Shown here: piece by piece, positions 1 to 64,000 of the stretch
Layout: the number at the start of each line of letters is the position of its first letter
How positions within the stretch are numbered: the stretch's first letter is position 1
Source: a bacterium
Lineage (GTDB): Bacteria > Patescibacteriota > Minisyncoccia > Phycocordibacterales > UBA2100
DNA: 64,000 nucleotides
Direction: 5' to 3'
NCBI GenBank assembly: GCA_030674455.1
Contig: JAUSGQ010000029.1
Coordinates: forward strand, 6,625-70,624
Translations under genes and position numbers: made by a program
Notes under the pieces: model-generated
Databases searched by the model: none
What the model was told of the DNA's origin: nothing
The model's input: the letters and a program-made list of their open reading frames with translations, nothing else

Positions 1-1
1 A

Positions 2-3000
2 TCAACTTCCGGCGACTTAAACATCTCTTCCAACGACAACAACGGCGCTCTAATCAACGACAGTTACTCCGCATGGAACATCAAACTCGGAGGCCAGTCA
101 GACGCCTTCGCAATTCAACGTTCTCCGACAGGCACACTCTCGTACGCCAACTTCTTTAACATCAAGAACAACGGCAATGTCGGCATCGGAACATCTTCTC
201 CATACGCAATGCTCTCCGTTGCAGGCCAAGTCGTCGGCACTTACTTCACCGCCACATCCACCTCGCAAGCCAACACATTCCCGTACGCAAGCACGACCGC
301 GCTCACCGCAAGCGGAAACGCATACCTCGGCACAACGACCATCACAAATCTCGCCGTCTCCAACACGAGTACATCAACATTCGCTGGCGGACTCCAATCG
401 ACATATCTGAACATCACCGGCACATTGGCCACGAGTACATTCGCAAACGGCATCACCACATCCGGCGGAGGACTCGGGATAGGAACATCCACGCCTGCAG
501 GTACAGTCGGCATCAACGGCAACCTATTCGTATCAAATGCAAACGCCTCTTCCACCTTCACCGGCAACGTGGAAGTTTTGGGCGGGCTGAAAATCGGCAC
601 TGGCTCTATTTATCTAAACGGCTCCGCCACTAGCACCTACTCATCTGGACTCCAGGCAAGTGCGCTAAATATCACCGGCACATCCGCAACATCAACATTC
701 GCGCGAGGCATTGACCTCGCTGGTGGATGTTTCAGCATCAACGGCACTTGTGTTGGTGGAGGCGGGACAGACACAGTGGTACGGCTCGGCTCGATACAAA
801 CTTTCAGCGCCTCGTCAACAAATCTCACCTACACAACGCCAGCGAGTACCTCTTATATTGTTGTTGAAGTATGGGGTAGCGGTGGTGGCGGCGGTGGTGG
901 CGGCGATGGTGCCAGCCAGGGCGGCGGTGGCGGCGGCGCTGGCGGGTACTCAATGAAGTTCATTACAAGTCCTGCTTCTACGTACAAATACACGATTACC
1001 GATGGCGGGACTGGCGGTCAAAACGGTGCCAATGGTTCCGCTGGCGGCACGTCATGCTTCGGAACAAACGCCACTGCGTGCACCACTCCGCTCCTAAGCG
1101 CGACCGGAGGCGCCCTTGGGAGTGGCACAGCAGGTGCCGGCGGTGCCGGTGGCGCTGGTTTCAGCGGTGATGTCAATATGACTGGCCAGGGCGGCATTGG
1201 CGGTGGCAACCGCGGTGGGACAGGCGGTAGCGCTCCACGGGGCGGCGGTGGAGGTGTTGGTGGTCCCGAGAATAGCGTTGGCGCGAGTTTCGGCGGCGGC
1301 GGCGGCGGTGCTGCCGCCGCGGGTAGCGCAACAGACGGTGGTAACGGAGGTGTGGGCGGCATCATCGTCTACGAATACAAGACTGTCACATCAGGTACCG
1401 ACCTCGCCGAGAACTATCCTGTTTCTGACCCATCCATATCAGCGGGTGAAATTGTTTCTTTTGACGGAGTGAATCCAATATTCGTTAAGCGTGCGGAGAA
1501 AGGCGAAGGACGACCGCTCGCGGGAATCATTTCCACAAAGCCCGGCCTTCTCCTAGACGATAACGATGACTCGCTCGGAGAAAGGCCCGTCGCTCTTGCC
1601 GGCCGCGTGCCGACGAAAGTTTCCGCAGAGAACGGCCCAATCGCTATCGGCGACCGCATCACGCTTTCCTCGGTGCCGGGTGTCGGTATGAAAGCGAACA
1701 TATTTGACGAATCCATAGGTGTCGCGCTTGAACCGTATGATGCAGACCCTTCGACAATCTCAGGGCAGGCGGGCGTTATCCAAGTCTTTATGAACCTTCA
1801 GCCGGGCATTGACGTGCAGGCAATCGGCAAAGCACTTATCGCTCCCGTTGCAACATCAACGCCCAACACCTTCGACTTCGTCGGCTCGCTAATTGATGCC
1901 ATCGCCGCTCGCATGGGAACCACGACCGTCACGAATGTCGCGCTCACAAATTCATCAACCACTGCGACCGACCTGCTCTGCCTTGGTGGCGATTGCCGCA
2001 CGGCGTGGCCTGACATTGCGACCTCAACGATTGACTTCTCGCAGTACGCGACGCTTGCCGATTTTGCCGTTGCAACCTCCAGTATGTTCGACTTCGTAAG
2101 TCGAACATACGTCACGAAGTATGAATTTGATGCGCTTTTTGCAACCACGACATCCTTGTCCGCCGAAGTCCTTGCGACGAAGGCGGAGCTTGCCGATTTA
2201 ACTACGAACTACGGACTACTGACTACGAACTACTCCACACAAGGAGACACCTTGTCGCAACTCGCATCCGCACTCGCAGGCCTCGCAACTTCTACTCCCG
2301 ATCTATCGCAATACGCATCCCAAGACTGGGTCTCCGCCCTCGTCGCCTCTTCTACGGACTACGCACTACGCACTACGAACTTTTTGACGGGAACAATGAC
2401 AGGAAATATTCTGCCCGACACAGACAACCTCTACGCCCTCGGCTCGCCGGAGAACCGCCTATCTAATGTGTACGCCAAGAACATCAACGCAGGCGACCTC
2501 ACATTCACCGAAACCACGAGCGCAATCTCCGGCGACACCCTCGCCGTCGGCGACATGGTTTCTCTTTACGTCACTTCAACAGCAGGAAGCACCCACACAA
2601 TTCCAATCAACCTCCGCACCGCGCTCAACTCCAACAGCTGGGGGGCCAACAATATCTTCTTCAATACGACAGGAGGATTCGGCATCGGCATCTCCAGCAC
2701 CACAGCTCTCCGAGCGAAGCTTGACGTGGAAGGCGCAATCGCCTCCGGCGACTCCCGCTACCTCACTCTCGCCAACACATCAGGAGCGAACGGCAACGCC
2801 GCCCTCCCGTACAGCTTCACCATCCCCTCAACTTCAGGCGACTTGAACATCTCCTCCAACGACAACAACGGCGCTCTCGTCAACTCCAGCTACTCCGCAT
2901 GGAACATCAACCTTGGAGGCCAATCAGACGCCTTTGCCATACAACGCTCTCCCAATGGAACACTTTCATACGCCAACTTCTTCAACATCAAGAACAACGG

Positions 3001-6000
3001 CAACGTCGGCATCGGAACATCTTCTCCATACGCCATGCTCTCGGTGGCAGGCCAAGTTGTCGGCACTTACTTCACCGCCACATCCACAACACTGGCTAAC
3101 ACCTTCCCATACGCAAGCACGACCGCGCTCACCGCAAGCGGAAACGCATACCTCGGCACAACGACCATCACAAACCTCGCCGTCTCCAACACGAGTACAT
3201 CAACATTCGCTGGCGGGCTCCAATCTACATATCTAAACATCACAGGCACAGTGTCGACATCAACATTCGCCAGAGGTATTGACCTCTCCGGCGGATGCTT
3301 CTCGGTGAATGGCACATGCGTCGGCGGTTCTTCCGTCACGGGTACGACCGGACAGCTTACATACTTCAGCGATACGAATACTGCCGTAGGCACATCCACG
3401 CTCTTTGTCTCCACCGCGAGCAACGTCGGAATCGGAACAACGACGCCCAACTGGACGCTGACATCTTCCAACTCAACAGGCCCTCAGCTTTCCCTCGGCG
3501 ATGGCTCCAACAACTCATGGACATTCAGAAACTCCGGCGCGACACTGTATCTCGCGACTTCCACATACTCCGCCACTTCAACAACAGCGGCTCTTGCCTT
3601 CAACAACTCCACGGGTGCCGCGACATTCGGCTCTCCCGCCACATCAACATTCACAGGAGGAATAACATCTACATACCTGAACATCACCGGCACAAACGCC
3701 ACTTCAACATTCGCTAGAGGAATTGACATCGCGGGCGGATGCTTCGCGATAAATGGAACGTGCGTGGGCGGCTCGTCGCTCACAGGCACCACCGGACAGC
3801 TCGCATACTTTAGCGGTACAGACACCGGAGTTGGAACTTCCACACTATTCATCTCCACAGCAAGCAATGTCGGCATCGGGACGACGACGCCGGGAGCAAC
3901 TCTCACAATCCAAGCCGCTCTCAACGCGACACCATTCATAATTGCATCCTCCACCGGCGCGACGATGCTCTCGGTAGACACGACCGGCGCGCTTTCGGCC
4001 AAATTAAAACAACTCACTGCCGATTACACCGTTGATTCCTCCAGTGCAAGCATCAGTGTCGGCGACGTCGTTTCGTATATCAATGGGAATGCGAAGAAAG
4101 CTAATGCCGTTGTCCCAGGCACCACCATCACCGCCGGCACTCCAGTCGCCGCCAATGCCGTCGCCTCCTCACCCGTCTCCGCCACCACCCTTGACGCCAC
4201 CCACTTCGTGGTGGCATATTCGGGTACTTCAGGCTATGCCAATGCTGTCGTAGGCACCGTCTCCGGCACAACCATCACATACGGCACTCCCGTCGCCCTA
4301 AACGCCGTCGCCTCCACCTACACCTCCGCCACCACCCTTGATTCTACCCACTTTGTGGTGGCGTATAGAAACGGAAGTACAGGCTACGCCAATGCTGTCG
4401 TATCCACCGTCTCCGGTACCACCATCACCGCTGGCACCCCCGTTGCCCTGAACGCCGTTGGCTCCACCTTACAGAATTCAAACTCATCAGCAGTCGCCGC
4501 TCTTGACTCCACCCACTTCGTGGTAGCGTATCGGAACGATGATACCACTTATGCCAACGCCGTCGTCTCCTCAGTCTCCGGTACCACCATCACCGCCGGC
4601 ACTCCCGTAGCGTTGAACGCCGTCGCCTCCAGCTACACCGCCACCGCCTCCCTTGACGCCACCCACTTCGTGGTTACGTATAAGGGCGCCTCAGGCTACG
4701 CCAATGCCGTTGTATCCTCAGTCTCCGGTACCACCATCACCGCCGGCACTCCCGCGGTTCTTAATGCCATCAATTCTTTCTACTCAAATACCGCCTCCCT
4801 TGACGCCACCCACTTCGTGGTAGCGTATTATAACGCGACAACAGGCTTCGGTGACGCCGTCATCTCCTCAGTCTCCGGTACCACCATCACCGCCGGCACT
4901 CCCGTGGCTCTTAATGCTGTTACCTCTACCTCCTACTCCGTCAACGCTCTGGACTCCACCCACTTTGTGGTTGCGTATAATGGCACATCAAACTACGCTA
5001 CCGCCGTCGTTTCTATCGTCTCCGGCACCACTTTCACTCCCGGCACTCCCGTGGCTCTTAATGCCGTTGCATCTGGGTTACATTCCGTTGCGGTCATAGA
5101 CGCCACCCACTTTGTGACGGCGTATCAGAACAACGTTACAACCTACGCTGACGCCGTCGTCTCTAGTCTCAATACCGTTATCGCCGCTGGTACTAACATT
5201 CTCGGCATGGCCACCAACGCTACGACGAGTACTAATAATACGATTACAGTTGCCTCCAACGGCATCGTGACAGGTCTCTCCGGTCTTACCGCTGGAAGCA
5301 CCTACTATTGGAATGGGGCGCTTACCACCACTGCGAGCACCAACTACCCCGTCGGAATCGCGCTCACCACCACCTCAATGCTTCTCAACTCCGGCAATCG
5401 CGGTGCGAGCGCGAGTACCGACCAATTCTTCGGCGATATGATATTCGCCAACAACTTCCGCATCACGGAGAATCAGAGTCTGCCCAACTCGCTCATCTTC
5501 AAGAACCAGCTCAGCCGCGACATCATGTCGCTGGACGAAAACGGCAACATTGCTCTTTCCGGGTTGCTCACGGCCTCCAATATCGGACCGAACATTTTCA
5601 ACCTGCTTGGCACGACTACTATAGATGAGCTCACGGCTTCGACCACCTTGACAAGCTCGGGGCAAGCAAGCACAACACCCACATGGGCAGGGGCGTTCGC
5701 AGACGCGAGTGATACGCTCAAGAGCGCTCTGCAAGAGTTCTCCGACGCGGTAGTTCAAGTCTTCGGCCGGGCAATCTACGCGACAGCGGGCATATTTGAA
5801 AAAATATTTTCAAAAGAGGTGCACACAGACAAACTCTGCGTTTCAGATTCGGAAGGGGAGACATGCGTTACGCGCGCCCAGCTTGATGTGCTTCTTGCTT
5901 CAGCTGCGACTGGAGCCGCTTCCGCCGAAGGCGGAAGTGGCGAAACAGCCAGCTCAACAGTGAGTAGCAGTACTGCCACATCTTCGGATTCTTCCGCGTC

Positions 6001-6385
6001 TTCTGCGTCTAGTTCCGCGCCGTCTGCGGGCGATAGTCAGGTGCCGACTATCGCCATCAACGGCAACAATCCCTCGAACATCACAATAGGCGACACCTAT
6101 GGCGACCTCGGAGCCATCATCACCGGCCCGACAGAATCAGACAAAAATCTTGGCATCTACACATTCCTCGATGGTGTGGCGATGGACACCATACAATTAG
6201 ATACGAGCGTGGCAGGCGAGCATACAATAGATTACGTCGCCACGAACTCCTTCGGCGCCGCGACCAGTACGCGCACAGTGATAATTGAAGCCCCGGCAGA
6301 AGTAGTTGTTGAAGTTCCGGCAGACACGGCAACTACGACAGACTCAACTGCGACTACAACGTCTGCAACAAGTACAACGCCTTAG
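2..6385 (+). CDS. Giant repeat-rich secreted/cell-surface protein, 5'-partial (frame open from window start). Contains NVGIGT(S/T)TP-type motifs, a glycine-rich module, LNITGT-ATSTFARGID-GGCF-INGTCVGG modules, eight ~50-aa 'THFVVAY' repeats, and a C-terminal Ig-like (DUF5011-like) domain with a Ser/Thr-rich linker
   Basis: Frame-2 translation is open from nt 2 and matches the later repeat unit at nt 2829-3250 (internal duplication). The ORF track M at 209 is internal. The C-terminal 'PTIAINGNNPSNITIGDTYGDLGAIITGPT...TRTVII' resembles Ig-like DUF5011 domains. Confidence 0.7.
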   Translation, partial: STSGDLNISSNDNNGALINDSYSAWNIKLGGQSDAFAIQRSPTGTLSYANFFNIKNNGNVGIGTSSPYAMLSVAGQVVGTYFTATSTSQANTFPYASTTALTASGNAYLGTTTITNLAVSNTSTSTFAGGLQSTYLNITGTLATSTFANGITTSGGGLGIGTSTPAGTVGINGNLFVSNANASSTFTGNVEVLGGLKIGTGSIYLNGSATSTYSSGLQASALNITGTSATSTFARGIDLAGGCFSINGTCVGGGGTDTVVRLGSIQTFSASSTNLTYTTPASTSYIVVEVWGSGGGGGGGGDGASQGGGGGGAGGYSMKFITSPASTYKYTITDGGTGGQNGANGSAGGTSCFGTNATACTTPLLSATGGALGSGTAGAGGAGGAGFSGDVNMTGQGGIGGGNRGGTGGSAPRGGGGGVGGPENSVGASFGGGGGGAAAAGSATDGGNGGVGGIIVYEYKTVTSGTDLAENYPVSDPSISAGEIVSFDGVNPIFVKRAEKGEGRPLAGIISTKPGLLLDDNDDSLGERPVALAGRVPTKVSAENGPIAIGDRITLSSVPGVGMKANIFDESIGVALEPYDADPSTISGQAGVIQVFMNLQPGIDVQAIGKALIAPVATSTPNTFDFVGSLIDAIAARMGTTTVTNVALTNSSTTATDLLCLGGDCRTAWPDIATSTIDFSQYATLADFAVATSSMFDFVSRTYVTKYEFDALFATTTSLSAEVLATKAELADLTTNYGLLTTNYSTQGDTLSQLASALAGLATSTPDLSQYASQDWVSALVASSTDYALRTTNFLTGTMTGNILPDTDNLYALGSPENRLSNVYAKNINAGDLTFTETTSAISGDTLAVGDMVSLYVTSTAGSTHTIPINLRTALNSNSWGANNIFFNTTGGFGIGISSTTALRAKLDVEGAIASGDSRYLTLANTSGANGNAALPYSFTIPSTSGDLNISSNDNNGALVNSSYSAWNINLGGQSDAFAIQRSPNGTLSYANFFNIKNNGNVGIGTSSPYAMLSVAGQVVGTYFTATSTTLANTFPYASTTALTASGNAYLGTTTITNLAVSNTSTSTFAGGLQSTYLNITGTVSTSTFARGIDLSGGCFSVNGTCVGGSSVTGTTGQLTYFSDTNTAVGTSTLFVSTASNVGIGTTTPNWTLTSSNSTGPQLSLGDGSNNSWTFRNSGATLYLATSTYSATSTTAALAFNNSTGAATFGSPATSTFTGGITSTYLNITGTNATSTFARGIDIAGGCFAINGTCVGGSSLTGTTGQLAYFSGTDTGVGTSTLFISTASNVGIGTTTPGATLTIQAALNATPFIIASSTGATMLSVDTTGALSAKLKQLTADYTVDSSSASISVGDVVSYINGNAKKANAVVPGTTITAGTPVAANAVASSPVSATTLDATHFVVAYSGTSGYANAVVGTVSGTTITYGTPVALNAVASTYTSATTLDSTHFVVAYRNGSTGYANAVVSTVSGTTITAGTPVALNAVGSTLQNSNSSAVAALDSTHFVVAYRNDDTTYANAVVSSVSGTTITAGTPVALNAVASSYTATASLDATHFVVTYKGASGYANAVVSSVSGTTITAGTPAVLNAINSFYSNTASLDATHFVVAYYNATTGFGDAVISSVSGTTITAGTPVALNAVTSTSYSVNALDSTHFVVAYNGTSNYATAVVSIVSGTTFTPGTPVALNAVASGLHSVAVIDATHFVTAYQNNVTTYADAVVSSLNTVIAAGTNILGMATNATTSTNNTITVASNGIVTGLSGLTAGSTYYWNGALTTTASTNYPVGIALTTTSMLLNSGNRGASASTDQFFGDMIFANNFRITENQSLPNSLIFKNQLSRDIMSLDENGNIALSGLLTASNIGPNIFNLLGTTTIDELTASTTLTSSGQASTTPTWAGAFADASDTLKSALQEFSDAVVQVFGRAIYATAGIFEKIFSKEVHTDKLCVSDSEGETCVTRAQLDVLLASAATGAASAEGGSGETASSTVSSSTATSSDSSASSASSSAPSAGDSQVPTIAINGNNPSNITIGDTYGDLGAIITGPTESDKNLGIYTFLDGVAMDTIQLDTSVAGEHTIDYVATNSFGAATSTRTVIIEAPAEVVVEVPADTATTTDSTATTTSATSTTP
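4095..5170 (+). repeat. Tandem array of about 8 x 150-nt coding repeats inside the giant protein (ANAVVSSVSGTTITAGTPVALNAV...LDATHFVVAY units), possibly propeller-blade-like
   Basis: Repeated peptide units seen in the translation; the nucleotide periodicity of about 150 nt is visible. Confidence 0.75.
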
Positions 6386-6444
6386 ATAATAAATAAAAAC
6401 GTATGAAAAAAGACTTTAACAAAGTGAATGTGTGGATAAGCAAA

Positions 6445-6469
6445 AGCGCGGCGGCTCTGCCGCCGCGCT
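6445..6469 (+). terminator. GC-rich hairpin (agcgcggcggc-tctg-gccgccgcgct) downstream of the giant gene. It is followed by an extended -10-like TGGTACAAT upstream of the RhuM gene
   Basis: Inverted repeat seen in the sequence. There is no strong T-tract, so terminator function is tentative. Confidence 0.4.
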
Positions 6470-6486
6470 GGTACAATGAGTAAAAT

Positions 6487-7506
6487 ATGAAGAAAAAAAA
6501 TAAACTTCCTGACAATCAAATAACATTTTATGAATCACCCGACGGAACGGTGAACATTGAAGTGTTATATGCTGAAGAAAACATTTGGCTTACTCAAAAA
6601 AGAATGGCCGAGCTCTTTAATTGTTCCACAGACAACATTTCGCTTCACTTAAAGAATATTTATCAGGAAAATGAAGTTGACCAAAAATCAACTACCGAGG
6701 AATTCTCGGTAGTTCAAAAAGAGGGAGAAAGAAAGATTGCTCGAAAAGTCACTTTTTATAGTCTCGAGGCCATTATCGCCGTAGGGTATCGAGTAAGCTC
6801 CGAGCGCGGAACACAATTTCGCCAGTGGGCAACGGGCATTTTGAAAAAGTATATCCACAAGGGGTACTCGCTGGATGTGAATCGAATGAAATACGGCTCT
6901 CGTTTTAGCACAAGATATTTTGACGAGCTGTACGAAGAAATCAGAGATATCCGTACGGGTGAGCGGATGATGTATCAAAAAATCACCGATATTTATGCAA
7001 CGGCAATCGATTATTCGCCAAAAGCACATGAGAGCAAAGAATTTTTTGCCACCGTACAAAACAAACTGCACTTTGCCATAACGGGAAAAACTGCGGCAGA
7101 AATTATCACAGAGCGAGTAAGCAGTAAAAAAGACAAAATGGGATTAACGTCTTGGCGATGCTCTCCGAGAGGGAAAATTATGTCAAGCGACACCGTCATT
7201 GCCAAAAATTACTTGGACAAAAAAGAACTAGAACATTTGAACCGCATTGGAAATATGTATTTGGACTATGCTGAATTACAAGTGGCTCGGAGCAAAACAA
7301 TGACTATGAAGGATTGGATAAAAAAACTCAATGCCTTTCTCAAATTTAGCGAATATGAGATTTTGACGAACGCGGGAAAAATATCGCACGAGGTGGCAGT
7401 AGTTTTAGCAGAGCGTGAGTATGGAAAATACCGCGCGATTCAAGACAAAAATTACATTTCTGATTTTGACCGTGAAGTGAAGAAACTACGCAAAAAAACG
7501 CCATGA
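6487..7506 (+). CDS. RhuM-family virulence-associated protein (putative DNA-binding)
   Basis: N-terminal 'ITFYESPDGTVNIEVLYAEENIWLTQKRMAELF...ISLHLKNIY' is the hallmark start of RhuM-family proteins. Confidence 0.8.
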   Translation: MKKKNKLPDNQITFYESPDGTVNIEVLYAEENIWLTQKRMAELFNCSTDNISLHLKNIYQENEVDQKSTTEEFSVVQKEGERKIARKVTFYSLEAIIAVGYRVSSERGTQFRQWATGILKKYIHKGYSLDVNRMKYGSRFSTRYFDELYEEIRDIRTGERMMYQKITDIYATAIDYSPKAHESKEFFATVQNKLHFAITGKTAAEIITERVSSKKDKMGLTSWRCSPRGKIMSSDTVIAKNYLDKKELEHLNRIGNMYLDYAELQVARSKTMTMKDWIKKLNAFLKFSEYEILTNAGKISHEVAVVLAEREYGKYRAIQDKNYISDFDREVKKLRKKTP

Positions 7507-8981
7507 AAAACTTCACCCAAAAAACATTCGGGATTGTCACATCACTTGCGTTAGTATTCGGGCCATTCATAGCACTCGCTCCGAGCGCGAGCGCGGCCTC
7601 CTATGTCAACATCGCAGTCCCCTCAAATACCAGTCTTACCGGAGGACTCTTGCTCTTCTACACTCTTGACGGCACGAAATTCTCTACCACCACCGTCACC
7701 GACATGAGCGGGAACGGGAAGACTGGGACGCCTTCTGTGGCAAGATCGGCTGTTGCGGCCGCGGCGGCACAAGGACAACAAGCATACACAACCGCACAAT
7801 CTACAAGCTGGACTGCTCCCGCCGGAGTAACGAGCGTGAGTGTGGTTTGCGTTGGAGGTGGTGGTAGTTGGGGATCGTACGATGATGGAGAAACACTTTA
7901 CATCAGGTCAGCTGGTGGGGGTGCTCTTGCTTATGCTAATAATATAACAGTAGTGCCAGGTAATGCATATGATGTAGTTGTCGGTAATCATGCACCATCT
8001 AACGGAGGTGTTGGCAATCCCGGTGGAGCAAGTTCCTTTAATGTTACCACATGCAAAGCAAATGGTGGTGGGAGTGGAAGCAACACGTCATCTGCGACAC
8101 ATGGATTAGGCGGAACGGTGGTGTATGGAACTGGTGGAAGTGGAGGTAACGGTGAACAAACTGGCCTCATGTCTGCTGGCGGTGCTGGTGGATATTCGGG
8201 CAATGGCGGCGCAGGCGGGAACGCGACCGGAGGAAATGGCAGTGGTGGAGGTGGAGGAGGAGGTGCTTATGCGGGAGGGATAGGACGTGCTGGTGGGGGT
8301 GTTGGTATTTTAGGGGAGGGAACAAGTGGGGCTGGCGGCACTTCTGGTACTCCCGATGGCGGAGGAGGATCTGGTGGAGGAACGGGGGGAAATGGAAATA
8401 ATATATATGGAGGCGCACCCAAATATGGTGACCTTGCGGCAGTAGGTGCCGTTCGCATCATCTGGGGCACCAGTCGCTCATTCCCATCTACGAATACTGG
8501 GGATATGTCGACAGTCGAGGGAGTCGCGGGAGTCGCCACCACCACAGCCCCCCTCAAAACCACCGGTAAAATCGGCCAAGCCATCAAGTTTGATGGAATC
8601 ACTGCGAGCACCACCGTCGGCAATGTATCCTCATCAGTAAAGTCAGTCGCATTCTGGGCCAAGGTCGCCACCTCAACTACCCAGCAGAACATCATTGACC
8701 TCAACGGCAGTGGAGCAAATATTGAAATCGTAAATGGCGTTGTCACCGCCAACGGCTTCACCAGCCCCACTATATATGTAGACGGAGCAGTAACTTCTAC
8801 CCTCAACAACACCAACTGGCACCATGTAGTAATCACCACCGGCACGAATGTAAACGCCAGCAACGTCTCTCTCGGCGTCGCCTCATCAACCTACTTCGGC
8901 GGCTCTCTAGACGACCTCCGCATCTATAATAAGGCACTATCTGCAAGCGAGGTGAGGAGACTGTACGGATTGGGGAACTAA
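7503..8981 (+). CDS. Secreted glycine-rich protein with C-terminal LamG/concanavalin-A-like lectin domain
   Basis: Signal peptide (MKNFTQKTFGIVTSLALVFGPFIALAPSASAAS). Long GGxGG-rich region introduced by 'WTAPAGVTSVSVVCVGGGG', paralogous to 'YTTPASTSYIVVEVWGSGGGG' in the giant protein. C-terminal 'SLDDLRIYNKALSASEVRRLY' is typical of Laminin_G_3 domains. Confidence 0.65.
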   Translation: MKNFTQKTFGIVTSLALVFGPFIALAPSASAASYVNIAVPSNTSLTGGLLLFYTLDGTKFSTTTVTDMSGNGKTGTPSVARSAVAAAAAQGQQAYTTAQSTSWTAPAGVTSVSVVCVGGGGSWGSYDDGETLYIRSAGGGALAYANNITVVPGNAYDVVVGNHAPSNGGVGNPGGASSFNVTTCKANGGGSGSNTSSATHGLGGTVVYGTGGSGGNGEQTGLMSAGGAGGYSGNGGAGGNATGGNGSGGGGGGGAYAGGIGRAGGGVGILGEGTSGAGGTSGTPDGGGGSGGGTGGNGNNIYGGAPKYGDLAAVGAVRIIWGTSRSFPSTNTGDMSTVEGVAGVATTTAPLKTTGKIGQAIKFDGITASTTVGNVSSSVKSVAFWAKVATSTTQQNIIDLNGSGANIEIVNGVVTANGFTSPTIYVDGAVTSTLNNTNWHHVVITTGTNVNASNVSLGVASSTYFGGSLDDLRIYNKALSASEVRRLYGLGN

Positions 8982-9027
8982 CTATCTGCGCATATCCCAG
9001 AGGCAAGTCAAAACCATCAAGGCTCAA

Positions 9028-9054
9028 AACCATCAAGGCGACGCCTTGATGGTT
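9028..9054. repeat. 27-nt perfect hairpin (aaccatcaaggcg-a-cgccttgatggtt) at the 3' flank of the RAYT gene. A half-copy lies at 9011-9022
   Basis: Seen in sequence; an identical copy lies at 9762-9788. Confidence 0.9.
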
Positions 9055-9740
9055 TCAGTAAAATAAGGGTCATCGGTCGCGACACTTGCGTAATACGCGC
9101 GGGCGTCCTCGAGCATTTTGCGTGGCGCGGTATTGCGGTACACGTCAAACGCGTCGCGGGAAAGTATTGCGACGATGTCTCGTTTCTCACCCGCAAAATC
9201 CGGAAAACTCGAATAGCGATATCCGCGCAGGAATTTTTCCAGCCGTGCCATGTCGCGCACCGCTCCTTTTTTCCATCCCGGTGCGAAGCGCTCGGCAGGA
9301 TTGCAATGGATGTAGTTGACGACGTGCTGGAAGTAGAGGTCTTCCCCCACATGCCGCGAGCGAAACGGTTTCATAAAAAGATTTCCTGTTCGATCGTTTT
9401 TCTTGTTGAAGTACATCGTGTACGCGGTACCGAGTTTCTGCATAAAGCGTGTGATCCCGCCCTCCATGATCTCCTTGAGAAGCAGGTGAAAATGATTCGG
9501 CATGAGGCAGTATGCCCCGATAGATACAAGAGCATTGGAGCGTTCAAGGGAAATTATCTCGCTCGTCGTTCGCTCCGAGAGATTGCTCCGATGCAGCGTG
9601 TCCGTCGAGTTCGCCAGATAGAGAATCTGTAAGAAGCGTTCCGAATTATCCTCGCTTTCGAAGACTATCCGCTTCTCGATGCCTCTGTTGTAACAGTGGA
9701 ACCATTCGTCGATTTGGAATGGGACTGGACGTTGCGCCAT
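9033..9740 (-). mobile_element. IS200/IS605-type Y1 (HUH) transposase, REP-associated tyrosine transposase (RAYT)-like
   Basis: 'LMPNHFHLLL' HUH motif and 'YIHCNPAE'. Likely start MAQRPVPF (ATG at 9740). The ORF-track start at 9794 lies inside the flanking hairpin. Confidence 0.8.
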
Positions 9741-9761
9741 ACGGCAAGTGTACCACAAGAA

Positions 9762-9788
9762 AACCATCAAGGCGACGCCTTGATGGTT
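9762..9788. repeat. Second copy of the 27-nt perfect hairpin, immediately 5' of the RAYT gene
   Basis: Identical to 9028-9054. Confidence 0.9.
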
Positions 9789-9809
9789 CTTCAAGGAGCG
9801 TCGTGTGGA

Positions 9810-10586
9810 TTAGTCAGAACAGGAGGCGAGGATTTTGTTGATTGCCGCGGCGGCTTCGTGCGGGCCTTTTACTTCCATCGTTTGTATGCCGGTTGGGATT
9901 ACGACGGCGTCGTTGCCTCCGGGCGAGAGATCGTCGCCGACAAAAATCATTTGAGCCGGTTCTACTCCGAGGCGTTTCGCCAGCCATTTCACGCCATGCG
10001 CTTTATCAATTTCCCGCGCTGTGATATCAATCGCAGTTCTTCCAGAAATACGGATATCAAGCCCTGTCAGTTTTTGGTCAAGAAAATCTTTGAGTTTCTT
10101 GCGCTTCGCGCGGTCGGTGTCCCACGCGGCCTTCATTTCGGATGAGGCATCCACTCCTAGCCCAGCGAATGTGACTTGCGAATCGCCTGCAAGAAATAAA
10201 CTGCCCCAGCGCGGAGCGCCTTTTAGCACCTCTGTATCTTCGATTGCTTCGTTGAACACTCGCATGATACTTTCGTACTCTTCTTTGGTGAAAGAGAATT
10301 TATAAGCGCTCCTCCATGTGCCGCTTTCAAAAATGAAGCATTGCGCGGCGGTATTGGGGAATAAATACAGGCGGCTTAAATCGGCCTTGCCCAGCGCGGG
10401 CAACAGGTCTTTTTCCATTCTAGCGAAACTCGCGCCCGACATGATGGCGACCGGAGCACGCTTGAGAAGTTCGCACAATCCTGTTGCGACCTCTTGTGAG
10501 GGCGGCTTAAAGCTTTCCGCAATCGTGTTGTCGAGATCGAAGATAACAGCGCGCGGAAATTTTGTAATTCTAGAATCGGCGTTCAT
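9810..10586 (-). CDS. HAD-superfamily hydrolase, subfamily IIB-like (phosphatase or phosphomannomutase-like)
   Basis: 'VIFDLDNTIA' motif I and C-terminal 'FVGDDLSPGGNDAVV'. Start codon overlaps the dedA-family stop (ATGA overlap). Paralog of 29548..30288. Confidence 0.7.
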   Translation of the reverse strand: MNADSRITKFPRAVIFDLDNTIAESFKPPSQEVATGLCELLKRAPVAIMSGASFARMEKDLLPALGKADLSRLYLFPNTAAQCFIFESGTWRSAYKFSFTKEEYESIMRVFNEAIEDTEVLKGAPRWGSLFLAGDSQVTFAGLGVDASSEMKAAWDTDRAKRKKLKDFLDQKLTGLDIRISGRTAIDITAREIDKAHGVKWLAKRLGVEPAQMIFVGDDLSPGGNDAVVIPTGIQTMEVKGPHEAAAAINKILASCSD

Positions 10587-11209
10587 ACGGCTGTATCCTC
10601 GGTTTTCTTCGCGTAATGCTTGTACCATTCTTTAAGGAGCGGGATGAAAGAAGTGATTATGATTACGAGAATAATCGGTGTGATGTAATGGTCAACTTGC
10701 GGAAATGTTTGCCCGAGGAAATATCCCGAAAATGTAATTCCCGCTCCCCACAGAATTCCTCCGGCGATGTTGTATGTCAAGAACGTCCGGTAACGCATTC
10801 CGGCAACGCCTGCAAGTATCGGAGCGAACGTTCGGACAATCGGTACGAAACGGGCCAAAACGATGGCAAGCACGCCGTGCTTTTCATAAAACGCACGCGT
10901 TTTCTCTACGTGAGATTTGCGGAAAAAACGAGAATCCTCGCGCTTAAAAAGCGCCGGCCCGACTTTTGTGCCGAACCAGTAACCCGTACTGTCGCCCAAA
11001 ATTGCCGCAAACGTGATTAAGGGAAGCAGAACCCATACATTGAAAATGCCGTGCGAAGCCAGAAGTCCGGCAGTAAATAGCATGCTGGAGCCCGGAAGAA
11101 AGAACATGAAGAAAATTCCGGTTTCGGCAAAGACTGCCGCGAACAAGCCGGGGTATCCAACAGCACGCACGAAAGTTTCTATGTTGCCCAGATCGGGAAT
11201 ATACGCCAT
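10583..11209 (-). CDS. DedA/VTT-family membrane protein
   Basis: 'FLPGSSMLFTAGLLA...GDSTGYWFG...LARFVPIVRTFAPILAGVAGM' are typical DedA motifs. Confidence 0.85.
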   Translation of the reverse strand: MAYIPDLGNIETFVRAVGYPGLFAAVFAETGIFFMFFLPGSSMLFTAGLLASHGIFNVWVLLPLITFAAILGDSTGYWFGTKVGPALFKREDSRFFRKSHVEKTRAFYEKHGVLAIVLARFVPIVRTFAPILAGVAGMRYRTFLTYNIAGGILWGAGITFSGYFLGQTFPQVDHYITPIILVIIITSFIPLLKEWYKHYAKKTEDTAV

Positions 11210-11228
11210 TTTCGGAATTATAGACTGC

Positions 11229-11352
11229 TAATTTGCAAATCCCAATTTGCAATTTGCAAACAAAATACCAAACCACAATTTCTCAGGCTCGGTTCGTTTG
11301 AGTTTTGTATTTTAGGATTTCTTTGCAAATTGATTTTTGATGCTTGCAAATT
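11229..11352. repeat. About 125-bp intergenic element rich in 'ttgcaaat' repeats; copy 1 of 2
   Basis: Shares 'aatttgcaaa.cccaatttgcaatttgcaaa' and 'gatttctttgcaaattgatttttg..gcttgcaaattc' with 37993-38113. Confidence 0.8.
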
Positions 11353-11364
11353 CGGATTCCCGCA

Positions 11365-12633
11365 TTACACGAACGAATTCGGAATAGGGAACTTTTTGCA
11401 CAAAGTGCGTATTTCTTCGCGGATTTTTTTCTGCGCTTTCGGTTCTGCGCGCTTTTCCAAAGCGTCTACCATGAGTTCCGCGACGCGCGAGCACTCTTTC
11501 TCTTTGAACTTGCGCGTGGTTATCGCGGGTGAGCCGAAGCGGATGCCCGAGGGGTCCATCGGTCCGCGCTTGTCGTCGGCAATCGCATTCTTGTTGAGGG
11601 TTATGCCAACTTCATCAAGAAGATGTTCGGCTTCTTTTCCGGATATTCCGAGCGATGTAAACACGTCGGCAAGAACGAGGTGGTTGTCTGTCCCTCCCGT
11701 CAAAAGGCGGATGTTCCGCTCCTTAAATACTTCTGCCATTGCGCGCGCATTCTTGATGATCTGCGCAGCGTATTTCCTAAATGAGGGGTGAAGCGCCTCT
11801 TTGAACGCGACGGCCTTTCCAGCGATGTTGTTCATGTGCGGGCCGCCTTGGAGGCCGGGGAATACCATCTTGTCGATTTTCTTTGCGATTTCTTCGCTCT
11901 CGCGCGTGAGTATCATTCCTCCTCGCGGACCTCGCAGAGTTTTGTGCGTGGTCGTAGTCATAACGTCGAATCCATAATCAAAAGGATTCTTCGCGGCTTT
12001 GCCCGCAATAAGTCCTGCGATGTGCGCGATGTCGATAACGGAATATGCTCCGACTTCGCGCGCAATCGAAACAAACTTTGCATAATCGAGTTCCCGCGGA
12101 TATGCGGAGAAACCGGCCAAGACGATTTTCGGCTTGTTCGCGATGGCGACTTTGCGCATCGCATCGTAATCAATTTCGCCTGTGTCCGGGTCCTTCATCT
12201 TGTAACGCACGAAGTTAAAGATTTTAGTGATGTAGGTGACGGGATGTCCGTGCGTGAGGTGGCCGCCGTGCGAGAGGTCCATGCCGAGCACCGTGTCGCC
12301 CGGCTGAAGGAGGGCGAAGTAGGTTGCGATGTTGGCATTAGCGCCGCCGAGCGGTTGCACATTTGAGTATTTTGCGCCGAAAAGTTTCTTTGAGCGCTCC
12401 ATCGCCAGATTCTCAACCATCTCACAGTACTTCTGACCGCCGTAGTATTTTTTACCGGGATACCCTTCGGAATATTTGTTCGTAAGGACAGAACTGTTCG
12501 CTTCGCGCACCGCTTTTGAGACATAATTTTCCGAAGGTATAAGTTCAATGCCTTCTGCCTCTCGTTTTTCCTCACCGATAACAGCTTCGTAAACCTGCTT
12601 ATCCTGCTTTCGTATGAATTCGTAGTCTTTCAC
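11365..12633 (-). CDS. glyA: Serine hydroxymethyltransferase
   Basis: 'GIELIPSENYVSKAV...TTTTHKTLRGPRGG' conserved SHMT motifs. Confidence 0.9.
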   Translation of the reverse strand: MKDYEFIRKQDKQVYEAVIGEEKREAEGIELIPSENYVSKAVREANSSVLTNKYSEGYPGKKYYGGQKYCEMVENLAMERSKKLFGAKYSNVQPLGGANANIATYFALLQPGDTVLGMDLSHGGHLTHGHPVTYITKIFNFVRYKMKDPDTGEIDYDAMRKVAIANKPKIVLAGFSAYPRELDYAKFVSIAREVGAYSVIDIAHIAGLIAGKAAKNPFDYGFDVMTTTTHKTLRGPRGGMILTRESEEIAKKIDKMVFPGLQGGPHMNNIAGKAVAFKEALHPSFRKYAAQIIKNARAMAEVFKERNIRLLTGGTDNHLVLADVFTSLGISGKEAEHLLDEVGITLNKNAIADDKRGPMDPSGIRFGSPAITTRKFKEKECSRVAELMVDALEKRAEPKAQKKIREEIRTLCKKFPIPNSFV

Positions 12634-12680
12634 AAAAGTGTTGTTATATGAATAATTTAGTGCCTGCAGGATACCATATT

Positions 12681-13658
12681 TTATCCTGGTTTGTTTTCGA
12701 GACTTCGGAAGCCAGCCACGGTGAGTTCGGCTTTGATTGGAGGATGTGGATTGTATCCTTCGAGCGAGACATGTTCGGGGCGGAATGTATCCAGACTTGT
12801 GACCGCGTCGCCGATTTTGACCGAAGGGAAGGATTTTGGCTCGCGCTCCAACTGCTCCCGAATTGCACTCTCATGGTCTTCATAAAAATGCACGTCGCCG
12901 AAGGTATGAACGAACTCGCCGACCTCTCGCCCTAATATTTTTGCCACGACATGCGCGAGCAAAGCGTAACTTGCGATATTGAACGGAACGCCGAGGAAAA
13001 TATCCGCGCTGCGCTGGTACAGTTGAAGCGATACTTTTTCGTGCTTTATGTTCATCTGATACATGTTGTGGCATATTGGAAAGTGATTCGCTTCCTCGGG
13101 CTTCGCCATCGTGTACAAATATTCCGGATTCCATGATGTCACGATAGCGTTGTGGCAGCTTGGGTCGTTGTGCAGTTCTTCTATCGCCCACGCGAGCTGA
13201 TCAATAGCGCGTCCGTCTTTCGCAGGCCAGCGGCGCCACATGTCGCCGTAAATATTCTTGAGCGCGCCATGTTCCTCGGCGAACTTAGCATCAGTTTTGA
13301 TTTTTGAGACGAACTCTTCCTTGGTCATTTCCGGCTGCCCATTCTTCTTCGCGCGTTCATTGTATGTTCGATACGGGTAGTCGTCCCAGATATGCACGTT
13401 GTTATCGACGAGGTACTTTATGTTGTTTTGCCCCGACATGAACCAGTAGAGTTCATGCAAGACGCCGTTCCAGTAGACTTTTTTAGTTGTTAGCAGTGGA
13501 AACCCCTTCGACAAGTCGAATCGAATTTGCCGCCCGAATGCGCCTATGGTCGCTTTCCCGTGCCCGGCGTCGACCTGCCGGTCTCCGCTTTCGAGAAGTT
13601 CCCGCATCAGGTCAAGGTACTGTTGTTCGGGATGGGGCATATGTAAGGCAGAAGGCAA
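12681..13658 (-). CDS. thyA: Thymidylate synthase (ThyA type)
   Basis: 'PHPEQQYLDLMRELLESG...FPLLTTKKV' typical ThyA N-terminus. True start probably MPHPEQQ at about 13640. Confidence 0.9.
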   Translation of the reverse strand: MPSALHMPHPEQQYLDLMRELLESGDRQVDAGHGKATIGAFGRQIRFDLSKGFPLLTTKKVYWNGVLHELYWFMSGQNNIKYLVDNNVHIWDDYPYRTYNERAKKNGQPEMTKEEFVSKIKTDAKFAEEHGALKNIYGDMWRRWPAKDGRAIDQLAWAIEELHNDPSCHNAIVTSWNPEYLYTMAKPEEANHFPICHNMYQMNIKHEKVSLQLYQRSADIFLGVPFNIASYALLAHVVAKILGREVGEFVHTFGDVHFYEDHESAIREQLEREPKSFPSVKIGDAVTSLDTFRPEHVSLEGYNPHPPIKAELTVAGFRSLENKPG

Positions 13659-13664
13659 TAGGCA

Positions 13665-14291
13665 TTAGTATTTCTTCTGCGTAATTCTGCGTCCGTTCAG
13701 CGATGGGCCGATAGGTTTGGTATCGGCACCTGTAGACGGTCTGCGTCGTGTCGCTTTTTGCGACACGAAGTGATTCCAATTGTCTTTAGCAAAACGGCCG
13801 GTTTTTTTATAATTCTGTTTCGGCGGAGAGGATATTGTTGAAAAAGTTATCTGCGCTATCTCCATACCGGGGCGCAAAATTATCGGAATGTTGTTCTGGT
13901 TGGTGATTTCAAAAGTGATGTTCAAAAAGTGACCCGGGTTTATTATGCCCGCCGTGTTGTGTATCATCAGCCCGACGCGGGCGAGGGATGACTTGCCACC
14001 TACCTGTATAAGGTAGTGGTCGGAGCCGAAAAATTCTTTAGAAATTCCGAGGACAGAAACTCCGGGGTGAAGCACAAATTCTTTCCCGTCTTTTATATTG
14101 ATTTCGCGCGTTTTTGCATAAATCTTTTTAACAGGGTCAACAAACTGCGAATTGTTCTCATCGTTGACGATGAATTTGTTCCCGAGCAGGATGTCGTACG
14201 AAACCGGCTGGAGCCGCGTTTCCTGGAATGGCTTGATGATAATCTCGCCGCTTTTTACCGCTTTCTTTATATCGACGTCTGACAAAAACAT
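13665..14291 (-). CDS. dcd: dCTP deaminase
   Basis: 'MFLSDVDIKKAVKSGEIIIKPF...VSYDILLG' dCTP deaminase/dUTPase fold start. Confidence 0.8.
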   Translation of the reverse strand: MFLSDVDIKKAVKSGEIIIKPFQETRLQPVSYDILLGNKFIVNDENNSQFVDPVKKIYAKTREINIKDGKEFVLHPGVSVLGISKEFFGSDHYLIQVGGKSSLARVGLMIHNTAGIINPGHFLNITFEITNQNNIPIILRPGMEIAQITFSTISSPPKQNYKKTGRFAKDNWNHFVSQKATRRRPSTGADTKPIGPSLNGRRITQKKY

Positions 14292-14420
14292 AATCTAATT
14301 ATAGTGACTTTCGGATATGGATGCAGTTCGAGGCGCGAACGAGGAGCGTACCGAACTGTATGAATAATACAGTAAGGGAGAATCGGAGTTCGCAACGAAG
14401 AAATGCGCCATATCCGAAAG

Positions 14421-15095
14421 TCACTCTATCACAAATATGCGTTCTGTTCCGTAGTATTCTTGCCAGTTAGCGTTATAGAAAGCAAACATGCGCTCCAAGC
14501 GGCTTTGGGGTAATTCCTTTACGCCAAGCTCTTGCATGAGGGTGCGAACTTGCGCTTCGGCGGACGAGAGCTCGACCTTATCGCTTACGACGCGCTCGAA
14601 TTCGGCAAGCCAGCCGTAGCCCGCATTTTTGTCGAGCGTTACGTTGACGCCTTTGCAAATATACTCCTCGCGCTCGCGCGACCACTTCGCCTGATACTTG
14701 AATCCGGCGGAAAGGACGAGTGCGTCCAGTTCAGCGAGAGTCATGGAAACCTTCTCCTCGAATTCCATGCGTGCGATTCCATTGGCGCTCGTGTCGTCTC
14801 CAACCGAGGCTTTGACGACGAGAAGTACTGTTCCATCCTTATCACGCGTACGCACCGAGAAATTCTTGGCACGACCGACAAGATCGGAAAGTCGCCCCGA
14901 AATTTCCGCAGGAAATTTCGGGGCAGTAATCTCAACAAGTTTCTCCAAATCGCCGCTTTCAAAATAATGATTCAACTGTTTGTTCCGTGATGTAAGAGTG
15001 CATCCAGAATTCGCTTTTTTTAGCGCTTCGCGGACTTGGTCTGCGCGTTCCTTATCGCCAAGCAAAGATTTTACTTCCACCTCGTATGAATGCAT
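14421..15095 (-). CDS. CYTH-domain protein (class IV adenylyl cyclase / triphosphate-tunnel metalloenzyme-like)
   Basis: N-terminal 'YEVEVKSLL' resembles the CYTH ExExK motif. Assignment is moderate. Confidence 0.45.
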   Translation of the reverse strand: MHSYEVEVKSLLGDKERADQVREALKKANSGCTLTSRNKQLNHYFESGDLEKLVEITAPKFPAEISGRLSDLVGRAKNFSVRTRDKDGTVLLVVKASVGDDTSANGIARMEFEEKVSMTLAELDALVLSAGFKYQAKWSREREEYICKGVNVTLDKNAGYGWLAEFERVVSDKVELSSAEAQVRTLMQELGVKELPQSRLERMFAFYNANWQEYYGTERIFVIE

Positions 15096-15124
15096 TAGGG
15101 CATTATATCCGTTATAGTAGAGAT

Positions 15125-15787
15125 ATGAAAAAGCATGTTATGGCAATAACTGGTGTAGCGGTTGTTTTTGTTCTCTTTGTGCTGGTCAGAAATTATTCCG
15201 GAATTCATCCAGATTTGCAGCCTACTTTACCAGGTTTGTTGTTGGTTGGAAATTATGAAGGAGCTCGCCCAGTTTTACAACCTTCCATGCCTTTTCCTTC
15301 ACTACCCCCATTACCGTCTTCTCAAGCCGGACATGATTATGGTCCTAGACGACCAACTTATCCTGCGGATGTCCCACTAGGTGTAATGCCCGAGATAGGC
15401 TACACACATAGATATAATACCTTTCGCCCACTTGAAGAGAATGTTGGTGGAACGGAGATTCATTCAGCAAAAATTCTCAACGCACTTCTTGTCTCTATCA
15501 GATATTCTTCCGTCTCGCACAACATTCGCGCCTTTGAATATGGCGAACTCATATACGCTGAAGTCGGGCCAAAAGATGGGGGAGGATGGCAAAACGTATT
15601 TAAGAAAGAAAACGGTGGGTATAGACCCATATTACAGACTCAAGGTAGTGCCTCGTGTGTTCTCTATACAAAATTCAACGCCCCGGTTGGATTGATGTGT
15701 AGATTTGGCGGCGAATGTCTTCTGGTTTCGACCACGACACATCGTTATACAATTAAAAGTTTCCCAGAATGTTGGACGTATAAATAA
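15125..15787 (+). CDS. Hypothetical membrane-anchored protein
   Basis: ORF with N-terminal TM helix (MKKHVMAITGVAVVFVLFVLV) and Pro-rich linker. No recognised domain. Confidence 0.4.
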   Translation: MKKHVMAITGVAVVFVLFVLVRNYSGIHPDLQPTLPGLLLVGNYEGARPVLQPSMPFPSLPPLPSSQAGHDYGPRRPTYPADVPLGVMPEIGYTHRYNTFRPLEENVGGTEIHSAKILNALLVSIRYSSVSHNIRAFEYGELIYAEVGPKDGGGWQNVFKKENGGYRPILQTQGSASCVLYTKFNAPVGLMCRFGGECLLVSTTTHRYTIKSFPECWTYK

Positions 15788-15858
15788 ATGACACCTTTAA
15801 GATTTCACCTCGGATCATTCTCATATTCGTAGAGTTAAATAGATGTTATATTTTCACA

Positions 15859-16431
15859 ATGAAAAAGCCCCTAATCACTGAGGTGGTAGCAATCGGGAGA
15901 AATCGGGAGCTTGGCAAGAACGATAAACTTCTGTGGCATATTCCCGATGACCTAAAACGCTTCAAGCGTCTGACTTTGGGGCATCCGATAATCATGGGAA
16001 GAAAGACGTTCGAATCAATAGTCGGGTACATCGGAGAACCGCTTCCGGGGCGCACGAACATAATAGTTACTCGCCAGACAAGCAAGTTCATCGCGGACAA
16101 TCCTTATTTGCTTATTCGCGCGAATAAGCAAATAGTTGGGAATACCAATTTATCTGCGCAGGATGGAGTGATTGTCGTTAGTTCCATCGAGGAGGGGATT
16201 GAAAAGGCGCGAGAGGAAAATCCGAAAGAAATTCACATCGGAGGCGGCGCGGAGATTTACGAACAAGCGCTTCCATATATAGACAAACTGCAGCTGACAA
16301 TAATCGACGACGAAAAACCAGCGGACACGTTTTTCCCGCCCTACGAACACATATTTACAAAAAAGGTTTTTGAGGAGTCGCGCGAGTGGAACGGCATCAA
16401 ATACAAGTGGATAGATTTAGAGCGCGATTGA
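15859..16431 (+). CDS. folA: Dihydrofolate reductase, with an extra ~20 aa relative to canonical DHFR that coincides with a 30-nt palindromic element
   Basis: 'LLWHIPDDLKRFKRLTLGHPIIMGRKTFESI...LPGRTNIIVTR' and 'IHIGGGAEIYEQALP' DHFR motifs. The insert 'NPYLLIRANKQIVGN' is encoded by palindrome 16105-16134. Confidence 0.85.
   Translation: MKKPLITEVVAIGRNRELGKNDKLLWHIPDDLKRFKRLTLGHPIIMGRKTFESIVGYIGEPLPGRTNIIVTRQTSKFIADNPYLLIRANKQIVGNTNLSAQDGVIVVSSIEEGIEKAREENPKEIHIGGGAEIYEQALPYIDKLQLTIIDDEKPADTFFPPYEHIFTKKVFEESREWNGIKYKWIDLERD
16105..16134. repeat. 30-nt perfect palindrome tatttgcttattcgcgcgaataagcaaata, in-frame within folA
   Basis: Core ttgcttattcgcgcgaataagcaa is shared with palindromes at 27159-27194 and 27504-27539. 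Confidence 0.9.
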
Positions 16432-16466
16432 GGCGCCAGCTATACCTTCTCCAATTAACCTTTCGT

Positions 16467-16572
16467 CATTGCGAGGAATGAGGAGGAACGACGACTTACG
16501 AAGCAATCCAGGGTATCAGAATCAGAACTCCTGGATTGCTTCCCGCCACGCTATGCTCGCGGTCGCAATGAC
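16467..16572 (+). ncRNA. Repeated structured intergenic element (nested stems gtcattgcga/tcgcaatgac and aagcaatccagg/cctggattgctt); copy 1 of 2; function unknown
   Basis: 75-nt core gaagcaat.cagggtat...agaactcctggattgcttcccgccacgctatgctcgcggtcgcaatgac repeated at 49973-50050. A C-to-T change gives a G-U wobble on the + strand. Confidence 0.35.
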
Positions 16573-16607
16573 AGGTAATAATTAGACATACGATGTCTAA
16601 CTTTGAT

Positions 16608-17651
16608 TTAGCGGTTTAGGCTTTTGAGCACTTTCAGATACAGTTTCTCGACGATTTCCTCTTGCGCTTTGCCCGTCTTTACATAATGGTCGAGGCCGGG
16701 CGCTGCGTTAATCTCCAGAATCCAGTAGTTCTTTGGCGGGTCAGAAATTATACCGTTTATCATCAGGTCTACGCCGCAGAGCCGGAGGCCCATGTCGCGG
16801 GTCAGCTTCACCGCGATCTTCTTGAACGCGGGATGAATCGTTGATGTAACGTCTACCGAATCCCCGCCAGTCGAGAGGTTTGCGTTATCTAAGAGAAAGA
16901 TTTGTTGGCCTTTTTTGGGAATCGAGCGCAAGCTCAATTTCTGACTCTTCAGCTTATTTGCTATGCGCGGGTCTTTGAATTTGATACGAGTGTCACGTTT
17001 CAATGCGTCAAAGGAGTGCTGCTTCTTTTTTAGCAATTGCAGAATTGTTGCCTTTCCATCGCCAACGACATTGAGCGGTATCCGTTCGTAGGCCGAAATG
17101 ATTGTCTTATCAAGAACAACGATGCGGTAATCCCGCCCGCTCACGGGTTTTTGCACGATGGCCACTTTGTCATTTCGGAATATGAGCTTCATCGCGCGAA
17201 AAAACTCGCGCTGATTGTGGACAAGGGCGACACCAACTCCTTGGCTGCCGCTATTTGGTTTTACGATAACCGGGAACCCAATCTTTTTTGCGTAACTCAA
17301 AGCCGCTTTTATGTCGCGTCGCGAGCCGATTGCCTCGCACCATTCTTGCGAAAAGAAAGTCTTGCCGCGCACTGCCGGATATCCCATGTGGCGCATGAAA
17401 AATGCCGCGTAATCTTTGTCCTTGGAAATATCCGAGGCGCCGACGGGGTTTAAATCAAGCGTATTGTAACGAAAGTATCTGTTATGGCCATCCTTGCCTG
17501 CCCGGCCAGGGCCTACCCGGCCAGGGTAGCGGATTTGGCCGGCGATTCTCCATTCCGGTTCTAGCACTACGCGCGCGCCAACTCTTGGCGCAAGGCGCTT
17601 CAGTATATTTGCAAGGATTAAATGTTCAGATTTGTACTTCACGCAGCGCAT
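16608..17651 (-). CDS. ATP-grasp family ligase (RimK / cyanophycin-synthetase-like)
   Basis: 'GFPVIVKPNSGSQGVGVALV...YRIVVLD...YWILEINAAPGLDHY' ATP-grasp signatures. Confidence 0.6.
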   Translation of the reverse strand: MRCVKYKSEHLILANILKRLAPRVGARVVLEPEWRIAGQIRYPGRVGPGRAGKDGHNRYFRYNTLDLNPVGASDISKDKDYAAFFMRHMGYPAVRGKTFFSQEWCEAIGSRRDIKAALSYAKKIGFPVIVKPNSGSQGVGVALVHNQREFFRAMKLIFRNDKVAIVQKPVSGRDYRIVVLDKTIISAYERIPLNVVGDGKATILQLLKKKQHSFDALKRDTRIKFKDPRIANKLKSQKLSLRSIPKKGQQIFLLDNANLSTGGDSVDVTSTIHPAFKKIAVKLTRDMGLRLCGVDLMINGIISDPPKNYWILEINAAPGLDHYVKTGKAQEEIVEKLYLKVLKSLNR

Positions 17652-17695
17652 ACTGCCAGAGTTGACCGTCTATTTCAATGGTAGTATGGTGAGGC

Positions 17696-20600
17696 ATGAC
17701 GCATCGGATTTCCGTCACTTCAAACATTCCCGACTCACGCGCACAAAATTACCTCCGCACATTGCGCGAACTTTTTCCTAAAAGCGGCCTCTCGGCCGCC
17801 TCTCTGTTGCAGGTTTACACAATAGACGCCGATTTGTCGGCGAGCGAACTGCGCGAGGCGGCGGAGCGGCTCACGAATCCCATCACGGAGCGTTTTTCAA
17901 CAACACAGATTCCCGCGCCGGATTCATATTCATGCGCGATCGAGATCGGATTCCTCGCCGGCGTTACCGACAACGTGGGCCACACGGCGCGGCAGACGAT
18001 AGAAGATTGCATAGGCAGAGAATTTGCTGAAGGCGAAAGCGTCTATTCTTCCTACATTCTTTTTCTCACGGGCGAGATAACATCGGAGATCGCGCAGAGC
18101 ATGGCTCGCGAGCTCTACAACCCGCTTATTGAGCGTGCGACCGTTTTCTCGGGCGTCCAAAAAGATTTTCCCATTGTAGTACCCAAAGTGAAATTGGCCA
18201 GCTCCGAAGCGTCCGTGGCTGAAGTTAATCTTAATGTGGATGCGGCGGAACTCGAAAAGCTGGGCAAGGAGGGAATCAAGGATTCCTCGGGCGTGCGCCG
18301 CGGGCCACTTTCACTCTCATTGAAACAATTGCAGGTTATACAAAATCATTTCTCAAAGCGTAAACGGAATCCCACTGACATTGAATTGGAATCACTGGCG
18401 CAGACGTGGTCGGAACATTGCAAGCACACGATTTTTGCAGACCCGCTGGATGAAATCAAAGAGGGAATTTATCGAAAATATATAAAGGGAGCGACGGGAA
18501 AAATAAGAAAAGAGAAGGCGAAAAAGCCCGTTAGAGGCACGGCCTCTAACGGGCCAGGGGATTTTTGCGTTTCGGTGTTTACGGATAATTCCGGAGCGAT
18601 CGCATTTGACGATAGATATTTGGTAACTCACAAAGTAGAGACGCACAATTCGCCCTCGGCGCTTGACCCCTTCGGCGGTTCCGTGACGGCTATTGTGGGA
18701 GTAAACCGAGACACGCTTGGGTTCGGGCTCGGCGCAAAACCGATAGTGAATGTATACGGATTTTGCGTTGCTGACCCGAACGATACGACTGCATTGTATC
18801 GGTATTCGGAAAGAAAACAGCCGCTCTTGCCCGCGCGAAGAATTCTTGAAGGAGTGGTTCGAGGGATTAATGCCGGAGGAAATCAGAGCGGAATCCCCAC
18901 GGCTCTCGGATTCCTCGCAGTTGACCCGAGTTATCGCGGCAAGCCCTTAATTTACGGGGGGACCATCGGCCTCATACCCCGTAAAAGCCCTTCGGGCTCA
19001 CGGGGCAGGCCCCGGAAACTATATGAAAAACGTGCTCAAGCAGGAGATTACATCGTTATGGTCGGTGGGCGAGTGGGAGCGGACGGCATTCACGGCGCGA
19101 CGTTTTCCTCCGAATCGCTTTCCAGCGGTTCACCGGCTACAGCAGTACAAATTGGCGACCCCATCACGCAAAAGAAACTCTCGGACGCGATTATCCGCGA
19201 AGCGAGAGACGCCGGATTGTATTCAAGCATTACCGACAACGGAGCGGGAGGGCTTTCCGGTGCTGTTGGTGAAATGGCAAAAGAATCGGGCGGGCCTTCG
19301 CCTCGCCGTAGCGGGCTTCGGCCTCGCGAAGGCGGGTGCATTGTCGACTTGTCGACCGTGCCGCTCAAGTATCCGGGACTCGCGCCATGGCAGATTTGGC
19401 TTTCGGAATCGCAGGAGCGCATGACGCTTGCTGTCCCGAAAAAGAACTGGACAGCTCTCAAAAAGATTTTCGACAGGCACAATGTTGAGGCGACGCGAAT
19501 AGGCACGTTCACGAATTCCGGAAGGTGTATTGTGAAATTTGGAAAGGAAAAAGTCATGGACATGGAAATGTCGTTCTTGCACGACGGCCGTCCCATCGAA
19601 GTTCAGAAAAGCAAAAAGCCCGCGCGCGTGAACAGCGAGCCGCCTGCGGCGGCTCGTTCCAGCGACCTTAGCGAATCGCTTCTCAAGATGCTCGCTCGTC
19701 CGAATATCGGTTCAATATCGTTTATTTCAGAACAGTACGACCACGAAGTGCAGGGCTCATCCGTCACAAAACCACTCGAAGGAAAGGGAAGAGTGAACGC
19801 GGATTCTGCCGTTTTGCAGCCATTGCCCGATACGAACCGCGGCATCGTCTTGGCGCACGGCTATTGCCCGTGGTATTCCGGCATCGACACATACGCGATG
19901 GCGGCGGCATCCATTGATACCGCCATACGCAACGCCGTGTGTGCGGGTGCTTCGCGCGATTACCTGGCAATTCTCGACAACTTCTGCTGGTCCAGCTCGA
20001 ACACGCCGGAGAGATTGTATGAACTCAAAGAATCGGCGCGCGCGTGTTTTGACATAGCGACGGCGTACGGGACGCCGTTCATCTCCGGCAAAGATTCGAT
20101 GTTTAACGATTTTCGCGGATTCACCGAAGACGGCAAAAAAATCCAAATATCCGCACAGCCAACGCTTCTCATCTCCGCTCTCGGCGTCATTCCGGATGTT
20201 ACAAAAGCGATGACGATTGATTTCAAACAAGCAGGCGACTTAATTTATCTTGTTGGAGAAACGAACGATGAACTCGGCGCATCTGAATATTTTGCGATGT
20301 TGGGAGAGGAAAAAGGGAATTTAGTTCCAATTGTTGATGCAAAGAAAAATGCCAGAATCTATGACGCACTCTCTCGCGCCATAAGCGGAAAAGGACATAC
20401 TCACATACTTGAGAATGTAAGGATGTTTGGCTGCGTGGCGTCGGCGATTAGCCTGGGGCGGGGAGGGCTTGGCGTAGCGCTCGCAAAGAGTTGTGTTGCC
20501 GGACAGCTTGGAGCGAGCGTCAATTTGAAGAATATACCGGGCGACGCAAAACAAGACGATTCCATTTTGTTTTCTGAAAGCCAGGGCAGGGTTTTAGTTT

Positions 20601-20776
20601 CCGTACGCGCCGGACACGAGAAAGAGTTCGAGAACATCGTACGCAAACTTCCATTCGTGAAAATAGGCACAACGACGGATAATTCAAATCTCACGCTTTC
20701 CATCGGGCGTCAATATGCCGATATATCGGTATATGAGCTTACGCAGGCTTATAAATCATTTTTTAAGAATTGGTAA
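17696..20776 (+). CDS. purL: Phosphoribosylformylglycinamidine synthase PurL with N-terminal extension (PurS/N-domain-like)
   Basis: 'LAQTWSEHCKHTIFADPLDEI', AIR-synthase-related repeats. Followed by purQ. Confidence 0.85.
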   Translation: MTHRISVTSNIPDSRAQNYLRTLRELFPKSGLSAASLLQVYTIDADLSASELREAAERLTNPITERFSTTQIPAPDSYSCAIEIGFLAGVTDNVGHTARQTIEDCIGREFAEGESVYSSYILFLTGEITSEIAQSMARELYNPLIERATVFSGVQKDFPIVVPKVKLASSEASVAEVNLNVDAAELEKLGKEGIKDSSGVRRGPLSLSLKQLQVIQNHFSKRKRNPTDIELESLAQTWSEHCKHTIFADPLDEIKEGIYRKYIKGATGKIRKEKAKKPVRGTASNGPGDFCVSVFTDNSGAIAFDDRYLVTHKVETHNSPSALDPFGGSVTAIVGVNRDTLGFGLGAKPIVNVYGFCVADPNDTTALYRYSERKQPLLPARRILEGVVRGINAGGNQSGIPTALGFLAVDPSYRGKPLIYGGTIGLIPRKSPSGSRGRPRKLYEKRAQAGDYIVMVGGRVGADGIHGATFSSESLSSGSPATAVQIGDPITQKKLSDAIIREARDAGLYSSITDNGAGGLSGAVGEMAKESGGPSPRRSGLRPREGGCIVDLSTVPLKYPGLAPWQIWLSESQERMTLAVPKKNWTALKKIFDRHNVEATRIGTFTNSGRCIVKFGKEKVMDMEMSFLHDGRPIEVQKSKKPARVNSEPPAAARSSDLSESLLKMLARPNIGSISFISEQYDHEVQGSSVTKPLEGKGRVNADSAVLQPLPDTNRGIVLAHGYCPWYSGIDTYAMAAASIDTAIRNAVCAGASRDYLAILDNFCWSSSNTPERLYELKESARACFDIATAYGTPFISGKDSMFNDFRGFTEDGKKIQISAQPTLLISALGVIPDVTKAMTIDFKQAGDLIYLVGETNDELGASEYFAMLGEEKGNLVPIVDAKKNARIYDALSRAISGKGHTHILENVRMFGCVASAISLGRGGLGVALAKSCVAGQLGASVNLKNIPGDAKQDDSILFSESQGRVLVSVRAGHEKEFENIVRKLPFVKIGTTTDNSNLTLSIGRQYADISVYELTQAYKSFFKNW

Positions 20777-21303
20777 TTATGTTTTCGCAGGAAAATGAGT
20801 CTAATAAAGAGCGCGTTATACCAGACCTGGTTGTTCAAACAGCAGCTTCTCCTGGAGAAAGTTATAAGATATGTGCAGATTTTATAGAAAAGATGCGCAC
20901 AAGATATCCAAAAAGAAATTATCTATTGAAAGGAATCATAGACAATCTCGACCCAGATAAACATCCGAGGACGCCGATTTCATATTTCGGTAAAGTTAAA
21001 GAAGAAATCGTGGGAATAATTGTAGGAGAAAAAGAAGGCGATGTGTTTAATGGTTATATTTTCCTTGTAGATCAGAAATATCAAAACACAAATGTTGCCG
21101 TGTCTCTTATGAGATCCCTTCAAGCAGACGAATCTACCATTAAACTGGTGCCAGCTCCTATTGGCATGCGTAAATATACCTCTCCAGAACAAAGAGAACA
21201 TCTAACACGCGCTCTCGAGCGATATTACAAGAGATTTGGATTCGTTCCTTCATCAAATCATACAATGGTTTGGCACAGAGGAAATCCGAAGAAAAACGTA
21301 TGA
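20770..21303 (+). CDS. Hypothetical protein, possibly GNAT-like acetyltransferase, inserted between purL and purQ
   Basis: AT-rich ORF by eye. Weak GNAT-like C-terminal 'YYKRFGFVP'. Overlaps both neighbours. Confidence 0.35.
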   Translation: MVIMFSQENESNKERVIPDLVVQTAASPGESYKICADFIEKMRTRYPKRNYLLKGIIDNLDPDKHPRTPISYFGKVKEEIVGIIVGEKEGDVFNGYIFLVDQKYQNTNVAVSLMRSLQADESTIKLVPAPIGMRKYTSPEQREHLTRALERYYKRFGFVPSSNHTMVWHRGNPKKNV

Positions 21304-22100
21304 AGAAACCTCAAGTCATAATATTTTCCGGTTACGGACTGAATACGGAGGACGAAACGAAAACCGCTTTTGAGATGGCGGGTGCTACTGCTGATATCGT
21401 GCACATCAACGACATCATCGCTCGCCCGGCAATTTTGAAGAAAGCACAAATTATTGTTTTTCCGGGAGGATTTTCTTATGGCGATGACACCGGCTCGGGC
21501 AAGGCGTATGGCAATCGCTTGAAACATCACCTCGGCAAAGAACTCGAGGAGTTCCTTTCGCGCGACACGCTTATGCTCGGTATTTGCAACGGATTTCAAA
21601 TAATTACGAGCGCGGGCATTTTACCGGGGGCGCTGATCGCCAACGACCCGACTCCGCAAGACGGAGGACGGGCAGGTTCTGCGCGCTACATTTGCAGATG
21701 GGTGGACCTCGAAATAAAAGGAGAAAGCCCGTGGCTCAAAGGAATCAAGACTATTTCAGTTCCTATCGCGCATGGGGAGGGAAAATATTATGTGCCAAAA
21801 GAAACACTCGAAAAGATAAAAAGCGAGGGGGCGATAGCGTTACAGTACTTTGGAGGTGAAACCTCCAAGCACCTAAATCTCCCGGCGAATCCGAACGGCT
21901 CGCTGGAAAATATTGCAGGCATCACCGGCTATGGAGGCCGCGTCTTAGGGCTCATGCCGCATCCCGAGCGCGCGGTTAGGTTCACACAGCTTCCGCACTG
22001 GACATATCTTCGCGAATCATATATACGCCAAGGGGCGCCCTTGCCACAGGAGGGGCCAGGACTGCAAATCTTCAAGAATGCGGTGCGATATTTCGATTAG
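21300..22100 (+). CDS. purQ: Phosphoribosylformylglycinamidine synthase glutaminase subunit
   Basis: 'MKKPQVIIFSGYGLNTEDETKTAFEMAG...LGICNGFQI...HGEGK' class-I GATase PurQ. Confidence 0.85.
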   Translation: MKKPQVIIFSGYGLNTEDETKTAFEMAGATADIVHINDIIARPAILKKAQIIVFPGGFSYGDDTGSGKAYGNRLKHHLGKELEEFLSRDTLMLGICNGFQIITSAGILPGALIANDPTPQDGGRAGSARYICRWVDLEIKGESPWLKGIKTISVPIAHGEGKYYVPKETLEKIKSEGAIALQYFGGETSKHLNLPANPNGSLENIAGITGYGGRVLGLMPHPERAVRFTQLPHWTYLRESYIRQGAPLPQEGPGLQIFKNAVRYFD

Positions 22101-22221
22101 TTTCAATTTGTGTAAGGAAAAAGCGTGATAGAGTTCTAAAGGATTATAGGATTACATGAAGTGTTCCCTAGGCCGCAAGCCTAACGGAATGGGCCAGAAA
22201 GCCCCATGATCCTTATGGTCC

Positions 22222-22893
22222 TTGATAAAGGAGATCGCAGTGAACAAGAGTGACAAATATTTAGTGAACAAAGTTCCGAAACAGATGCGTGAATCCTGGG
22301 AGCGCAATAACCCGGGAGTTCCCGTGCTTGAAGCGCTCCGGCTGGCAAGATATTGTGTCAGGGTGTATCAGTCAGCAATGACGGCCCTTTTTGTGGGCCT
22401 AATCGTCTCGTTTTGGACTTTCTATAATGCGAACGAAATATTCTTCATCCTCGCGTTTTACATGTGTACTCTTCCGTTGGCCGTAATTTTTTTGGTTCTC
22501 GGGATGGAGGTGCCGCAGGAGCCCTACGAGGCACGGATAGAGAAATTCTTGAAGGATCTGCAACAACTCGGCGAAACCCTCGTTTCGTTAATCGCAGAAG
22601 GTTGTGATCGAGAACGTGCAATAGCTTTGGCGGTAACAAGCCAGGCGGCAACTGCAGTTACGGTGCTTGACGCCGAATCTGCAGTAAAGGCAGTGGCAGA
22701 CTGTCTTCTGCGATGCGAGAAAGGCGGCACAATTGATGCGCTTGGCGCCGCGTGTACGCAGTATCAATCATTAAAAAAAGAACACAGGTCACTGTGTTCG
22801 GCTGCACTGCAGTTCGGATTGACGGACGGTAGTGAAGGCCCGTCATTCGCCGTCGCGGAGAAGCTAATAGCATCACGGCCACCAATGCAATAG
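22222..22893 (+). CDS. Hypothetical membrane protein
   Basis: ORF with two predicted TM helices. No recognised domain. Followed by a stem-loop (22903-22947). Confidence 0.35.
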   Translation: MIKEIAVNKSDKYLVNKVPKQMRESWERNNPGVPVLEALRLARYCVRVYQSAMTALFVGLIVSFWTFYNANEIFFILAFYMCTLPLAVIFLVLGMEVPQEPYEARIEKFLKDLQQLGETLVSLIAEGCDRERAIALAVTSQAATAVTVLDAESAVKAVADCLLRCEKGGTIDALGAACTQYQSLKKEHRSLCSAALQFGLTDGSEGPSFAVAEKLIASRPPMQ

Positions 22894-23011
22894 GCCGCTC
22901 GTAGGACGATGACGCCGCTCATCGCATCACGAGCGGCTTCATCTTTTACGACTAAATTGACTTATTAATTGGACGTTGAGAACTTCACTCTTTTAATGCT
23001 AAAATGCATTC

Positions 23012-23539
23012 ATGAATTCTGCTACTGGCTCACCTCTCGTCGGAATCATCATGGGCTCGGATTCGGATTTGCCAGTGATGAAAGACGCGGCGGAGATTCT
23101 CAAGGAATTTGGACTCGAAAGCGAAGTGAAGGTTCTCTCTGCTCATCGAACGCCTGACCAAGCTATTGAATACGCCAAGACTGCAGAGACAAACGGACTC
23201 AAAGTAATTATTGCTGGCGCCGGAGGCGCCGCACACTTGGCGGGAGTTACGGCGGGGAACACGGTTCTTCCCGTTATCGGTGTTCCGATTTCCACTAAAG
23301 CGCTCAAAGGCATAGATTCGCTCCTTTCGACTGCGCAGATGCCGCCTGGAGTTCCCGTTGCGACCGTAGCTATCAATGGCGCAAAGAATGCCGGCATCCT
23401 CGCGGCGCAAATTATCGCGGAAGGGAATCCGGAACTGCGGGAGAAATTGCGCTCATACAAAAAGAAAATGGAAAAGGACGTATTGGCAAAAACGGAAAAG
23501 TTGGCAGACATAGGATACGAAGCGTATCTCAATCAATGA
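23012..23539 (+). CDS. purE: N5-carboxyaminoimidazole ribonucleotide mutase
   Basis: '[15 protein letters not shown]...[11 protein letters not shown]...[15 protein letters not shown]' PurE motifs. Confidence 0.9.
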
Positions 23540-24669
23540 ACATGACTGCCAATGCCTATGCAATCTCCGGTGTTGATGTAGATATAGAAGCCGAAGCATC
23601 GCGCATAATGTACGAGGCCTCAAAGCAGACGTTCGCGAATCGCGACGGGCGCATCGGGGCTGTCGTCACGCCATTCGATGATTTCGCCGGATTGAAAATG
23701 GTTTCTGTCGAAAATCTACCGCGCGGCAGTTTTATGTCGGTGGGTTTTGATACGGCGGGAACAAAAGTAGAAATCGCGCAGAGAGTAGGGAAGCACGACA
23801 CTATCGCGTTCGACCTGCTTGCGATGGTGTGCGACGACGCGATTTTGCGTGGGGGCGAGCCCATCCTAGTCGGGACGAATCTGGATATAAAGAGTCTGGG
23901 CAGTGATGAGAAATACCTGCCAATTATCCGCGAGCTCGCTGTCGGATATGTCAACGCTGCTCGTGAGGCAAATGTCGCCATCATCAACGGCGAGATTGCC
24001 CAAATGGGTTCGCTCGTGCATGGGTGGGGAGATTTTCCGTATCACTGGGGCGCGGCCTGCGTGTGGGTGGCGCGTAAAGAAAAGTTATTTACCGGCGAAG
24101 AAATAAAAAAGGGTGATTCAGTCGTCGTTCTTCGCGAGAATGGTTTTCGCAACAATGGATTTTCTCTGATCAGAAGAATATTCGAGGAAGCGCACGGCGC
24201 AGAGTGGCATACCATTAAGCACGGGGCTTCAACATTAGGATTGCTCGCGCTCACTCCGTCGAAGATTTACTCGCGATTTGTTGTCGGATTGCACGGAGGA
24301 TTTGAATCGGAAGGTTCGTGCAAGATTCACGGTGTGGCGCACATTACCGGCGGCGGCATTCCCGAGAAGCTTGGGCGCGTACTACGCAGAAGCAAGCTCG
24401 GCGCAAACCTGTCTAATCTATTTGAACCCGCGGAGATAGTTTCTCACTGCCAAAAGCTTGGAAATATTCCAGACATGGATGCGTACCGCGCTTGGAACAT
24501 GGGGCAGGGGATGGCGCTCGTTACGCCGGAGCCCGACAAAGTGCTTGCGGAGGCAAAATCAGCTGGAATTGATGCACAGATAGCGGGTGAAATAACGGGC
24601 GAACCGCAGGTTATAATCGAAAGCAAAGGGGTCGAGAACCCTGGACAAAGATTAGTATTTGATGTATAA
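23536..24669 (+). CDS. purM: Phosphoribosylformylglycinamidine cyclo-ligase (AIR synthase)
   Basis: AIRS N/C domains: '[12 protein letters not shown]', '[18 protein letters not shown]', '[11 protein letters not shown]'. Confidence 0.85.
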
Positions 24670-24675
24670 TTATAT

Positions 24676-25647
24676 ATGACTGAAGTTCTCAAAGAAACCA
24701 ACTTTTCCAACCTCGGTGAAAAGAAAACGGGCAAAGTCCGCGACATTTACATACAACCCGAGCGATTGGTGCTCGTGACGACCGACAGACATTCTTCGTT
24801 CGACCGCATCATCGCTCACATCCCGCACAAGGGCCAAGTGCTGAATCAAATCAGCGCTTTTTGGTTTGAGCAGACAAAAGATATTATTCCCAACCACGTA
24901 CTCGCGATTCCGGACCCCAACGTGACCATCGGTAAGAAATGCACGATGGTTCCCGTTGAAGCTGTTGTGCGCGGATATGTCACAGGCGTTACCGGTACAT
25001 CCATTTGGACACGGTACTCAAAAGGAAAACGGGATTTTGGCGATATTGTCTTGCCGGACGGATTGAAGAAAAATCAGAAATTGCCTCACCCGATATTTGA
25101 CCCGACGACAAAAGAAGATACGCACGACAGGACGCTTTCGCTTAAAGAAATGGTCTCAGAAGGATTGGTTACAGCGGAAATCTTGGAGCAGATACAAAAA
25201 ACGGCTCTCGCATTGTTTGCGCGAGGAGAAGAAATCGCAAAATCACGCGGACTTATTCTTGTGGATACGAAGTACGAATTTGGTTTAGACAAGTCTGACT
25301 TGTCGGAATCCGACAAGTCAGACTTGTCTAAAGGGCGATTGGTGTTGATTGACGAAATTCATACGCCCGACTCCTCGCGCTATTGGCAAGCGGATTCCTA
25401 CGAAGAGCGATTTTCAAAAGGCGAAGAGCCCCAGTATTTTGATAAGGAATTTTTACGCCTGTGGTTCAGGGAGCATTGCGACCCCTACAAGGACGCGACA
25501 CTTCCGGAGGCGCCTAAAGAGCTCGTGCAGGAGCTTTCGCGACGCTACATCCAAATGTTCGAGCAGATTACGGGAAAGAAATTCGTACCAGGCGAAGAGC
25601 CGATAATTCCGCGCATGGAGAAGAATTTATCAGCGTATAGCGTCTAG
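24676..25647 (+). CDS. purC: SAICAR synthetase. Contains a short in-frame tandem duplication (KSDLSESDKSDLSK, nt about 25290-25330)
   Basis: 'GKVRDIY...LVLVTTDRHSSFDR', 'VVRGYVTG' SAICAR synthase motifs. Confidence 0.85.
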   Translation: MTEVLKETNFSNLGEKKTGKVRDIYIQPERLVLVTTDRHSSFDRIIAHIPHKGQVLNQISAFWFEQTKDIIPNHVLAIPDPNVTIGKKCTMVPVEAVVRGYVTGVTGTSIWTRYSKGKRDFGDIVLPDGLKKNQKLPHPIFDPTTKEDTHDRTLSLKEMVSEGLVTAEILEQIQKTALALFARGEEIAKSRGLILVDTKYEFGLDKSDLSESDKSDLSKGRLVLIDEIHTPDSSRYWQADSYEERFSKGEEPQYFDKEFLRLWFREHCDPYKDATLPEAPKELVQELSRRYIQMFEQITGKKFVPGEEPIIPRMEKNLSAYSV

Positions 25648-25665
25648 CTTCTAGCGTCTAGAAAT

Positions 25666-27132
25666 ATGACTCAATCAGAAAATGCAAAGAACTACCAGCT
25701 GACCGCGATTAGTTCTGTTGACGGACGTTATCGAGATTTACTTGAACAGTTTGGGGAACGGTTCAGTGAATTTGCCCTCATCCGCGCGCGCATCCGTGTT
25801 GAGTGCGAATATCTTTTGGCGCTTTCAGAAGAAAAAGAATTGGGAATCAGGAAATTATCCGCAGAAGAGAAAGAGATTCTTGTAGGACTTTTTCGCATAT
25901 CGATTGAAGACGCGCGAATCGTGAAAGCAATCGAGAAAGACGGCTACGAAGGAATTCCGGCTACGAATCATGACGTGAAGGCAGTTGAGTACTTCATTAA
26001 GAAAAAGCTCGCAAAAACATCTCTCGCGGATGTTTCTGAATATGTGCATTTCGCGCTTACGTCGGAAGATGTAAATAATTTTGCGTACGCACTTCTTCTT
26101 GCCGACGTTCTGGACATGGAGATAATTCCTGCGATTGATGCCGTTAGGAGCAACCTGAATGACATGTCTTCGAAATACGCCGCAACGCCGATGCTTGCGC
26201 GGACGCATGGCCAACCGGCTTCACCCACGACTTTCGGAAAGGAAATGCGTGTGTTTGAGTCTCGCATTGCCCGCCAGCTTCAGAAACTCAAGTCGAGTAG
26301 TATTCTGGTAAAATTTGCCGGCGCGACAGGGAATTACAACGCACATGTTGTTTCAGCTCCTAAAGTGGATTGGCAAATTTTCAGCGAGAAATTTATAGAA
26401 CGGTTCAATGCGTCCGGCCCACAAGGTGCGACCTTGGGGAATTCTAAAGGTCGCACCTTAAAGGCCGGTATACGGCTCGAACTGAACAAAGCCACAACTC
26501 AAATAGAGCCTCACGACACCTATGTGGAACTTTTCGACACAGTTCGGCTCATCAACACGATACTCACAGGATTTTCGCAGGACATGTGGCGATACATTAG
26601 CGACGGATGGATTACTCAAAAGCCGAAGGCCGGAGAAATCGGTTCTTCGGCGATGCCGCACAAAGTTAATCCGATTGATTTTGAGAATGCGGAAGGGAAT
26701 TTGGGAATTGCGAATTCCCTCTTTGAACATTTTTCTCGAAAGCTACCTATCTCTCGATTACAGCGCGACCTCTCTGATTCTACGGTAGAGCGCACGTTCG
26801 GAACCGCGTTCGCCCACTCTCTTATCGGTTATAAATCGCTCCTAAAAGGGCTCGGCAAGGTCAGCGTAAACGAAAAGGCGATGCTTGAAGACCTGCAAGG
26901 GCACCCGGAAGTTCTTGCGGAAGCATTTCAGACCGTTCTGCGACGCGAGGGCGTGGAGGTTCCATACGAGAAACTAAAAGACCTCACGCGCGGGAAACAA
27001 GTAACGCTAGATGATTTCGCGAAATTTATCGACGGATTATCGGTAGACGAGAAAGTAAAGAAGAATCTAAAAGCATTAAGGCCTGAAAACTACATAGGCC
27101 TTGCCGAGAAGATAGCGAAAGGGAAGAAGTAA
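25666..27132 (+). CDS. purB: Adenylosuccinate lyase
   Basis: 'FALTSEDVNNFAYALLL', 'MPHKVNPIDFEN' lyase_1/ADSL motifs. Confidence 0.9.
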   Translation: MTQSENAKNYQLTAISSVDGRYRDLLEQFGERFSEFALIRARIRVECEYLLALSEEKELGIRKLSAEEKEILVGLFRISIEDARIVKAIEKDGYEGIPATNHDVKAVEYFIKKKLAKTSLADVSEYVHFALTSEDVNNFAYALLLADVLDMEIIPAIDAVRSNLNDMSSKYAATPMLARTHGQPASPTTFGKEMRVFESRIARQLQKLKSSSILVKFAGATGNYNAHVVSAPKVDWQIFSEKFIERFNASGPQGATLGNSKGRTLKAGIRLELNKATTQIEPHDTYVELFDTVRLINTILTGFSQDMWRYISDGWITQKPKAGEIGSSAMPHKVNPIDFENAEGNLGIANSLFEHFSRKLPISRLQRDLSDSTVERTFGTAFAHSLIGYKSLLKGLGKVSVNEKAMLEDLQGHPEVLAEAFQTVLRREGVEVPYEKLKDLTRGKQVTLDDFAKFIDGLSVDEKVKKNLKALRPENYIGLAEKIAKGKK

Positions 27133-27158
27133 CGTCCACCAGTTGCAATTTGAGACAT

Positions 27159-27194
27159 ATCTACTTGCTTATTCGCGCGAATAAGCAAGTAGAT
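27159..27194. promoter_or_regulatory. 36-nt perfect palindrome atctacttgcttattcgcgcgaataagcaagtagat, 15 nt upstream of the ArsR-type regulator gene. Candidate operator or mobile hairpin
   Basis: Perfect dyad symmetry. The same core recurs at 27504-27539 and 16105-16134 with compensatory outer-arm changes. Confidence 0.6.
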
Positions 27195-27208
27195 GATACA
27201 ATGAGCAG

Positions 27209-27475
27209 ATGCATGAAATAGAATTGGAACGGCAGCTCAAAGTGCTAGGCAACAGACGGAGGCTTGCTATCCTGAATCTTTTGCGCAAGCGAAAGGATGT
27301 AAACGTAAGCGATATAGCAGACGCCATCAAGCTTTCACTTACATCAACATCGAGGCACTTGATTATGCTTGAGCGAATGGGGTTCGTCGAAAAGGAACAA
27401 AAAAGTCTTAACGTGTACTATCGAATCACTTCTACTCCAGCAGATACGTTGCGTGATGTGCTTAAACTGCTCTAG
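27209..27475 (+). CDS. ArsR/SmtB-family HTH transcriptional regulator (88 aa)
   Basis: 'GNRRRLAILNLLRKRKDVNVSDIADAIKLSLTSTSRHLIMLERMGFV' winged-HTH ArsR pattern. Confidence 0.75.
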   Translation: MHEIELERQLKVLGNRRRLAILNLLRKRKDVNVSDIADAIKLSLTSTSRHLIMLERMGFVEKEQKSLNVYYRITSTPADTLRDVLKLL

Positions 27476-27503
27476 CGATGCCCCACGTGTGAATTTCGAT
27501 GTT

Positions 27504-27539
27504 CAATACTTGCTTATTCGCGCGAATAAGCAAGTATTG
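27504..27539. repeat. 36-nt perfect palindrome caatacttgcttattcgcgcgaataagcaagtattg, 3' of the ArsR-type regulator gene
   Basis: Seen in sequence. Confidence 0.9.
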
Positions 27540-27600
27540 AGAATATGAAGAAGAAGGAATGATGAATAAAAGTGATGAAGAAAACAGACTTTCAGTTAAT

Positions 27601-28377
27601 TTATTGCCGGAGGCCTAAGCCCGTGCGGATGAAGTACCAGTTTACGGCTATGAGAATCGCGGTGAGCGCTCCTAAGACGCCGAGACTGGTCATTAGAGAT
27701 ACGTCTGATACGCCCATAAAACCATCGCGGAAGCCGTTTACCATGTAGAAAATGGGGTTTGCAAAAGTCAATTTCTGCCAAAGCGGCGGGAGCGCTAGCG
27801 CCGAATAGAAAACGCCGCCGAGATACACAAGCGGAGTCAAAACGAATGTCGGTACGATGGTGATTCCGTCAAAACTTTTTGCATAGATGCCGTTTACAAG
27901 CCCGGCCAGGGAAAATAACATGCTGGAAAGAATTAAGAATATGAGAATTGTAAACGGTTGCGTTAGAGGCAATGAGGTGAAAAAGGCAGAAATAATTATG
28001 ACCAAAATTCCTATCGTTATTCCGCGCACCATGCCGCCGGCGACATATCCCGCGATTATGACCCACACGGGTGTCGGCGAGACGAGTATTTCATCGATGT
28101 TGCGTGAGAAGAATTTGGCCTGAAAGAAAGTCGTTGCCACGTTTGAAAATGAGTTGGTGACGACCGCGAGCATCACGAGCCCGGGGACAACGAACGTGAT
28201 ATACGGGTATCCGCCGATTTCTCCGATGCGGCCTCCGAGAACTTTTCCGAATACGAGAAAGTAGAGAACTGAAGTGATTATGGACGGCAAGAATGTTTGC
28301 GGCCAAATGCGGAATATGCGAACAACGTCTTTTCGGACGATGGTGTAAAACGATGTGAGCATTTGAGAAGGAGTCAT
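27601..28377 (-). CDS. ABC-2 type transporter permease
   Basis: Six-TM profile. 'ABC-2' family signature region 'TFANPIFYMVNGFRDGFMG'. Confidence 0.75.
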   Translation of the reverse strand: MTPSQMLTSFYTIVRKDVVRIFRIWPQTFLPSIITSVLYFLVFGKVLGGRIGEIGGYPYITFVVPGLVMLAVVTNSFSNVATTFFQAKFFSRNIDEILVSPTPVWVIIAGYVAGGMVRGITIGILVIIISAFFTSLPLTQPFTILIFLILSSMLFSLAGLVNGIYAKSFDGITIVPTFVLTPLVYLGGVFYSALALPPLWQKLTFANPIFYMVNGFRDGFMGVSDVSLMTSLGVLGALTAILIAVNWYFIRTGLGLRQ

Positions 28378-28389
28378 AGCGTATAGCGT

Positions 28390-28755
28390 TTAGCGATTAG
28401 CGTTTAGTTCTAATTTCTTAATCATGACTGACAGCATCTTCTGAACTTCTGTTAACAAATTCTTCGCCTTATCATAGTTAATACGCTTGTGTGCAGATTC
28501 CGCGATCAGAATTTGCGTTTCTAGCTCGGCGGCTGAACCATCGGCTATGCGCAAAAAGTGCAGGAAATCTTTTTTTGTGTTCCGTCGATGGCCCTCTGCA
28601 ATATTTGATGGGATTGAAACAGCCGCCCGGCACATCTGACTCTGGAGCCCAAATAATTCGCGCGGTGGAAATTCGCTTGTTCTAGCGTATACCTCTTTTG
28701 CAAGCTCTACAGCCTTTTGCCAGACAATCAGTTCTTTGAACGATGTGATGTACAT
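28390..28755 (-). CDS. Four-helix-bundle protein (23S rRNA intervening-sequence protein family), flanked by 13-bp inverted repeats agcgattagcgtt / aacgctaatcgct
   Basis: 'ELIVWQKAVELAKEVYARTSEFPPRELFGLQSQMCRAAVSIPSNIAEGHRR...GSAAELETQILIA' is the canonical 4HB family pattern. Inverted repeats at 28392-28404 and 28777-28789. Confidence 0.8.
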   Translation of the reverse strand: MYITSFKELIVWQKAVELAKEVYARTSEFPPRELFGLQSQMCRAAVSIPSNIAEGHRRNTKKDFLHFLRIADGSAAELETQILIAESAHKRINYDKAKNLLTEVQKMLSVMIKKLELNANR

Positions 28756-28780
28756 ATTTCTATCCGCTATTCGCTGAACG

Positions 28781-29551
28781 CTAATCGCTGTTTTTTGCAG
28801 TTAACTGCAAAAAGACCTCCTCTAATTTCCCCCCGCGATAGCCCTGCTTTTGCGCCTTATCTTCGTCGTGCAGGGACAGAACCTCGTCCATTGTTCCCGA
28901 GGCGACGATAATTCCCTTATTGATGATGGCTACATGTTTGCAGAGCTGTTCCGCTTCTTCGAGATAATGAGTGGTGAGCAGAATGGTGACGCCGCGTTTG
29001 GTTAAGATATGTAGGTAATCCCACATTTCACGGCGCAGCTCCACATCGACGCCGGCCGTCGGCTCGTCGAGTATCAAAAATCGCGGCTTATGAATGAGTG
29101 CGCGCGCAATCAAAAGCCGGCGCTTCATTCCGCCGGAGAGCGACCAGCCGGTCTCGTTTCTTTTGTCGCCTATGCCGAGGTCCTTCAGCAACTGGTCCGC
29201 ATAGGGAATCGCGGTCTTGCGCGGGATTCCGTAGTATCCTCCCTGATTTACAACCACGTCGATACATTTTTCAAAGGGATTAAAATTGATTTCTTGCGGG
29301 ACGACGCCTATGTATGTGCGCGCCGCTTCGGAATCTTTTTCTATGTCGTAGCCAAACACGGATATGCTGCCGCCCGTTTTATTTACCAATCCGGTTACGA
29401 TGCCGATGATGGTGGTTTTTCCGGCGCCATTCGGGCCCAGAAGTGCGAAAAAATCGCCAGCAGGAATATCGAGCGACACGTCCTTCAGCGCTTCTGTGCC
29501 GTTACTATAAGTTTTCTTAAGATTCTTGATTGAAAGGGCAAGCGATGTCAT
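28781..29551 (-). CDS. ABC transporter ATP-binding protein
   Basis: Walker A 'GPNGAGKTT', signature 'LSGGMKRRL', Walker B 'LILDEPTAGVD'. Confidence 0.85.
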   Translation of the reverse strand: MTSLALSIKNLKKTYSNGTEALKDVSLDIPAGDFFALLGPNGAGKTTIIGIVTGLVNKTGGSISVFGYDIEKDSEAARTYIGVVPQEINFNPFEKCIDVVVNQGGYYGIPRKTAIPYADQLLKDLGIGDKRNETGWSLSGGMKRRLLIARALIHKPRFLILDEPTAGVDVELRREMWDYLHILTKRGVTILLTTHYLEEAEQLCKHVAIINKGIIVASGTMDEVLSLHDEDKAQKQGYRGGKLEEVFLQLTAKNSD

Positions 29552-30288
29552 GAGTTAAGAGTTGGCAAAAGCTGTTCAATGTAGGAATAAGTTTCGCGAT
29601 AATCGGCCACCGCGTGCGTGGGTATTTTGCCTATGACCGTCTCGTCATTCCCACCTGGGAACAAGGCGTCGCCCACGTACACAGAATCTTCCCTCTTCCA
29701 CCCCATTTTTTCTATGAAGGCGGGTACGTTGTAGCCTTTATTCTTGCCAAATTCAAAGAAATCGAGGTTTGTAGTTCCACCAATACGAACTTCAACTCTT
29801 GTTTTTTCCAATGCCTTCACGTCGGCCGCCATGTCTTTGAGGAGCGCAATCCTTTTCTTGCCGCCCGGGTCAAAAGCATCTTTCTTATCGTGGTCTTCGT
29901 GATGGCCTATGAGCGAAAAAGCAATCTGCGAATCTCGATCTTCAACGATGTCGTTCTCGTCGCGCACTTTGAGATTCAATTGCTTACGCGCCTTTGCAAC
30001 GAATGCAAGAATCGCATCTTTCTGCTCTTTGGAAAGCGACCGGTTCCACAAAACCTTGCCATCGCGCGTTTCCGCGCGGTTGCCGTTTTGGCCGAGGATG
30101 TGATAAAGACCCTCGAGCTCCGGCCTCAAATGCTTTTTTATATCCTGCGCACCGTGGCCGGATACCACTGTGACATCAGCGCGTTCGCATAACTTCTTCA
30201 GAATCGGCGCATGTTCTGGCAGAATCAAAGACTTGCTCGGCGTGAGCGTGTTATCGAGGTCGAAGAAGACATGTTTCGTCATATTCAC
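29548..30288 (-). CDS. HAD-superfamily hydrolase, subfamily IIB-like; paralog of 9810..10586
   Basis: 'VFFDLDNTLT', 'VYVGDALFPGGNDETV'. Confidence 0.7.
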   Translation of the reverse strand: MNMTKHVFFDLDNTLTPSKSLILPEHAPILKKLCERADVTVVSGHGAQDIKKHLRPELEGLYHILGQNGNRAETRDGKVLWNRSLSKEQKDAILAFVAKARKQLNLKVRDENDIVEDRDSQIAFSLIGHHEDHDKKDAFDPGGKKRIALLKDMAADVKALEKTRVEVRIGGTTNLDFFEFGKNKGYNVPAFIEKMGWKREDSVYVGDALFPGGNDETVIGKIPTHAVADYRETYSYIEQLLPTLNS

Positions 30289-30860
30289 AAATCCTTGAGA
30301 GGTAGGCCGTTAATGAAATCTTTCTTTCCTATATCAACGCCATTTTTGCGGAGAATTGAATAGGCGGTAACGATATGAAAATAGAAATTCGGTAGCAAGT
30401 ATTCTGTAGCATACTCGAAGCCGGTGGCATATCTATTCTTCCAATAGGGAAGTGTTATCTTAATTTCTTCTTTTCCGATAATTTGCTCCGGTTTGATCGT
30501 CTTCAGAAATGCTATCGTCTTTTCGATGCGCGCCTTGAGTTCATCCACCGTTTTCTCGTTATCCTCGTAGACGGGAATTTCTACCTCTGCGAGCCGCGCC
30601 GCGCCTCCTTTTGCATTGTCGCAGGCGATTTGCACCTGCCGGATGAAATGAAACTGGTCGAAGACGAGCCGGTCGTTCAAGAGCGAAGCGAGATGTTTTG
30701 AGCCGGGGTGGCGTTCTGTTCCTCTGGATTCTGCGTGAGCGATGGCCTTATCCATTATTTTGGGGAGCATCGAAAGCGCCTTAATCATCGGCGGGACAGT
30801 GACCGCGTAGAGGTTTGTCTGCTGCATATCACCATTCACTACCCGTTTTGCTTCTCCCAA
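30285..30860 (-). CDS. DUF1993-family protein
   Basis: 'LYAVTVPPMIKAL...QVQIACDNAKGGAARLAEVEIPVYEDNE...KPEQ' matches the DUF1993 pattern as remembered. Confidence 0.55.
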   Translation of the reverse strand: MGEAKRVVNGDMQQTNLYAVTVPPMIKALSMLPKIMDKAIAHAESRGTERHPGSKHLASLLNDRLVFDQFHFIRQVQIACDNAKGGAARLAEVEIPVYEDNEKTVDELKARIEKTIAFLKTIKPEQIIGKEEIKITLPYWKNRYATGFEYATEYLLPNFYFHIVTAYSILRKNGVDIGKKDFINGLPLKDL

Positions 30861-31417
30861 TAACTTGCGGATGCCGAGACATATTCCGCAACCCGTCTTT
30901 CGGCTTCGGCCGCGAAGCGGGTTGCCATTTGTTCGCGCTCATTTTCCGGCGAACCGCTTGCAAGCCACTTTTCCAGAACATCAATTTGTTTAGGATTTGA
31001 AAGCGCGAGGCGGCGGCCTTTGGCCGCCGCCCGCAGAAGCGTCGGGCCGCCGATGTCCGTTTTTTCGATAACGCTTGCGGATGTCGCTTTTGGATCTTGA
31101 GTTTCTTTCTCAAGCGGATAGAGATTCACGTAGACCAAATCAATGTTCGCAATATTAAGCCGCTTTAGCTCGGCAAAGTCCTCGGGTGTTGAGGCAAGAA
31201 GTCCGGCATATATTTCTCTCGAGAGCGTAACAACGCTATGTCCTAAGATTGGAGCCCCTATGGTGTCTGCGACATCTTTGCACGGAATGTTATTTTGCTT
31301 TAAATAGCTTGTGGTTCCGGCAGAAGCCAAAATGTTCCATCCATTCTTAATCAACGCCTGCGCTAGGCGCAAGAGAGGCTCATTTTTTTCGTAGGAGGTG
31401 AGAAGCGCGGTTTTCAT
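30839..31417 (-). CDS. IMP cyclohydrolase-like protein (MGS-like domain, stand-alone PurH N-terminal domain homolog)
   Basis: 'ALLTSYEKNEPLLRLAQALIKNGWNILASAGTTSYLKQNNIPCKDVADTIGAPILGH...IDLVYVNLYPL' resembles the PurH cyclohydrolase domain. Confidence 0.6.
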   Translation of the reverse strand: MKTALLTSYEKNEPLLRLAQALIKNGWNILASAGTTSYLKQNNIPCKDVADTIGAPILGHSVVTLSREIYAGLLASTPEDFAELKRLNIANIDLVYVNLYPLEKETQDPKATSASVIEKTDIGGPTLLRAAAKGRRLALSNPKQIDVLEKWLASGSPENEREQMATRFAAEAERRVAEYVSASASYWEKQNG

Positions 31418-31429
31418 AGTCAGATTCTA

Positions 31430-31870
31430 TCACACACCCAATTCCTTTTTTCCCGCTACTGCTATTAATGCTTCATAAAGATTGCGACCCCACGTCGTTC
31501 TTTGCAGAAGCCAACCATAGTTGATTAGTTCAGGAAATCCAAAGTAAATTTGAGCTATTATTTCCTTTCTTCCTGTTCCGGCAGTTTCGGCCTCGTTCAC
31601 TCTTTGATAGATATTCTTCACTGCCTCAAGAACTTTTGCGGGAGAAGTATGGCTCGTTATCAACTCAAGCCCTTGCCTCCTTTTCGGTAACAAGTTTCGA
31701 GCAAAAAGCTTCAATCTGCCATCTCTACTATGAGATAGATCAGTCAGCCGCTTAACTTCTGAACGCAACTCGTGAATTGCTCGGACTACATCTGCTTCAG
31801 ATAAGTTAAATGGCTCGGACCCAACTATAGGTCGGATGATTTCCTGACTGTTTTTTAATACCTCAATCAC
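31430..31870 (-). CDS. Hypothetical protein
   Basis: ORF only. Confidence 0.3.
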   Translation of the reverse strand: MIEVLKNSQEIIRPIVGSEPFNLSEADVVRAIHELRSEVKRLTDLSHSRDGRLKLFARNLLPKRRQGLELITSHTSPAKVLEAVKNIYQRVNEAETAGTGRKEIIAQIYFGFPELINYGWLLQRTTWGRNLYEALIAVAGKKELGV

Positions 31871-31880
31871 ATCCCACAGT

Positions 31881-32645
31881 TTACCTTGCGACGGAGTCTT
31901 TTTTAAGCAATGAAATGGCCTCGGAAACGGTGGTCATGAATTGTGCGGGAAAGATAATAGTGGAATTCTTTTCCACGGATATCTCCGCCATAGTTTGAAG
32001 CGTGCGCAATTGAAGCGCGACAGGGTGTTTGGCGATGATGTCGGCGGCTTCGCCCAATTTAACAGCTGCCTGGAATTCGCCTTCGGCGGCGACAATCTTT
32101 GCGCGCCGCTCTCTTTCCGCCTCCGCTTCCTTTGCCATCGCTCGTTGCATATTGTCGGGCAGAGCGATGTCTTTGATTTCCACTGCTGTAACTTGAGCGC
32201 CCCACGGCTCCGTGTGAGCATCTATCACATTCTTAATCTGTTCGTTTATCTTTAATGTCTCCGAAAGGAGTTGGTCGAGGCTGAATTGGCCGACGACATT
32301 GCGCACGGTGGTTTGCGATATCTGGTTGGTCGCATCGTACACATCTTCTATCGCAATCACCGCCTTTTCAGGGTTTGTGACTTTGTAGTAGGCGACGGCA
32401 GCAATATCAATGGAAACGTTGTCACGGGTGATGATTTTTTGAGATGCTATTTGCATCGTGACCGTGCGCAGGGAAACGCGCGTCATCAGCTGAAAGGGAA
32501 CAAAAATCAGTCGAAAACCGGGCTCGCGCACGCCGGTGAATTTGCCGAGGAGGAATACCACGCCCCTTTCGTATTGTTTAACAACTCGAATACAAGCGAG
32601 AAGATATAGAAAGACTAACGAAAGGATAAAGTATCCCGCATCCAT
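31881..32645 (-). CDS. SPFH/Band-7 (stomatin/prohibitin-like) membrane protein
   Basis: N-terminal TM followed by '[18 protein letters not shown]...[17 protein letters not shown]...AIEDV...TTVRNVVG'. Confidence 0.8.
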
Positions 32646-32704
32646 AGGGTCATTATTTCATGCTAAATGTGGCGGTGCAACCCACTATCGTGTTATTCTG
32701 ATTT

Positions 32705-33163
32705 GTGATGAAAGACGGGAAAAAGGTGGGAATAACTGCGGGGGCGTTCGACTTATGCCACGCTGGACACATGATAGTGTTCAAGGAGGCAAAAATGGTC
32801 TGCGACTATCTAATAGTGGCGCTTCAGGACGACCCATCGGACACAACATCTGATTACCGCGGGAAGAAAAAGAATAAGCCGATAATGTCGCTTGAGGAGC
32901 GCAAGATGATTTTGGAGGGAATCCGCTACGTGGATGAGGTGATAGTTTACCATTCGGAGGAAGACCTTCATGAACTGCTTGTCAGTTTAAAGCCGGATAT
33001 TCGCATCATCGGTATCGACTGGAAAGGTAAGAAATACACAGGGTACGAACTTCCTATAGAAATGCACTATAATTCTCGCAGCCATGACTTTTCAACGTCG
33101 GCCCTGCGGAAGCGCGTTTATGAAGCAGAGTTGCAAAAGATGAAGGAGGAAGAGGAGCGCTAA
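32705..33163 (+). CDS. Cytidylyltransferase-like nucleotidyltransferase (HxGH family; TagD/RfaE-domain-II-like)
   Basis: 'GITAGAFDLCHAGHMIVFKEAK' HIGH motif. Confidence 0.7.
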   Translation: MMKDGKKVGITAGAFDLCHAGHMIVFKEAKMVCDYLIVALQDDPSDTTSDYRGKKKNKPIMSLEERKMILEGIRYVDEVIVYHSEEDLHELLVSLKPDIRIIGIDWKGKKYTGYELPIEMHYNSRSHDFSTSALRKRVYEAELQKMKEEEER

Positions 33164-33298
33164 CGCCAGATTTTACTGTTTTCGCCAGGTATTAAGCTCT
33201 CTATTGAGCGGTGGATAACTCTGTGGCGCGTGAATGCGTTTTGACTCATACTTTGTATACGAAATTGGTCGACTTACAAATATAATAAATTTCACAAT

Positions 33299-33502
33299 AT
33301 GAACTTACACGCAATCGCATTCATTCTCCTCATCGTCGGTGGTCTGAACTGGGGTCTTTCGGCGGTCGGCCTGAATGTTGTCAACTTGATCGTTGGCAGC
33401 TGGCCGATAGTCGAGCAGATCGTCTACATTTTGGTAGGCCTTGCAGCTATCTACGAAGCTGTGACGTACAAACAGCACTTTGCTGCCGGAGCAACTGTAT
33501 AA
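33299..33502 (+). CDS. DUF378-family small membrane protein
   Basis: 'FILLIVGGLNWGLSAVGLNVV' typical DUF378 pattern. A plausible promoter (ttgact ... tataat) lies upstream. Confidence 0.6.
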   Translation: MNLHAIAFILLIVGGLNWGLSAVGLNVVNLIVGSWPIVEQIVYILVGLAAIYEAVTYKQHFAAGATV

Positions 33503-33556
33503 GGTTGAACCGTCGTTTTTACACAGGCCGCGCAAGCGGCCTGTGTGTTTTTGCAC

Positions 33557-34900
33557 CTACCCAAATAGGTTATATAGAAGCCATAGGTTCAGCACGACGA
33601 TGAACCCTGCAAGGGCGTATGAGGCAACTTTGAGCCATGATTTATTCACAAAAGCACCCATTTTCTCCCTGTTGCTCGTAAACATAACAAGCGGTATTAC
33701 CGCGAAAGGCAACTGAATGCTCAAAATGACCTGGCTCAAAATCAGCAGTTTACCGACGCCGAAGTCTCTAAAATACAGAATTACCGCAAGCGCCGGGATT
33801 ATGGCGAGCGAGCGTGTCATGAGCCGTTGAATCCACGGCTTGAGCTTTAAGTTCAAAAACCCTTCCATAATGATTTGCCCGGTAAGAGTTCCCGTAAGGG
33901 TGGAATTTTGGCCGGACGCGAGAAGCGCGAGAGCAAACACAATACTAGCGCCGGAGGCACCGAGAAGCGGAGAAAGCAATTTGTAAGCCTCTGATATATC
34001 ATTTACATCCTGATAACCGGAAAAGTGAAAGGTAGCTGCTGAAACTATCAAAATAGCGGCATTCACGAAAAACGCTCCCGATAGTGCAATTACCGTATCT
34101 ATGGTGGCGAACTTGACTGCCTCTTTCTTGCCTTCTAAATCGCGCTCGAACCGGCGCGTCTGCACGATAGAGGAGTGGAGGAACAAATTGTGGGGCATAA
34201 CGGTCGCGCCTATTATGCCGAGCGCGATATAAAGCATTTCTTTATCGGAGAAAATAGCGGCGGAAGGAATAAATCCCGCCAGAAGCGGCGCGATTTCGGG
34301 GCGCGATAAGAATAACTCAAGCCCGAATGCGACGACGATGGTGCTGATGAGAACGATGATGAGCGCCTCAAGATAGCGAAACCCTTTTTTCTGCAGCATT
34401 AAAATGAGCAGAACATCCGCCGCGGTGATTATTACGCCGATTGCAAGCGGAATGTTGAACAGAAGATTGAGGGCGATTGCCGAACCGATGACTTCCGCGA
34501 GGTCGCACGCAATTATCATGATTTGCGCCATAAGCCACAAAAAGAGCCGCACCGGCTTTCTGTAGCTCTCTCGACAGGCTTGTGCGAGGTCGCGGCCTGT
34601 TGCAATTCCGAGTTTCAGCGCGAGATGCTGAAGAAGGATTGCCATTAAACTTGAAAGCAATACTACGAATAAGAGGGAATAGCCGAACTTTGCGCCGCCT
34701 GCGAGGTCGGTCGCCCAGTTGCCAGGGTCCATATAACCAACGGCGACTAAATATCCCGGGCCGGAAAATGCCAGAAGTTTGCGCAGGAAAGATGCGCCGG
34801 GCGGGACGTGTATGGAACTATGCACCTCCGAAAGGCTCTTTTGTTCTTCTTCTATAAATGCGCCTGCGCTCATCTCATTAGAAATAGGTTGCGGAAACAC
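33557..34900 (-). CDS. mntH: Nramp-family divalent metal (Mn2+/Fe2+) transporter
   Basis: 'GPGYLVAVGYMDPGNWATDLAGGAKFGYSLL' Nramp consensus. Confidence 0.9.
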   Translation of the reverse strand: MFPQPISNEMSAGAFIEEEQKSLSEVHSSIHVPPGASFLRKLLAFSGPGYLVAVGYMDPGNWATDLAGGAKFGYSLLFVVLLSSLMAILLQHLALKLGIATGRDLAQACRESYRKPVRLFLWLMAQIMIIACDLAEVIGSAIALNLLFNIPLAIGVIITAADVLLILMLQKKGFRYLEALIIVLISTIVVAFGLELFLSRPEIAPLLAGFIPSAAIFSDKEMLYIALGIIGATVMPHNLFLHSSIVQTRRFERDLEGKKEAVKFATIDTVIALSGAFFVNAAILIVSAATFHFSGYQDVNDISEAYKLLSPLLGASGASIVFALALLASGQNSTLTGTLTGQIIMEGFLNLKLKPWIQRLMTRSLAIIPALAVILYFRDFGVGKLLILSQVILSIQLPFAVIPLVMFTSNREKMGAFVNKSWLKVASYALAGFIVVLNLWLLYNLFG

Positions 34901-34991
34901 ACCGTCCCCCTTCGCCTATTTGATTACGACTAATAATGTTTTCCTGCATGCAATATAATTGTTAATCCGCAATTTCTAACGGGACAGGTAT

Positions 34992-35411
34992 TCAATTCAC
35001 GCGTGGAATCTGCATTCCGTGCGGGTCATTCTTCGGACTCCCCAAAAAGCAATGCAATCGTTTCGCGACTTCGTCGCTCACGCCGTGTTCAAGCCGGTTT
35101 GCCTCGGCATGCACCTTTGAGCGGGGGACTTTGAGCGTGGAGTGCAGGAATACTTCTATAATACGGTGTTTGAAGGTTAATGATTGTGCGATTTTCTGCC
35201 CGCGCGGAGTAAGTGTAATGGATGCATATTTGTGGGGGACTACGAGGCCGTCGCGCATCAGGTCCTTTAGGCGTTCTGAAACGGTGGACTTGCTCAAATG
35301 CAAATACTTGGCCGTCTCGGTCGTGGATGCTCGGCCGCCGTGCCTCTCCTGCAAAAGATATATCGCCCGCAAATAATCTTCCCGTGTCGCACTGATAGTC
35401 TTTGCCCGCAT
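34992..35411 (-). CDS. DtxR/MntR-family metal-dependent transcriptional regulator
   Basis: 'REDYLRAIYLLQERHGGRASTTETAKYLHLSKSTVSERLKDLMRDGLV' DtxR-type HTH. Start taken as MRAKTISATRE, immediately after the palindrome. Confidence 0.75.
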   Translation of the reverse strand: MRAKTISATREDYLRAIYLLQERHGGRASTTETAKYLHLSKSTVSERLKDLMRDGLVVPHKYASITLTPRGQKIAQSLTFKHRIIEVFLHSTLKVPRSKVHAEANRLEHGVSDEVAKRLHCFLGSPKNDPHGMQIPRVN

Positions 35412-35435
35412 AATGTTCGTATATACGAACATTAT
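35410..35435. promoter_or_regulatory. 26-nt perfect palindrome ataatgttcgtatatacgaacattat abutting the DtxR/MntR start. Candidate autoregulatory metalloregulator operator
   Basis: Perfect dyad seen in sequence, positioned at the regulator's translation start. Confidence 0.5.
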
Positions 35436-35949
35436 CAAACTCGTCAATAAACGTCAATGGGGAAAAGAGAGAGCCGCCGGAGAAACCAAGCATTTGGTGG
35501 TTTCCCCAGCGGCACGACAGTGAATTAACACTCACATAATTCACCGTTGTAGTGGTGGTGTACTAGTTGAACACCACTGGCTTCGCACGCGGGCTTAAGG
35601 TACTTAAAAGCTTCGCGAGGCAAAAGCAGCGCAGTGTTCTGCAACCGTATTCCACTCAAGGCGTCTACCGGAGTGGAGCCCACAGAAAACTCCAAGGGCT
35701 CAACTCCGTTGGAATTCTTTCTGTAGGTTCTAGCCACCCAATGCGAACGTCCTCCCTGCCATTTTTGTTGCAGAAATCCAAATCGAGTGAAAAACAGAGG
35801 CGACTTAGATGCCCACATGAACCCATCGCTCACTTCGAGCGATTTTTTAGAATTTGGCGGAGTCGCATTCCATGCGATCCACTCCGCCGTTACAGCTAAA
35901 AGAGCCGGTTGCTGTTGCATGACTATTCCCCATATCAAAGTTGCAATAC

Positions 35950-36115
35950 TTGCAACGTGCGTTTCGGTTGCCGATGTTCTGGCCTACGCGAATGGAAACA
36001 GTAAAGGCACAGACGGTCAAACAAAATGAGTGCATAACTATTGAGATAATCAAAGTTTTCTTCAGAATTGAGAAGGCGTCCAGTTTGTGTTATGTATATG
36101 GCAGCGGACGAGACG
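35950..36115. repeat. About 165-bp direct repeat, copy 1 (about 85-90 % identical to 37025-37190), flanking the IS200-like element
   Basis: Seen in sequence. Confidence 0.8.
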
Positions 36116-36180
36116 TTATTTTTTTTGGTGAGTCCATTAAAGAGGAGAGCAGCGTGCATATTTTATTCGCGGGGAAAAGG

Positions 36181-36247
36181 GAAAAGGTGTCAGGAATCTT
36201 TTGTTGGAAAAGAAAAGGCAAGAAAAGGTGTCAGGAACCTTTTGTTG
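36181..36247. repeat. Left terminal repeats of the IS200-like element: two tandem hairpins gaaaaggtgtcagga(a/t)c(c/t)ttttgttg
   Basis: Inverted copies (cctgacaccttttc x3) lie at 36927-36990. Confidence 0.8.
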
Positions 36248-36265
36248 ATATGGTATAGTACACAA

Positions 36266-36940
36266 ATGGGAAGAGCGCTTCGTACTGATGTCGGAGGTTA
36301 TGTGTACCATGTATTAAATCGAGCGAACGCTCGCTCGACGATATTCAGGACAAAGGCAGATTACGAGTTGTTTGAAAAGGTGCTTGAAGAGGCCAAGGAA
36401 TTAATCGGCATGAGAATTCTTGCGTACTGCATCATGCCAAATCACTGGCATCTCGTGCTGTATCCCAAGAGTGATGGCGATTTGTCGAAGTTTGTTAATT
36501 GGCTGACGTTAACGCACACCCAACGCTGGCATGCCGCACATAATACGATTGGACACGGCCACTTGTATCAAGGGCGATACAAATCATTTCTGTGCGAGGA
36601 TGATGTTCACTTTATTCATCTCGTGCGATATGTGGAGCGTAATGCTTTACGAGCCAATCTTGCGCCTCGGGCAGAGGATTGGCGATGGGGAAGTGCGTGG
36701 CGACGGATTAACGGTACCGCGAAGCAGAAAGAATTGCTCGGTTCATGGCCGGTGCATATGCCGCAACGATATGTTGAACTCTTGAATCATCCGCAATCGG
36801 AGGAAGAAGTTAATGCGATGCGGCGGGCAGTTACCCGTGGCAATCCGTATGGTTCAGACGAATGGATAGAAAGGATGATAAAGAAGTTCCGTCTCGAAAC
36901 AACGGTTCGTTCGAGGGGCAGACCAAGAAAAGGTTCCTGA
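36266..36940 (+). mobile_element. IS200/IS605-type Y1 (HUH) transposase
   Basis: 'YHVLNRAN...RILAYCIMPNHWHLVL...HLYQGRYKSF...YVERNALRANL'. Start taken at MGRALRTD; the ORF-track start at 36068 reads through the flanking repeats. Confidence 0.8.
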
Positions 36941-36990
36941 CACCTTTTCCCTGACACCTTTTCCACCTTTTCTCCCACTGACACCTTTTC
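36927..36990. repeat. Right terminal repeats of the IS200-like element (gaaaaggttcctgacaccttttcc, then degenerate ctgacaccttttc units)
   Basis: Reverse complement of the left-end units. Confidence 0.8.
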
Positions 36991-37024
36991 TCCTCCCCAA
37001 TGAGGAAAGTTTCCTGCGATTTCC

Positions 37025-37190
37025 GTCGCAGAATACGGTTGCCAATGTTTCTGGCCTGAATAAATGGAAACAGTAAAGACACAGACGGTCAAACAAAATG
37101 AGTGCATAACTATTGAGCTATGGTCAAAGTTCTTTGCCGAATTGAGAACGCGTCCAGTTTGTGTTATGTATATGGCAGCGGACGAGGTCT
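37025..37190. repeat. About 165-bp direct repeat, copy 2
   Basis: Matches 35950-36115. Confidence 0.8.
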
Positions 37191-37235
37191 GATTTCGTCC
37201 TCGAACATCCCGTCACTTTATGGAAGGACAGCACC

Positions 37236-37616
37236 ATGCATAACCTGCGTGTTTTAGTTGTCGAGGACAACAACGATGATCGGATATTGGTCGTCCGAGC
37301 ATTGGAGGGAAAAGTCTCGACGCTGGATGTTACATCCAGTGTAGAAGAGGCGATGCCGCGACTCAGTAGTTGGCGGTACGACGTAATAGTGGCAGACCTT
37401 AGTCGTCCGCCTGGGTTTTCGGGTTTTGACCTACTGAAGATAATCGCAGGATCTATTGATGCCGCTTTCATTGTCCTTTTGGACGACGAAGATGAGGAAG
37501 TAGAGCAAGCGGTCGCACTAGGCGCGGTTCGCGTCGGCAAGGAATTGGATGGAAGGATGGCCGGGCTCGTCGCGGCCCTGGAACAAATAGCGGCTCGGAA
37601 GGAAGCTGGGCAATAA
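37236..37616 (+). CDS. Stand-alone response-regulator receiver (CheY-like) domain protein
   Basis: 'LRVLVVEDNNDDRILVVRAL ... YDVIVADLSRPP ... LLKII' receiver-domain Asp pocket. Confidence 0.6.
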   Translation: MHNLRVLVVEDNNDDRILVVRALEGKVSTLDVTSSVEEAMPRLSSWRYDVIVADLSRPPGFSGFDLLKIIAGSIDAAFIVLLDDEDEEVEQAVALGAVRVGKELDGRMAGLVAALEQIAARKEAGQ

Positions 37617-37697
37617 TAGCCGCCGTGGAAAAGCGGAGGGAAAAGCCAAACGGCAGATCTCTTCCAAGACCGGCGGCTTTTCTCTTTTTAAACATTC

Positions 37698-37736
37698 AAA
37701 AAGCCACCGCCCTCCGAAGGAGGGCGGTGGCTTTTT
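37698..37736. terminator. Bidirectional rho-independent terminator (aaaagccaccgccctcc-gaagg-agggcggtggcttttt)
   Basis: 17-bp GC-rich stem flanked by A/T runs on both sides. Confidence 0.8.
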
Positions 37737-37753
37737 GCTCAAACAAACGAAAA

Positions 37754-37906
37754 CTATTTCTTATTGCCCAAAATCTTGAACATTCCGGTGCCGCACACGG
37801 TGCAGGAACCCTTGAGCGCCCTGCGGCCGTTCTTCATCTCCACCTCGGCCGCATCCTTGATGTCTCTCTTCTCCTTGCATTTCACACAATATCCTTGCTC
37901 TGCCAT
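37754..37906 (-). CDS. DUF5679-family small zinc-ribbon protein (50 aa, MAEQGYCVKCKEKRDIKDAAEVEMKNGRRALKGSCTVCGTGMFKILGNKK)
   Basis: Hand-translated. Below the ORF-track length cut-off. CxxC...CxxC pattern and the conserved 'MKNGR' core. Confidence 0.65.
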   Translation of the reverse strand: MAEQGYCVKCKEKRDIKDAAEVEMKNGRRALKGSCTVCGTGMFKILGNKK

Positions 37907-37992
37907 AGATTCTTAATATTAAACGTTATTAATAAGCTTGGCCATATTGTATACCCCGCTTGCGTGATATGCCACAAGGCGTTATAGGCCAC

Positions 37993-38113
37993 AAATTTGC
38001 AAAACCCAATTTGCAATTTGCAAAAGAAATTTCAATTTTCAAAGCGGTTTTGCCGTTTGATTCTTGTAGTTTTTGATTTCTTTGCAAATTGATTTTTGGA
38101 GCTTGCAAATTCT
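37993..38113. repeat. 'ttgcaaat'-rich intergenic element; copy 2 of 2
   Basis: Matches 11229-11352. Confidence 0.8.
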
Positions 38114-38146
38114 GGGAATTCCGAAGGAGAAACTGGGAGTGGCTCT

Positions 38147-38704
38147 TTAAGGTCGCACCTTGAAATTCCGCCAAGAGTCCTTAAGAAAGGTCAGCACAAG
38201 GGTTGCCAGAAGGGTTGCAAGCCACACGATGCCCGTTATCAATAGAAAGTCATTGATTCGGTTCTCCGTTTCTTTTAATGAGCGTCCCACCGCGACAAAT
38301 CCGTCCGAATAGGGAAGTACAACAAGCGCGAACCTGGCATTCGACTCGGGTTGCCATGTTATTAGATTCTCGCCGCGCTCGTTTGCATATTGCAAAACGC
38401 CTTCCGGAAGAATGGGCGCTGTGCCATTCAGTTGTCCTGTTGAGGCGATCGGCTTATATGCGGAATTGTAAATGACAAGAAATGGCGCGGAACTCTCCTT
38501 AATGTTCACGATATTTGCGGTAGCAAAATCAGCGGGCGTCTTTCCGCTCTCGAGTATTCTCACGGCATCTTTGGCGATCTGTATCTGCGGCTCGTTGGCC
38601 GACTGGCGCAAGCTCTGCTGGGCAAGAAGATAGGCGAGCCCGCACACGCCGGTTACAGCAACGGAAAGCAGAAGCCAGTATTGCAGATATGAGAGTTGCT
38701 TCAT
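38147..38704 (-). CDS. Hypothetical membrane protein (N- and C-terminal TM helices)
   Basis: ORF only. Confidence 0.4.
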   Translation of the reverse strand: MKQLSYLQYWLLLSVAVTGVCGLAYLLAQQSLRQSANEPQIQIAKDAVRILESGKTPADFATANIVNIKESSAPFLVIYNSAYKPIASTGQLNGTAPILPEGVLQYANERGENLITWQPESNARFALVVLPYSDGFVAVGRSLKETENRINDFLLITGIVWLATLLATLVLTFLKDSWRNFKVRP

Positions 38705-38985
38705 GGTGCAATTCTAGCATTTTCTTGGAAAGCCCGAGGAGACACCTCCCCCTTCCCATCCTTCGCCAAGGCTTCGGAGGGCGCCGTGGGTGAGGAGTCA
38801 CCTCGGAAACTTCGGAATCCTACAAGGTGCGACCTTAAAGAGCGACTCCCAAGGTCGCACCTTGGGTGCCACCAAATCAAGGACTCCCCTTGATTTTTGG
38901 GTTATCCACACCTTATGGCGGTTCACCTTGCATTCATGCTAGGATATGCTATAATTATATTAATTACGAGCTAAATTAATATAAT

Positions 38986-40434
38986 ATGGATGAAAATAAG
39001 ACTAAAGAGGTGGCATTGAAAGAGTTTTTGGAAATCCCTTATGAAAAGCTTGAGGAACTTAACCTCAAGGCAAAAGAGCGCGGCGAATCGGCTTCGCAGT
39101 CTGTTCTTGAGAAAGAATACACCGACTACCTGAAGAAAGAGAAGCGCATCAAGGCGGTTACGCTGTGCTTCACCGATATTGAGGGCCGGCTCCACATGCT
39201 CGACTACGACAAGGATTTTTTGCTCGACTCTCTTTCAAACCTCACGTTCGACGGTTCATCCATACGAGGCTTTACGCCCCAGCACGAATCGGATTTGCGC
39301 TTGGAAATCGACTGGTCAAGCATCCGATATTTGCCTTCTGATATTTTTGGTCCCGGCAAAATCATTTTCTTTGCTTCCGTTTTGAATCGCGACAGAACTC
39401 CGTACCACTCGGATTTCAGAAGCCAGCTCAAACTCTACACCAGCAAATTAAAGAAGAGCGAAGGTCTTACCGCATTTGCAGCGTGCGAGATAGAAGGTTT
39501 CGTTGTTGACGGAGTAAATGCCGAGCAGACTTACGGCGAAACCGGCGGCTTCAAATTAATTTCTTCCGGCGGGTATTATCACTCGCTTCCTATGGATAAG
39601 CTCCGCCTGTTTATTGACAGTGCGGCTGAAGCGCAGAGAGCTATGGGCTTCAAGAATGAGAAAGACCACCCAGAAGTCGCGCCTTCGCAGTTTGAAATGA
39701 ACTACTCATACGCTGAAGTCGTGCGCGCGGCCGACAACGTACAGCTGTACAAGCTCGTGTGCCGCCAAGTGGCGCGCAAATCCGGCATGACGGCGACATT
39801 CCTGCCTAAGCCAATCACGGGAATTAACGGTTCCGGCATGCACACCAACTTCTCTGTTTCCAAGAACGGAAAAAACATTTTCTTCGATGCGAAGGGTGCA
39901 GACGGCCTCTCGAAGATGGCGTGGGATTTCATCTCGAAGCTTCTCAATCACGCGCCGGATATCTGCCTCGTAATGAACTCTTCGGTCAACAGCTATCGCC
40001 GGCTAGACCCACACTTTGAAGCGCCGAACCAGATAAAAGTTTCCGCGATAGACAGAGGTTCGATGATACGCATTCCGATAGGAAATGAGAAAACGGCGCG
40101 CATCGAGATGCGCTCGGTAGCACCCGACTCCAACCCGTACCTCGTTCTTTACACGATGCTGCGCACTGGCCTCGAGGGACAGAAATTGCAGAAGGATAAA
40201 AACAAGCGCGACAGAGTGCGCGTCTTGCCCGACAACATAGGCGACGCCATCGCCGATTTCAAATCGAGCAAGTTCATCACGCAGATTTTGGGCGAAGACA
40301 GCAAAGAGAAATTCGCGGCCTTTAAGCAGGCGGCGGCAGACCGCTCGCCGAAAGCTTTGGGCGGTAAGGTAAAGGAGTCTGAAGTCATCTATCATCACGA
40401 AGTGACGAACCAACTCCTATGGAACAACTTCTAG
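38986..40434 (+). CDS. glnA: Glutamine synthetase (type I-like catalytic domain with an N-terminal ~70-aa extension)
   Basis: 'FDGSSIRGF', 'NGSGMHTNFS', 'DRGSMIRIP' GS motifs. Confidence 0.85.
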   Translation: MDENKTKEVALKEFLEIPYEKLEELNLKAKERGESASQSVLEKEYTDYLKKEKRIKAVTLCFTDIEGRLHMLDYDKDFLLDSLSNLTFDGSSIRGFTPQHESDLRLEIDWSSIRYLPSDIFGPGKIIFFASVLNRDRTPYHSDFRSQLKLYTSKLKKSEGLTAFAACEIEGFVVDGVNAEQTYGETGGFKLISSGGYYHSLPMDKLRLFIDSAAEAQRAMGFKNEKDHPEVAPSQFEMNYSYAEVVRAADNVQLYKLVCRQVARKSGMTATFLPKPITGINGSGMHTNFSVSKNGKNIFFDAKGADGLSKMAWDFISKLLNHAPDICLVMNSSVNSYRRLDPHFEAPNQIKVSAIDRGSMIRIPIGNEKTARIEMRSVAPDSNPYLVLYTMLRTGLEGQKLQKDKNKRDRVRVLPDNIGDAIADFKSSKFITQILGEDSKEKFAAFKQAAADRSPKALGGKVKESEVIYHHEVTNQLLWNNF

Positions 40435-41783
40435 CGCGCGAGAAGAACGGCAGGATAGTAAAAGCGTCCTTTTGGCTACTTATTTTGGGCGCGATAGTCG
40501 GATTAGGAAGCATATTCTTCGCTGGAGCGTCCGCAGGCGTGTTTGATTCAAGCTCTATAGATACGGGCGACACGGCGTGGATGCTCGTCTCGGCCGCGTT
40601 CGTCATGCTCATGACGCCCGCTGTCGGATTTTTCTACGGTGGAATGGTCTCCTCGAAAAATGTCGTCTCTGTCTTAAAACAATCGCTCGTCATTTTTTCT
40701 CTTGTAACTGTCCAATGGGCGGTCATCGGCTATAGCTTGGCGTTTGCGCCGGATGTCGGCGGCATTATCGGCAATTTGGATTTCTTTGGTTTGCGCGGCG
40801 TGGGATTTGCGCCCGACCCGAATTATGCCGCGACAATTCCCGCGCTTGTGTTTATGGTGTACCAGTCGATGTTCGCCACGATTACCCCCGTACTTATTAT
40901 CGGTGCATTTGTGGAACGAATTAAATTCAAGACGCTTGTAGTATTCACTCTGCTCTGGGCGACTCTCGTGTATGACCCGATAGCGCACTGGGTGTGGTCG
41001 CCGGATGGATGGCTGCGCGCTCTCGGGGCGCTCGATTTTGCCGGAGGAACGGTGGTTCACATGAGCGCGGGCTTCTCGGCGCTCGCCGCGGCGCTCCTTG
41101 TCGGCAGGCGGCTCAAGCAATCTAACATCGGCGAGAATGCGAACAACATCCCGTTCGTTATTTTGGGCGCGGTTCTGCTGTGGTTCGGCTGGTTCGGCTT
41201 TAACGCCGGCTCGGCTCTCACGGCCGGAGCGCTCGCGGCGAGCGCATTCGTCGCTACTAATATCGCCGCCGCTGTCGCGGCGCTCACATGGGCGACTCTC
41301 TCATGGGCGGAAAACAAGAAACCCTCGGCCATGTCGGCCGCCACGGGCGCCGTTTGCGGTTTCGTCGCAATCACACCCGCTTCAGGATTTGTCGGCCCCA
41401 TCGCTGCTATCGCTATTGGAATCATCGGCGGAGTCGTAACCTACGGGGCGGTGTGGCTGCGAACCAAGAAAACAAAAATAGACGACACGCTCGATGTGTG
41501 GGCGGCGCACGGAATAGGAGGATTGACGGGCGCGGTACTCACCGGATTTTTTGCGGAGAAAGTTATCAACTCTGCGGGCAACAACGGACTCTTGTTCGGC
41601 AATCCCAATCAGCTTCTTGTGCAAGTCATAGCGGTTGCCGCTGTCGGAGTCTATTCTTTTGCTGCGACGTGGCTGATATTGAAACTGCTCACATTCTTTA
41701 AGATGCCACTCCGAGTCAGTGAAGCCGAAGAAGTCCAAGGGCTAGACATGGCGGTGCATGGAGAAGCTGGTTACAGGTTATAG
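40419..41783 (+). CDS. amt: Ammonium transporter (Amt family)
   Basis: 'DTAWMLVSAAFVMLMTPAVGFFYGGMV', 11-TM profile. Overlaps glnA by 16 nt. Confidence 0.9.
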   Translation: MEQLLAREKNGRIVKASFWLLILGAIVGLGSIFFAGASAGVFDSSSIDTGDTAWMLVSAAFVMLMTPAVGFFYGGMVSSKNVVSVLKQSLVIFSLVTVQWAVIGYSLAFAPDVGGIIGNLDFFGLRGVGFAPDPNYAATIPALVFMVYQSMFATITPVLIIGAFVERIKFKTLVVFTLLWATLVYDPIAHWVWSPDGWLRALGALDFAGGTVVHMSAGFSALAAALLVGRRLKQSNIGENANNIPFVILGAVLLWFGWFGFNAGSALTAGALAASAFVATNIAAAVAALTWATLSWAENKKPSAMSAATGAVCGFVAITPASGFVGPIAAIAIGIIGGVVTYGAVWLRTKKTKIDDTLDVWAAHGIGGLTGAVLTGFFAEKVINSAGNNGLLFGNPNQLLVQVIAVAAVGVYSFAATWLILKLLTFFKMPLRVSEAEEVQGLDMAVHGEAGYRL

Positions 41784-41864
41784 GTGTTAGGATATAGCTT
41801 AATAGTGCGAGTTCGTGAGATTCATGAGGTTAAACCTCATCGATTTAAGAGTTTAATATAAAAG

Positions 41865-41899
41865 AAAGCGCCCGACGACTGAAAGCCGTCGGGCGCTTT
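41865..41899. terminator. Bidirectional terminator hairpin (aaagcgcccgacg-actgaaagc-cgtcgggcgcttt)
   Basis: Seen in sequence between convergent genes. Confidence 0.75.
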
Positions 41900-41916
41900 C
41901 CTGTCGTTGGGCGCTA

Positions 41917-42132
41917 CTAGATGCCAGTCTTCAGCGACAGCGCTGGGGCGCCAGCCAGAATTTGCTCGAGCTCTTCCATGGAGCCTTGGAAATCAGTCAA
42001 TTTGGCGAACATGACAAACTGTTCGCCGTCTTGCCTTCCCCACGATTCTAGGAGAGAGCACCCATGTCTTTCGAGCGTTCCCAACGCCTCGAACGCCGAA
42101 GCGGCGTTCGAGGTTTTTACCTGGATATCCAT
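41917..42132 (-). CDS. Small hypothetical protein (about 71 aa from MDIQVKTS...)
   Basis: ORF only. Confidence 0.3.
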   Translation of the reverse strand: MDIQVKTSNAASAFEALGTLERHGCSLLESWGRQDGEQFVMFAKLTDFQGSMEELEQILAGAPALSLKTGI

Positions 42133-42339
42133 AAAGACCTTTCTCCCCCGCGAGGGGACTATAAAGAAAAAAACAAGAACCCAAGTTGCATTGGCACTAT
42201 CGCAAATCACAGAGAGAGAGAGTCAATTGTAAGAGCCAGTAGCTGGTAGCCAGTAGCTTGTAGCCGGAAGAGTCAACACCCTGAGAATTTCTCCGCAGAT
42301 TTAAACTGCGTAGTAGGGTATTGCCTCGAAAGAAAATAC

Positions 42340-42878
42340 TCACACTTGCCGTTTATTAATGAAATCGATCAGGGACTCGCTAAAGCTCCTAGCAATTTCT
42401 TCCCGCGTCGGGTGTATTTCCAGAATTGATGCGTCCGGAGGTTCTGCAATGGACTTCGATTCGAGGTAAGGCATCCATTTAGTGAAGTGCGTACGGCCGC
42501 CATTTTTTACATTTACAAATGCGGTAATTCCGATACTTGATAATTTCTCGGCCCGAAATGGACTCGCTCCTTTTTCAGGCTGGATACATGCGAACTGTAC
42601 CCTGAAATTCTCAACATGCGGCTGCAGTTCGCCGAGATTCTCAAAAACTTCTTTGCAGGCGCTACCTATCTCATTTTTGAAGTCGCTAGTAACGAGTTTT
42701 GAGTCTGATGAAAGTCTAAAATCCACCAACTCTTTAGTGATTTTCTCTTGGGTAGGAAACTTGCCGAAGAAGCGCATACGCCAATTAAACATCATCACAT
42801 AACGATGCACAATCAGTGCGCTGGGATTTGCACATCTGTGTCTGTCGGATAAGCCATCCATACAGTACAATCTGCTCA
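42340..42878 (-). CDS. Hypothetical protein (start MSRLYCMDG). Divergent from the dehydrogenase gene, with back-to-back start codons
   Basis: ORF. The longer track ORF (to 43020) would overlap the divergent gene. Confidence 0.4.
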
Positions 42879-43879
42879 TGAAGATACTGGTTTTTAGTGT
42901 TGATGAGGAGGTTCGCTCGATTCTTGGGCCAGCGCTTACGGAACACACGGTTGTATATATTGATGACATAGTTTCCGCCAAAGCTCTCGCTGAACATTCT
43001 GATGCCGATGCGGTTTCCATATTTACGACTTCCGAATTTAAGAAAGCTCAAATAGATGCTCTGCCGAAACTGAAATGCATTTCCACGCGGTCGACAGGGG
43101 TCGACCACATTGATGTTGCGTACGCTAAGGAAAAGGGAATTACTGTGTGCAATGTGCCGAGGTACGGAGCAGTAACCGTCGCGGAATTTACCTTCGCGCT
43201 GATGCTTACGCTTTCCCGCAGGATTTTTGAGGCATTTCATCAGGTGCGCGAAGAGGGAAGTTTCAAGACAGCTTCTCTTGAAGGCTTCAATCTTTTCGGG
43301 AAGACATTGGGTGTTGTCGGCACCGGCAGCATAGGGCGCAATGTCGTCAGAATTGCGAAAGGTTTTGGACTGAACGTTCTCATGTTCGACCCTCGACAGG
43401 ATAAATCTCTTGAAAGCGAGCAGTCGAAATACGTTTCGTTTGATGAACTGCTCGCGGGTTCCGACATCGTGACACTCCATGTTCCATACACGAAAGAAAA
43501 TCACTATCTACTGAACAAAGAAGCATTTGCAAAAATCAAACGCGGCGCATTCGTCATCAATACAGCGCGCGGAGAGCTGATTGACACGGAAGCGCTCTTG
43601 GACGCGCTCAAGAGCGGACAGGTTGCTGGAGCGGGATTGGACGTCTTGGAGGAAGAGCGGGTTCTCAAGGATGAAATCGAATTGGTGAAGGGAATAGAAT
43701 CAATGAATGAATTGAAAATCCTCATTCGCGACCACGCGCTCATTGATATGCCGCGCGTCGTCATTACGCCGCACATCGCGTTCTTTTCGCGCGAGGCGTA
43801 TCACGAAATTTTGGAAGTAACGGCATCGAACATCACGAGTTTTGCGGCAGGCAAGGCGACGAACGTTGTTACGTCATGA
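42878..43879 (+). CDS. D-isomer-specific 2-hydroxyacid dehydrogenase (glycerate/hydroxypyruvate or lactate dehydrogenase family)
   Basis: NAD-binding 'LGVVGTGSIGRNV', catalytic-domain layout. Confidence 0.8.
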   Translation: MKILVFSVDEEVRSILGPALTEHTVVYIDDIVSAKALAEHSDADAVSIFTTSEFKKAQIDALPKLKCISTRSTGVDHIDVAYAKEKGITVCNVPRYGAVTVAEFTFALMLTLSRRIFEAFHQVREEGSFKTASLEGFNLFGKTLGVVGTGSIGRNVVRIAKGFGLNVLMFDPRQDKSLESEQSKYVSFDELLAGSDIVTLHVPYTKENHYLLNKEAFAKIKRGAFVINTARGELIDTEALLDALKSGQVAGAGLDVLEEERVLKDEIELVKGIESMNELKILIRDHALIDMPRVVITPHIAFFSREAYHEILEVTASNITSFAAGKATNVVTS

Positions 43880-43944
43880 ACGAACCCAAGGAGAGACCTT
43901 AAAGAATCACTCCCAAGGTCTCACCTTGGGTACAACTCATTATT

Positions 43945-45204
43945 ATGAAAAAGTGGATTACAAACAGCGACGCATTGAGTACAAGCGAGCTTAGGAAGGA
44001 CGCGCTTTCCATCGCGGAGGCCGCTTACAATGCGATTGATACGGATGCAGTTATACGTTCGCGTCTCGTGCTCACGGGCTCGGAGCTTACGGTAGGGGGG
44101 AAGACGTATGACCTCAATACATTCTCTAAAATAAAAATACTCGGATTCGGCAAGGCATCGTGCAAAGCAGTCCAGACCCTTGAGTCGCTGCTGAAGGAGC
44201 GCATATCTCAGGGTGTGGCAATAGATATGCATGCCGGCGTCTGCGACATTGTCGACGTAGAGAAGGGCACGCACCCGAGACCATCGCCGGAAAATGTCGC
44301 AGCCACCGAGAAAATCGTGAACATGGCGAAAGAAAAATCCGACAATGAACTTTACATTGTCGCTGTCTCCGGCGGAGGTTCATCGCTCCTCTGCTGGCCA
44401 ATCGGCGAGAGTGAGCAGGGTGCGCGGCTGTACGACGACTTCAGGAGAGTGGGCGGTACCATTGAGGAAATTAATACCGTTCGCAAACACATTTCAGGCG
44501 TCAAAGGCGGAGGGCTCGCCGGCATGCTTTATCCTGCAACGGTTATCGGGCTCGTATTTTGCGACGTTCCCGGAGACCATTTTGAAGAGGTCGCATCTGG
44601 CCCGACGTACTATGACGCAAGCACCGTTGCAGACGCGCAAACGGTGCTCGACCGCTATGGATTGAGCGGTTATACGCTGAACGAAACGCCGAAGGATAAA
44701 AAGTTGTTTGAGAGGGTGAACAATGTGCCGGTTATTTCCAACACAGTCCCGCTTGACGCCATGGCGGCAGAGGCACATCGCCTCGGGTACAAACCGGTCA
44801 ATGTCGGCAAATCTCTCTATGAACATCCGGCAGAATTGCTGAAGAGAATGTATAACGAGCTAGGAGAGAATACTGCTGTTATCGCCGGAGGTGAGCCGAG
44901 TTTCGCAATAGACCGCCCGGGAAAAGGCGGGCGATGCCAATATGTAGCGGTACAAGCGCTGAAAAATATAAAAGAAGGAGAACTATTGCTTGCCTTTGCT
45001 TCGGACGGGAGGGATAATTCCGACGCGGCTGGCGCGATAGCAGATTCGCAAACGCTTACGAAAGCTAAAGCAAAGAATCTATCTATTGACGATGCAATCG
45101 AAAGCTTGAACACCTACGATTTTTTGGAGGCCACCGGCGACATGCTGTATACTGGGGCTACTGACGCGAATGTTTCAGATTTATTCTTGTTGATGAAGAA
45201 GTAA
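43945..45204 (+). CDS. Glycerate kinase (MOFRL / glycerate 2-kinase family)
   Basis: 'ILGFGKAS', 'AVSGGGSSLL', C-terminal MOFRL-like region. Confidence 0.7.
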   Translation: MKKWITNSDALSTSELRKDALSIAEAAYNAIDTDAVIRSRLVLTGSELTVGGKTYDLNTFSKIKILGFGKASCKAVQTLESLLKERISQGVAIDMHAGVCDIVDVEKGTHPRPSPENVAATEKIVNMAKEKSDNELYIVAVSGGGSSLLCWPIGESEQGARLYDDFRRVGGTIEEINTVRKHISGVKGGGLAGMLYPATVIGLVFCDVPGDHFEEVASGPTYYDASTVADAQTVLDRYGLSGYTLNETPKDKKLFERVNNVPVISNTVPLDAMAAEAHRLGYKPVNVGKSLYEHPAELLKRMYNELGENTAVIAGGEPSFAIDRPGKGGRCQYVAVQALKNIKEGELLLAFASDGRDNSDAAGAIADSQTLTKAKAKNLSIDDAIESLNTYDFLEATGDMLYTGATDANVSDLFLLMKK

Positions 45205-45280
45205 TGTTTAACAAATCTTTACCGCATCAGTTCCCGAGGAGACACCTTGCAGAGCCAAGGAGTCACCTCGGGAACCAGCA

Positions 45281-46507
45281 ATGAGTTCTATGCAGAAAAT
45301 TACAGACATAATCGCGCGGGAGGCGGCAGATTCGCGCGGACGTCCCACTCTTTCTGTAACGGTAGTAGCGGGAGAAGGCACCGGTACATTTGACGTACCG
45401 TCCGGCGCATCAACCGGCTCGCTTGAGGCGTGCGAACTGCGCGATGTGGGCGGCGGCGTGTCGCGCGCCATAGACAATGTGAATTCGCTTATCAAACGCG
45501 AGATTGTCGGAATGGATTTACACGACCAATCGAAAATCGATGCGAAAATTATCGCGCTCGACGGCACAGTCAATAAATCGAAACTTGGAGGCAATGCCAC
45601 GATAGGCGTTTCGATTGCCCTGGCCAAAGCGGCGGCGAAGGCGGAAAACATCGAGCCGTTCGAGTATTTGCGCCAGCTGGCAAGCATTAAACCTTCCCGA
45701 AAAGTTCCCTATCTATATTTGAATTACATCAATGGCGGAAAACATGCGAAATCGCCCATAGCGTTTCAGGAACACATGCTTGTGCCTGATACTGAATCAG
45801 TTACGGAAGCGCTTGAGATGGCAAAAATCCTTGAGAAATCTTTGTACGAAATTGTTGCTAAAAAATACGGTGCGGAAGTTGCCGCAGAAGTGGGCGACGA
45901 GGGCGGCTATGTGCTACCGAATGGCACATACGAGACACCGTTTGAATTATCAGAGCAGGCGATCAATGAATCCGGTTTTGGCGGCAAATGCTTTATCGCG
46001 GCGGACATCGCGGCATCTTCTTTTTTCGAGAACGGTTCATACGTCATGCAGGGCAAGTCATACTCCGCCGATGAATTACGGGAAATATATGTATCGCTCA
46101 CGAAGAAGTTTCCCATTCTTTCTATTGAAGACCCGTTCTTTGAGGAATCGTTCGAAGATTTTGCAAAACTGCAAAAGCAAACGGATGTACGGATTGTCGG
46201 CGACGACCTGACGGTGACTAACAAGAGCTTGCTCACGCGCGCAATTGGCATGGGCAGTATCCGCTCGGTAATAATCAAGCCGAATCAGATAGGGACTCTT
46301 TCGGAAACGCTCGATACCATGCACGAGGCTCGCTTGCGCGATGTGGACTGTATTGTGAGCCACCGCAGCGGCGAGACCAACGACGACTTTATCGCGGACC
46401 TCGCGTTTGCGTTCGGCTGTTTCGGTTTAAAGACCGGCTCACTGCGTAAACCTGAACGCGTAATCAAATACAAACGATTAGAGAAGATCAGTTTGATGGG
46501 GGAGTAA
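45281..46507 (+). CDS. eno: Enolase
   Basis: 'ARE..DSRGRPT..V', 'SHRSGETND' enolase signatures. Confidence 0.85.
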   Translation: MSSMQKITDIIAREAADSRGRPTLSVTVVAGEGTGTFDVPSGASTGSLEACELRDVGGGVSRAIDNVNSLIKREIVGMDLHDQSKIDAKIIALDGTVNKSKLGGNATIGVSIALAKAAAKAENIEPFEYLRQLASIKPSRKVPYLYLNYINGGKHAKSPIAFQEHMLVPDTESVTEALEMAKILEKSLYEIVAKKYGAEVAAEVGDEGGYVLPNGTYETPFELSEQAINESGFGGKCFIAADIAASSFFENGSYVMQGKSYSADELREIYVSLTKKFPILSIEDPFFEESFEDFAKLQKQTDVRIVGDDLTVTNKSLLTRAIGMGSIRSVIIKPNQIGTLSETLDTMHEARLRDVDCIVSHRSGETNDDFIADLAFAFGCFGLKTGSLRKPERVIKYKRLEKISLMGE

Positions 46508-46512
46508 ATAGT

Positions 46513-47316
46513 ATGGGCAGGCAATCCCGTTCGCAAATAGTAGTAACCGTCGGACCTGCAAGCACCGATGTCTCTACAATTCTGCGGATGATAGCCGGAG
46601 GAATGGATGTCGCGCGGATTAATTTTTCTCACGGCACGCATGAATCCAACGGAGGACACATACAGAATATTCGCGAGGCGGCGAAAAAGGCGGGTAAGAC
46701 AATTCCGATAATCCAAGACTTGGCCGGTCCGCGGATGAAGACGGACGTTGGACACGCATTTAATTCGAAAGAAACTGAAATAGTCACGCAGAAGGACATT
46801 TCGGACCTTGATTTTGGCATCAAGGAAGGCGTCGAATACATAGCGCAATCATACGTTGGCACGGCAGAGGATATTCGCACCTTGCGAAGAGCGATACAAG
46901 AGCGTGGAGCAAAGATTCACATCGTCGCGAAAATCGAGCGGAGGGAAGCTGTGGAGAATTTTGATGCAATTTTAGAGGAGGCTGATGCGATTATGGTCGC
47001 TCGAGGTGATTTGGGATTAAATGTGCCGATAGAGGAGATTCCATTTCTGGAAAAAGAAATGGTGGGGAAAGCAAAGAAAGCAGGGAAGCCCGTCATCGTT
47101 GCGACGGAAATGATGTACTCGATGGTGGAGAGCAATCGGCCGACGCGAGCCGAGGTAACGGACATTGCCTACGCGATTCTCATCGGTTCCGACGCCGTTA
47201 TGCTCTCCGATGAAACGGCGCGGGGTAAACATCCGGTTGAGGCAGTGGAAATAATGGAGAAAATTGTGTCGCGCTCTGAAGTTACCGCTAAAACCGGAAG
47301 CATCAATTCACTGTGA
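46513..47316 (+). CDS. pyk: Pyruvate kinase, minimal form (267 aa; A-domain barrel only, no B or C-terminal domains)
   Basis: 'IVVTVGPAS...MDVARINFSHG', 'IVAKIERREAVEN', 'MVARGDLG' PK motifs. Stop codon is 2 nt before the RAYT hairpin. Confidence 0.75.
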   Translation: MGRQSRSQIVVTVGPASTDVSTILRMIAGGMDVARINFSHGTHESNGGHIQNIREAAKKAGKTIPIIQDLAGPRMKTDVGHAFNSKETEIVTQKDISDLDFGIKEGVEYIAQSYVGTAEDIRTLRRAIQERGAKIHIVAKIERREAVENFDAILEEADAIMVARGDLGLNVPIEEIPFLEKEMVGKAKKAGKPVIVATEMMYSMVESNRPTRAEVTDIAYAILIGSDAVMLSDETARGKHPVEAVEIMEKIVSRSEVTAKTGSINSL

Positions 47317-47317
47317 G

Positions 47318-47336
47318 ATTGAGATGACATCTCAAT
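47318..47336. repeat. 19-nt perfect hairpin attgagatg-a-catctcaat, 5' flank of the RAYT gene
   Basis: Identical copy at 48055-48073. Confidence 0.9.
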
Positions 47337-47367
47337 GGTTTTGCGAGTCTATGATAGACTTTTAGCC

Positions 47368-48042
47368 ATGACTCGTCGTCATGAATTTTCTGTCGATGAA
47401 TGGTATCACTGCTTCAATCGCGGAGTTGATAAGCGGATTGTGTTTGAGAACGAACAGGATGCCTCTCGTTTTCTCATCATCCTATACCTTGCAAACGGAA
47501 CCGAGCCAATGCAAATCTTTAACACGGACAAGCCAACGTTTGCCAAAGCCCTTGAGGAATATCGCGGCAAACCTATCGTTTCGCTTGGCGCATACTGCTT
47601 GATGCCAAATCACTTTCATTTACTTCTCAAGGAGATAATAGAAGGTGGTATAAGCGAATTTATGAGAAAACTCGGGATAGCATACACGATGTATTTTAAT
47701 GCAAAAAATCAGCGTGTTGGGAATCTATTTATTAGGCCGTTCCGGTCGCGTCATGTACGCGATGACAGTTATTTCCAAAGAGTTCTGCAATATATACATT
47801 GCAATCCTGCTGAATTGTATGAACCAGGTTGGAAATTGGGTAAAGTTAAAGACGTCCGGTTATTGGAGAAAAAACTTATCGAATATCCATACTCCAGCCT
47901 TCAAAGTTATGCAAAAGCGGGGGCATCAAACCCGATTCTTTCAGGTGAAGGACTTGAGATTGCGGATCAGTTACCGCTATCACAAATGCTCGACGAAGCA
48001 CAGGCCTATTATTCTGATGTTGCAGGGAGTCTTTTGCGGTAA
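47368..48042 (+). mobile_element. IS200/IS605-type Y1 transposase (RAYT-like); paralog of 9033..9740
   Basis: 'FSVDEWYHCFNRG...LMPNHFHLLLKEI...YIHCNPAE'. Confidence 0.8.
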
Positions 48043-48054
48043 ATTGCAAAATCC

Positions 48055-48073
48055 ATTGAGATGACATCTCAAT
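48055..48073. repeat. Second copy of the 19-nt hairpin, 3' flank of the RAYT gene
   Basis: Seen in sequence. Confidence 0.9.
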
Positions 48074-48194
48074 ATTCGTCTCGTACAAACACTTGCGTTG
48101 TTTGAGGACATGTGGTATATCTACGGCCGGAGATGGCATAGATTTAGCCATTTTGAGCCGTTATTAAGCCATATTTTAATCAATTTATAAACAT

Positions 48195-49907
48195 ATGTAT
48201 CGAGTTTACATTTCGAGTTTAATCGCCGCGTTGGGCATCATAAGCCCCGCAATCGCCCTTTCGCAGAGCTATTCATATCCCTACATGACGGCAACCGGCT
48301 GTGTCAGCCTTTCGCGCGATTTAACCGTCGGGTCGCGAAGCTCCGATGTGACATCTCTCCAGAATTTCCTTCTCACGCAGAATTATCCCGGCTCCGGTGC
48401 CTGGATGGTGACCGGTTATTTCGGTTCCGCGACACGTCAGGCAGTTCTCAACTTCCAATCGCAGAGAGGCCTTGCCGGAACCGGCATTGCTGATGCGCAG
48501 ACGCGCGCCGCAATCTCGGTTTCCACGTGCAGCGGCAACTACGGTTCATACGTTTACAATTCGGCATACTATGCTCCGGTACCGACTGTCGCACCAACAT
48601 ACACATACCCGAACACCACGAATGTTCTCATCAATTTGCTCTCGGTAACGTCAGGCCCGGTAGGAACATCAGTGACGATTTACGGAAACGGTTTTGATGC
48701 CGCCTACAATAATGTGTACTTCGGCAACACTCCCGTCTCCGGCAACATCGCTTCCAACGGAAGCTCGCTCACGTTTACCGTACCAACATCGTTCACTTCA
48801 AATTGCACCGGATACGGATGCACTATCTACAACAGGTACACAAATCCGGGCGTTTACCAGATTTACGTAACCAACACCAGAGGAACGAGCAACAGCCTTC
48901 CGTTCACTGTTACGGCCGGTGGAGTTGCCGGATGCCCGTGGTATATAAACTTTGGAAATTGCGGAAGCTGGAATGGCGGTGCCTATTGGAACGCGAACGT
49001 AAACAGCTTGTATCCGACATCGGGCGGAGTCGGCACGTCTGTTACGGTTTTCGGCTCAGGATTTTCGCAGAGAGGCAACTCCGTGCATTTTGGTCCGGGC
49101 GTGATAACGAACCTGACATCTTCGGATGGCACATCGCTTTCATTCACCGTTCCATCCCAGTTCACGGGCTACGGCTCTCAATCCATGGCGGTAGGAACGT
49201 ATAACGTTTCCGTCACTAACGACAGAGGGTCAACAAGCAACTCGCTTCCTTTCACAGTTACTTCTATAGAACAAAACACGCTTCCCCCGACGATTACCAG
49301 CGTAAACGGGCCCACGCGGATTGCAGCCGGTGCGGCGGGAGTATGGAGCATTACGCTCAGCAGCTATGGAGCATCTAACATAACTACATCTGTGAGATGG
49401 GGCGATGAAGGTACCTATGGTATACCGGTAGCCGCAACTTCTCAAACAGTTACATCCGCAACATCGCAGACTCTCACGTTTACTCACACGTATCAGACAG
49501 GAGGTGTCTACATGGCAGTGTTCACCGTTACAGACAACGCGGGCAGACAAAACACCGCGTCTGCGACAGTGATCGTTACTCCTTACGGCTCATCCCAGCT
49601 CGCGCTTTCGAATGTCACACCTGCGACCGGCAGAGTTGGTACACTCGTAACGATTACGGGAACAGGTTTTACGCTTTCGGGTAACACCGTGCATTTTGGA
49701 ACAGGGGGCGCTTCAAATCTGACATCTTCAAACAACGGAACGACGCTCTACTTTACGATTCCGGCGTACCTTTCTCCTTGCGATGTAGTGGCACAAGGAA
49801 ATATGTGCCCTCAATATATCCAGCAGGTAACGCCCGGCTCATATCCGATATACGTGAGCAACGCCGCAGGACAGACAGGAACCCTCTACTTTACGGTTAC
49901 TCAATAA
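48195..49907 (+). CDS. Secreted protein with peptidoglycan-binding-like domain and multiple IPT/TIG-like Ig-fold repeats
   Basis: Signal peptide. 'SDVTSLQNFLLTQNY...GYFGSATRQAVLNFQSQRGLAGTGIADAQTRAAI' (PG_binding_1-like). Repeated 'TSGPVGTSVTIYGNGF...' units. Confidence 0.65.
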   Translation: MYRVYISSLIAALGIISPAIALSQSYSYPYMTATGCVSLSRDLTVGSRSSDVTSLQNFLLTQNYPGSGAWMVTGYFGSATRQAVLNFQSQRGLAGTGIADAQTRAAISVSTCSGNYGSYVYNSAYYAPVPTVAPTYTYPNTTNVLINLLSVTSGPVGTSVTIYGNGFDAAYNNVYFGNTPVSGNIASNGSSLTFTVPTSFTSNCTGYGCTIYNRYTNPGVYQIYVTNTRGTSNSLPFTVTAGGVAGCPWYINFGNCGSWNGGAYWNANVNSLYPTSGGVGTSVTVFGSGFSQRGNSVHFGPGVITNLTSSDGTSLSFTVPSQFTGYGSQSMAVGTYNVSVTNDRGSTSNSLPFTVTSIEQNTLPPTITSVNGPTRIAAGAAGVWSITLSSYGASNITTSVRWGDEGTYGIPVAATSQTVTSATSQTLTFTHTYQTGGVYMAVFTVTDNAGRQNTASATVIVTPYGSSQLALSNVTPATGRVGTLVTITGTGFTLSGNTVHFGTGGASNLTSSNNGTTLYFTIPAYLSPCDVVAQGNMCPQYIQQVTPGSYPIYVSNAAGQTGTLYFTVTQ

Positions 49908-49918
49908 TTGAATAGATA

Positions 49919-49956
49919 GAAAAGCGCGCAAAGTGCCAATGCACTTTGCGCGCTTT
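49919..49956 (+). terminator. Rho-independent terminator (aaaagcgcgcaaagtgc-caat-gcactttgcgcgctttt)
   Basis: Seen in sequence. Confidence 0.8.
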
Positions 49957-49972
49957 TGGCGTTTGCCATGTC

Positions 49973-50050
49973 GAAGCAATTCAGGGTATACGTGCCAGAA
50001 CTCCTGGATTGCTTCCCGCCACGCTATGCTCGCGGTCGCAATGACTGGGT
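49973..50050 (+). ncRNA. Repeated structured intergenic element; copy 2 of 2
   Basis: Matches the 16497-16572 core. Confidence 0.35.
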
Positions 50051-50097
50051 GATAGACGCAAAAAAACCTGAAGTTGAAATATGCTAATATCAAAATA

Positions 50098-51387
50098 ATG
50101 CCTCACAAGAAAATCATCCATTCCGTCACTCATAAGACATTCGCCTCTCTAAAAATCCGGAATTACCGGCTGTATTTTTTAGGCCAGGTTATCTCCGTCG
50201 CGGGAACGTGGATGCAAACGGTCGCCTTGGGATGGCTGGTGCTGCAGCTCACTGGCTCGGGCGCACAACTGGGAGCAGTAGTTGCTACGGCCTTCATTCC
50301 GCTGCTTATTTTTGGGCCTTTGGGAGGAGTTATCGCAGACCGTTTTGAAAAGCACAAAATGCTCATTTTCACGCAGTCGGCGCTAGCAACGCTCGCGCTC
50401 TCACTTAGTATTTTGGTGTATTCGGGCCTAACGCAGGTTTGGATGCTGTACATTTTTGCGTTTTTGTACGGATTGGTGCGTTCTGTAGACGAACCGACCG
50501 GGCAATCTTTCGTTTTGGAAATGGTCGATGAGAGCCATATGAAAAATGCAGTCAGCCTTAATTCAATGAGAGGCAATCTTGCGCGCGCCGTGGGCCCGAT
50601 GATCGCGGGATTTCTCATTGCGGGAGTCGGCATCGCGTTCTGTTTTCTTTTTAACGCGCTCTCGTATATCGCAGTTATCTGGATGCTTCTTATTATGGAT
50701 AAGAGCGAACTTAGACGGCACAAGGTAATAGCGAATCGCTCGCAAACTGTACGCGACGGAATTCGTTTTATCCTCGCGAATCCGCTCATCAAGAACACAC
50801 TCATCATGATGGCGATTATCGGAACGCTTTCCTATGAGTGGCAGGTAAGCCTTCCGCTCCTAGCACAGCGCACGTTCAATGGCGATGCGGCCAGTTACGC
50901 GGCTCTCATGTCTTCTTTCGGAGTAGGAGCCGTCATCGGAGGGCTCTATGCCGCGAGCCGCCACAAACTTTCCACCCGCAATCTGATAATGTTTGTTTTT
51001 CTTTTCGGGATGAGCATTATCGCTGCGGCCATGATGCCGACTATCCAACTGACAATGTTAGGAATGGTATTCGTCGGATTCTTTTCGATTAACCTTACAT
51101 CAATAGCTAACACAATGGTGCAATTGGAAAGCACCCCGGAAATGCGCGGACGGGTCATGTCTTTCTGGACTGTCGCCATGATGGGCTCGACTGCGATCGG
51201 CGGCCCTATCATCGGGCTCATCGGTGAACATATCGGCGCGCGCTGGGGGCTTCTTACCGGAGGTTTGGCCGCGCTTGTGGCAGTTGGAATCGCCGCGTAC
51301 CCGCTTCTCAAAACGAACATGGTCAAAGTGATTCCGGAAACCGCGGAGATTGAAGAGGAAACTCCGAGAGCAGAAGTCAACGGTTGA
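50098..51387 (+). CDS. MFS transporter
   Basis: 12-TM profile. 'FLGQVISVAGTWMQTVALGWLVL' MFS_3-like N-terminus. Confidence 0.8.
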   Translation: MPHKKIIHSVTHKTFASLKIRNYRLYFLGQVISVAGTWMQTVALGWLVLQLTGSGAQLGAVVATAFIPLLIFGPLGGVIADRFEKHKMLIFTQSALATLALSLSILVYSGLTQVWMLYIFAFLYGLVRSVDEPTGQSFVLEMVDESHMKNAVSLNSMRGNLARAVGPMIAGFLIAGVGIAFCFLFNALSYIAVIWMLLIMDKSELRRHKVIANRSQTVRDGIRFILANPLIKNTLIMMAIIGTLSYEWQVSLPLLAQRTFNGDAASYAALMSSFGVGAVIGGLYAASRHKLSTRNLIMFVFLFGMSIIAAAMMPTIQLTMLGMVFVGFFSINLTSIANTMVQLESTPEMRGRVMSFWTVAMMGSTAIGGPIIGLIGEHIGARWGLLTGGLAALVAVGIAAYPLLKTNMVKVIPETAEIEEETPRAEVNG

Positions 51388-51409
51388 AACACTTCCGTTC
51401 TCTTGTCCG

Positions 51410-51589
51410 CTACAAATCCTTGCGCTCTCGCTCCTTTCTGACATTCTCTTCCTCGTCTCTTTTCTTTCTGTAAGTGCCGACTTCGTCAGACGGCTCCTGC
51501 TTTCGCGCGTGATAAATTTTCGCAGTTCCTGAATGTTTCTTTTGCTCTAGCTGATCCTTTAGCCACTCTTTATGTTCTCTGTCGGCCAT
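51410..51589 (-). CDS. Possible small basic protein (59 aa, MADREHKEWLKDQLEQKKHSGTAKIYHARKQEPSDEVGTYRKKRDEEENVRKERERKDL)
   Basis: Hand-translated intergenic ORF; speculative. Confidence 0.2.
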   Translation of the reverse strand: MADREHKEWLKDQLEQKKHSGTAKIYHARKQEPSDEVGTYRKKRDEEENVRKERERKDL

Positions 51590-51740
51590 GCGGCAATTGT
51601 ATCCCGAAAAGGGAAATCACAGCAATCTTTATTCCACAACGGTATGAAGATTTTGACAACTAGCCAAGAAATGTGTACAATCAATCCTTTTGAAAAGGGA
51701 GGGCATATAACACAAGAGCAGTCTGTAGGATTTCACATAT

Positions 51741-52769
51741 ATGGAAAACAAATTACGTGTCGGCGTTGTGGGAGCTACCGGATTCACCGGCGAGGAGCTG
51801 GTGAAGATTCTTTCGCGCCATCCGAATGTTGAAGTCACCTATGTTTCCGGAAAAGAAGACCGCAGTGAAAGAATCCAGGACATTTTCCCATATCTCAAGA
51901 ATTCGGTTGATTTGAAGTGCGATGCGTTTTCCGCAGATGAGGCCATAGAGAAAACGGACCTGGTTTTTCTTTCATTGCCTCACACGCTCTCGATGCAAAG
52001 CGCGCCGTTATTCCTCCAGGCGGGAAAGAAGGTGATAGATATCAGCGCGGATTATCGTTTGCAGGATACGAAGGTCTACGAGAAGTTCTATAAGACGGCT
52101 CATCTGGATGCAGCAAATTTGAAAGCAGCTGTTTACGGCCTGCCGGAATTGAATCGCGAACAAATCAAATCTGCAAAACTTATCGCAAATCCGGGCTGCT
52201 ATCCGACGGGCTCAATACTGGGCATCGCCCCCGGGCTCGCGAGCGGAGTCTTCGACGAAAGCTCAATCCAAATTGATGCAAAAAGCGGGGTAACGGGAGC
52301 CGGAAGAAAAGCCGACAAAGCTCTCCATTTCTCTGAAGTGAATGAATCAGTCAAGGCGTACAGACTTTTTGAACACCAGCATGTTCCGGAAATTGACCAG
52401 GCGCTTTCGGGTGTTTCCAAAAAAGAGGTGAGTGTCGTTTTTGTGCCGCATTTAATCCCTATAAACAGGGGTATCTTGAGTACTATCTATGTGAAGCTCG
52501 CGAAGAAAATGAATACGGAGGAATTGCTCGCGGTCTACAAGAAATTCTATAAAAACGAACCATTTGTGAAAGTCTATGACGCCGGGCGCCTGCCGGAAAT
52601 AAAATATGTCGTAAACACCAATTTCTGCGATATCGGACTGAAGGTCAACGAGTCAAAAAATCTCGCGGTCATAGTGACGGCAATTGATAATTTGCAGAAA
52701 GGCGCGGCGGGTCAGGCGGTTCAGAACATGAACATTATGTGCGGGTTTGAAGAAACAGCCGGCTTATGA
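51741..52769 (+). CDS. argC: N-acetyl-gamma-glutamyl-phosphate reductase
   Basis: 'LRVGVVGATGFTGEEL', 'NPGCYPT' ArgC motifs. A promoter-like ttgaca...tgtgtacaat lies upstream (about 51654-51690). Confidence 0.9.
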   Translation: MENKLRVGVVGATGFTGEELVKILSRHPNVEVTYVSGKEDRSERIQDIFPYLKNSVDLKCDAFSADEAIEKTDLVFLSLPHTLSMQSAPLFLQAGKKVIDISADYRLQDTKVYEKFYKTAHLDAANLKAAVYGLPELNREQIKSAKLIANPGCYPTGSILGIAPGLASGVFDESSIQIDAKSGVTGAGRKADKALHFSEVNESVKAYRLFEHQHVPEIDQALSGVSKKEVSVVFVPHLIPINRGILSTIYVKLAKKMNTEELLAVYKKFYKNEPFVKVYDAGRLPEIKYVVNTNFCDIGLKVNESKNLAVIVTAIDNLQKGAAGQAVQNMNIMCGFEETAGL

Positions 52770-52774
52770 ACATG

Positions 52775-52875
52775 TCCGAATCTACGAATTATCCGAATGC
52801 TACGAATGGCTACAAATGTGGGAATTTATTATTTGTAGTTATTTGTAGATTGGAATCCATTTGTAGATTGGTACA
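52775..52875. repeat. Intergenic repeat element (cgaatgctacgaatggctacaaatgt ... attatttgtagattggaat), copy 1, upstream of argJ
   Basis: Shared with 54980-55110. Confidence 0.75.
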
Positions 52876-52881
52876 CCCTGT

Positions 52882-54099
52882 ATGAAAATTATCTCCGGAG
52901 GTGTTACTGCCCCAAAAGGCTTTAAAGCGAACGGTCTATACTGCGGAATTAAGAAATCAAAAAACAACGACCTCGCTCTTATATATTCGGAAGTGCCGTG
53001 CGCGGCCGCGGGTGTTTTTACAGCCAATAAGGTGCACGCTTCCTGCGTGGAAATAAACCAGGAACATCTCAAGGACGGGAAGGCGCAAGCCATAATCGCG
53101 AATTCCGGGAACGCTAATTGCATGACTGGTAAGAGTGGTTTCGAGAATTCGCGCAGAATGGCATCCGTTGCGGCTCGTGCATTAGGCCTGAAAGATTCGG
53201 ATGTTTGCGTCGCCTCGACCGGCGTAATTGGCCATTCATTGCCCATAGAAAAAATCTCTGATGCCGTGCCGGCGCTCGCAAAGGGTTTAAGCTCGGGCGG
53301 CAGTAAAAATGCGGCGCGCGGAATTATGACAACCGACACCACGATGAAAGAGGTCGCAGTTGAGTTTATGATAGGCACAAGCCGTGTGCGCATGGGAGCG
53401 ATTGCAAAAGGCGCCGGCATGATTCATCCGCAGATGGAGCTTTCTAAACACGCGACGATGCTTTGCTTTGTTACTACTGATGCCGCGATTGCGCCGAAAG
53501 CACTTCGCGAATCGCTGGATGCGGCTACTCAAAAATCATTCAACATGATTACGATAGACGGCGACATGTCCACGAATGACATGGTGCTCGTGCTTGGAAA
53601 CGGTAAGGCACAGAACAAAACCATTGCTCCAAATTCAAAAGAGGCCGGCGTTTTTGCCGAGGCGCTTGAATCTATTTTGCTCAGGCTTGCGCAGATGATG
53701 GTGCGCGACGCGGAGGGTGCGACGAAATTCGTTACGGTTAGAGTCAACAATGCGAAGAGTTCCGAGGATGCCCGCATAGCCGCGCGCGCTGTCGCTTCTT
53801 CTACGCTCGTCAAATGCGCGCTTTTCGGCTCCGACCCGAATTGGGGAAGAATTGCCGCGGCCGTTGGCCATTCAGGCGCCTCTGTGGATCCGTGGAAAAT
53901 AAAAATATTTCTCGGAAAATTCCTGGTGTCGAAAGATGGAGGCGCCGTTGTGAACAAGCCGGGCGTTCTTGACCGCGAGTTGAAGAAAAAAGATATAGCG
54001 ATTACGCTTGACCTTGGTCTCGGGAGCCATTCTGCGACGGCCTACACATGTGACCTGTCCACAAATTACGTTAAACTTAATTCCGCGTACCATACGTAA
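52882..54099 (+). CDS. argJ: Bifunctional glutamate N-acetyltransferase / amino-acid acetyltransferase
   Basis: 'ATTGVIGHSLP', 'MITTDTT', 'TIDGDMSTNDMVLVL' ArgJ motifs. Confidence 0.9.
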   Translation: MKIISGGVTAPKGFKANGLYCGIKKSKNNDLALIYSEVPCAAAGVFTANKVHASCVEINQEHLKDGKAQAIIANSGNANCMTGKSGFENSRRMASVAARALGLKDSDVCVASTGVIGHSLPIEKISDAVPALAKGLSSGGSKNAARGIMTTDTTMKEVAVEFMIGTSRVRMGAIAKGAGMIHPQMELSKHATMLCFVTTDAAIAPKALRESLDAATQKSFNMITIDGDMSTNDMVLVLGNGKAQNKTIAPNSKEAGVFAEALESILLRLAQMMVRDAEGATKFVTVRVNNAKSSEDARIAARAVASSTLVKCALFGSDPNWGRIAAAVGHSGASVDPWKIKIFLGKFLVSKDGGAVVNKPGVLDRELKKKDIAITLDLGLGSHSATAYTCDLSTNYVKLNSAYHT

Positions 54100-54103
54100 T
54101 TCT

Positions 54104-54979
54104 ATGCCTTCCGACAAATCAATAATACGCAAAGCAGATGTCCTCATTGAGGCGCTTCCGTACATACAGAATTTTTACGGAAAGACCATCGTCATTAAAT
54201 ACGGCGGCGCGGCGATGACCGATAAAAGTTTGCGCAAGGAAGTTCTTCGCGACATCGTTTTTATGAACTACGTCGGCATGCGCCCGATACTCATTCACGG
54301 CGGTGGGCCGATGGCGACGGCTCGGCTTAAAGAACTCGGGCGCGAGGTGAGGTTCGTAAATGGCTATCGCGTTACCGACAAAGAATCCATGGCCATTATT
54401 GAGGAGGAGTTCATGAAAATAAATACGGAAATCGTGCAGGAGCTGACAGCGCTCGGCTCGGCGGCAATTTCGCTATCCGGCAAAGAAGACCGCTTCATCC
54501 AGGTCGTGAAGCACGCGCCTATTGACGGCCAGGACATCGGATTTGTCGGTGAGATAAAGAACATCAACAGCGACGTGCTTCAGAAAATCATCGCAAGCGA
54601 TATTATCCCGGTCATTCCTCCCATCGGCATCGGAATTAAGGATGATCTGCCGTACAACATCAATGCCGATCAGGTCGCAGCCGAGATTGCGAGAAGTGTG
54701 CGCGCGCTCAAACTCGTCGTGCTCACGAATGTGAGCGGTATTTTGACCGACATTAAAAACCCGTCCTCGCTCCTCTCGCACGTAAATGCCGAAGAGGCAA
54801 AGCAGATGATTGATTCCGGCGTTATCTCAGCTGGTATGATACCGAAAGTAAATTCGTGCCTTCGCGCTTTGGACAGGGGAGTCAGGAAGGCCCACATTAT
54901 TGACGTACAGGTACCGCACGGGATACTCATGGAAATCTTTACGGATAAAGGTATCGGAACGGAGATAGTTAAAAAATGA
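54104..54979 (+). CDS. argB: Acetylglutamate kinase
   Basis: 'IVIKYGGAAM', 'ILIHGGGP'. Start taken at MPSDKS, 4 nt after the argJ stop. Confidence 0.85.
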   Translation: MPSDKSIIRKADVLIEALPYIQNFYGKTIVIKYGGAAMTDKSLRKEVLRDIVFMNYVGMRPILIHGGGPMATARLKELGREVRFVNGYRVTDKESMAIIEEEFMKINTEIVQELTALGSAAISLSGKEDRFIQVVKHAPIDGQDIGFVGEIKNINSDVLQKIIASDIIPVIPPIGIGIKDDLPYNINADQVAAEIARSVRALKLVVLTNVSGILTDIKNPSSLLSHVNAEEAKQMIDSGVISAGMIPKVNSCLRALDRGVRKAHIIDVQVPHGILMEIFTDKGIGTEIVKK

Positions 54980-55110
54980 TACCAATCTACAAATGTATTC
55001 CAATCTACGAATGCCAATCTACAAATGATACGAATGCTACGAATGGCTACAAATGTTAGTATTTCACATTTGTAATTATTTGTAGATTGGAATATATTCG
55101 CAGATTGGAA
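54980..55110. repeat. Intergenic repeat element, copy 2 (three ccaatctacaaatg units, then an inverted atttgtagattgg), upstream of argD
   Basis: Seen in sequence. Confidence 0.75.
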
Positions 55111-55122
55111 CATGTTTAAATT

Positions 55123-56298
55123 ATGAAATCAAAAGACATCATTGGTTTGTACAAAGATTACGTGATGCCCACGTATTTCACGACTCCGCTTGCCATCGTG
55201 CGCGGAAAGGGTACCTACGTTTGGGATGCCGAGGGAAATAAGTATCTCGATTTTTTCCCCGGATGGGCGGTGAGCGGTATCGGCCATTGCCATCCTGAAG
55301 TGGTGAAAGCAATAAAATATCAGGCGGGTAAACTCATTCACGTCTCAAATAATTACTTTAGCGAGCAGCAGGGGACGCTTGCAAAAGAAATCGTCTCCAA
55401 TGCTTTTCCCGGAAAAGTCTTTTTCTGCAATTCCGGAGCGGAGGCAAACGAAGTAGCGATCAAGCTCGCCAGAAAATACGGCAATCCGGAGCGCAATGAA
55501 GTCATTACAATGGAGCGCTCATTCCACGGGCGCACGATTGCGACAGTTACAGCGACAGGACAAAAGAAATTCCAAAAAGGGTTCGAGCCGCTTCCCGCAG
55601 GGTTTGCGACAGTACCCTTTAATGATTTTGCCGCTCTCGAGCGTGCTATAACTGCAAAAACTGCTGCAATTATGTTGGAGCCGGTACAGGGCGAAGGAGG
55701 CGTTAATGTTGCCGACGTGCAATATCTGACAGCGGTACGTAAGATTTGCACCGAGAAGAATATTCTCCTTATCTTCGATGAGGTCCAATCTGGAATGGGC
55801 CGCACTGGCAAGATGTTTGCGTATCAGAATCTCGCAATTGTTCCCGACATACTGACGCTGGCAAAATCTTTGGGAGGCGGTTTCCCAATTGGCGCCACCT
55901 TGGCTAAAGCCAGCATCGCGGATACGCTTGGTCCTGGTACGCACGGAACCACATTCGGCGGAAGCCCGTTGGCATGCGCAGCCGGGCTCGCGGTATTTAA
56001 GGCGATTAAGAAAGAAAAACTTCTGAAGAATGCGGTTGTCTTGGGTGCGTATTTGCAAAAGAAACTCAATGAACTGAAAAAGAAACACAGCGTAATTCGC
56101 GAAGTCCGCGGCGTCGGACTCATGTTGGGAGTGGAACTTACTACGGAAGGCAAAAAAATCTACGAAGAGTGCCTGAAAAAAGGGCTGCTCATCAACTGCA
56201 CACAGGAAAACGTGTTGCGCATCATGCCTCCAATAACGGTAACGAAAAGCGAGATTGATAAAGCGATTTCCATTTTGGATAAGGTACTCGACGCATAG
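55123..56298 (+). CDS. argD: Acetylornithine aminotransferase
   Basis: Class-III aminotransferase motifs 'LLIFDEVQSGMGRTGK', 'DILTLAKSLGGG'. Confidence 0.9.
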   Translation: MKSKDIIGLYKDYVMPTYFTTPLAIVRGKGTYVWDAEGNKYLDFFPGWAVSGIGHCHPEVVKAIKYQAGKLIHVSNNYFSEQQGTLAKEIVSNAFPGKVFFCNSGAEANEVAIKLARKYGNPERNEVITMERSFHGRTIATVTATGQKKFQKGFEPLPAGFATVPFNDFAALERAITAKTAAIMLEPVQGEGGVNVADVQYLTAVRKICTEKNILLIFDEVQSGMGRTGKMFAYQNLAIVPDILTLAKSLGGGFPIGATLAKASIADTLGPGTHGTTFGGSPLACAAGLAVFKAIKKEKLLKNAVVLGAYLQKKLNELKKKHSVIREVRGVGLMLGVELTTEGKKIYEECLKKGLLINCTQENVLRIMPPITVTKSEIDKAISILDKVLDA

Positions 56299-56350
56299 AT
56301 AGGGAAATAGATGAAATTGAGGATGATTGAGATACTTCCCGTTTGAGTTG

Positions 56351-56386
56351 TTCTATTCCAGTGTTTTGCAAAACACTGGAATAGAA
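56351..56386. promoter_or_regulatory. 36-nt perfect palindrome ttctattccagtgttttgcaaaacactggaatagaa, 6 nt upstream of the ArsR-type regulator gene
   Basis: Perfect dyad. Further copies at 56646-56675 and 57479-57530. Confidence 0.6.
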
Positions 56387-56391
56387 CTAGA

Positions 56392-56676
56392 ATGTTAAGA
56401 ATGGCAAATCGCAGTTACCGCACCATAGAACGCATCGTGAAGGGTTACGCCAACCACCGGCGGTTAGAGATATTAGATTTATTGCGCAAGGAACCGGAGC
56501 TTTCTGTGGAGGACATCTCTGAAAAACTGAAGATCGGGTATCAGAATGCTTCCGACCATATTCGCAAGCTTTCAATCGCGGGCCTTGTGGCCAAGCGGAA
56601 CGAGGGTCCAAGCGTTCGACACAAGCTTACGCCTCGGGCAGAGTCTATTCTAGTGTTTTGCAAAACACTGGAATAA
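56392..56676 (+). CDS. ArsR-family HTH transcriptional regulator (94 aa). Its last ~10 codons are encoded by a copy of the palindrome
   Basis: 'HRRLEILDLLRKEPELSVEDISEKLKIGYQNASDHIRKLSIAGLV'. Confidence 0.7.
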   Translation: MLRMANRSYRTIERIVKGYANHRRLEILDLLRKEPELSVEDISEKLKIGYQNASDHIRKLSIAGLVAKRNEGPSVRHKLTPRAESILVFCKTLE

Positions 56677-56717
56677 GAAGAGCGGCGGATGAGATTGTGA
56701 TATTTGCTTCATGTGCT

Positions 56718-57467
56718 ATGGAAACTTCAATCCGGCCAAAATACGATTTGGACAAAATAAAGTTTTCCACCGGTTCGCCGACATGGGAACGCGCGGTTGA
56801 ATTGTTCGAGAAGGGAAAGGTAACGAAATTTCAGGACAATGAAGGCTCATATTCGGCAACTGTCATTGGCACAAAACCGTATGAAGTTTGGGTATCTGCG
56901 GAGAAATTCGACGTAGGAGACTGCAATTGCTATCTCGGGCAGAAGGATGAATTATGCAAACATCTTGTTGCACTTGCGATACGGGTTGTAACTGGTGGCA
57001 ACTCGCTTTCTGAGAAACAAAAAAAGATGGTCGCTGTGCCTATTTGTAGTGGCAGGGAGGGAGAACTGGATAAGGAGAAGTTACAATCTGTGCAGACCGC
57101 AATTTCCGTGGCAATGAAATGTATCAAGGCCTATAACGGACCATCACGCACGTGGTTTATATATCAGGCTTCGCTCGCGGAAGGATGCACTCGCCTTGCC
57201 GCCACTTTTTCCGAATTACCCGTGAGCGAGCAAACTGCACAAATCGTCTTAAAGACACTTTTGCGTCTTGATGAAAAGCTTTGCCGAGGCGGAGTGGATG
57301 ATTCCGATGGCGCTGTCGGCGGTTTCATAGAGGACGCGGTCAGTATGCTCCTAGAGTATGTGAAATTAGAGCCATCATGCATAGGCGCATTTGAAATACT
57401 CAAAGGTCAATCGACGTGTTTCGAGTGGGAAGAGCCGCTCTTGAAAATCTCCAAAAGAGAAGGGTAG
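56718..57467 (+). CDS. SWIM zinc-finger domain protein
   Basis: 'DCNCYLGQKDELCKHLVA' = C-x-C-x9-C-x-H SWIM signature. Start taken at METSIRP. Confidence 0.6.
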   Translation: METSIRPKYDLDKIKFSTGSPTWERAVELFEKGKVTKFQDNEGSYSATVIGTKPYEVWVSAEKFDVGDCNCYLGQKDELCKHLVALAIRVVTGGNSLSEKQKKMVAVPICSGREGELDKEKLQSVQTAISVAMKCIKAYNGPSRTWFIYQASLAEGCTRLAATFSELPVSEQTAQIVLKTLLRLDEKLCRGGVDDSDGAVGGFIEDAVSMLLEYVKLEPSCIGAFEILKGQSTCFEWEEPLLKISKREG

Positions 57468-57478
57468 CTTACGACTTC

Positions 57479-57530
57479 TCTATTCCAGTGTTTTGCCCAC
57501 CAGAGGTCGGCAGGCAAAACACTGGAATAG
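57479..57530. repeat. Third copy of the ccagtgttttgc...gcaaaacactgg palindrome, with an 18-nt insertion in the loop
   Basis: Seen in sequence. Confidence 0.85.
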
Positions 57531-57670
57531 GGGAAATGGGAGAAAGGAATAACGGGTTTCGTAAAGATGCTCCCTGTTTGTCCACGCATTGCGTGGCTAC
57601 AAACAGCAGGTCTATCGGTTCATGATAGACACCTGTAGACGGCCCGCAGGGCATGTACTGCGGGTAAGAT

Positions 57671-59131
57671 TTGTGGGATGATTTGTCTATGATTCCTCCC
57701 GAAAAAGTGACTCTATTGGAAAGTCTGGTATTTGGGCAGCGAGTGGCTGAAGAAGAGCCCCGTCTGGAGGAGTACTTTGTTGAAACTTTGCTTTGGCGAA
57801 AGATTTTGCGTGGGGAAATAGACATCGTGTACGGAATGAAAGGGTCCGGAAAAAGCGCAATTTTCCATCTTCTGACAACTGGTCGAAATATGCCCGCTGG
57901 CATCAGGGTAATTCCTGCGGAGTATACTCGTGGAACGCCGGTTTTTAATGCAATAAAAACCGATCCACCTCCATCAGAAGTTCAGTTTGTGTATCTCTGG
58001 AAGCTGTATGTACTTTCACTTATTGCGAACGACGCCGAGATATTGAAAGTTCTCAAAAGCGATCACGCAGAACTTGTAGCAGAACTAGGTTCGGTGGGTG
58101 TAATTGGTGAGGATAAGGGTGAAATTCTAAAAAAAGCTCTACGGTATGTAGATACCATAAAAATACCCAATCTCGTCGAAGTGGGAATTAGTCACTCACA
58201 GGAGGCAGAGGACAAAAGAATAAATGTAGATCGAGCGATGGACGTACTTAATCATATTTTATCAAAAACAGGAAGTAACGTGTGGGTCTTGTTCGATCGA
58301 CTGGACTCGGTGTTTGATGATAACTCAGGTCTTGAAGAAAACGCACTCCGGGCATTATTTAAGACCTACAGAGATTTCTCAAGATACGATCATATATGTC
58401 TCAAGATATTTCTTCGTACCGATATCTGGAAAGCATTAACCAGTAAGGGATTTCGGGAGGCAAGTCACATAACGCAATCCGAAACAATTGAGTGGTCGGA
58501 GGTAAACATCGTAAACCTCATTGTCAGGCGCATTCTTAGCAATCCAAATATTGCCACTTTTTACCATGTTGTGCCAGAGCAAGTATTGGCCAATTATGAC
58601 GAACAGAAGAAGCTCTTTTATAGAATATTTCCAGATCAAATTGACGCAGGTTCAAGAAAGTCGGAAACCATAAGATGGTTGATGACGCGGGTGGGGGATG
58701 GAACACGACAGGTTGCACCTCGCGAACTCATTCATCTCTTAAATCAGTCGAAAGATGAGCAAATCAAAGCGTTGGAGCTTGGTGAATCTGTACCTGATGG
58801 AGAACATCTCTTTTCACCAGCAGCTATGAAAAGAGCATTGCCCGCAGTATCTCAAGTTCGTCTGGAACAAACTATCTTTGCTGAATACCCCAATTTGAGA
58901 CAGCACATTCTCATGCTGGAGAGCGAGAAAGCAACACAAACTCTCGAAACATTATCGAAAATCTGGAACGTGGATGAAGGGGAAACACTTAAAATTGCGT
59001 CAACCCTAGTTGAGATTGGTTTCTTTGAGCTACGTGGAGAAAAGAGAAAGCCGGAGTATTGGGTACCCTTCCTCTATCGGCCTCATTTAAAATTGATTCA
59101 GGGCAAAGCGGAGGAGGATGAATATGCTTAA
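57671..59131 (+). CDS. Uncharacterised P-loop NTPase (Walker A GMKGSGKSA, Walker B VWVLFDRLD); candidate defence/toxin-system ATPase
   Basis: Walker motifs seen. No confident family assignment. Operonic with a zeta-toxin-like gene. Confidence 0.5.
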   Translation: MWDDLSMIPPEKVTLLESLVFGQRVAEEEPRLEEYFVETLLWRKILRGEIDIVYGMKGSGKSAIFHLLTTGRNMPAGIRVIPAEYTRGTPVFNAIKTDPPPSEVQFVYLWKLYVLSLIANDAEILKVLKSDHAELVAELGSVGVIGEDKGEILKKALRYVDTIKIPNLVEVGISHSQEAEDKRINVDRAMDVLNHILSKTGSNVWVLFDRLDSVFDDNSGLEENALRALFKTYRDFSRYDHICLKIFLRTDIWKALTSKGFREASHITQSETIEWSEVNIVNLIVRRILSNPNIATFYHVVPEQVLANYDEQKKLFYRIFPDQIDAGSRKSETIRWLMTRVGDGTRQVAPRELIHLLNQSKDEQIKALELGESVPDGEHLFSPAAMKRALPAVSQVRLEQTIFAEYPNLRQHILMLESEKATQTLETLSKIWNVDEGETLKIASTLVEIGFFELRGEKRKPEYWVPFLYRPHLKLIQGKAEEDEYA

Positions 59132-59294
59132 AGCCATTTTGTTGCGGTATTGCAAACTCTCTGTCCAAAGTTCTTCTTGACGCGCATCATAAGCTTGATT
59201 GGGCAGTTGACGCCTGCTATGGCAAAAGAAATTTCAAATCTGAACCGGAGCGATTGGAGTTTTTGTTTGATTTATACAAGAAACTAACAAACGT

Positions 59295-60008
59295 ATGAAT
59301 ATAATCAATGAGGATAAAGAGCTTGCGGAGAGGGCGATGATTTGGGTTAAGCAGAATCAAAGACAGATTGTTGAAGATTTTGCTGGAAAGTTTCTTCCTG
59401 CTCCGGAACAAGCCGTATCAATCTTCATGGCAGGTTCACCGGGGGCCGGTAAAACTGAGTTCTCTCGACGCTTAATCGAAAAACAATTCGGCGCAGAGAA
59501 CAAATATATTATGCGTATTGATGCAGATGAAATTCGTTCGAAACTACCGTGTTATGTGGCAGGCAAATCGCATATTTTTCAACCTGCTGTTTCCGTTGCG
59601 GTTGAAAAGATACACGATCACGCCTTAGGCACGGGTAAAAGTTTCGTCTTGGATGGGACACTTACCAACCTAAAGAAGGCGCGCGACAATATTAAAAGGT
59701 CTCTTGAGAAGTCTCGGGTGGCATTCATCGAATATATCTATCAGGACCCCATCGTTGCGTGGGATTTCACCCAAAAAAGGGAGGCAGTGGAGGGTAGAAA
59801 TATTCCGCGGGATGCGTTCATAGACCAGTTCTTCCTTGCCAGAGAGAATGCTACAATTCTGAAGAGAGAGTTTGGGAAAGATATCACTCTCGACGTCGTC
59901 ACAAGGAACATCAGTACTAATGAGTACAAGTATTGGTTTAACGTTGACAATGTTGACAGCTGTATAAAAGATGAGTATAGTAAGGACCAGCTTTTAAAGA
60001 ATTTATGA
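59295..60008 (+). CDS. Zeta-toxin-family P-loop kinase-like protein
   Basis: 'IFMAGSPGAGKTEFSRRL...YIMRIDADEIR' parallels the zeta/PezT Walker A plus downstream catalytic Asp motif (GGQPGSGKT...IDNDTFK). Confidence 0.6.
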   Translation: MNIINEDKELAERAMIWVKQNQRQIVEDFAGKFLPAPEQAVSIFMAGSPGAGKTEFSRRLIEKQFGAENKYIMRIDADEIRSKLPCYVAGKSHIFQPAVSVAVEKIHDHALGTGKSFVLDGTLTNLKKARDNIKRSLEKSRVAFIEYIYQDPIVAWDFTQKREAVEGRNIPRDAFIDQFFLARENATILKREFGKDITLDVVTRNISTNEYKYWFNVDNVDSCIKDEYSKDQLLKNL

Positions 60009-60238
60009 AAGACTTTATTTACATTATCAAGTCTCTTTTCAAAAGAGAGGAGATAAAGATGCTTCCCAAGGTAAACCATAAAGAGGAAGTAACTGACCCC
60101 GTGTATCACTTTTTTGTGCATGGAAAAGCAATCGAAAGAAAGCGTGTATACGATAAGGCTCTTAAGGCTGCAGAAGCAGACCAAAAGGAAATCATTCGGA
60201 AATACAAATTACTTGAAAAGGATTTAGCGTCTGCGTAG
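60005..60238 (+). CDS. Small hypothetical protein (77 aa), translationally coupled (ATGA overlap) to the zeta-like gene
   Basis: ORF with overlapping start/stop. Predicted helical/coiled C-terminus. Confidence 0.4.
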   Translation: MKDFIYIIKSLFKREEIKMLPKVNHKEEVTDPVYHFFVHGKAIERKRVYDKALKAAEADQKEIIRKYKLLEKDLASA

Positions 60239-60566
60239 CCGCCCAGTGTCCGGCGATATTCTCAATTGCTGCCACTGCGTCCGTCTTGAGAATTGGTCGA
60301 CGAGGTGGGCGTCGGCACTTGTAGACAGGCCGTCTACAGGCGAATCAGTAGATTTCGTAGCTTGGCCTGCCTATCTCAACCCCATAGGCCACGATTTTCC
60401 ACAGTCTTCAAGATTGCACAAAAATACTGTGTGATATAGTGCGGTCGTGTCAGCACAAAAACCCACCCGTCCACAGGCGAATCAGCAGATTTCGTGGCTT
60501 GGCCTGCCGATATCTGTCCTATCGGCCACTGCGAAAAAGCATGCGGGAGTGCGCCGCGTAATCAGG

Positions 60567-62975
60567 ATGGAAGAGGCCGGCATCGGAGACGTGCGGCGCG
60601 TGGGAGGGAAAAATGCATCTCTCGGCGAGATGATTCAGGAGCTTTCTTCGCAAGGCATTCGCGTGCCGACGGGGTTCATAATCACTACCGACGGTTATCG
60701 CTCGTTCATAGAAGAAGCGGGGTTGACGCCGTTTATTAAGACGACGCTCAAGAATGTAAGCGCGAAGAACCTCGATGTTCTTGAGAAGTCGTGCCAAAAA
60801 GTACGGCACGCGATCGAGAAGGCAGACATTCCTATCTCGCTTCAGAATGAGATTACGGAAGCGTATGCGGAAATGGAGAAGCAGTATGGAAATAATATCG
60901 ACGTGGCCATCCGCTCAAGCGCCACGGCCGAAGACCTTCCGGGCGCCAGCTTTGCCGGCGGGTACGAAACATATCTTGGCATTCGCGGGAAGAACGATGT
61001 CTTGAAGGCCGTCAAATCATCGTTCGCATCGCTTTTCACCGCGCGCGCTGTCTCGTACAGAATAGATAAAAAGTTCGACCATTTCGCAATAGCGCTCTCA
61101 GTCGCAATTCAGCGGATGGTGCGCACAGACATGGGCGCCTCCGGCGTCATGTTTACTATCGATACGGAAACAGGTTTTGAAGACGTCATCATTATCAACG
61201 GTGCTTACGGATTGGGTGAAATGGTCGTGCAAGGGCACGTCATACCGGATGAATACCTGGTCGCAAAGCATCGCCTGCACCACGCGCCGGCTCCCATCAT
61301 CGGCAAAAAGCTCGGAGCGAAGAGCTCGAAGATGGTCTATGGCCCAAAGGGAGGCATTAAGCCTGTGAAGGTGGTTAAGACGAACGCGAAAGACAGAGCG
61401 AAGTTCGTCCTCAATGACGAGCAAATACTGATGCTCGCGCACTGGGCCGAGATAATTGAAAAGCACTACACGAAAAAGCGCGGCACGAAGAGCCCGATGG
61501 ATATTGAATGGGGGCTCGACGGGAGAACGAACGAACTGTTCGTTTTGCAGGCGCGGCCGGAAACTGTCCAAGTCTCAAAAGACCGCGGAAAGCTAAAAGA
61601 ATATATTTTGAGAGAAGAGGGAACGTTGCTTGCCAAAGGATTTTCTGTCGGCAATAAAATTGTCACCGGCAAAGCACGCGTCATTGGAAGTTTGCGCGAC
61701 ATGAGCACGCTGCTTCCCGGCGAAGTACTAATCACCGAAATGACAGACCCGGATTGGGAGCCCATCATGAAAAAAGCCGCCGCAATCGTTACCGACAAGG
61801 GCGGGCGAACATCGCATGCGGCAATCGTGAGCCGCGAACTGGGCCTTTCGGCTGTGGTTGGCGCGGAGCCTGTCACGAGGCACATAAAGACCGGACAAAT
61901 GGTTACGGTAGATACTACTGGAAGCGAGGGGAGGATTTACGCGGGCGCGCTGAAATTTGAAGTTCGGGAAACAAATGTTGCAAGCATTCCCAAGACGCGG
62001 ACAAAGATAACGATGAACATCGCCACGCCGGACACGGCGTTCGAAAAATCATTCCTGCCGAATAGCGGCGTAGGGCTTGCCAGAGAAGAATTCGTTATCG
62101 CCGCATCTGTCGGCGTCCACCCCTTGGCACTCTTGCACTACAAAGAGCTTGAACCGAAGATGCAGAAAAAGGTTGATGCCATTACGCGCGGCTGGGAAGA
62201 CAGGAGCGCGTATTATGTCGACAACCTCGCGTTCGGCATCGCAAAAATCGCCGCCGCCTTTTATCCGAAGCAGGTGATCGTGCGATTCTCCGATTTTAAG
62301 AGCAACGAGTACCGCTCGCTCCTTGGCGGAGATCTGTTTGAGCCGCATGAAGAAAATCCGATGTTGGGCTGGCGGGGCGCGTCGCGCTACTATGACCCGA
62401 AATTCCGCGAAGCATTTCTTTTGGAATGCCGCGCGATGCACAAAGTAAGAGTCTCCATGGGATTGGACAATGCGATACCGATGATCCCATTCTGCCGGAC
62501 TCTTGAGGAGGGGCGAAAGGTACTGGAAACAATGAAAGACGGGGGGTTATTCCCCAATCTGCTTCCGCACGAAGAGGAAACGGATGCATCGGTTACGCCC
62601 GTTATCGTCATGTGCGAGGTGCCGTCGAATGCGATTCTTGCCGAGGAGTTCTTGGAGATTTTTGACGGCATGTCTATCGGCTCAAATGATTTGACCCAGC
62701 TCACGCTCGGTCTTGACCGCGACTCGGGAATCGTGAACAGAGTGGCAGACGAGAACGATCCGGCAGTAAAGAAATTAATTTCGCAGGTTATTGCCGTTTG
62801 CAGAAAGAAGAAGAAATACGTCGGCATTTGCGGGCAAGGGCCGTCGGACCATCCGGCCTTTGCGAAATTCCTCGTTGAACAGGGAATTGAAAGCATGTCT
62901 TTGAATCCTGATTCTGTAATCAAGACAACGATAGCCGTGGCAAAAATTGAGGCGAAGATGCACAAAAGCCGGTAG
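60567..62975 (+). CDS. ppsA: Phosphoenolpyruvate synthase (pyruvate, water dikinase)
   Basis: 'VGGKNASLGEM', 'GGRTSHAAIVSRELG', C-terminal PEP-utilising domain. Start taken at MEEAGIGDV; the ORF-track start at 60447 would read through an upstream direct repeat. Confidence 0.85.
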   Translation: MEEAGIGDVRRVGGKNASLGEMIQELSSQGIRVPTGFIITTDGYRSFIEEAGLTPFIKTTLKNVSAKNLDVLEKSCQKVRHAIEKADIPISLQNEITEAYAEMEKQYGNNIDVAIRSSATAEDLPGASFAGGYETYLGIRGKNDVLKAVKSSFASLFTARAVSYRIDKKFDHFAIALSVAIQRMVRTDMGASGVMFTIDTETGFEDVIIINGAYGLGEMVVQGHVIPDEYLVAKHRLHHAPAPIIGKKLGAKSSKMVYGPKGGIKPVKVVKTNAKDRAKFVLNDEQILMLAHWAEIIEKHYTKKRGTKSPMDIEWGLDGRTNELFVLQARPETVQVSKDRGKLKEYILREEGTLLAKGFSVGNKIVTGKARVIGSLRDMSTLLPGEVLITEMTDPDWEPIMKKAAAIVTDKGGRTSHAAIVSRELGLSAVVGAEPVTRHIKTGQMVTVDTTGSEGRIYAGALKFEVRETNVASIPKTRTKITMNIATPDTAFEKSFLPNSGVGLAREEFVIAASVGVHPLALLHYKELEPKMQKKVDAITRGWEDRSAYYVDNLAFGIAKIAAAFYPKQVIVRFSDFKSNEYRSLLGGDLFEPHEENPMLGWRGASRYYDPKFREAFLLECRAMHKVRVSMGLDNAIPMIPFCRTLEEGRKVLETMKDGGLFPNLLPHEEETDASVTPVIVMCEVPSNAILAEEFLEIFDGMSIGSNDLTQLTLGLDRDSGIVNRVADENDPAVKKLISQVIAVCRKKKKYVGICGQGPSDHPAFAKFLVEQGIESMSLNPDSVIKTTIAVAKIEAKMHKSR

Positions 62976-63001
62976 CCTGTAGCTAGCAGCTTGTAGCCAA
63001 A

Positions 63002-64000
63002 ATGCAAAACGAGAAACATGCAATTCGGCCGGTCGCACTGATAATTCTGGACGGATGGGGACATCGCGAAGAATCACAACACAACGCTATCTTTCACGCC
63101 AAGATTCCTCATTACGACGCGATGTGGAAGCACTATCCGCACACGACGCTCCTTGCGAGCGAGGGAGGGGTCGGACTTCCGGAAGGGCAGATAGGCAACA
63201 GCGAAGTCGGCCATATGACCATAGGTGCAGGAACGATAATAGACACCAGTCTCGTCCGTATCAATAAATCAGCGCAGGAAGGAAAATTCTTGAAGAACGT
63301 GGTTTTCCAGAAGATATTCGCTCATGTCAAAAACAACGATTCCACCCTGCACGTGTTGGGACTGGTGAGCCCTGGGGGAATCCACAGCCACAGCGACCAT
63401 CTCAATGCATTTTTGGAGGCGGCCAAAGAATCCGGCGTAACAAAAGTCGCCATTCATGCGTTCACCGACGGGCGCGACACGCCGCCGCGCAGCGCTTCAA
63501 AGTACCTGCGAGAACTTGAAAATGAACTGTCCAGACTTGGGATTGGACGCATCGCAACGGTCTCCGGCAGATTCTACGCGATGGATCGCGATAACAACTG
63601 GGAGAGATTGAAGCAGTTTGAAGATGCTGCTTTTCACGCCAGCGCAATTCTGAAAAGTTCCGACAGGCCGTCGGAAGTCATAGAGCAGCAATACAAACAG
63701 GGAGCGCTTGACGAACACTTGAAGCCCATCGTTTTTCTTGATGAGCGCGGGAAAACAGAAACAATCGGAGGAAATGATGCCGTATTCCTTTTTAATTTTC
63801 GCGCCGACCGCGTGCGGGCATTTACGAAAAAGGCGCTCGAGTATGCCGAAGGAAAGAACATGCTCATTGCCACGATGACTGAATATCACCCGAAGTTTGC
63901 GGTTGAAGTCGCATTTCCTCCGTTCTCGATCGAAACTACGCTGAGTAGCGAGATTTCCAAAGCCGGTTTTTCACAAGTGCATATTGCCGAGACTGAGAAA
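63002..64000 (+). CDS. gpmI: 2,3-bisphosphoglycerate-independent phosphoglycerate mutase, 3'-partial (runs off the window)
   Basis: Hand-translated: 'IRPVALIILDGWGHRE...GNSEVGHMTIGAG...GGIHSHSDHL'. Confidence 0.85.
   Translation, partial: MQNEKHAIRPVALIILDGWGHREESQHNAIFHAKIPHYDAMWKHYPHTTLLASEGGVGLPEGQIGNSEVGHMTIGAGTIIDTSLVRINKSAQEGKFLKNVVFQKIFAHVKNNDSTLHVLGLVSPGGIHSHSDHLNAFLEAAKESGVTKVAIHAFTDGRDTPPRSASKYLRELENELSRLGIGRIATVSGRFYAMDRDNNWERLKQFEDAAFHASAILKSSDRPSEVIEQQYKQGALDEHLKPIVFLDERGKTETIGGNDAVFLFNFRADRVRAFTKKALEYAEGKNMLIATMTEYHPKFAVEVAFPPFSIETTLSSEISKAGFSQVHIAETEK

Follow-up and report, generated by a model that had tools for sequence, protein, structure and literature searches.

Two intergenic repeats in a Kaiserbacteria contig as probable head-outside dimers of a CGTC-tagged palindromic DNA repeat

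The window analysed here, a 64,000-nucleotide stretch of DNA from a member of the Kaiserbacteria (candidate phyla radiation, CPR), carries two copies of an element that are probably head-outside (HH) dimers of a short palindromic DNA repeat, belonging to the class of CGTC-tagged REPs that includes NTS and Ssn-related motifs. Judged by its sequence, the arm from which these dimers are built, here called ATTGC-type, is a subtype outside the published SRM motif and outside the four CGTC families as the published survey text describes them.

Results

Two copies of one element

The original prediction proposed two related copies of an element with nested stems, and this part of it holds. Regions 16499-16575 and 49972-50048, of 77 nt each, align with 91% identity, and the 43-nt right part, CCTGGATTGCTTCCCGCCACGCTATGCTCGCGGTCGCAATGAC, shows no difference between 16530-16572 and 50003-50045, an identity for which the chance expectation was 0 in 100 shuffles. 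In full, the copies extend over 16464-16573 and 49960-50046 (Table 1). Both of the proposed stems are real: the inner one pairs GAAGCAATCCAGG with CCTGGATTGCTTC, and the outer one, present in copy 1 only, pairs GTCATTGCGA (16465-16474) with TCGCAATGAC (16563-16572). The central loop also differs between the copies, as had been claimed, and in each it forms a 21-nt spacer within the HH layout. Both copies are intergenic, copy 1 lying between the convergent folA (15859-16431, + strand) and an ATP-grasp gene (16608-17651, - strand), and copy 2 lying between the terminator-like hairpin (49920-49957) of an IPT/TIG protein gene and the start of an MFS gene at 50074.

Copy 1 is intact, and copy 2 consists of one intact and one decayed arm. 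The outer arm of copy 2 is not simply absent; a decayed left arm is retained at 49960-49983 (cgtttgcca-tgtc-gaagcaatTc), the head of which differs from CGTCATTGCGA by a 2-nt deletion and a G-to-C change, and the C-to-T substitution at 49981 stands opposite G50007. The RNA fold predicted for copy 1 reaches -47.8 kcal/mol on the + strand and -50.1 kcal/mol on the - strand (z scores against shuffles in Table 1), and that of copy 2 has no clear gain over shuffles on either strand (z -2.0 and -1.5). The element is a DNA palindrome, of which the + and - strands fold equally well.

A covariance model, R1, was trained only on metagenome arms from ssn-containing loci, with the window excluded. When applied to the window it found exactly three arms, namely the left arm of copy 1 (16464-16512, 35.7 bits, E 6.5e-6), the right arm of copy 1 (16530-16573, - strand, 26.6 bits, E 6.8e-4) and the right arm of copy 2 (50003-50046, - strand, 24.1 bits, E 2.5e-3). 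Nothing else in the window was significant, the next match having an E value of 5.7, and the decayed left arm of copy 2 gave no R1 match even at E <= 10.

Table 1. Features of the two element copies in the window
Feature	Positions	Strand	Basis
Copy 1, probable complete HH dimer of two ATTGC-type CGTC-tagged REP arms	16464..16573		Sequence; fold z -5.1 (+) / -6.5 (-); both arms detected by R1
Copy 1 left arm: CGTC tag (16464-16467), ATTGC stem, GA, spacer, GAA, GCAAT stem, CCA tail	16464..16510	+	R1
Copy 1 left-arm spacer (P2) GGAATGAGGAGGAACGACGACTTAC, unusually long, includes GGAGGAACGAC	16475..16499	+	GGAGGAACGAC also a spacer of Ssn-flanking arms
Copy 1 central spacer between the two tails; sequence not the same in copy 2	16511..16531		Alignment
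Copy 1 right arm, reading TGTC-ATTGC-GA-(20-mer)-GAA-GCAAT-CCA	16532..16573	-	R1
Copy 1 nested 20-nt module CCGCCACGCTATGCTCGCGG at the right-arm spacer position	16543..16562		Same 20-mer in distant phyla
Copy 2 decayed left arm: head cgtttgcca, spacer cut to tgtc, box GAAGCAATTC with C-to-T at 49981	49960..49983	+	Sequence
Copy 2 central spacer	49984..50004		Sequence, alignment
Copy 2 intact right arm, reading AGTC-ATTGC-GA-(20-mer)-GAA-GCAAT-CCA	50005..50046	-	R1; equals copy 1 right arm
Copy 2 nested 20-nt module CCGCCACGCTATGCTCGCGG	50016..50035		Identity to copy 1

Anatomy of the arm

Across the family, the arm comprises a (C/T)GTC tag, a 5-bp ATTGC/GCAAT stem beginning with an A-T pair, a purine-rich internal loop with GA on one side and GAA on the other, a variable mini-hairpin and a CCA tail. 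The base preceding GTC is T in 215 arms, C in 149, G in 17 and A in 11; in the window the tag is CGTC in the left and TGTC in the right arm of copy 1, and the atypical AGTC in the right arm of copy 2. The apparent loop, i.e., GA, the nested hairpin and GAA together, measures 12 nt in its canonical form, 12-30 nt overall and 25-30 nt in the window arms. The spacers of the window arms, at 25 and 20 nt, exceed most spacers of the family, and it is possible that their length might hamper recognition. Both GGAGGAACGAC and AGGAGGAACGACT serve as spacers in metagenome arms. Full HH dimers were found 72 times elsewhere, with lengths of 66-94 nt.

The arm stem is 99.3% paired and shows compensatory changes at three of its five pairs, a result reached by 0 of 500 shuffles. 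Of 241 distinct spacers, 78 are perfect hairpins (shuffles, 10.5 +/- 2.6), with 46 different stems. This pattern of covariation indicates that the arm hairpin is under selection. The covariation expected by the original prediction is real; however, because it supports a hairpin within each half of the element, it cannot separate folding as single-stranded DNA (ssDNA) from folding as RNA.

Distribution

Further copies, for which a search had been suggested, were found in number: the family is present in at least 120 viral contigs and at least 120 metagenome loci, and in plasmids of Novosphingobium, Methylosinus and Methylobacterium. Relatives in which the neighbouring proteins are 78% identical are without copy 1 and carry an element at a different site; the elements are dispersed and not orthologous. 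The 20-mer CCGCCACGCTATGCTCGCGG is identical here, in Kaiserbacteria, and within elements of Saccharibacteria, Melainabacteria, Betaproteobacteria, Syntrophaceae and Acetobacteraceae contigs, among others; in the bolder model discussed below, it would be one example of a module exchanged through the spacer slot.

Association with Ssn nuclease genes

At the level of the family, the arms bracket a gene for a nuclease of about 95 aa with a single GIY-YIG domain. In Flavobacterium beibuense, dimers of the form GTCATTGCGA...GAAGCAATCT lie on either side of ssn (locus L152, 1503-1797), the product of which is 100% identical to protein P0121 of the same species. Metagenomes were scanned for the motif TAYNNNGGNGTNAC with an arm 60-90 nt upstream, which retrieved at least 120 loci; tblastn (E < 1e-5) recognised an Ssn homologue in at least 115 of these, and at least 112 have a pattern match that overlaps the homologue, with the arm upstream. 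The upstream association is partly built into this search pattern, and the independent evidence consists of the Flavobacterium locus, the downstream arms and the contrast in density. Among the matches listed, arms occur within 400 nt downstream in 88 of the 97 loci with enough sequence, the commonest layout being a + arm, ssn and an inverted - arm, and arm density is 3.74 per kb downstream vs. 0.122 per kb elsewhere in the same loci, a 31-fold enrichment. When Ssn loci were chosen by protein only, (C/T)GTCAT repeats were present in 39 of 42. Controls behaved as published: ssnA of N. gonorrhoeae was surrounded by NTS, and the GIY-YIG genes of N. aromaticivorans and of locus L048 were flanked by CGTC REPs. 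A Planktothrix gene, also used as a control, lies between arms of the same format with compensated stems.

The proteins encoded between the arms can be aligned with N. gonorrhoeae SsnA, and all five sequences of the alignment share invariant residues of the GIY-YIG family. The GIY-YIG Pfam domain was confirmed in the L048 protein; for homologues of the L152 protein the GIY-YIG assignment is a precomputed PF01541 database listing, so that the assignment stands at Pfam level, the class named in the SRM study being cd10448. Among the matches listed, each of the 115 flanked genes had its nearest counterpart in the Planktothrix, Flavobacterium or Neisseria type, and in no case was this the alphaproteobacterial Ssn type that is flanked by CGTC-3; on this basis the ATTGC-type subtype goes with an Ssn branch of its own. 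The window itself contains no Ssn homologue (hmmsearch, best E 0.43), and among the matches listed no locus with both ssn and arms is assignable to Kaiserbacteria or another CPR lineage.

Discussion

Relation to known repeats

SsnA binds and cuts the forward NTS as ssDNA only, being inactive on dsDNA, on the reverse strand and on RNA, and forward-only ssDNA binding and cleavage have been demonstrated for Neisseria and Wolbachia homologues, each with its own repeats (PMC11893778). In Neisseria, the pair of SsnA and NTS modulates recombination of incoming ssDNA. The ATTGC-type arm shares with NTS (CGTCATTCCCGCGMAVGCGGGAATCYRG) and SRM repeats the head CGTCAT(T) and the tail (A)ATCCAG, a hairpin whose unpaired tag gives it an orientation, dispersed intergenic copies and, at family level, a nuclease gene bracketed by repeats with their tags outward. 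However, NTS forms one continuous stem of 8-9 bp, whereas the ATTGC-type arm has a 5-bp stem, the GA/GAA loop and a nested variable mini-hairpin. The SRM search sequence, HGTCWYN(0-2)YYVSBRHN(0-5)WNVSBRGN(0-2)RNCYNB (Chenal et al., 2025, Nat Commun, PMC11893778), matched the NTS control, zero ATTGC-type arms and zero sites in the window. Kaiserbacteria, the host lineage here, go unmentioned in the main text of that study.

The text of the survey by Di Nocera, De Gregorio and Rocco (2013, PMC3733652) describes CGTC-1 to CGTC-4 REPs as having 8-9 bp stems and 4-5 nt loops, with units mostly arranged as intergenic HH dimers, tags outside and 20-100 bp apart. By that description, the elements here have the features of the CGTC superfamily: a terminal tag (CGTC, with TGTC and CCTC as variants), HH dimers, intergenic location and, in all three intact arms, ATTGC...GCAAT followed by CCA. 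Further likenesses are the stem that starts with A-T/T-A, and the predominance of HH dimers, often heterodimers with different loops, that follow ORFs. CGTC-3 is the closest family, e.g., CGTCATTGCCGGGCTTGACCCGGCAATCCA in locus L153, and some of its units share the outer stem letters ATTGC/GCAAT. The 5-bp stem nonetheless departs from the size range of families 1-4, and it is by the text description of those families that the ATTGC-type is set apart. Because neither the SRM expression nor these stem and loop sizes accommodate the arms, they would appear to be a novel variant. Neisseria dRS3 and Rickettsia RPE-4 and RPE-6, placed in CGTC-1 and CGTC-4 in the survey text, belong to the common superfamily but differ in stem sequence (ATTCCCGCG...), and some RPEs lie in frame within genes whereas both copies here are intergenic. 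E. coli-type REP/BIME (GTAG-3) and REPIN/RAYT systems are likewise modular hairpins, in which non-complementary di- or trinucleotides separate the stem from an inner hairpin closed by GC, likewise form inverted doublets that fold as long hairpins, and are likewise non-autonomous repeats flanking the gene of a small nuclease specific for ssDNA hairpins. However, they combine a GTAG tag with an HUH/Y1 transposase, in place of CGTC and a GIY-YIG enzyme (Ssn).

Alternative explanations

The elements could have been exapted by the host for a role, in DNA or mRNA, that is independent of any nuclease, such as a transcript-end stabiliser, a terminator-like barrier, or a protein-binding or supercoiling site. 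Comparable roles have been proposed for REPs generally, and both copies adjoin the ends of genes, copy 1 having convergent genes on its two sides and copy 2 following a terminator. However, a T-tract is absent, half of copy 2 has decayed and the sites are not kept in relatives, and the occurrence of identical boxes in distant phyla argues for a common specific protein partner over a local function. As the principal explanation this is improbable, although it is compatible with a REP identity as a secondary role.

That the dimers are REPIN-like doublets moved in trans by a REP-associated tyrosine transposase (RAYT, Y1/HUH) is decidedly improbable as well. Such doublets have the layout seen here, the window contains at least three Y1_Tnp genes that match REP_Tyr_transpos better than IS200, and the text of Di Nocera et al. 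(PMC3733652) leaves open a mobilisation of CGTC repeats by RAYTs or other transposases. However, the three RAYT-like genes in the window each lie between copies of a palindrome that is private to the gene and has no relation to the element, a pattern also seen at a Saccharibacteria locus (L135), and 1.14 Mb of element-bearing viral loci contained no RAYT homologue. Further, the tag is CGTC instead of GTAG, the published survey text reports no RAYT flanked by CGTC repeats (PMC3733652), and it is beside ssn genes that the arms are strongly enriched.

A small structured or cis-acting RNA transcribed from the + strand, the main proposal of the original prediction, is very unlikely, and its alternative of REP-like elements is the one upheld by the tag, the A-T-first stem, the CCA tail, the HH layout and the R1 matches. 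The RNA reading could draw on the stable predicted fold of copy 1, on the hairpin covariation across the family and on the suggestion, in the text of Di Nocera et al. (PMC3733652), that many REPs, being downstream of ORFs, are transcribed and perhaps act as RNA hairpins. However, the element matched no Rfam family even at E <= 10, no promoter-like site beside and no terminator after either copy was found, the transcriptional context differs between the two copies, and the two strands do not differ in folding. Structured RNAs more typically carry GNRA or UNCG tetraloops. The mini-hairpins here are mostly capped by G/A-N-A triloops (e.g., GCGAAGC), and PMC13037366 describes GCGNAGC as the motif of an extraordinarily stable DNA mini-hairpin. 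RNA of the NTS sequence did not interact with SsnA (PMC11893778). Solo arms, in what is a crude test, showed no orientation bias towards flanking genes (14 vs. 13). Among 590 arms read in their own orientation, single-side stem transitions gave 11 G.T and 9 A.C, numbers so similar that there is no wobble bias. The C-to-T change in copy 2 does face a G, as had been predicted; its value as a G-U-compatible sign of RNA is lost, as it lies in a decayed half-element of a family without such bias. The change at 49981 falls on the C that immediately follows the palindrome, the position on which SsnA binding to the homologous Neisseria repeat depends most (PMC11893778), and decay accounts for it better than compensation.

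A classical MITE, i.e., a deletion derivative of a DDE-transposase IS with terminal inverted repeats and target-site duplications, is scarcely credible: the element is short, intergenic and dispersed and has terminal inverted repeats, but target-site duplications are absent (flank matches of the 72 full dimers equal those of mismatched controls), solo arms and same-orientation arrays are common (e.g., loci L074 and L009), and the gene between the arms encodes the GIY-YIG nuclease and no DDE transposase.

A model for the dimers

If the copies are dimers of a CGTC-tagged REP, a mechanism can be proposed by analogy with the known Ssn systems. Each arm, folded as a hairpin in ssDNA, would be a candidate site for binding by a cognate Ssn nuclease, and this enzyme may nick ssDNA a few bases 5' of the tag. 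As one forward arm stands at the 5' end of each strand of the dimer, cleavage would be expected immediately beyond each of the two dimer ends. The short dimers of the window would then represent the two ends of an ssn unit minus its gene, a non-autonomous derivative resembling a MITE or REPIN, and their activity would depend on the rest of the genome, since the 64 kb themselves encode no such nuclease. A bolder version, which we hold to be rather unlikely, is that ATTGC-type dimers are active non-autonomous mobile elements, with the ~95-aa Ssn in the role of a Y1 transposase and the spacer acting as a slot for exchanged or inserted hairpin modules. Were this so, elements of about 100 nt would travel frequently across phyla, reduced CPR genomes included.

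Implications

For the window, a candidate small RNA is removed and an identified class of repeat DNA takes its place. More broadly, the published SRM motif and the four CGTC families, as their text describes them, overlook a large cross-phylum subtype (at least 120 viral contigs and at least 120 metagenome loci) with a nested, covarying mini-hairpin. As the repeat occurs in Kaiserbacteria and Saccharibacteria, one may ask whether CPR bacteria encode the nuclease themselves, or whether they have no more than remnants of the repeat or copies imported from elsewhere. Ssn enzymes are under development as site-specific ssDNA cutters, and the new repeat type together with a candidate enzyme, e.g., F. 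beibuense P0121, therefore offers a new specificity that is directly testable.

Results

The repeat occurs twice in the window, as the original prediction held: 16499-16575 and 49972-50048 align over 77 nt at 91% identity, and agree at every one of the 43 nt on the right, a match that 100 shuffles never produced. Both copies contain the inner stem GAAGCAATCCAGG/CCTGGATTGCTTC; the outer stem GTCATTGCGA/TCGCAATGAC is confined to copy 1 (16464-16573), which is flanked by the convergent folA and ATP-grasp genes and folds far better than shuffled sequence on either strand (z -5.1 and -6.5, equally good). Copy 2 (49960-50046), which follows the terminator-like hairpin of the gene for an IPT/TIG-PKD protein and precedes the gene for an MFS transporter, shows no such margin over shuffled sequence; its left half retains the head minus two bases and has lost almost all of its spacer. 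The C-to-T change at 49981 lies inside this damaged half, alters the C directly after the palindrome, and reads as decay.

The ATP-grasp protein next to copy 1, which is 100% identical to a MAG protein on an 87-kb contig, assigns the window to Candidatus Kaiserbacteria (Patescibacteria). In the closest retrievable relatives (ATP-grasp protein 78% identical, gene order alike), the position of copy 1 is occupied by an ArsR-type HTH gene, and a family element whose outer stem is compensated (GTCTTTGCGA/TCGCAAAGAC) lies elsewhere, in the CYTH-dCTP deaminase gap. By this sequence comparison, the element is neither orthologous nor site-conserved. The ArsR-family gene (88-94 aa) lies between the ATP-grasp gene and folA in loci L121 (4048-4476) and L122 (5006-5434); window 16432-16607 has lost it, with copy 1 in its place. 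The CYTH-dCTP deaminase gap of the window (14296-14420) holds an unrelated long palindrome with outer stem GTGACTTTCGGATATGG/CCATATCCGAAAGTCAC, and since L121 and L122 carry an ATTGC-type dimer there, the palindromic element in this one gap differs between related genomes.

Further copies were found outside the window in viral and proviral contigs, more than 120 of which match a two-box pattern of variable spacing (GGATTGCTTC-N0-30-TCGCAATGAC), and in plasmids, where BLAST matches came from Methylosinus, Methylobacterium and Novosphingobium, one replicon of the last having the element at 40 or more sites. Complete elements in the viral and proviral contigs read GTCATTGCGA-spacer-GAAGCAATCC-loop-GGATTGCTTC-spacer-TCGCAATGAC and have sharp ends, with C or T preceding the first G and G or A following the last C. 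Within an element the two spacers are mostly unlike and not mutually complementary, each being its own small hairpin, most commonly GCGAAGC with a free middle base (GCGNAGC). As arms also exist alone and in same-orientation arrays (contigs L074 and L009), the unit is the half-element, or arm, and the window elements are inverted arm pairs, in which a tag (CGTC, TGTC or AGTC) precedes ATTGC-GA-spacer-GAA-GCAAT-CCA. The arrays (L074 2300-2550 and 9940-10300; L009 3338-12744) are tandem, with units of ~75 nt in a single orientation, and their arms alternate with a second conserved segment, CCCTCAATGTAAGTACGGAGTAAC, without partner arms. They do not generalise, as solo arms showed no orientation bias in a crude test against crude gene calls. 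A literature search with sequence strings including GTCATTGCGAG returned unrelated primers only.

Across the family, 99.3% of cells in the 5-bp arm stem are paired, compensatory double changes affect three of its five pairs (ATTAC/GTAAT, ACTGC/GCAGT, ATCGC/GCGAT, ATTCC/GGAAT), and the closing pair of the spacer hairpin alternates between G-C and A-T; the observed covariation was reached by none of 500 shuffles. Perfect hairpins occur in 78 of 241 distinct spacers, as against 10.5 +/- 2.6 in shuffles; between them these hairpins use 46 stems, their loops are mostly GAA, GCA, AAA, GGA or GTA, and a further 61 spacers take the form G-GA-hairpin-GA-C. Stem covariation and structured spacers thus define the arm as a conserved hairpin whose tip varies in sequence but is itself structured. 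An odd 20-nt spacer, CCGCCACGCTATGCTCGCGG, sits in the right arms of the window (16543-16562 and 50016-50035); a 20-mer scan of genome contigs recovered it exactly inside elements of Saccharibacteria, Melainabacteria, Betaproteobacteria, Syntrophaceae and Acetobacteraceae, and it is identical in element spacers of at least six distant lineages (loci L125-L137). In Betaproteobacteria the module runs on as ...CTAAAGGC, and locus L231 carries a compensated variant, CCACGAGCATAGCGGGTGG, a distribution that suggests that small hairpin modules may be nested or exchanged within arms.

All four features that define CGTC-tagged REPs are found in the window arms. As described by Di Nocera et al. (2013, PMC3733652), such REPs bear an unpaired CGTC/TGTC tag at one end, an A-T-first stem and a CCA tail, and form mostly HH dimers (two inverted arms, tags outside) and often heterodimers; the same account places them chiefly in Alphaproteobacteria, in five phyla in all, without a dedicated transposase. 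The window arms differ from CGTC-1 to CGTC-4, which according to the text descriptions in that source have an 8-9 bp stem and a 4-5 nt loop, and fit neither measure. Neisseria dRS3 belongs to the CGTC class, as do the window arms, and its 28-nt extension, NTS (CGTCATTCCCGCGMAVGCGGGAATCYRG; Chenal et al., 2025, PMC11893778), matches those arms at head and tail. NTS is targeted by SsnA, a GIY-YIG nuclease with one domain and 94 aa, which binds the hairpin as ssDNA only, cuts a few nucleotides upstream, and is inactive on dsDNA, the reverse strand and RNA; in Neisseria its binding depends most on the C that follows the palindrome (PMC11893778). The ssn gene typically has the repeats on its flanks, and most Ssn homologues are bordered by "Ssn-related motifs" of their own (PMC11893778). 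Because the published degenerate sequence of these motifs does not match ATTGC-type arms, the link to Ssn was tested directly.

In an unbiased sample of 42 loci on viral contigs, whose Ssn homologues were chosen by protein alone, (C/T)GTCAT repeats adjoin the gene in 39, and ATTGC-type dimers lie on both sides of ssn in one (L152), the Ssn of which has the same sequence as a GIY-YIG protein of Flavobacterium beibuense (P0121). The Ssn gene of a Planktothrix plasmid is flanked by arms that share this format, their stems being compensated (TGTC-ATTCT-GAGTGAAACGA-AGAAT-CTC). A metagenome scan for an arm followed 60-90 nt on by the coding motif LYVGVT matched at least 120 loci; at least 115 hold an Ssn homologue, which the match overlaps in at least 112. 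Two results are independent of the scan pattern. Arms lie within 400 nt downstream of ssn in 88 of the 97 long-enough loci among the matches listed, mostly as a single inverted arm, and arm density is 3.74 per kb in this downstream stretch versus 0.122 per kb elsewhere in the same loci. The downstream inverted arms indicate a unit of the form arm - ssn - inverted arm, tags outside. Among the matches listed, each of the 115 flanked genes has its nearest counterpart in Planktothrix, Flavobacterium or Neisseria, and none has it among alphaproteobacterial Ssn with CGTC-3-type repeats. On a high-GC phage-like contig (L048 10595-10892), a GIY-YIG (Ssn-like) gene with CGTC-3-type flanking repeats and an apparent 1-nt frameshift was seen between portal and terminase genes.

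A covariance model, R1, built from 60 arms of ssn-containing metagenome loci with no window sequence among them, recovered three window arms (see table); the next match had E 5.7, and the left half of copy 2 went unrecognised. No ssn gene was found in the 64-kb window by regex, by an HMM from 125 Ssn proteins, or by tblastn with YhbQ-like sequences, which are weak probes. The variant GTCTTTGCGA, specific to the candidate phyla radiation (CPR), was never found upstream of ssn in viral contigs, window proteins have only distant matches in ssn-bearing metagenome loci, and none of the ssn-plus-arm loci among the matches listed is assignable to a CPR lineage.

Arms recovered by R1 and RAYT-like genes in the window
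Feature	Position	Strand	Score or flanking palindrome
Copy 1 left arm	16464-16512	+	R1, 35.7 bits, E 6.5e-6
Copy 1 right arm	16530-16573	-	R1, 26.6 bits, E 6.8e-4
Copy 2 right arm	50003-50046	-	R1, 24.1 bits, E 2.5e-3
Y1_Tnp (RAYT/IS200-like) gene	9033-9794	-	9030-9052/9764-9786, CCATCAAGGCGACGCCTTGATGG
Y1_Tnp (RAYT/IS200-like) gene	36068-36940	+	36181-36244/36927-36949, GAAAAGGTGTCAGGAACCTTTTC
Y1_Tnp (RAYT/IS200-like) gene	47335-48042	+	47318-47336/48055-48073, ATTGAGATGACATCTCAAT

Discussion

The original prediction saw in the repeat a possible small structured RNA. The compensatory changes expected of such an RNA do exist, but they cannot separate action as DNA from action as RNA, and this reading is not supported by the remaining evidence. 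Rfam returned no match at gathering thresholds or at E <= 10, the copies have neither a promoter nor a terminator of their own, the fold is equally good on either strand, and orientation relative to genes is unbiased (crude test). The G-U-compatible substitution taken as a sign of RNA falls in the decayed half of copy 2, and family arms show no wobble bias (11 G.T versus 9 A.C). Action of the arm as ssDNA is favoured on two points, since GCGNAGC is described as an extraordinarily stable DNA mini-hairpin (PMC13037366) and the characterised partner of the class is ssDNA-only.

A RAYT partner was also considered and rejected: each of at least three RAYT-like genes in the window has its own private flanking palindrome, their proteins had no tblastn match in 1.14 Mb of viral loci that carry the element, and the sole RAYT match, in the Saccharibacteria contig L135, lies 5.5 kb off the element with its own palindromes. 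A DDE-type MITE was rejected after a search for target-site duplications found none.

Short dispersed repeats are unusually dense in the window. Its three Y1_Tnp genes, in 64 kb of a small CPR genome, have perfect flanking palindromes, each absent from the rest of the window, and L135 (494-1087) shows the same design with GGAGGTTTAACCTCC on each side. Inverted repeats ~660-715 nt apart (38134-38851 and 42735-43506) bracket minus-strand ORFs of ~185-240 aa (38147-38704 and 42785-43504), which have no Pfam or NCBIfam match and could be divergent or decayed hairpin-bracketed units of the same kind. A perfect 30-nt palindrome, TAYTTGCTTATTCGCGCGAATAAGCAARTA, occurs three times (16105-16138, inside folA; 27162-27195; 27507-27540); the folA copy encodes YLLIRANKQI and looks like an old in-frame palindromic repeat, as the DHFR proteins of relatives conserve this peptide. 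Further repeat pairs of 55-145 nt at 83-90% identity (52779-52875/55016-55112, 35977-36121/37049-37195 and 11218-11353/37982-38112) include some rich in CTACAAATG or TTTGCAAAT motifs and one that flanks the region of the RAYT-like gene at 36068-36940.

Taken together, the sequence evidence identifies the two copies as dimers of putative Ssn-type CGTC REPs, belonging to a subtype that the motif definitions in print do not cover, an identification that would be of some value to researchers of REPs and of Ssn nucleases.

Follow-up and report, generated by a model that had tools for sequence, protein, structure and literature searches.

The described systems closest to the locus studied here are the intervening sequences (IVSs) of rRNA genes and arrays of short tandem repeats. 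To our knowledge, the four-helix-bundle (4HB) fold has no known catalytic activity, and the 4HB or ‘S23p’ protein of rRNA IVSs, for which structures have been solved, has no known function. The IVS ORF has been known since 1993, according to PMC3936711 (its ref. 47), and the conserved motif of the family has been given as G..R...S...N..E (PMC3936711). In the 23S rRNA IVSs of Coxiella burnetii and Leptospira, an S23p/PF05635 ORF is located in the loop of a terminal stem of about 28 bp and cleavage by RNase III is proven (PMC4990558). Two further members of this ‘S23 ribosomal protein’ family, XCC0516 (PDB 2GSC) and BT_0352 (PDB 2RLD), come from structural genomics, the former being a homopentamer, with no function known for either; they differ from the case described below in arm unit (GGGAATC), host operon and phylum.

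The second group comprises tandem arrays of heptamers. The STRR sequences of cyanobacteria are heptameric repeats, and heptamer repeats in cyanobacteria were reportedly described as early as 1990. For the arrays of Xanthomonas, cyanobacteria and Beggiatoa, G-quadruplex or regulatory roles have been suggested, and we know of no protein partner for them. PMC4692102 reports 186 GGGAATC arrays in Xanthomonas campestris, with about 70 convergent pairs among them, treats this heptamer as a repeat of no known function, and describes GGGGA(C/T)T arrays in Nostoc; TAACTGA arrays are reported from Beggiatoaceae, cyanobacteria and Bacteroidetes in PMC4679880.

In the window, i.e. the whole 64,000-nucleotide stretch of bacterial DNA that we analyzed, positions 28378-28789 (minus strand) form a discrete 412-bp cassette, in which a 4HB gene is flanked by two mutually inverted 30-nt arms, each an array of about four tandem AGCGNNT heptamers. 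The gene (28390-28755, minus strand; 121 aa, PF05635/TIGR02436) had been placed by an earlier sequence-only reading exactly between an ABC-2 permease and its ATPase on the same strand, and the coordinates bear this out: the ATPase is the upstream host gene (28781-29551, minus strand; PF00005, E=8.5e-31), the permease the downstream one (27601-28377, minus strand; PF01061, E=8.4e-33; NF011648, 339 bits), and all three are transcribed from one strand in the order ATPase, 4HB, permease. The same reading had bounded the cassette by 13-bp inverted repeats. These are present, since AGCGATTAGCGTT at 28392-28404 recurs exactly, in reverse complement, as AACGCTAATCGCT at 28777-28789, and a 600-nt region would by chance contain about 0.003 perfect inverted pairs of 13-mers ((600^2/2)/4^13); the true boundaries, however, are the longer arms at 28378-28407 and 28760-28789 (30 nt, 80% complementary), of which the 13-mers are only the best-matching stretch. 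On the coding strand, the 5' arm (28760-28789, minus strand) reads AGCGATT, AGCGTTC, AGCGAAT, AGCGGAT and a final AG, followed by AAAT and the ATG of the 4HB gene, and the 3' arm, its inverse array (28378-28407, minus strand), reads CTAAACG, CTAATCG, CTAAACG, CTATACG and CT. Each arm has a period of 7 and approximately 4.4 copies.

The arms are interlocked with the coding sequences on either side. The last codons of the ATPase and its TAG stop (28781-28783) lie within the 5' arm, where TAG recurs every 7 nt, and the 3' arm encodes the C-terminus of the 4HB protein and its TAA stop (28390-28392) before it runs, with a spacer of 0, straight into the permease ATG (28375-28377). Because the arms supply the ATPase stop codon as well as the 4HB C-terminus and stop, up to the permease ATG, both host genes are intact; the ATPase ends in ..QLTAKNSD here, compared to ..QLTSEK in relatives whose site is empty. 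The 3' end of the ATPase gene contains, immediately upstream of the 5' arm, a perfect palindrome, TTTTTGCAGTTAACTGCAAAAA (28792-28813, no strand assigned; inverted repeat I7), within a tract of about 28 nt that is common only to the cassette-bearing loci L001, L004 and L007, as read from the change in similarity in an alignment of these with the empty loci L003 and L005.

Apart from the two arms, the only heptamer-phased tract in the window is a solo array at 25632-25661. All three (25632, 28377, 28760) have a period of 7 and 4.3-4.4 copies; a start codon follows 0-4 nt beyond each array, and stop codons lie within it. The heptamer pattern has 6 matches in the window, compared to 0.03 expected, and none of 100 shuffles had as many. 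TAGCG as such occurs 56 times, with about 64 expected; this count and the restriction of phased tracts to three places rule out that the repeats belong to a ubiquitous ‘tagcg’ simple repeat, a caveat which the sequence-only reading had itself raised.

The same arrangement recurs around other members of the family. Almost all of the other 4HB genes examined have inverted repeat arms, and in 89 of 100 a short-period array adjoins at least one end of the gene. Of 73 4HB genes, 59% reached an inverted-repeat score of 24 or more, compared to 3% of 125 control ORFs, the three top-scoring of which proved to be PF05635 genes themselves. The period is 7 in 106 of 141 arrays (75%), and the median copy number is 4.3. 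As for composition, 5' arms are G-rich in 49 cases vs. 7 and 3' arms C-rich in 69 vs. 5; co-directional ORFs flank about 80% of the family members. At CPR loci, 8% of the arrays fall into the 0.3% of sequence adjoining 4HB genes. Some bacteria are rich in simple-sequence repeats of heptamers (PMC4692102), and it could be supposed that those seen here are ordinary products of chance or slippage that flank a gene by accident; this explanation is refuted by the excess of pattern matches in the window, by the difference between 4HB genes and control ORFs, and by the concentration of arrays beside 4HB genes at CPR loci.

As a rule for the family across phyla, then, a 4HB gene has on one side a G-rich array with a period of 7 or 8 and on the other the reverse complement of this array, and the whole is placed between co-directional genes. 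This package of gene and repeats occurs in many bacterial phyla, and 4HB genes of Nostoc with arrays at their ends are among the examples; TAACTGA arms were not seen among the loci fetched. A 103-aa ORF at 41921-42232, located between two arrays, was considered as a further case and rejected, as it has no Pfam match and its arrays are not complementary.

The repeat unit varies from cassette to cassette, even among three in one operon (L149), and is shared by both arms of any single cassette. Proteins with 58-70% identity have related TAGCG/TAGCT units in unrelated operons. In Xanthomonas, XCC0516 is located between accB and accC and has GGGAATC arms, i.e. the unit of the published Xanthomonas campestris arrays; in the supplement of PMC4692102, array #15 stands beside a ‘conserved’ XCC0516 without comment. 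The arms share further properties with the known heptamer arrays (GGGAATC, GGGGA(C/T)T, TAACTGA, STRR): a period of 7 with a preference for about four units, positions between co-directional ORFs, a stop codon shortly before the G-rich strand and a start codon shortly after the C-rich strand, stop codons in several frames, and the occurrence of both convergent pairs and solo arrays. The window arrays, with their roughly four tandem 7-nt units at co-directional gene junctions and their adjoining stops and starts, thus belong to the same class. Unlike the published arrays, which are linked to no protein in the accessible parts of PMC4692102 and PMC4679880, the arrays examined here prove to be the paired arms of 4HB gene cassettes. 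The text of PMC4679880 mentions neither ‘23S’ nor ‘four-helix’, and a full-text search, whose coverage leaves out most subscription journals, found no literature tying PF05635/4HB genes to heptamer arrays.

The sequence-only reading had taken the gene for a discrete insertion and proposed a comparison with the ABC operons of relatives. This comparison, like that with the other 4HB genes, supports an inserted cassette. In 75 of 80 orthologous operons (species-level relatives), the junction between ATPase stop and permease ATG is empty, with a gap of 1-2 nt in the closest empty relatives (e.g. GAAAAG-TAG-T-ATG in L003). Homologous 4HB cassettes with inverted arms are found in 3 of the 80 (L004, L007 and L030), other small inverted-repeat elements in 2, and in no relative does an unrelated gene occupy the slot. 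The case shows how very compact CPR genomes cope with small insertions, since the elements land exactly between one stop codon and the following start and themselves provide the context for both.

In the tree of the hosts, taxa with the cassette are interspersed with empty sister taxa (L007/L005, L004/L003, L173/L012). The 4HB genes of L004 and L007 have 96.1% nucleotide identity (dS 0.15), compared to 76% for their permeases (dS about 2.6). In the alignment of these two loci, identity is 95-100% (85% in one 40-nt window) over a stretch that opens shortly before the 4HB start and extends to the 3' arm, apart from an indel of one 7-nt unit in the 5' arm, and is back to 75-85% within a few nucleotides of the permease ATG. 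The identities of 4HB genes and permeases also disagree for L001/L162 (83% vs. 61%) and L162/L174 (65% vs. 77%). Because the L004 and L007 cassettes are so much more similar than the permeases beside them and the sister genomes are empty, the comparison points to a horizontal spread of the cassette into the same ATPase/permease junction; these are MAG contigs, in which chimerism at repeats is possible in principle.

A different explanation would be that the 4HB protein and its arrays are a domesticated intercistronic regulator, which sets the ratio of the flanking products (ATPase:permease, AccB:AccC), is mostly inherited vertically and is not mobile today. Homologs with at least 67% identity are found almost only in the ATPase/permease slot, in diverse Paceibacteria, which fits such a vertically kept function, as does the accB/accC cassette, which is fixed across the order Xanthomonadales and retains its GGGAATC arms in Xanthomonas, Dyella and Dokdonella. 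A post-transcriptional or translational module would also fit the strong purifying selection that acts on the 4HB gene (see below), and the arrays adjoin start codons in Shine-Dalgarno position, as described for TAACTGA repeats in PMC4679880; PMC4692102 describes repeat-bearing Xanthomonas loci as unusually stable. Yet the cassette is missing from 75 of the 80 orthologous operons, sister genomes included, its phylogeny disagrees with that of the hosts and includes one very recent transfer, members of the family are also found in unrelated operons and in rRNA, and the ORF is decaying in Coxiella (PMC4990558) and in Xanthomonas citri, where it is frameshifted. We consider a purely regulatory, immobile role rather unlikely. 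One should not take a 4HB gene in a cas, acc, nrd or ABC operon for a functional partner of its neighbors, as was done for cas loci in PMC3936711.

The 121-aa ORF matches PF05635 with 123 bits over residues 7-109 (gathering score 33.8) and TIGR02436 with 122.9 bits (cut-off 24). It has the family motif as R43..S50-N51-I-A-E54-G55 and forms a four-helix bundle in a monomer model, which places it in this family. The dN/dS ratio of the gene is approximately 0.05 (0.05-0.07), which shows that the gene is functional and under strong purifying selection, unlike the decaying ORF of the Coxiella IVS. A weak HMM similarity, together with structural similarity, could suggest that the protein is the Avd accessory factor of a diversity-generating retroelement (DGR), or a remnant thereof. 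However, it scores below the cut-offs of the Avd models (NF033474, 21.6 bits vs. 80; PF22296, 22.9 vs. 40) and has only 13% identity to Avd (PDB 4DWL, 8UB7). Among the eight genes called on the cassette's 4.8-kb contig, none has a reverse-transcriptase domain, and no template or variable repeat was found here; moreover, in many genomes the cassette occupies a junction within an ABC operon. We give a DGR origin practically no credence, and an assignment to a defense system was likewise dropped, as there was no PADLOC match.

Scans found neither a sigma-70-type promoter nor an intrinsic terminator inside the cassette, so that it is, judging from the sequence, most likely transcribed together with the operon. 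In this setting it resembles the 23S rRNA IVSs, which also carry a gene of the same family in an element of about 0.4 kb with terminal inverted repeats of about 28-30 nt, spare the product of the host gene, have a patchy distribution and show evidence of horizontal transfer. It differs from them in its location at an intercistronic junction of a protein-coding operon, flanked by ABC transporter genes, with no match to a known RNA family (Rfam, including rRNA) in the arms or anywhere in the window, and in its arms, which are tandem heptamer arrays that also provide stop and start contexts. RNase III processing, proven for the IVSs, is conjectural for the cassette.

The minimum-energy fold pairs the 5' arm with the 3' arm, predicting a long terminal stem that encloses the ORF. 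The arms might thus do nothing but form a stem cut by RNase III, which would render the insertion harmless, and the 4HB ORF might be selfish, riding along without any interaction with them. The layout is indeed that of the Coxiella and Leptospira IVSs, and gene-less mini-elements have strong predicted hairpins (z=−5.7). At the level of RNA, however, arm mismatches on the sense strand show no excess of G.U (65 G.U vs. 88 A.C, p=0.07), and shuffling the order of the units did not lower arm complementarity (0.892 vs. 0.886). There is thus neither a G.U bias nor helix-level covariation, and we rejected RNA-level selection on the stem. Since a shuffled unit order leaves complementarity unchanged, an RNA helix is not specifically supported; a hairpin is possible, without specific support over two arrays of one motif. 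Further, a stem needs no tandem heptamers, yet three quarters of the arrays have period 7, solo arrays cannot form a stem, and the strong purifying selection on the ORF is unexpected for a passenger without a role. Overall, a mere RNA element with a passenger gene seems improbable to us.

Inverted short repeats around a gene, which also occur intergenically as gene-less hairpins or solo copies, are known from REP/BIME elements with their RAYT proteins and from MITEs with their parent insertion sequences. The cassettes are similar in that the repeats around the gene recur without it in the same genome; genomes with cassettes also contain gene-less inverted array pairs and solo arrays. They differ in that RAYTs and the transposases of insertion sequences are recognizable enzymes, whereas no catalytic motif is known in the 4HB protein, and in that the arms are tandem arrays instead of single palindromes. 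With its termini reading TAG...CTA, the cassette could be viewed as a MITE-like transposon whose transposase is encoded elsewhere (e.g. one with a TA target), the arrays being its terminal inverted repeats and the 4HB gene its cargo; gene-less versions exist, and the same junctions gather other small inverted-repeat elements (L002, L031, L009/L010). Against this, the cargo is always of one family and the arm unit co-varies with it across phyla, which is unexpected if an unrelated transposase read the ends. No transposase was found within about 4 kb, and the cassette itself encodes no recognizable transposase, integrase, reverse transcriptase or nuclease. When filled and empty junctions were compared under a TA-target model, no target-site duplication could be resolved, because the ends TAG..CTA merge with the host stop and start codons. 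We consider such a transposon very unlikely. An integron gene cassette was rejected as well, since the element has two symmetric arms instead of one attC, stands alone in a housekeeping operon and has no integrase in its neighborhood.

For this horizontally spreading cassette we infer, with moderate confidence, a mechanism in which the arms probably serve as cis sites of its own 4HB oligomer, as a stem for RNase III like that of the IVSs, or in both ways. As cis-acting sites of the element, the arms would be recognized by the oligomeric protein encoded between them, which resembles Avd, the pentameric nucleic-acid-binding partner of reverse transcriptases in DGRs; as an arm has about 4-5 heptamers, each 4HB subunit could conceivably contact one unit. 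In the operon transcript, the arms could pair into a stem of about 30 bp around the 4HB ORF, and an RNase III cut in this stem would, by analogy with the 23S rRNA IVSs, split the ATPase, 4HB and permease messages. For the spread, relatives could exchange DNA, and the cassette could then recombine or home into the same junction.

The gene-less pairs, the solo arrays and the Xanthomonas arrays are signs of a partner acting in trans. Tentatively, and with more doubt than confidence, PF05635 proteins could be the missing sequence-specific partners of heptamer arrays (STRR, GGGAATC, AGCGNNT), each oligomer binding its own heptamer. Two old puzzles, a 4HB/‘S23p’ protein without function and heptamer arrays without a partner, would then become one. 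A gene with its inverted arrays would be a transposase-less autonomous element or an RNA-control module, whose non-autonomous derivatives or targets would be the solo arrays and the hairpins without a gene that are dispersed among operon junctions; together they would form a new mobile or regulatory class that explains both the rRNA IVS ORF and the heptamer repeats. If the arrays are arms, derivatives or targets of 4HB cassettes, both puzzles are open to direct tests in genetically tractable organisms, at accB-XCC0516-accC in Xanthomonas and in Nostoc. A local ‘regulon’ of solo arrays was not borne out, as those of the cognate unit were not enriched within about 3 kb of cassettes in a test of low power (3/55 vs. 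6/275); the window itself and Xanthomonas are positive cases.

The solo array of the window (25632-25661, plus strand) lies 2.7 kb from the cassette, at the junction of purC and purB, and has the same heptamer as the arms with a period of 7: AGCGTAT, AGCGTCT, AGCTTCT, AGCGTCT and AG, followed by AAAT and an ATG. The stop codon of purC lies within it, and at its end it meets the start of purB in the junction TAGAAATATG, which is also that of the 4HB start. A deleted cassette could conceivably have left this array behind; the N-terminal extension of purB has no similarity to the 4HB protein. The array is also present in L002 and L004; it is absent from L003, L006 and L008, where purC and purB overlap.

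The 121-residue four-helix-bundle (4HB) protein of the window is a member of the PF05635/TIGR02436 family (123 bits against a gathering score of 33.8 and 122.9 bits against 24, respectively). As the sequence-only reading had placed it, its gene (28755..28390) lies between those of an ABC ATPase (29551..28781; PF00005) and an ABC-2 permease (28377..27601; PF01061, and NF011648 with 339 bits), the three following each other on the minus strand. The two 13-mers which that reading had described as inverted repeats (28392-28404 and 28777-28789) are exact reverse complements and form the best-matching segment within longer arms of 30 nt (28378-28407 and 28760-28789; 80% complementary), each of which is a tandem array with a period of seven and about 4.4 copies. 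On the coding strand, the 5' side reads ..AAAAAC AGCGATT AGCGTTC AGCGAAT AGCGGAT AG-AAAT-ATG(4HB) and the 3' side CTAAACG CTAATCG CTAAACG CTATACG CT-ATG(permease). The 5' arm contains the ATPase stop codon (TAG) and the 3' arm that of the 4HB gene (TAA), and the permease ATG directly follows the final base of the 3' arm; the cassette (28378-28789, 412 bp) thereby leaves both host reading frames intact, as it brings a stop codon for the ATPase and runs right up to the start codon of the permease. Scans found neither a sigma-70-type promoter nor an intrinsic terminator within it. The heptamer pattern is far beyond chance, with six matches in the window against 0.03 expected. TAGCG occurs no more often than expected (56 times, with about 64 expected), and the only heptamer-phased tract besides the two arms is a solo array at 25632-25661, which speaks against the arms being part of a ubiquitous 'tagcg' repeat.

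For comparison, we gathered 80 orthologous loci with the permease from species-level genome representatives, nearly all of them Patescibacteria of the Kaiserbacteria/Paceibacteria type; the comparative loci are mostly MAG or metagenome contigs. The junction of ATPase and permease has no insert in 75 of the 80, with a gap of 1-2 nt in the closest empty relatives (L003 GAAAAG-TAG-T-ATG, L005 GAAAAA-TAA-AT-ATG, L006 GAA-TAA-T-ATG), and a 4HB cassette in three (L004, L007, L030). This shows that the cassette is a discrete insertion, and both the observation and the interpretation of the sequence-only reading were correct. With the 4HB protein of the window, those of L004 and L007 share 91% and 90% identity, and their cassettes have AGCG arms as well; the L030 protein shares 70%, and the arms of its cassette, which repeat another unit with a period of 10 (TAGAGGNNNN), are nonetheless inverted complements. 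The same slot is filled by a 115-bp gene-less hairpin element in L002 (3886-4000) and by an element of about 150 bp with terminal inverted repeats, ending in CCCGGTGCAAC...GTTACACCGGG, in L031 (3856-4000).

In a tree of the permeases, cassette carriers are scattered amid empty sisters (carrier/empty: L007/L005, L004/L003, L173/L012). Between L004 and L007, the 4HB genes have 96.1% nucleotide identity and a dS of 0.15, as against 76% and about 2.6 for the adjacent permeases. The 4HB gene does not have an inherently low synonymous rate, since its dS between L004 and the cassette-bearing L001 is 1.03. In a sliding comparison of L004 and L007, identity is 62-85% at the ATPase 3' end, climbs to 95-100% shortly before the 4HB start, stays at this level as far as the 3' arm except in one 40-nt window (85%), and drops again to 75-85% in the permease; the 5' arms differ by an indel of one 7-nt unit. 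L007 resembles its empty sister L005 up to a point some 28 nt short of the 5' arm, continues with cassette-carrier sequence that includes the palindrome TTTTTGCAGYTRACTGCAAAAA (window 28792-28813), and is L005-like again no more than 6 nt from the permease ATG. This palindrome (TTTTTGCAGTTAACTGCAAAAA) is perfect, spans 22 nt within the 3' end of the ATPase gene and lies at the left recombination breakpoint; it was found in the cassette-bearing L001, L004 and L007 only and may be part of the mobile unit or a recognition hairpin. These comparisons show that the cassette has been exchanged horizontally and that gene and arms move as one. Across eight cassette-bearing loci, 4HB and permease identities are discordant (L001 and L162: 83% and 61%; L162 and L174: 65% and 77%), and homologs at least 67% identical are almost always found in the ATPase-permease slot, with differing wider synteny (L162-L167, L173, L174, P0007); an exception is a 70%-identical homolog in L176, upstream of an epimerase gene. 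The discordance and the shared slot together indicate that the lineage exchanges between hosts, usually at the same junction, where it could land by homologous recombination in the conserved flanks or by site-specific homing. The 4HB gene is under strong purifying selection (protein dN/dS 0.05-0.07).

The architecture extends to distant homologs. In 80 metagenome loci of widely different G+C content, encoding proteins 44-63% identical to that of the window, almost all 4HB genes have a short-period array upstream and its reverse complement downstream, often with the 4HB stop codon inside the latter. An inverted-repeat score of at least 24 was reached by 59% of 73 4HB genes, compared with 3.2% of 125 ORFs of other kinds from these loci, extending to other 4HB genes the inverted repeats noticed in the window. 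The three top-scoring 'control' ORFs are further PF05635 genes (E-values 1e-37 to 1e-42), an unplanned blind confirmation of the arm-gene association. Among 100 4HB genes found by HMM, Tandem Repeats Finder detected arrays at one end or more in 89 and at both ends in 47, many loci being truncated by contig ends. The period was seven in 106 and eight in 30 of 141 arrays, and the median size 4.3 copies and 31 nt. The coding strand is mostly G-rich in the 5' arm (49 against 7 cases) and C-rich in the 3' arm (69 against 5), and about 80% of the genes have co-directional ORFs on both sides.

The closest metagenome homologs reside in unrelated housekeeping operons (between aminotransferase and Mur ligase, upstream of tpi, downstream of ssb, in a pilM/N cluster, between tsf and frr). 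On one metagenomic contig (L149, 1300-4700), three cassettes divide four consecutive co-directional ORFs, each with a different heptamer (GCGAGCT-type, CAGACCC, TAGGGAT). The units follow protein relatedness, with TAGCG/TAGCT in homologs of 58-70% identity and mostly AGGGG-type units in more distant ones. We found the same design in Geminocystis, in Nostoc edaphicum (GTAGGGA/TCCCTAC arms) and, between cmr2 (cas10) and cmr3, on a plasmid of Picosynechococcus sp. PCC 7003 (L171). 23S_rRNA_IVP genes within cas operons have been interpreted as a functional association (PMC3936711); the plasmid cassette, with its inverted arms, suggests that this association stems from insertion at operon junctions and not from a common function.

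The gene of XCC0516, a structurally solved family member, is likewise in a heptamer-armed cassette, which splits accB and accC. This slot and the GGGAATC arm unit are kept in three Xanthomonadales genera, Xanthomonas, Dyella and Dokdonella (L177-L184); in Xanthomonas citri, the 4HB ORF carries a frameshift and continues across the 3' arm into accC. The main rival explanation, a domesticated intercistronic regulator, draws on such long residence in one slot, both here and at the ABC junction, but must contend with a distribution that is patchy and phylogenetically discordant.

GGGAATC has been described as a 'quadruplex-forming' heptamer found at 186 X. campestris sites, some 70 of which are convergent pairs, preferring four units and located between co-directional ORFs, with a function stated as unknown (PMC4692102). 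According to its supplement, array #15 lies between bccP (XCC0517) and the 'conserved' XCC0516, a gene that does not appear in the main text. TAACTGA arrays in Beggiatoaceae, cyanobacteria and Bacteroidetes abut start codons and contain stops in all three frames; they, too, were described without a protein partner (PMC4679880). From the side of the gene, 23S_rRNA_IVP genes have been noted in rRNA insertions of CPR bacteria, with the domain termed functionally uncharacterised (PMC11270868). A full-text literature search, covering few subscription journals, found no paper linking 4HB genes to heptamer arrays. What our evidence adds is that tandem-heptamer inverted arms are the hallmark of the 4HB family as a whole and coincide with heptamer repeats that earlier papers left unexplained.

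All mechanistic steps for the cassette are inferred. Its arms can pair in the transcript; by analogy to the RNase III cutting of the stem of rRNA intervening sequences (IVS), for which there is precedent, the resulting stem might be an RNase III substrate (PMC4990558). Two tests for an RNA helix gave negative results: arm mismatches showed no sense-strand G.U excess (65 G.U against 88 A.C), and shuffling the unit order left complementarity unreduced (0.892 against 0.886), so that the presence of the same motif in both arrays fully explains the complementarity. A test of little power showed no enrichment of cognate solo arrays in the roughly 3 kb around cassettes. Unlike an rRNA IVS, the cassette has no rRNA at its site, and it is best regarded as a variant of the IVS-type 4HB element at an operon junction. 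It is neither a DGR (diversity-generating retroelement) component nor an integron cassette, and it is not demonstrably a transposon; the check for reverse transcriptases and recombinases covered about 4 kb around the cassette, on a 4.8-kb contig.

Arrays also occur apart from 4HB genes. Of 204 short-period arrays in the metagenome loci with 4HB genes, 116 are no more than 90 nt from such a gene, in a zone comprising 13.8% of the sequence; 25 more are in inverted pairs and 63 are solo. About ten inverted pairs enclose no 4HB gene, the remaining pairs being cassette arms just past 90 nt. In the CPR loci and the window (683 kb), 8% of arrays fall into the 0.3% of sequence adjoining 4HB genes. The solo AGCGNNT array of the window (AGCGTAT-type, 25632-25661) is located at the purC/purB junction, includes the purC stop and ends in TAGAAATATG, identical to the ending at the 4HB start. 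It recurs in L002 (7277-7307) and L004 (4105-4134) and is accompanied by a 6-codon N-terminal extension of purB; L003, L006 and L008 lack it, and their purC overlaps purB. In L009 (about 6810-6970) and L010 (about 6500-6660), this junction holds a GC-rich, inverted-repeat-bounded hairpin of about 160 nt.

Gene-less hairpin elements of about 110-135 nt (window 52770-52880 and 54975-55110; L002 3886-4000) are located precisely between co-directional ORFs, the one at the L002 ATPase-permease junction belonging to the same family. Their arms consist of 2-4 tandem 9-nt units (CTAC[G/A]AATG / ATTTGTAGATTGG), a motif with 13 occurrences in the window against 1.3 expected, and their RNA fold has a z of -5.7. 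Both junctions, purC-purB and ATPase-permease, host other small inverted-repeat elements in other lineages; in genomes as compact as these, the junctions between genes seem to serve as safe harbours or hot spots.

A 103-residue ORF without a Pfam match (41921-42232) lies between two mutually non-complementary heptamer arrays, GGTTATA x4.7 (41769-41801), which includes the upstream gene's stop codon, and AGCCAGT x4.6 (42234-42265); it could be another type of array-associated small gene. An AATTTGC heptamer tract (..CCCAATTTGCAATTTGCAAA..) has two intergenic copies (11230-11259 and 37994-38043). A giant ORF of 2058 residues (209-6385, with repeats at 2200-2233, 2352-2381 and 4121-5170) contains in-frame heptamer arrays (AACTACG, CTACGCA), in an orientation free of stop codons, as well as long tandem repeats of 147/297 nt.

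Follow-up and report, generated by a model that had tools for sequence, protein, structure and literature searches.

The Y1 transposase gene near the middle of the analyzed DNA (the window, 64 kb in full) is part of an element that is well supported as a TIRtron, that is, a TnpA_REP-like Y1/HUH gene, whose product is a single-strand-DNA endonuclease-ligase, bracketed by an inverted ~21-nt hairpin repeat. The evidence that the long direct repeats on either side of this element are diverged copies of the noncoding region upstream of an orphan response-regulator gene is moderate. Overall, the arrangement is best read as a TIRtron accompanied by a local duplication of that leader within a lineage-specific segment, a reading to which we assign a probability of roughly 0.6. 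The repeats are not a target-site duplication, a gene, or an assembly artifact, nor, across the window and the public collections scanned, a dispersed repeat family.

A TnpA_REP-like transposase

The gene at 36266-36940 (+) encodes a Y1 (HUH) single-strand-DNA transposase of 224 aa, an assignment that draws on Pfam and NCBIfam profiles, 34 homologs, and an AlphaFold model. Its product matched Pfam Y1_Tnp (PF01797) with 65.8 bits (cut-off 23, E 5e-18). The HuH motif is NHWH (H60, H62), the catalytic tyrosine lies in RYVERN (Y122), and all three residues are unchanged in 34 of the 34 homologs. At the C terminus, the protein carries a conserved, helical extension of ~95 aa, which terminates in GRPRKGS and showed no helix-turn-helix match in Pfam, even at E values up to 10. 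The preliminary description had called the element IS200-like, a label that had to be abandoned: the NCBIfam IS200 model (NF033573) gave 19.3 bits against a cut-off of 55, whereas the REP-transposase model (NF047646) was the best-scoring family with 64.1 bits, itself under its cut-off of 80, and the ends of the element are inverted. The top sequence match in the PDB was 4er8 (E 0.003), with the HuH and tyrosine motifs aligned, and the same structure, TnpA_REP (4ER8), was the top Foldseek match of the AlphaFold model (pLDDT 87.8; E 5e-8, TM 0.71, target-normalized), ranked ahead of the ISDra2, IS608, and IS200 transposases; 2XMA and 2A6M were matched as well.

Two further Y1 genes are present in the window, at 9033-9794 (−) and 47335-48042 (+), in agreement with the earlier designation of this gene as the third. 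Their products are 26-30% identical to the 36266-36940 protein, which occurs in one copy in the 64 kb; as judged from their sequences, the three genes are not copies of one insertion sequence.

Inverted ends and the wider family

The unit, delimited by comparing homologous loci, is bounded by the outermost GGGG of one inverted end and the outermost CCCC of the other (36171-36998, +), giving an element of 828 bp. Over their 30 nt, the inverted repeats at 36178-36207 and 36923-36952 show 93% complementarity. The left end (36178-36247) consists of two tandem copies of GAAAAGGTGTCAGGAAyCTTTTGTTG, 41 nt apart, each representing the hairpin AAAAGGT-GTCAGGA-AyCTTTT, whereas the right end (36923-36998) consists of the hairpin AAAAGGT-TCCTGAC-ACCTTTT (36928-36948) followed by the half-units CCTGACACCTTTTC (36950), CACCTTTTCTCC (36964), and CTGACACCTTTTC (36978). 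The element had been described as carrying tandem hairpin units, two on the left and three on the right. Units matching GAAAAGGTGTCAGG do occur at five sites in inverted arrangement, namely, 36181 and 36222 (+) and 36936, 36950, and 36977 (−; the last with one mismatch), but complete AAAAGGT-N7-ACCTTTT hairpins number only three (36182-36202 and 36223-36243 in the + sense and 36928-36948 inverted), the other right-hand units being one-armed half-units. Elsewhere in the 64 kb, GAAAAGGTGTCAGG was not found (0.32 chance matches expected), nor were hairpin copies beyond the flanks of the gene, and the GTAG foot is absent.

The TGA stop codon of the transposase gene lies inside the loop of the right hairpin, as the stop codon does in 50 of 67 distinct right ends of homologous loci. 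At the left end, a putative extended −10 promoter element, TGgTATAGT (36251-36259, +), ends 6 nt before the ATG; among 63 distinct left ends, the base counts from −15 to −7 are T54 G48 A40 T57 A59 T36 A39 A38 T53. With a −10 element this close to the ATG, the transposase mRNA would be leaderless and transcribed from the gene's own promoter.

More than 8000 relatives share the same layout, many of them from Patescibacteria, and homologous loci encoding proteins with 55-80% identity have the same architecture. The core of the inverted repeat is GGTGTCAG here and GGGGTCAG in most homologous loci. On the outer side of each hairpin are additional half-units in tandem. The number of units varies even among contigs encoding an identical 230-aa protein (1-4 left-hand and 2-4 right-hand units), and short pieces comprising an end plus part of the gene are duplicated in relatives, often with 10-30 nt of adjacent gene sequence. 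In the family-wide alignment of the hairpin, pairing holds in 72.9% of cells, with covariation at one pair (UA 18, AU 15); the covariation score was similar when the 3′ arm was shifted by one column, and some subgroups keep only the inverted repeat, not its self-complementarity. The alignment thus offers modest evidence for a hairpin that would be conserved across the family. If it acts like TnpA_REP and IS608 TnpA, the enzyme would bind the single-stranded hairpin, using the top strand at the left end and the bottom strand at the right, and would then cut and rejoin the DNA beside it. Repeated cut-and-join or slippage at the ends would fit both the variable unit number and the duplicated end pieces. 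The element belongs to a very large, well-conserved family in Patescibacteria-type genomes, whose stereotyped architecture combines inverted hairpin ends, half-unit arrays of variable size, a putative leaderless promoter of its own, and a stop codon within the hairpin loop, and its ends are concrete DNA substrates for biochemistry on how the enzyme cuts and joins.

Direct repeats flanking the element

The element is flanked by two copies of a noncoding direct repeat, A1 on the left (35965-36115, +) and A2 on the right (37036-37189, +), which are 88.7% identical over 151 nt (blastn E 3e-50; nhmmer E 2e-52); the blastn alignment pairs 35965-36112 with 37036-37186. The earlier estimate of ~165 bp at 85-90% identity was correct as to direct orientation and divergence but slightly too long. 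A 55-mer derived from the repeat has only two sites in the window, in A1 and A2. A1 ends 55 nt from the left end of the element and A2 starts 37 nt from its right end. A target-site duplication calls for short, identical repeats that abut the element; A1 and A2 are none of these, and the initial judgment that they are too long and too diverged for such an origin holds.

A2 coincides with the upstream region of a stand-alone response-regulator receiver gene (37236-37616, +; 126 aa; Pfam Response_reg, 33 bits), itself an orphan whose own sequence was the sole database match. The ribosome-binding site and start codon of this gene (AGGACAGCACCATGCATA, 37224-37241, +) have a collinear, weaker counterpart on the left, AGGAGAGCAGCGTGCATA (36142-36159, +), which matches at 15 of 18 positions (p ~0.007 by shuffling), so that the A1/A2 similarity reaches the ribosome-binding site and start codon of the regulator, in keeping with the proposal that the right copy is its 5′ region. 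From the GTG at 36155 in the left block, a frame of 34 codons can be read across the left end of the element, with its stop 7 nt ahead of the transposase ATG. Past the start codon, the homology between the A1 and A2 sides is not significant (p ~0.5). The right end is separated from A2 by a 37-nt spacer (36999-37035) that contains the small palindrome CTGCGA-N6-TCGCAG. This spacer, too, is not significantly similar to the sequence flanking A1 on the left or to the coding start of the regulator (p ~0.5 for the latter); insertion of the element into a truncated gene copy is, therefore, unsupported. No significant homology links the sequences to the left of A1 and A2, and a consensus-based promoter scan revealed no convincing sigma-70 site common to both copies. 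The base composition of the locus is unremarkable.

A third, partial copy, A0 (35907-35942, +), has an internal deletion that brings the opening ~10 nt of the repeat (CGGTTGC...) next to its columns ~67-93 (TGCATGACTATT...ATCAAAGTT). Its ungapped match to A1 (20/27) was equalled in 2 of 1000 shuffles, and the first 7-mer of the repeat directly upstream of that match was obtained in none of 1000.

A1 and A2 show 17 differences, which fall in clusters and leave two stretches of perfect identity, 38 and 37 nt long; with differences placed at random, the second would arise with P = 0.0007. This pattern suggests that both copies may be under constraint or may have undergone gene conversion, and it counts against a useless left copy in decay, because decay is not expected to cluster differences.

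Coding capacity and a possible structured RNA

Both copies had been noted to contain a conserved antisense reading frame, conceivably a small gene. The peptide MHSFCLTVC(A/V)FTVSI is present in both, wholly within the long identical blocks, but beyond that peptide all frames are shifted by two indels, one of 1 nt and one of 2 nt, so the direct repeat is noncoding and a gene is ruled out. An 88-aa ORF that spans A1 and the left end (35992-36258, +) was found by exact look-up as the NCBI hypothetical protein MDO8552793.1; it has no relatives among 1.84 billion representative proteins, its frame is lost in A2 through the 2-nt indel, and it is most likely not a gene. The 137-aa ORF at 35525-35938 (−) is also an orphan, and the repeat had no Pfam, NCBIfam, or PHROG match. 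Exact-protein look-ups with the transposase, the regulator, a DUF5679 protein, and the 88-aa ORF returned no contig. At this locus, a codon-usage score fails to separate real from doubtful ORFs.

Nothing in the window reached the gathering threshold of an Rfam family, the sole weak match, CRISPR-DR33 (E 0.085), being taken as chance, and the window contains no tRNA or tmRNA genes. The inner hairpin of the repeat (ATTGAGAT...TCAA) resembles a palindrome of the Y1 unit at 47335 (ATTGAGATGACATCTCAAT), but with an nhmmer E value of 2.3 this likeness, too, was treated as chance.

The preserved blocks could nevertheless belong to a structured RNA on the + strand, a cis-regulatory leader or a small RNA, with both copies under selection, a reading that we consider rather unlikely. 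An RNAalifold model of the + strand closes the whole ~150-nt unit through CGGUUGCC/GGCAGCG and adds a 12-pair inner stem. All four differences that fall within stems preserve pairing (G-U to A-U, U-G to C-G), every other difference maps to a predicted loop, among them the two indels and the 5-nt block at columns 23-27, and the clustering of the differences is significant. The + strand also gives the better folds (z −2.07 and −0.86, versus 0.00 and −0.15 for the − strand), but these z-scores are weak, and the structure was optimized on the same two sequences, the only two at hand, from which its agreement with their differences is read. The single-sequence minimum-energy folds disagree inside the outer stem, there is no Rfam family match and no set of homologs in which covariation could be followed, and protein-binding sites or gene conversion would equally give conserved blocks. 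One copy precedes the response regulator and the other the transposase, and a structured RNA would be compatible with an origin of the copies by duplication.

A lineage-specific segment

The closest available relative (L180), reached via the cluster of a 50-aa DUF5679 protein, is syntenic with the window, with neighboring genes 75-84% identical. The last stretch that the two have in common before the sequences part is the 26-nt palindrome ATAATGTTCGTATATACGAACATTAT (35410-35435), probably an operator, just upstream of a DtxR-family regulator gene. Between the DtxR-family gene and an unrelated response regulator, L180 holds just 138 nt, and the regulators at this position in the two genomes are 25% identical over 69 aa; hence, the whole 2.3-kb segment (35436 to ~37740) is lineage-specific. 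In L180, the element and the repeat are both absent. No close relative carries a copy of the repeat, and the closest relatives of the glutamine synthetase in GTDB (~80% identical, from Patescibacteria) have no synteny on the relevant side. The segment opens with ~470 nt (“X,” 35436-35906) that are absent from L180 and contain no recognizable gene or RNA: Pfam, NCBIfam, PHROG, and Rfam gave no match, and the only database match was the same sequence from the same sample.

Under the reading that we prefer, A0, A1, and A2 would together record a local segmental duplication inside this 2.3-kb segment. A2 would be the working leader of the response regulator, A1 would retain the ribosome-binding site and start block but now lead only into the element, and A0 would be a decayed third copy. 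As to the order of events, we tentatively suggest that a tandem duplication of the leader might have come first, after which the element would have come to lie at the dispensable upstream copy by insertion or recombination.

Taken on its own, the leader duplication is a local curiosity, which matters only if further cases show such units duplicating or replacing neighboring genes. A broader interpretation, and an unlikely one in our estimate, is that the TnpA_REP-like units of this family are hot spots of local rearrangement, where cut-and-join activity duplicates end units together with host sequence and promotes replacement of adjacent genes, such that both the duplicated leader and the nonorthologous regulator would be products of the element. 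If true, this would amount to a mechanism of targeted diversification in the streamlined genomes of Patescibacteria. We know of no function assigned to the Y1 proteins of RAYT group 1 (subclass 2.1), which are thought to be domesticated.

Search for further copies and alternative origins

Beyond A0, A1, and A2, no copy of the repeat was detected in the 64-kb window or in 180 fetched loci, and no match turned up in 185,579 GTDB species genomes, JGI metagenomes, or, with two different blocks of the repeat, IMG/VR viral contigs; these scans of public collections required exact 21-24-mers from the conserved blocks, so diverged copies would escape them. Among 64 related loci tested, a long flanking direct repeat was found in few only, the clearest case (L140) being a tRNA-Asn-associated 177-nt repeat that lies 1 kb off on each side. 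Neither result favors the suggestion that the element repeatedly targets this repeat.

The same searches bear on the idea that the repeat is a nonautonomous, MITE-like element that landed here three times, with the transposase unit inserted between or into the copies. Three copies in the same orientation within 1.3 kb, imperfect and partly complementary 8-nt terminal inverted repeats (CGGTTGCC...GGCAGCGG), and the lineage-specific character of the whole segment would all fit such a mobile unit. However, no other copy exists in the 64 kb, the 21-24-mers are unmatched in species-representative genomes, JGI metagenomes, and viral contigs, target duplications around the copies are not visible, and the gapped similarity that continues into the ribosome-binding site and start codon fits a gene leader better than a mobile unit, which makes this origin quite unlikely.

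A misassembly collapse, which had been raised as a possible source of the 165-bp similarity, was not borne out. A Logan contig (L179), assembled independently at k=31 from a different run, agrees at 100% identity with window positions 36037-32280, which reach into the left copy, and stops exactly 30 nt past the first A1/A2 difference (36007). Such a break is what a k=31 graph is expected to produce when A2 is present in the same reads; the independent assembly breaks where the second copy forces it to, and the repeat is thus not an artifact of the assembler. We consider it very unlikely that the arrangement is a chimera of two strain alleles, one with the element downstream and the other with the element upstream of the leader, joined via the shared 828-bp element. 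The source is a metagenome-assembled genome, the Logan assembly is fragmented between 36037 and 38085, and a divergence of 11% is within the range of related co-occurring populations. Yet only 22 nt, and no element, separate A0 from A1, so a local duplication did happen on one molecule. The unitig break at 36037 places both versions in one sample at comparable depth, although the break by itself leaves their linkage unproven. Moreover, a chimera requires two independent insertions of one element in the same orientation within 250 bp, as well as an identical element in strains whose leaders are 11% apart.

Finally, it is highly improbable that the insertion event itself made the repeats as an unusually long target or flank duplication: although they flank the element directly, at 55 nt on the left and 37 nt on the right, and relatives often duplicate their own ends with 10-30 nt of adjacent gene sequence, L180 lacks another Y1 unit of the window (47318-48090) and has a clean empty site there, without duplication, long flanking repeats are rare among the related loci and in the clearest case tRNA-associated, the copies differ by 11% while the gene and ends of the element are intact, A0 exists without an element, and Y1 transposition in the IS200/IS605 family, as established for IS608, makes no target duplication.

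Comparison with known systems

With the IS200/IS605 family (IS200, IS608, ISDra2), the element shares the HUH/Y1 fold and small DNA hairpins at the ends. However, the IS200 model yields 19 bits where 55 are required, TnpA proteins of that family consist of the core only (~130-150 aa), whereas the protein here has 224 aa and is ~80 residues longer, and their same-strand subterminal hairpins without terminal inverted repeats contrast with the 30-nt inverted repeats found here. The Escherichia coli TnpA_REP/RAYT REPtron (4ER8) is the best match in both sequence and fold and similarly has its gene between inverted hairpin repeats, with clusters of repeat units adjoining. It differs in that the score of 64 bits stays below the NCBIfam cut-off of 80, the GTAG tetranucleotide and dispersed hairpin copies are absent here (64 kb), and the protein here is ~60 residues longer. 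In the prochlorosin (procA)/tnpA_REP (subclass 2.1) region of marine picocyanobacteria (Laurenceau et al., bioRxiv 10.1101/2020.03.09.984088), the Y1 gene likewise lies amid repeated 5′ gene parts and truncated fragments, and the region likewise varies between relatives, whereas here a single noncoding leader is duplicated and one gene replaced.

TIRtrons/TIRYT, with the inverted-repeat motif GGGGWSAS, were described by Di Nocera et al. (2013, PMC3733652), and TIRYT were equated with TnpAY1 subclass 2.1, or RAYT group 1, by Quentin et al. (2018, PMC6006769), where the key motifs of the subclass are given as NH[VYF]H and Y[IV]xLNP (Table 1). The NHWH and YVERNA motifs here are close but not identical to these, the host is of the Patescibacteria type, and the C-terminal domain, which in TIRYT resembles helix-turn-helix domains (Bac_DnaA_C, HTH_23, HTH_28), has no Pfam match; in the sections of the two papers that were consulted, no description was found of variable arrays of 14-15-nt half-units, of a fixed promoter that would give a leaderless mRNA, or of a hairpin loop holding the stop codon. 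The element agrees with TIRtrons in its RAYT-like Y1 gene with terminal inverted repeats that are unrelated to GTAG REPs and general in the family, in the overlap of the repeats with the 3′ end of the gene, in the long protein with a C-terminal extension, and in the lack of a dispersed REP family nearby combined with several different such genes per genome. The GGGGWSAS motif, in particular, is matched at 7 of 8 positions by GGTGTCAG here and at 8 of 8 by GGGGTCAG in most homologous loci. The element is a further example of a known element type, accompanied by a local duplication.

A probable duplicated leader within a lineage-specific segment

The direct repeat that brackets the third Y1 transposase gene consists of a left copy, A1 (35965-36112), and a right copy, A2 (37036-37186), which are 88.7% identical over 151 nt (E = 3e-50) and are thus genuine, although somewhat shorter than the ~165 bp of the preliminary description; the open reading frame, tandem end units and outer direct repeats described there were all confirmed in the sequence. 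A2 lies upstream of a stand-alone response regulator gene (37236-37616, + strand). Two indels between the copies, one of 1 nt and one of 2 nt, shift every reading frame, and the conserved antisense peptide previously noted is confined to blocks that are identical in A1 and A2, so that the antisense frame can no longer be regarded as a small gene. A hypothetical 88-aa protein annotated across A1 and the left end of the element (NCBI MDO8552793.1; 35992-36258) has no relatives among 1.84 billion representative proteins. Judged by its sequence, the direct repeat is non-coding. Past the repeat, the copies diverge for 30-38 nt and then share a collinear 18-nt block comprising the ribosome-binding site and start codon (AGGAGAGCAGCGTGCATA vs. 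AGGACAGCACCATGCATA; p about 0.007); beyond this block, similarity is not significant.

A partial third copy, A0 (35907-35942), joins the first bases of the repeat to its columns ~67-93. The A0 match (20/27) was equalled by 2 of 1000 shuffles, and none of 1000 reproduced the adjoining first 7-mer of the repeat. A0 adjoins A1 with no element in between, which shows that at least one local duplication of this sequence took place. No further copies were found within the window, in any retrieved locus, or in exact 21-24-mer scans of 185,579 species genomes, JGI metagenomes and viral contigs, and no Rfam family matches the repeat. A small hairpin inside it (AACTATTGAGATAATCAA, 36030-36057) resembles AAAACCATTGAGATGTCATCTCAAT of the Y1 unit at 47335 (47318-47344) at 12/14 positions, which is probably due to chance (nhmmer E = 2.3).

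The comparison with a relative that the preliminary description proposed could be made with L180, a 51.6-kb Logan contig reached via the cluster of a 50-aa DUF5679 protein and syntenic with window positions ~28000-50700 at 72-84% nucleotide identity. Homology ends at a shared 26-nt palindrome (35410-35435) and resumes at ~37745, at the end of the DUF5679 gene; therefore, the 2.3-kb segment from 35436 to ~37740, which corresponds to ~630 nt in L180, is lineage-specific. It contains X (35436-35906, an orphan ORF only), A0, A1, the element, A2 and the orphan regulator. In L180, a DtxR-family gene and a different, 131-aa response regulator are divergent and 138 nt apart, and the contig has no Y1 gene, A repeat or X. 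The two regulators share 25% identity over 69 aa (E = 3e-4), and the window regulator has no other relative in a collection of 5.8 billion proteins. The perfect palindrome itself (ATAATGTTCGTATATACGAACATTAT; L180 reverse complement ~9328-9353) is conserved in both sequences directly 5' of the DtxR-family gene, itself placed ahead of an Nramp (MntH-like) gene, and is probably the operator of this metalloregulator. A further insertion specific to this lineage lies at 37959-38944 (~84 nt in L180), 0.3 kb away from the one above; its 185-aa hypothetical gene (38147-38704, - strand) has no counterpart in L180, and the product matches no Pfam or PHROG family.

The window derives from an 87-kb contig of a MAG (transposase, MDO8552794.1; regulator, MDO8552795.1), and misassembly had been raised as an explanation for the repeat. 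Run SRR13727527, assembled independently in Logan, yielded a contig that is identical to window 36037-32280 and ends exactly 30 nt past 36007, the last A1/A2 difference ahead of a 38-nt shared block. A graph with k=31, a value deduced from this 30-nt match at the contig end, must break there if A2 is also present in the reads. Hence, A1 and A2 are both present in one sample, an observation of co-presence, not linkage, that counts against misassembly.

Taken together, A1 and A2 are most plausibly the product of a local segmental duplication that copied the non-coding 5' region of the regulator, with the element sitting in the dispensable upstream copy of the duplicated leader. The 17 differences between the copies are clustered: two stretches, of 38 and 37 nt, are free of any, and with differences placed at random a second stretch of such length has a probability of 0.0007. 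This clustering argues for some constraint on both copies. Selection might have kept both copies as a structured + strand RNA; an RNAalifold model in which four in-stem differences are wobble-compatible and the remaining ones fall in loops agrees with this, but the model comprises two sequences only and its z-scores are weak (-2.07 and -0.86), making this explanation rather unlikely. Still more doubtful is that the element acts as a local rearrangement hot spot, for which the reported parallel is a comparable association with prochlorosin genes, described without causality being established (bioRxiv 10.1101/2020.03.09.984088). Target duplication was rejected: the repeats are long and diverged, as the preliminary description argued, with 11% divergence between them, and they do not abut the element ends; moreover, A0 is present without an element, the empty site of another Y1 unit of the window (47318-48090) carries no duplication, and long flanking repeats are not general among 64 related loci, L140 being the clearest exception. 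Speculatively, transcription from A1 would cross a frame of 34 codons, opened by GTG 36155 downstream of a good Shine-Dalgarno sequence and closed 7 nt 5' of the transposase ATG, so that the left copy might place the transposase under the signals of the regulator.

The transposase unit and its relatives

The transposase gene (36266-36940, + strand) encodes 224 aa with a Y1_Tnp domain (Pfam, E = 5e-18), and its HuH motif NHWH (H60, H62) and tyrosine motif RYVERN (Y122) are invariant throughout an alignment of homologues (n = 34). The 14-mer GAAAAGGTGTCAGG occurs twice 5' of the gene (36181 and 36222) and its complement three times 3' of it (36936, 36950 and 36977, the last with one mismatch), with no copy beyond the gene flanks across the 64 kb (0.32 matches expected by chance). 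The innermost copies are included in 30-nt inverted repeats (36178-36207 and 36923-36952; 93% complementary). Only three units, at 36182-36202, 36223-36243 and 36928-36948, are complete AAAAGGT-N7-ACCTTTT hairpins, the others being half-units; by its inverted repeat, the whole unit extends from 36171 (GGGG) to 36998 (CCCC). The in-frame codon-usage score of the gene, a crude measure, is -0.06, vs. 0.09-0.38 for the 23 long genes of the window, which is compatible with a foreign origin.

At E <= 1e-10, the transposase matches more than 8000 proteins, most of them 224 aa long and the best 80% identical; those with a source name come from MAGs of Parcubacteria and other Patescibacteria. Among 95 family loci retrieved for comparison of architecture, most of those tested have one inverted repeat 20-60 nt 5' of the ATG and another at the stop codon, and the hairpin loop of 50/67 distinct right ends contains the TGA stop within CTGAC. 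Positions -15 to -7 from the ATG read TGaTAtaaT in 63 distinct left ends (T54 G48 A40 T57 A59 T36 A39 A38 T53). This would be an extended -10 element positioned for transcription to start at the ATG, and its fixed place suggests that the transposase gene has its own leaderless promoter. Self-complementarity of the repeat across the family (72.9% of cells paired) is moderately supported, with a single switching pair (U-A in 18 sequences, A-U in 15) and a similar covariation score when the 3' arm is shifted by one column; the inverted repeat is the more general feature.

The ends are variable. Around an identical 230-aa protein in contigs L011-L015, half-units number 1-4 on the left and 2-4 on the right, and the highest count is 11 (L002); an end plus 10-30 nt of gene sequence is tandemly duplicated in, for example, L013, L015, L098, L120, L121, L137 and L170. 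L177 and L178 contain truncated pieces of the gene. Those in L177 are two 5' fragments (2312-2524 and 3447-3736) with DNA ~80% identical to the window gene; at this truncated-fragment locus, an insertion of an unrelated second hairpin element (GGGGTCAGCCACCATT...AATGGTGGCTGACCCC) separates the left-end repeat from the start of the gene, and a HigB-like toxin gene adjoins. Some family members neighbor tRNA genes, such as tRNA-Gln in L011 (4813-4885) and L012 (4666-4738), which share the identical Y1 protein and upstream genes and have different downstream genes. In L140, the Y1 gene lies within a 2.8-kb block between perfect 177-nt direct repeats (1823-1999 and 4669-4845), each ~1 kb from the gene and one adjoined by tRNA-Asn; the block looks like an integrated islet.

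Two further Y1 units are present in the window. The gene at 47335-48042 (+ strand) is flanked by the palindrome ATTGAGATG-A-CATCTCAAT (47318-47336 and 48055-48073), and its ~775-nt unit (47318-48090) is wholly missing from L180, where the empty site (reverse complement 17478-17589) is clean, immediately follows the upstream gene's stop codon and is free of any target duplication. Such units are therefore acquired or deleted as discrete blocks and make no flanking repeats. The first Y1 gene (9033-9794, - strand) is bracketed by two copies (9028-9054 and 9762-9788) of a perfect 27-nt palindrome, AACCATCAAGGCG-A-CGCCTTGATGGTT, which is found nowhere else in the window; positions 9008-9039 comprise two tandem 16-nt half-units.

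Relationship to TIRtrons

The element was initially called IS200-like, a label that does not hold. The protein scores 19 bits against the NCBIfam IS200 model (cut-off, 55) and 64 bits against that of REP-associated tyrosine transposases, the latter also under its cut-off (80). Its top sequence match of solved structure is Escherichia coli TnpA_REP (4er8; E = 0.003), with the HuH and tyrosine motifs aligned, and an AlphaFold model built from the alignment of 34 homologues (pLDDT 87.8) is closest to the same structure (E = 5e-8; TM 0.71 normalized to the target), followed by the ISDra2, IS608 and IS200 transposases. Whereas IS200/IS605 elements carry hairpins on the same strand at both ends, the ends here are inverted copies of one hairpin, as in REPtrons and TIRtrons. 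The proper label is thus "TnpA_REP-like TIRtron".

If it works as TnpA_REP and IS608 TnpA do, the enzyme would bind the hairpin on single-stranded DNA and would then cut and rejoin DNA beside it, with the variable unit arrays and end duplications as by-products. Quentin et al. (PMC6006769) equate TIRtrons with TnpAY1 subclass 2.1, which they characterize as long proteins with a C-terminal extension and without REPs; the family-wide architecture and the presence/absence polymorphisms are usable substrates for testing how enzymes of this type act. TIRtrons were named by Di Nocera et al. (PMC3733652) as RAYT-like genes, encoding TIRYT proteins, between inverted repeats that often overlap the gene end and have the common motif GGGGWSAS. 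The window core GGTGTCAG agrees with this motif at 7/8 positions and GGGGTCAG, found in most relatives, at 8/8, and the locus adds another case to the TIRtron-type units already described, here beside a duplicated non-coding leader inside a lineage-specific segment.
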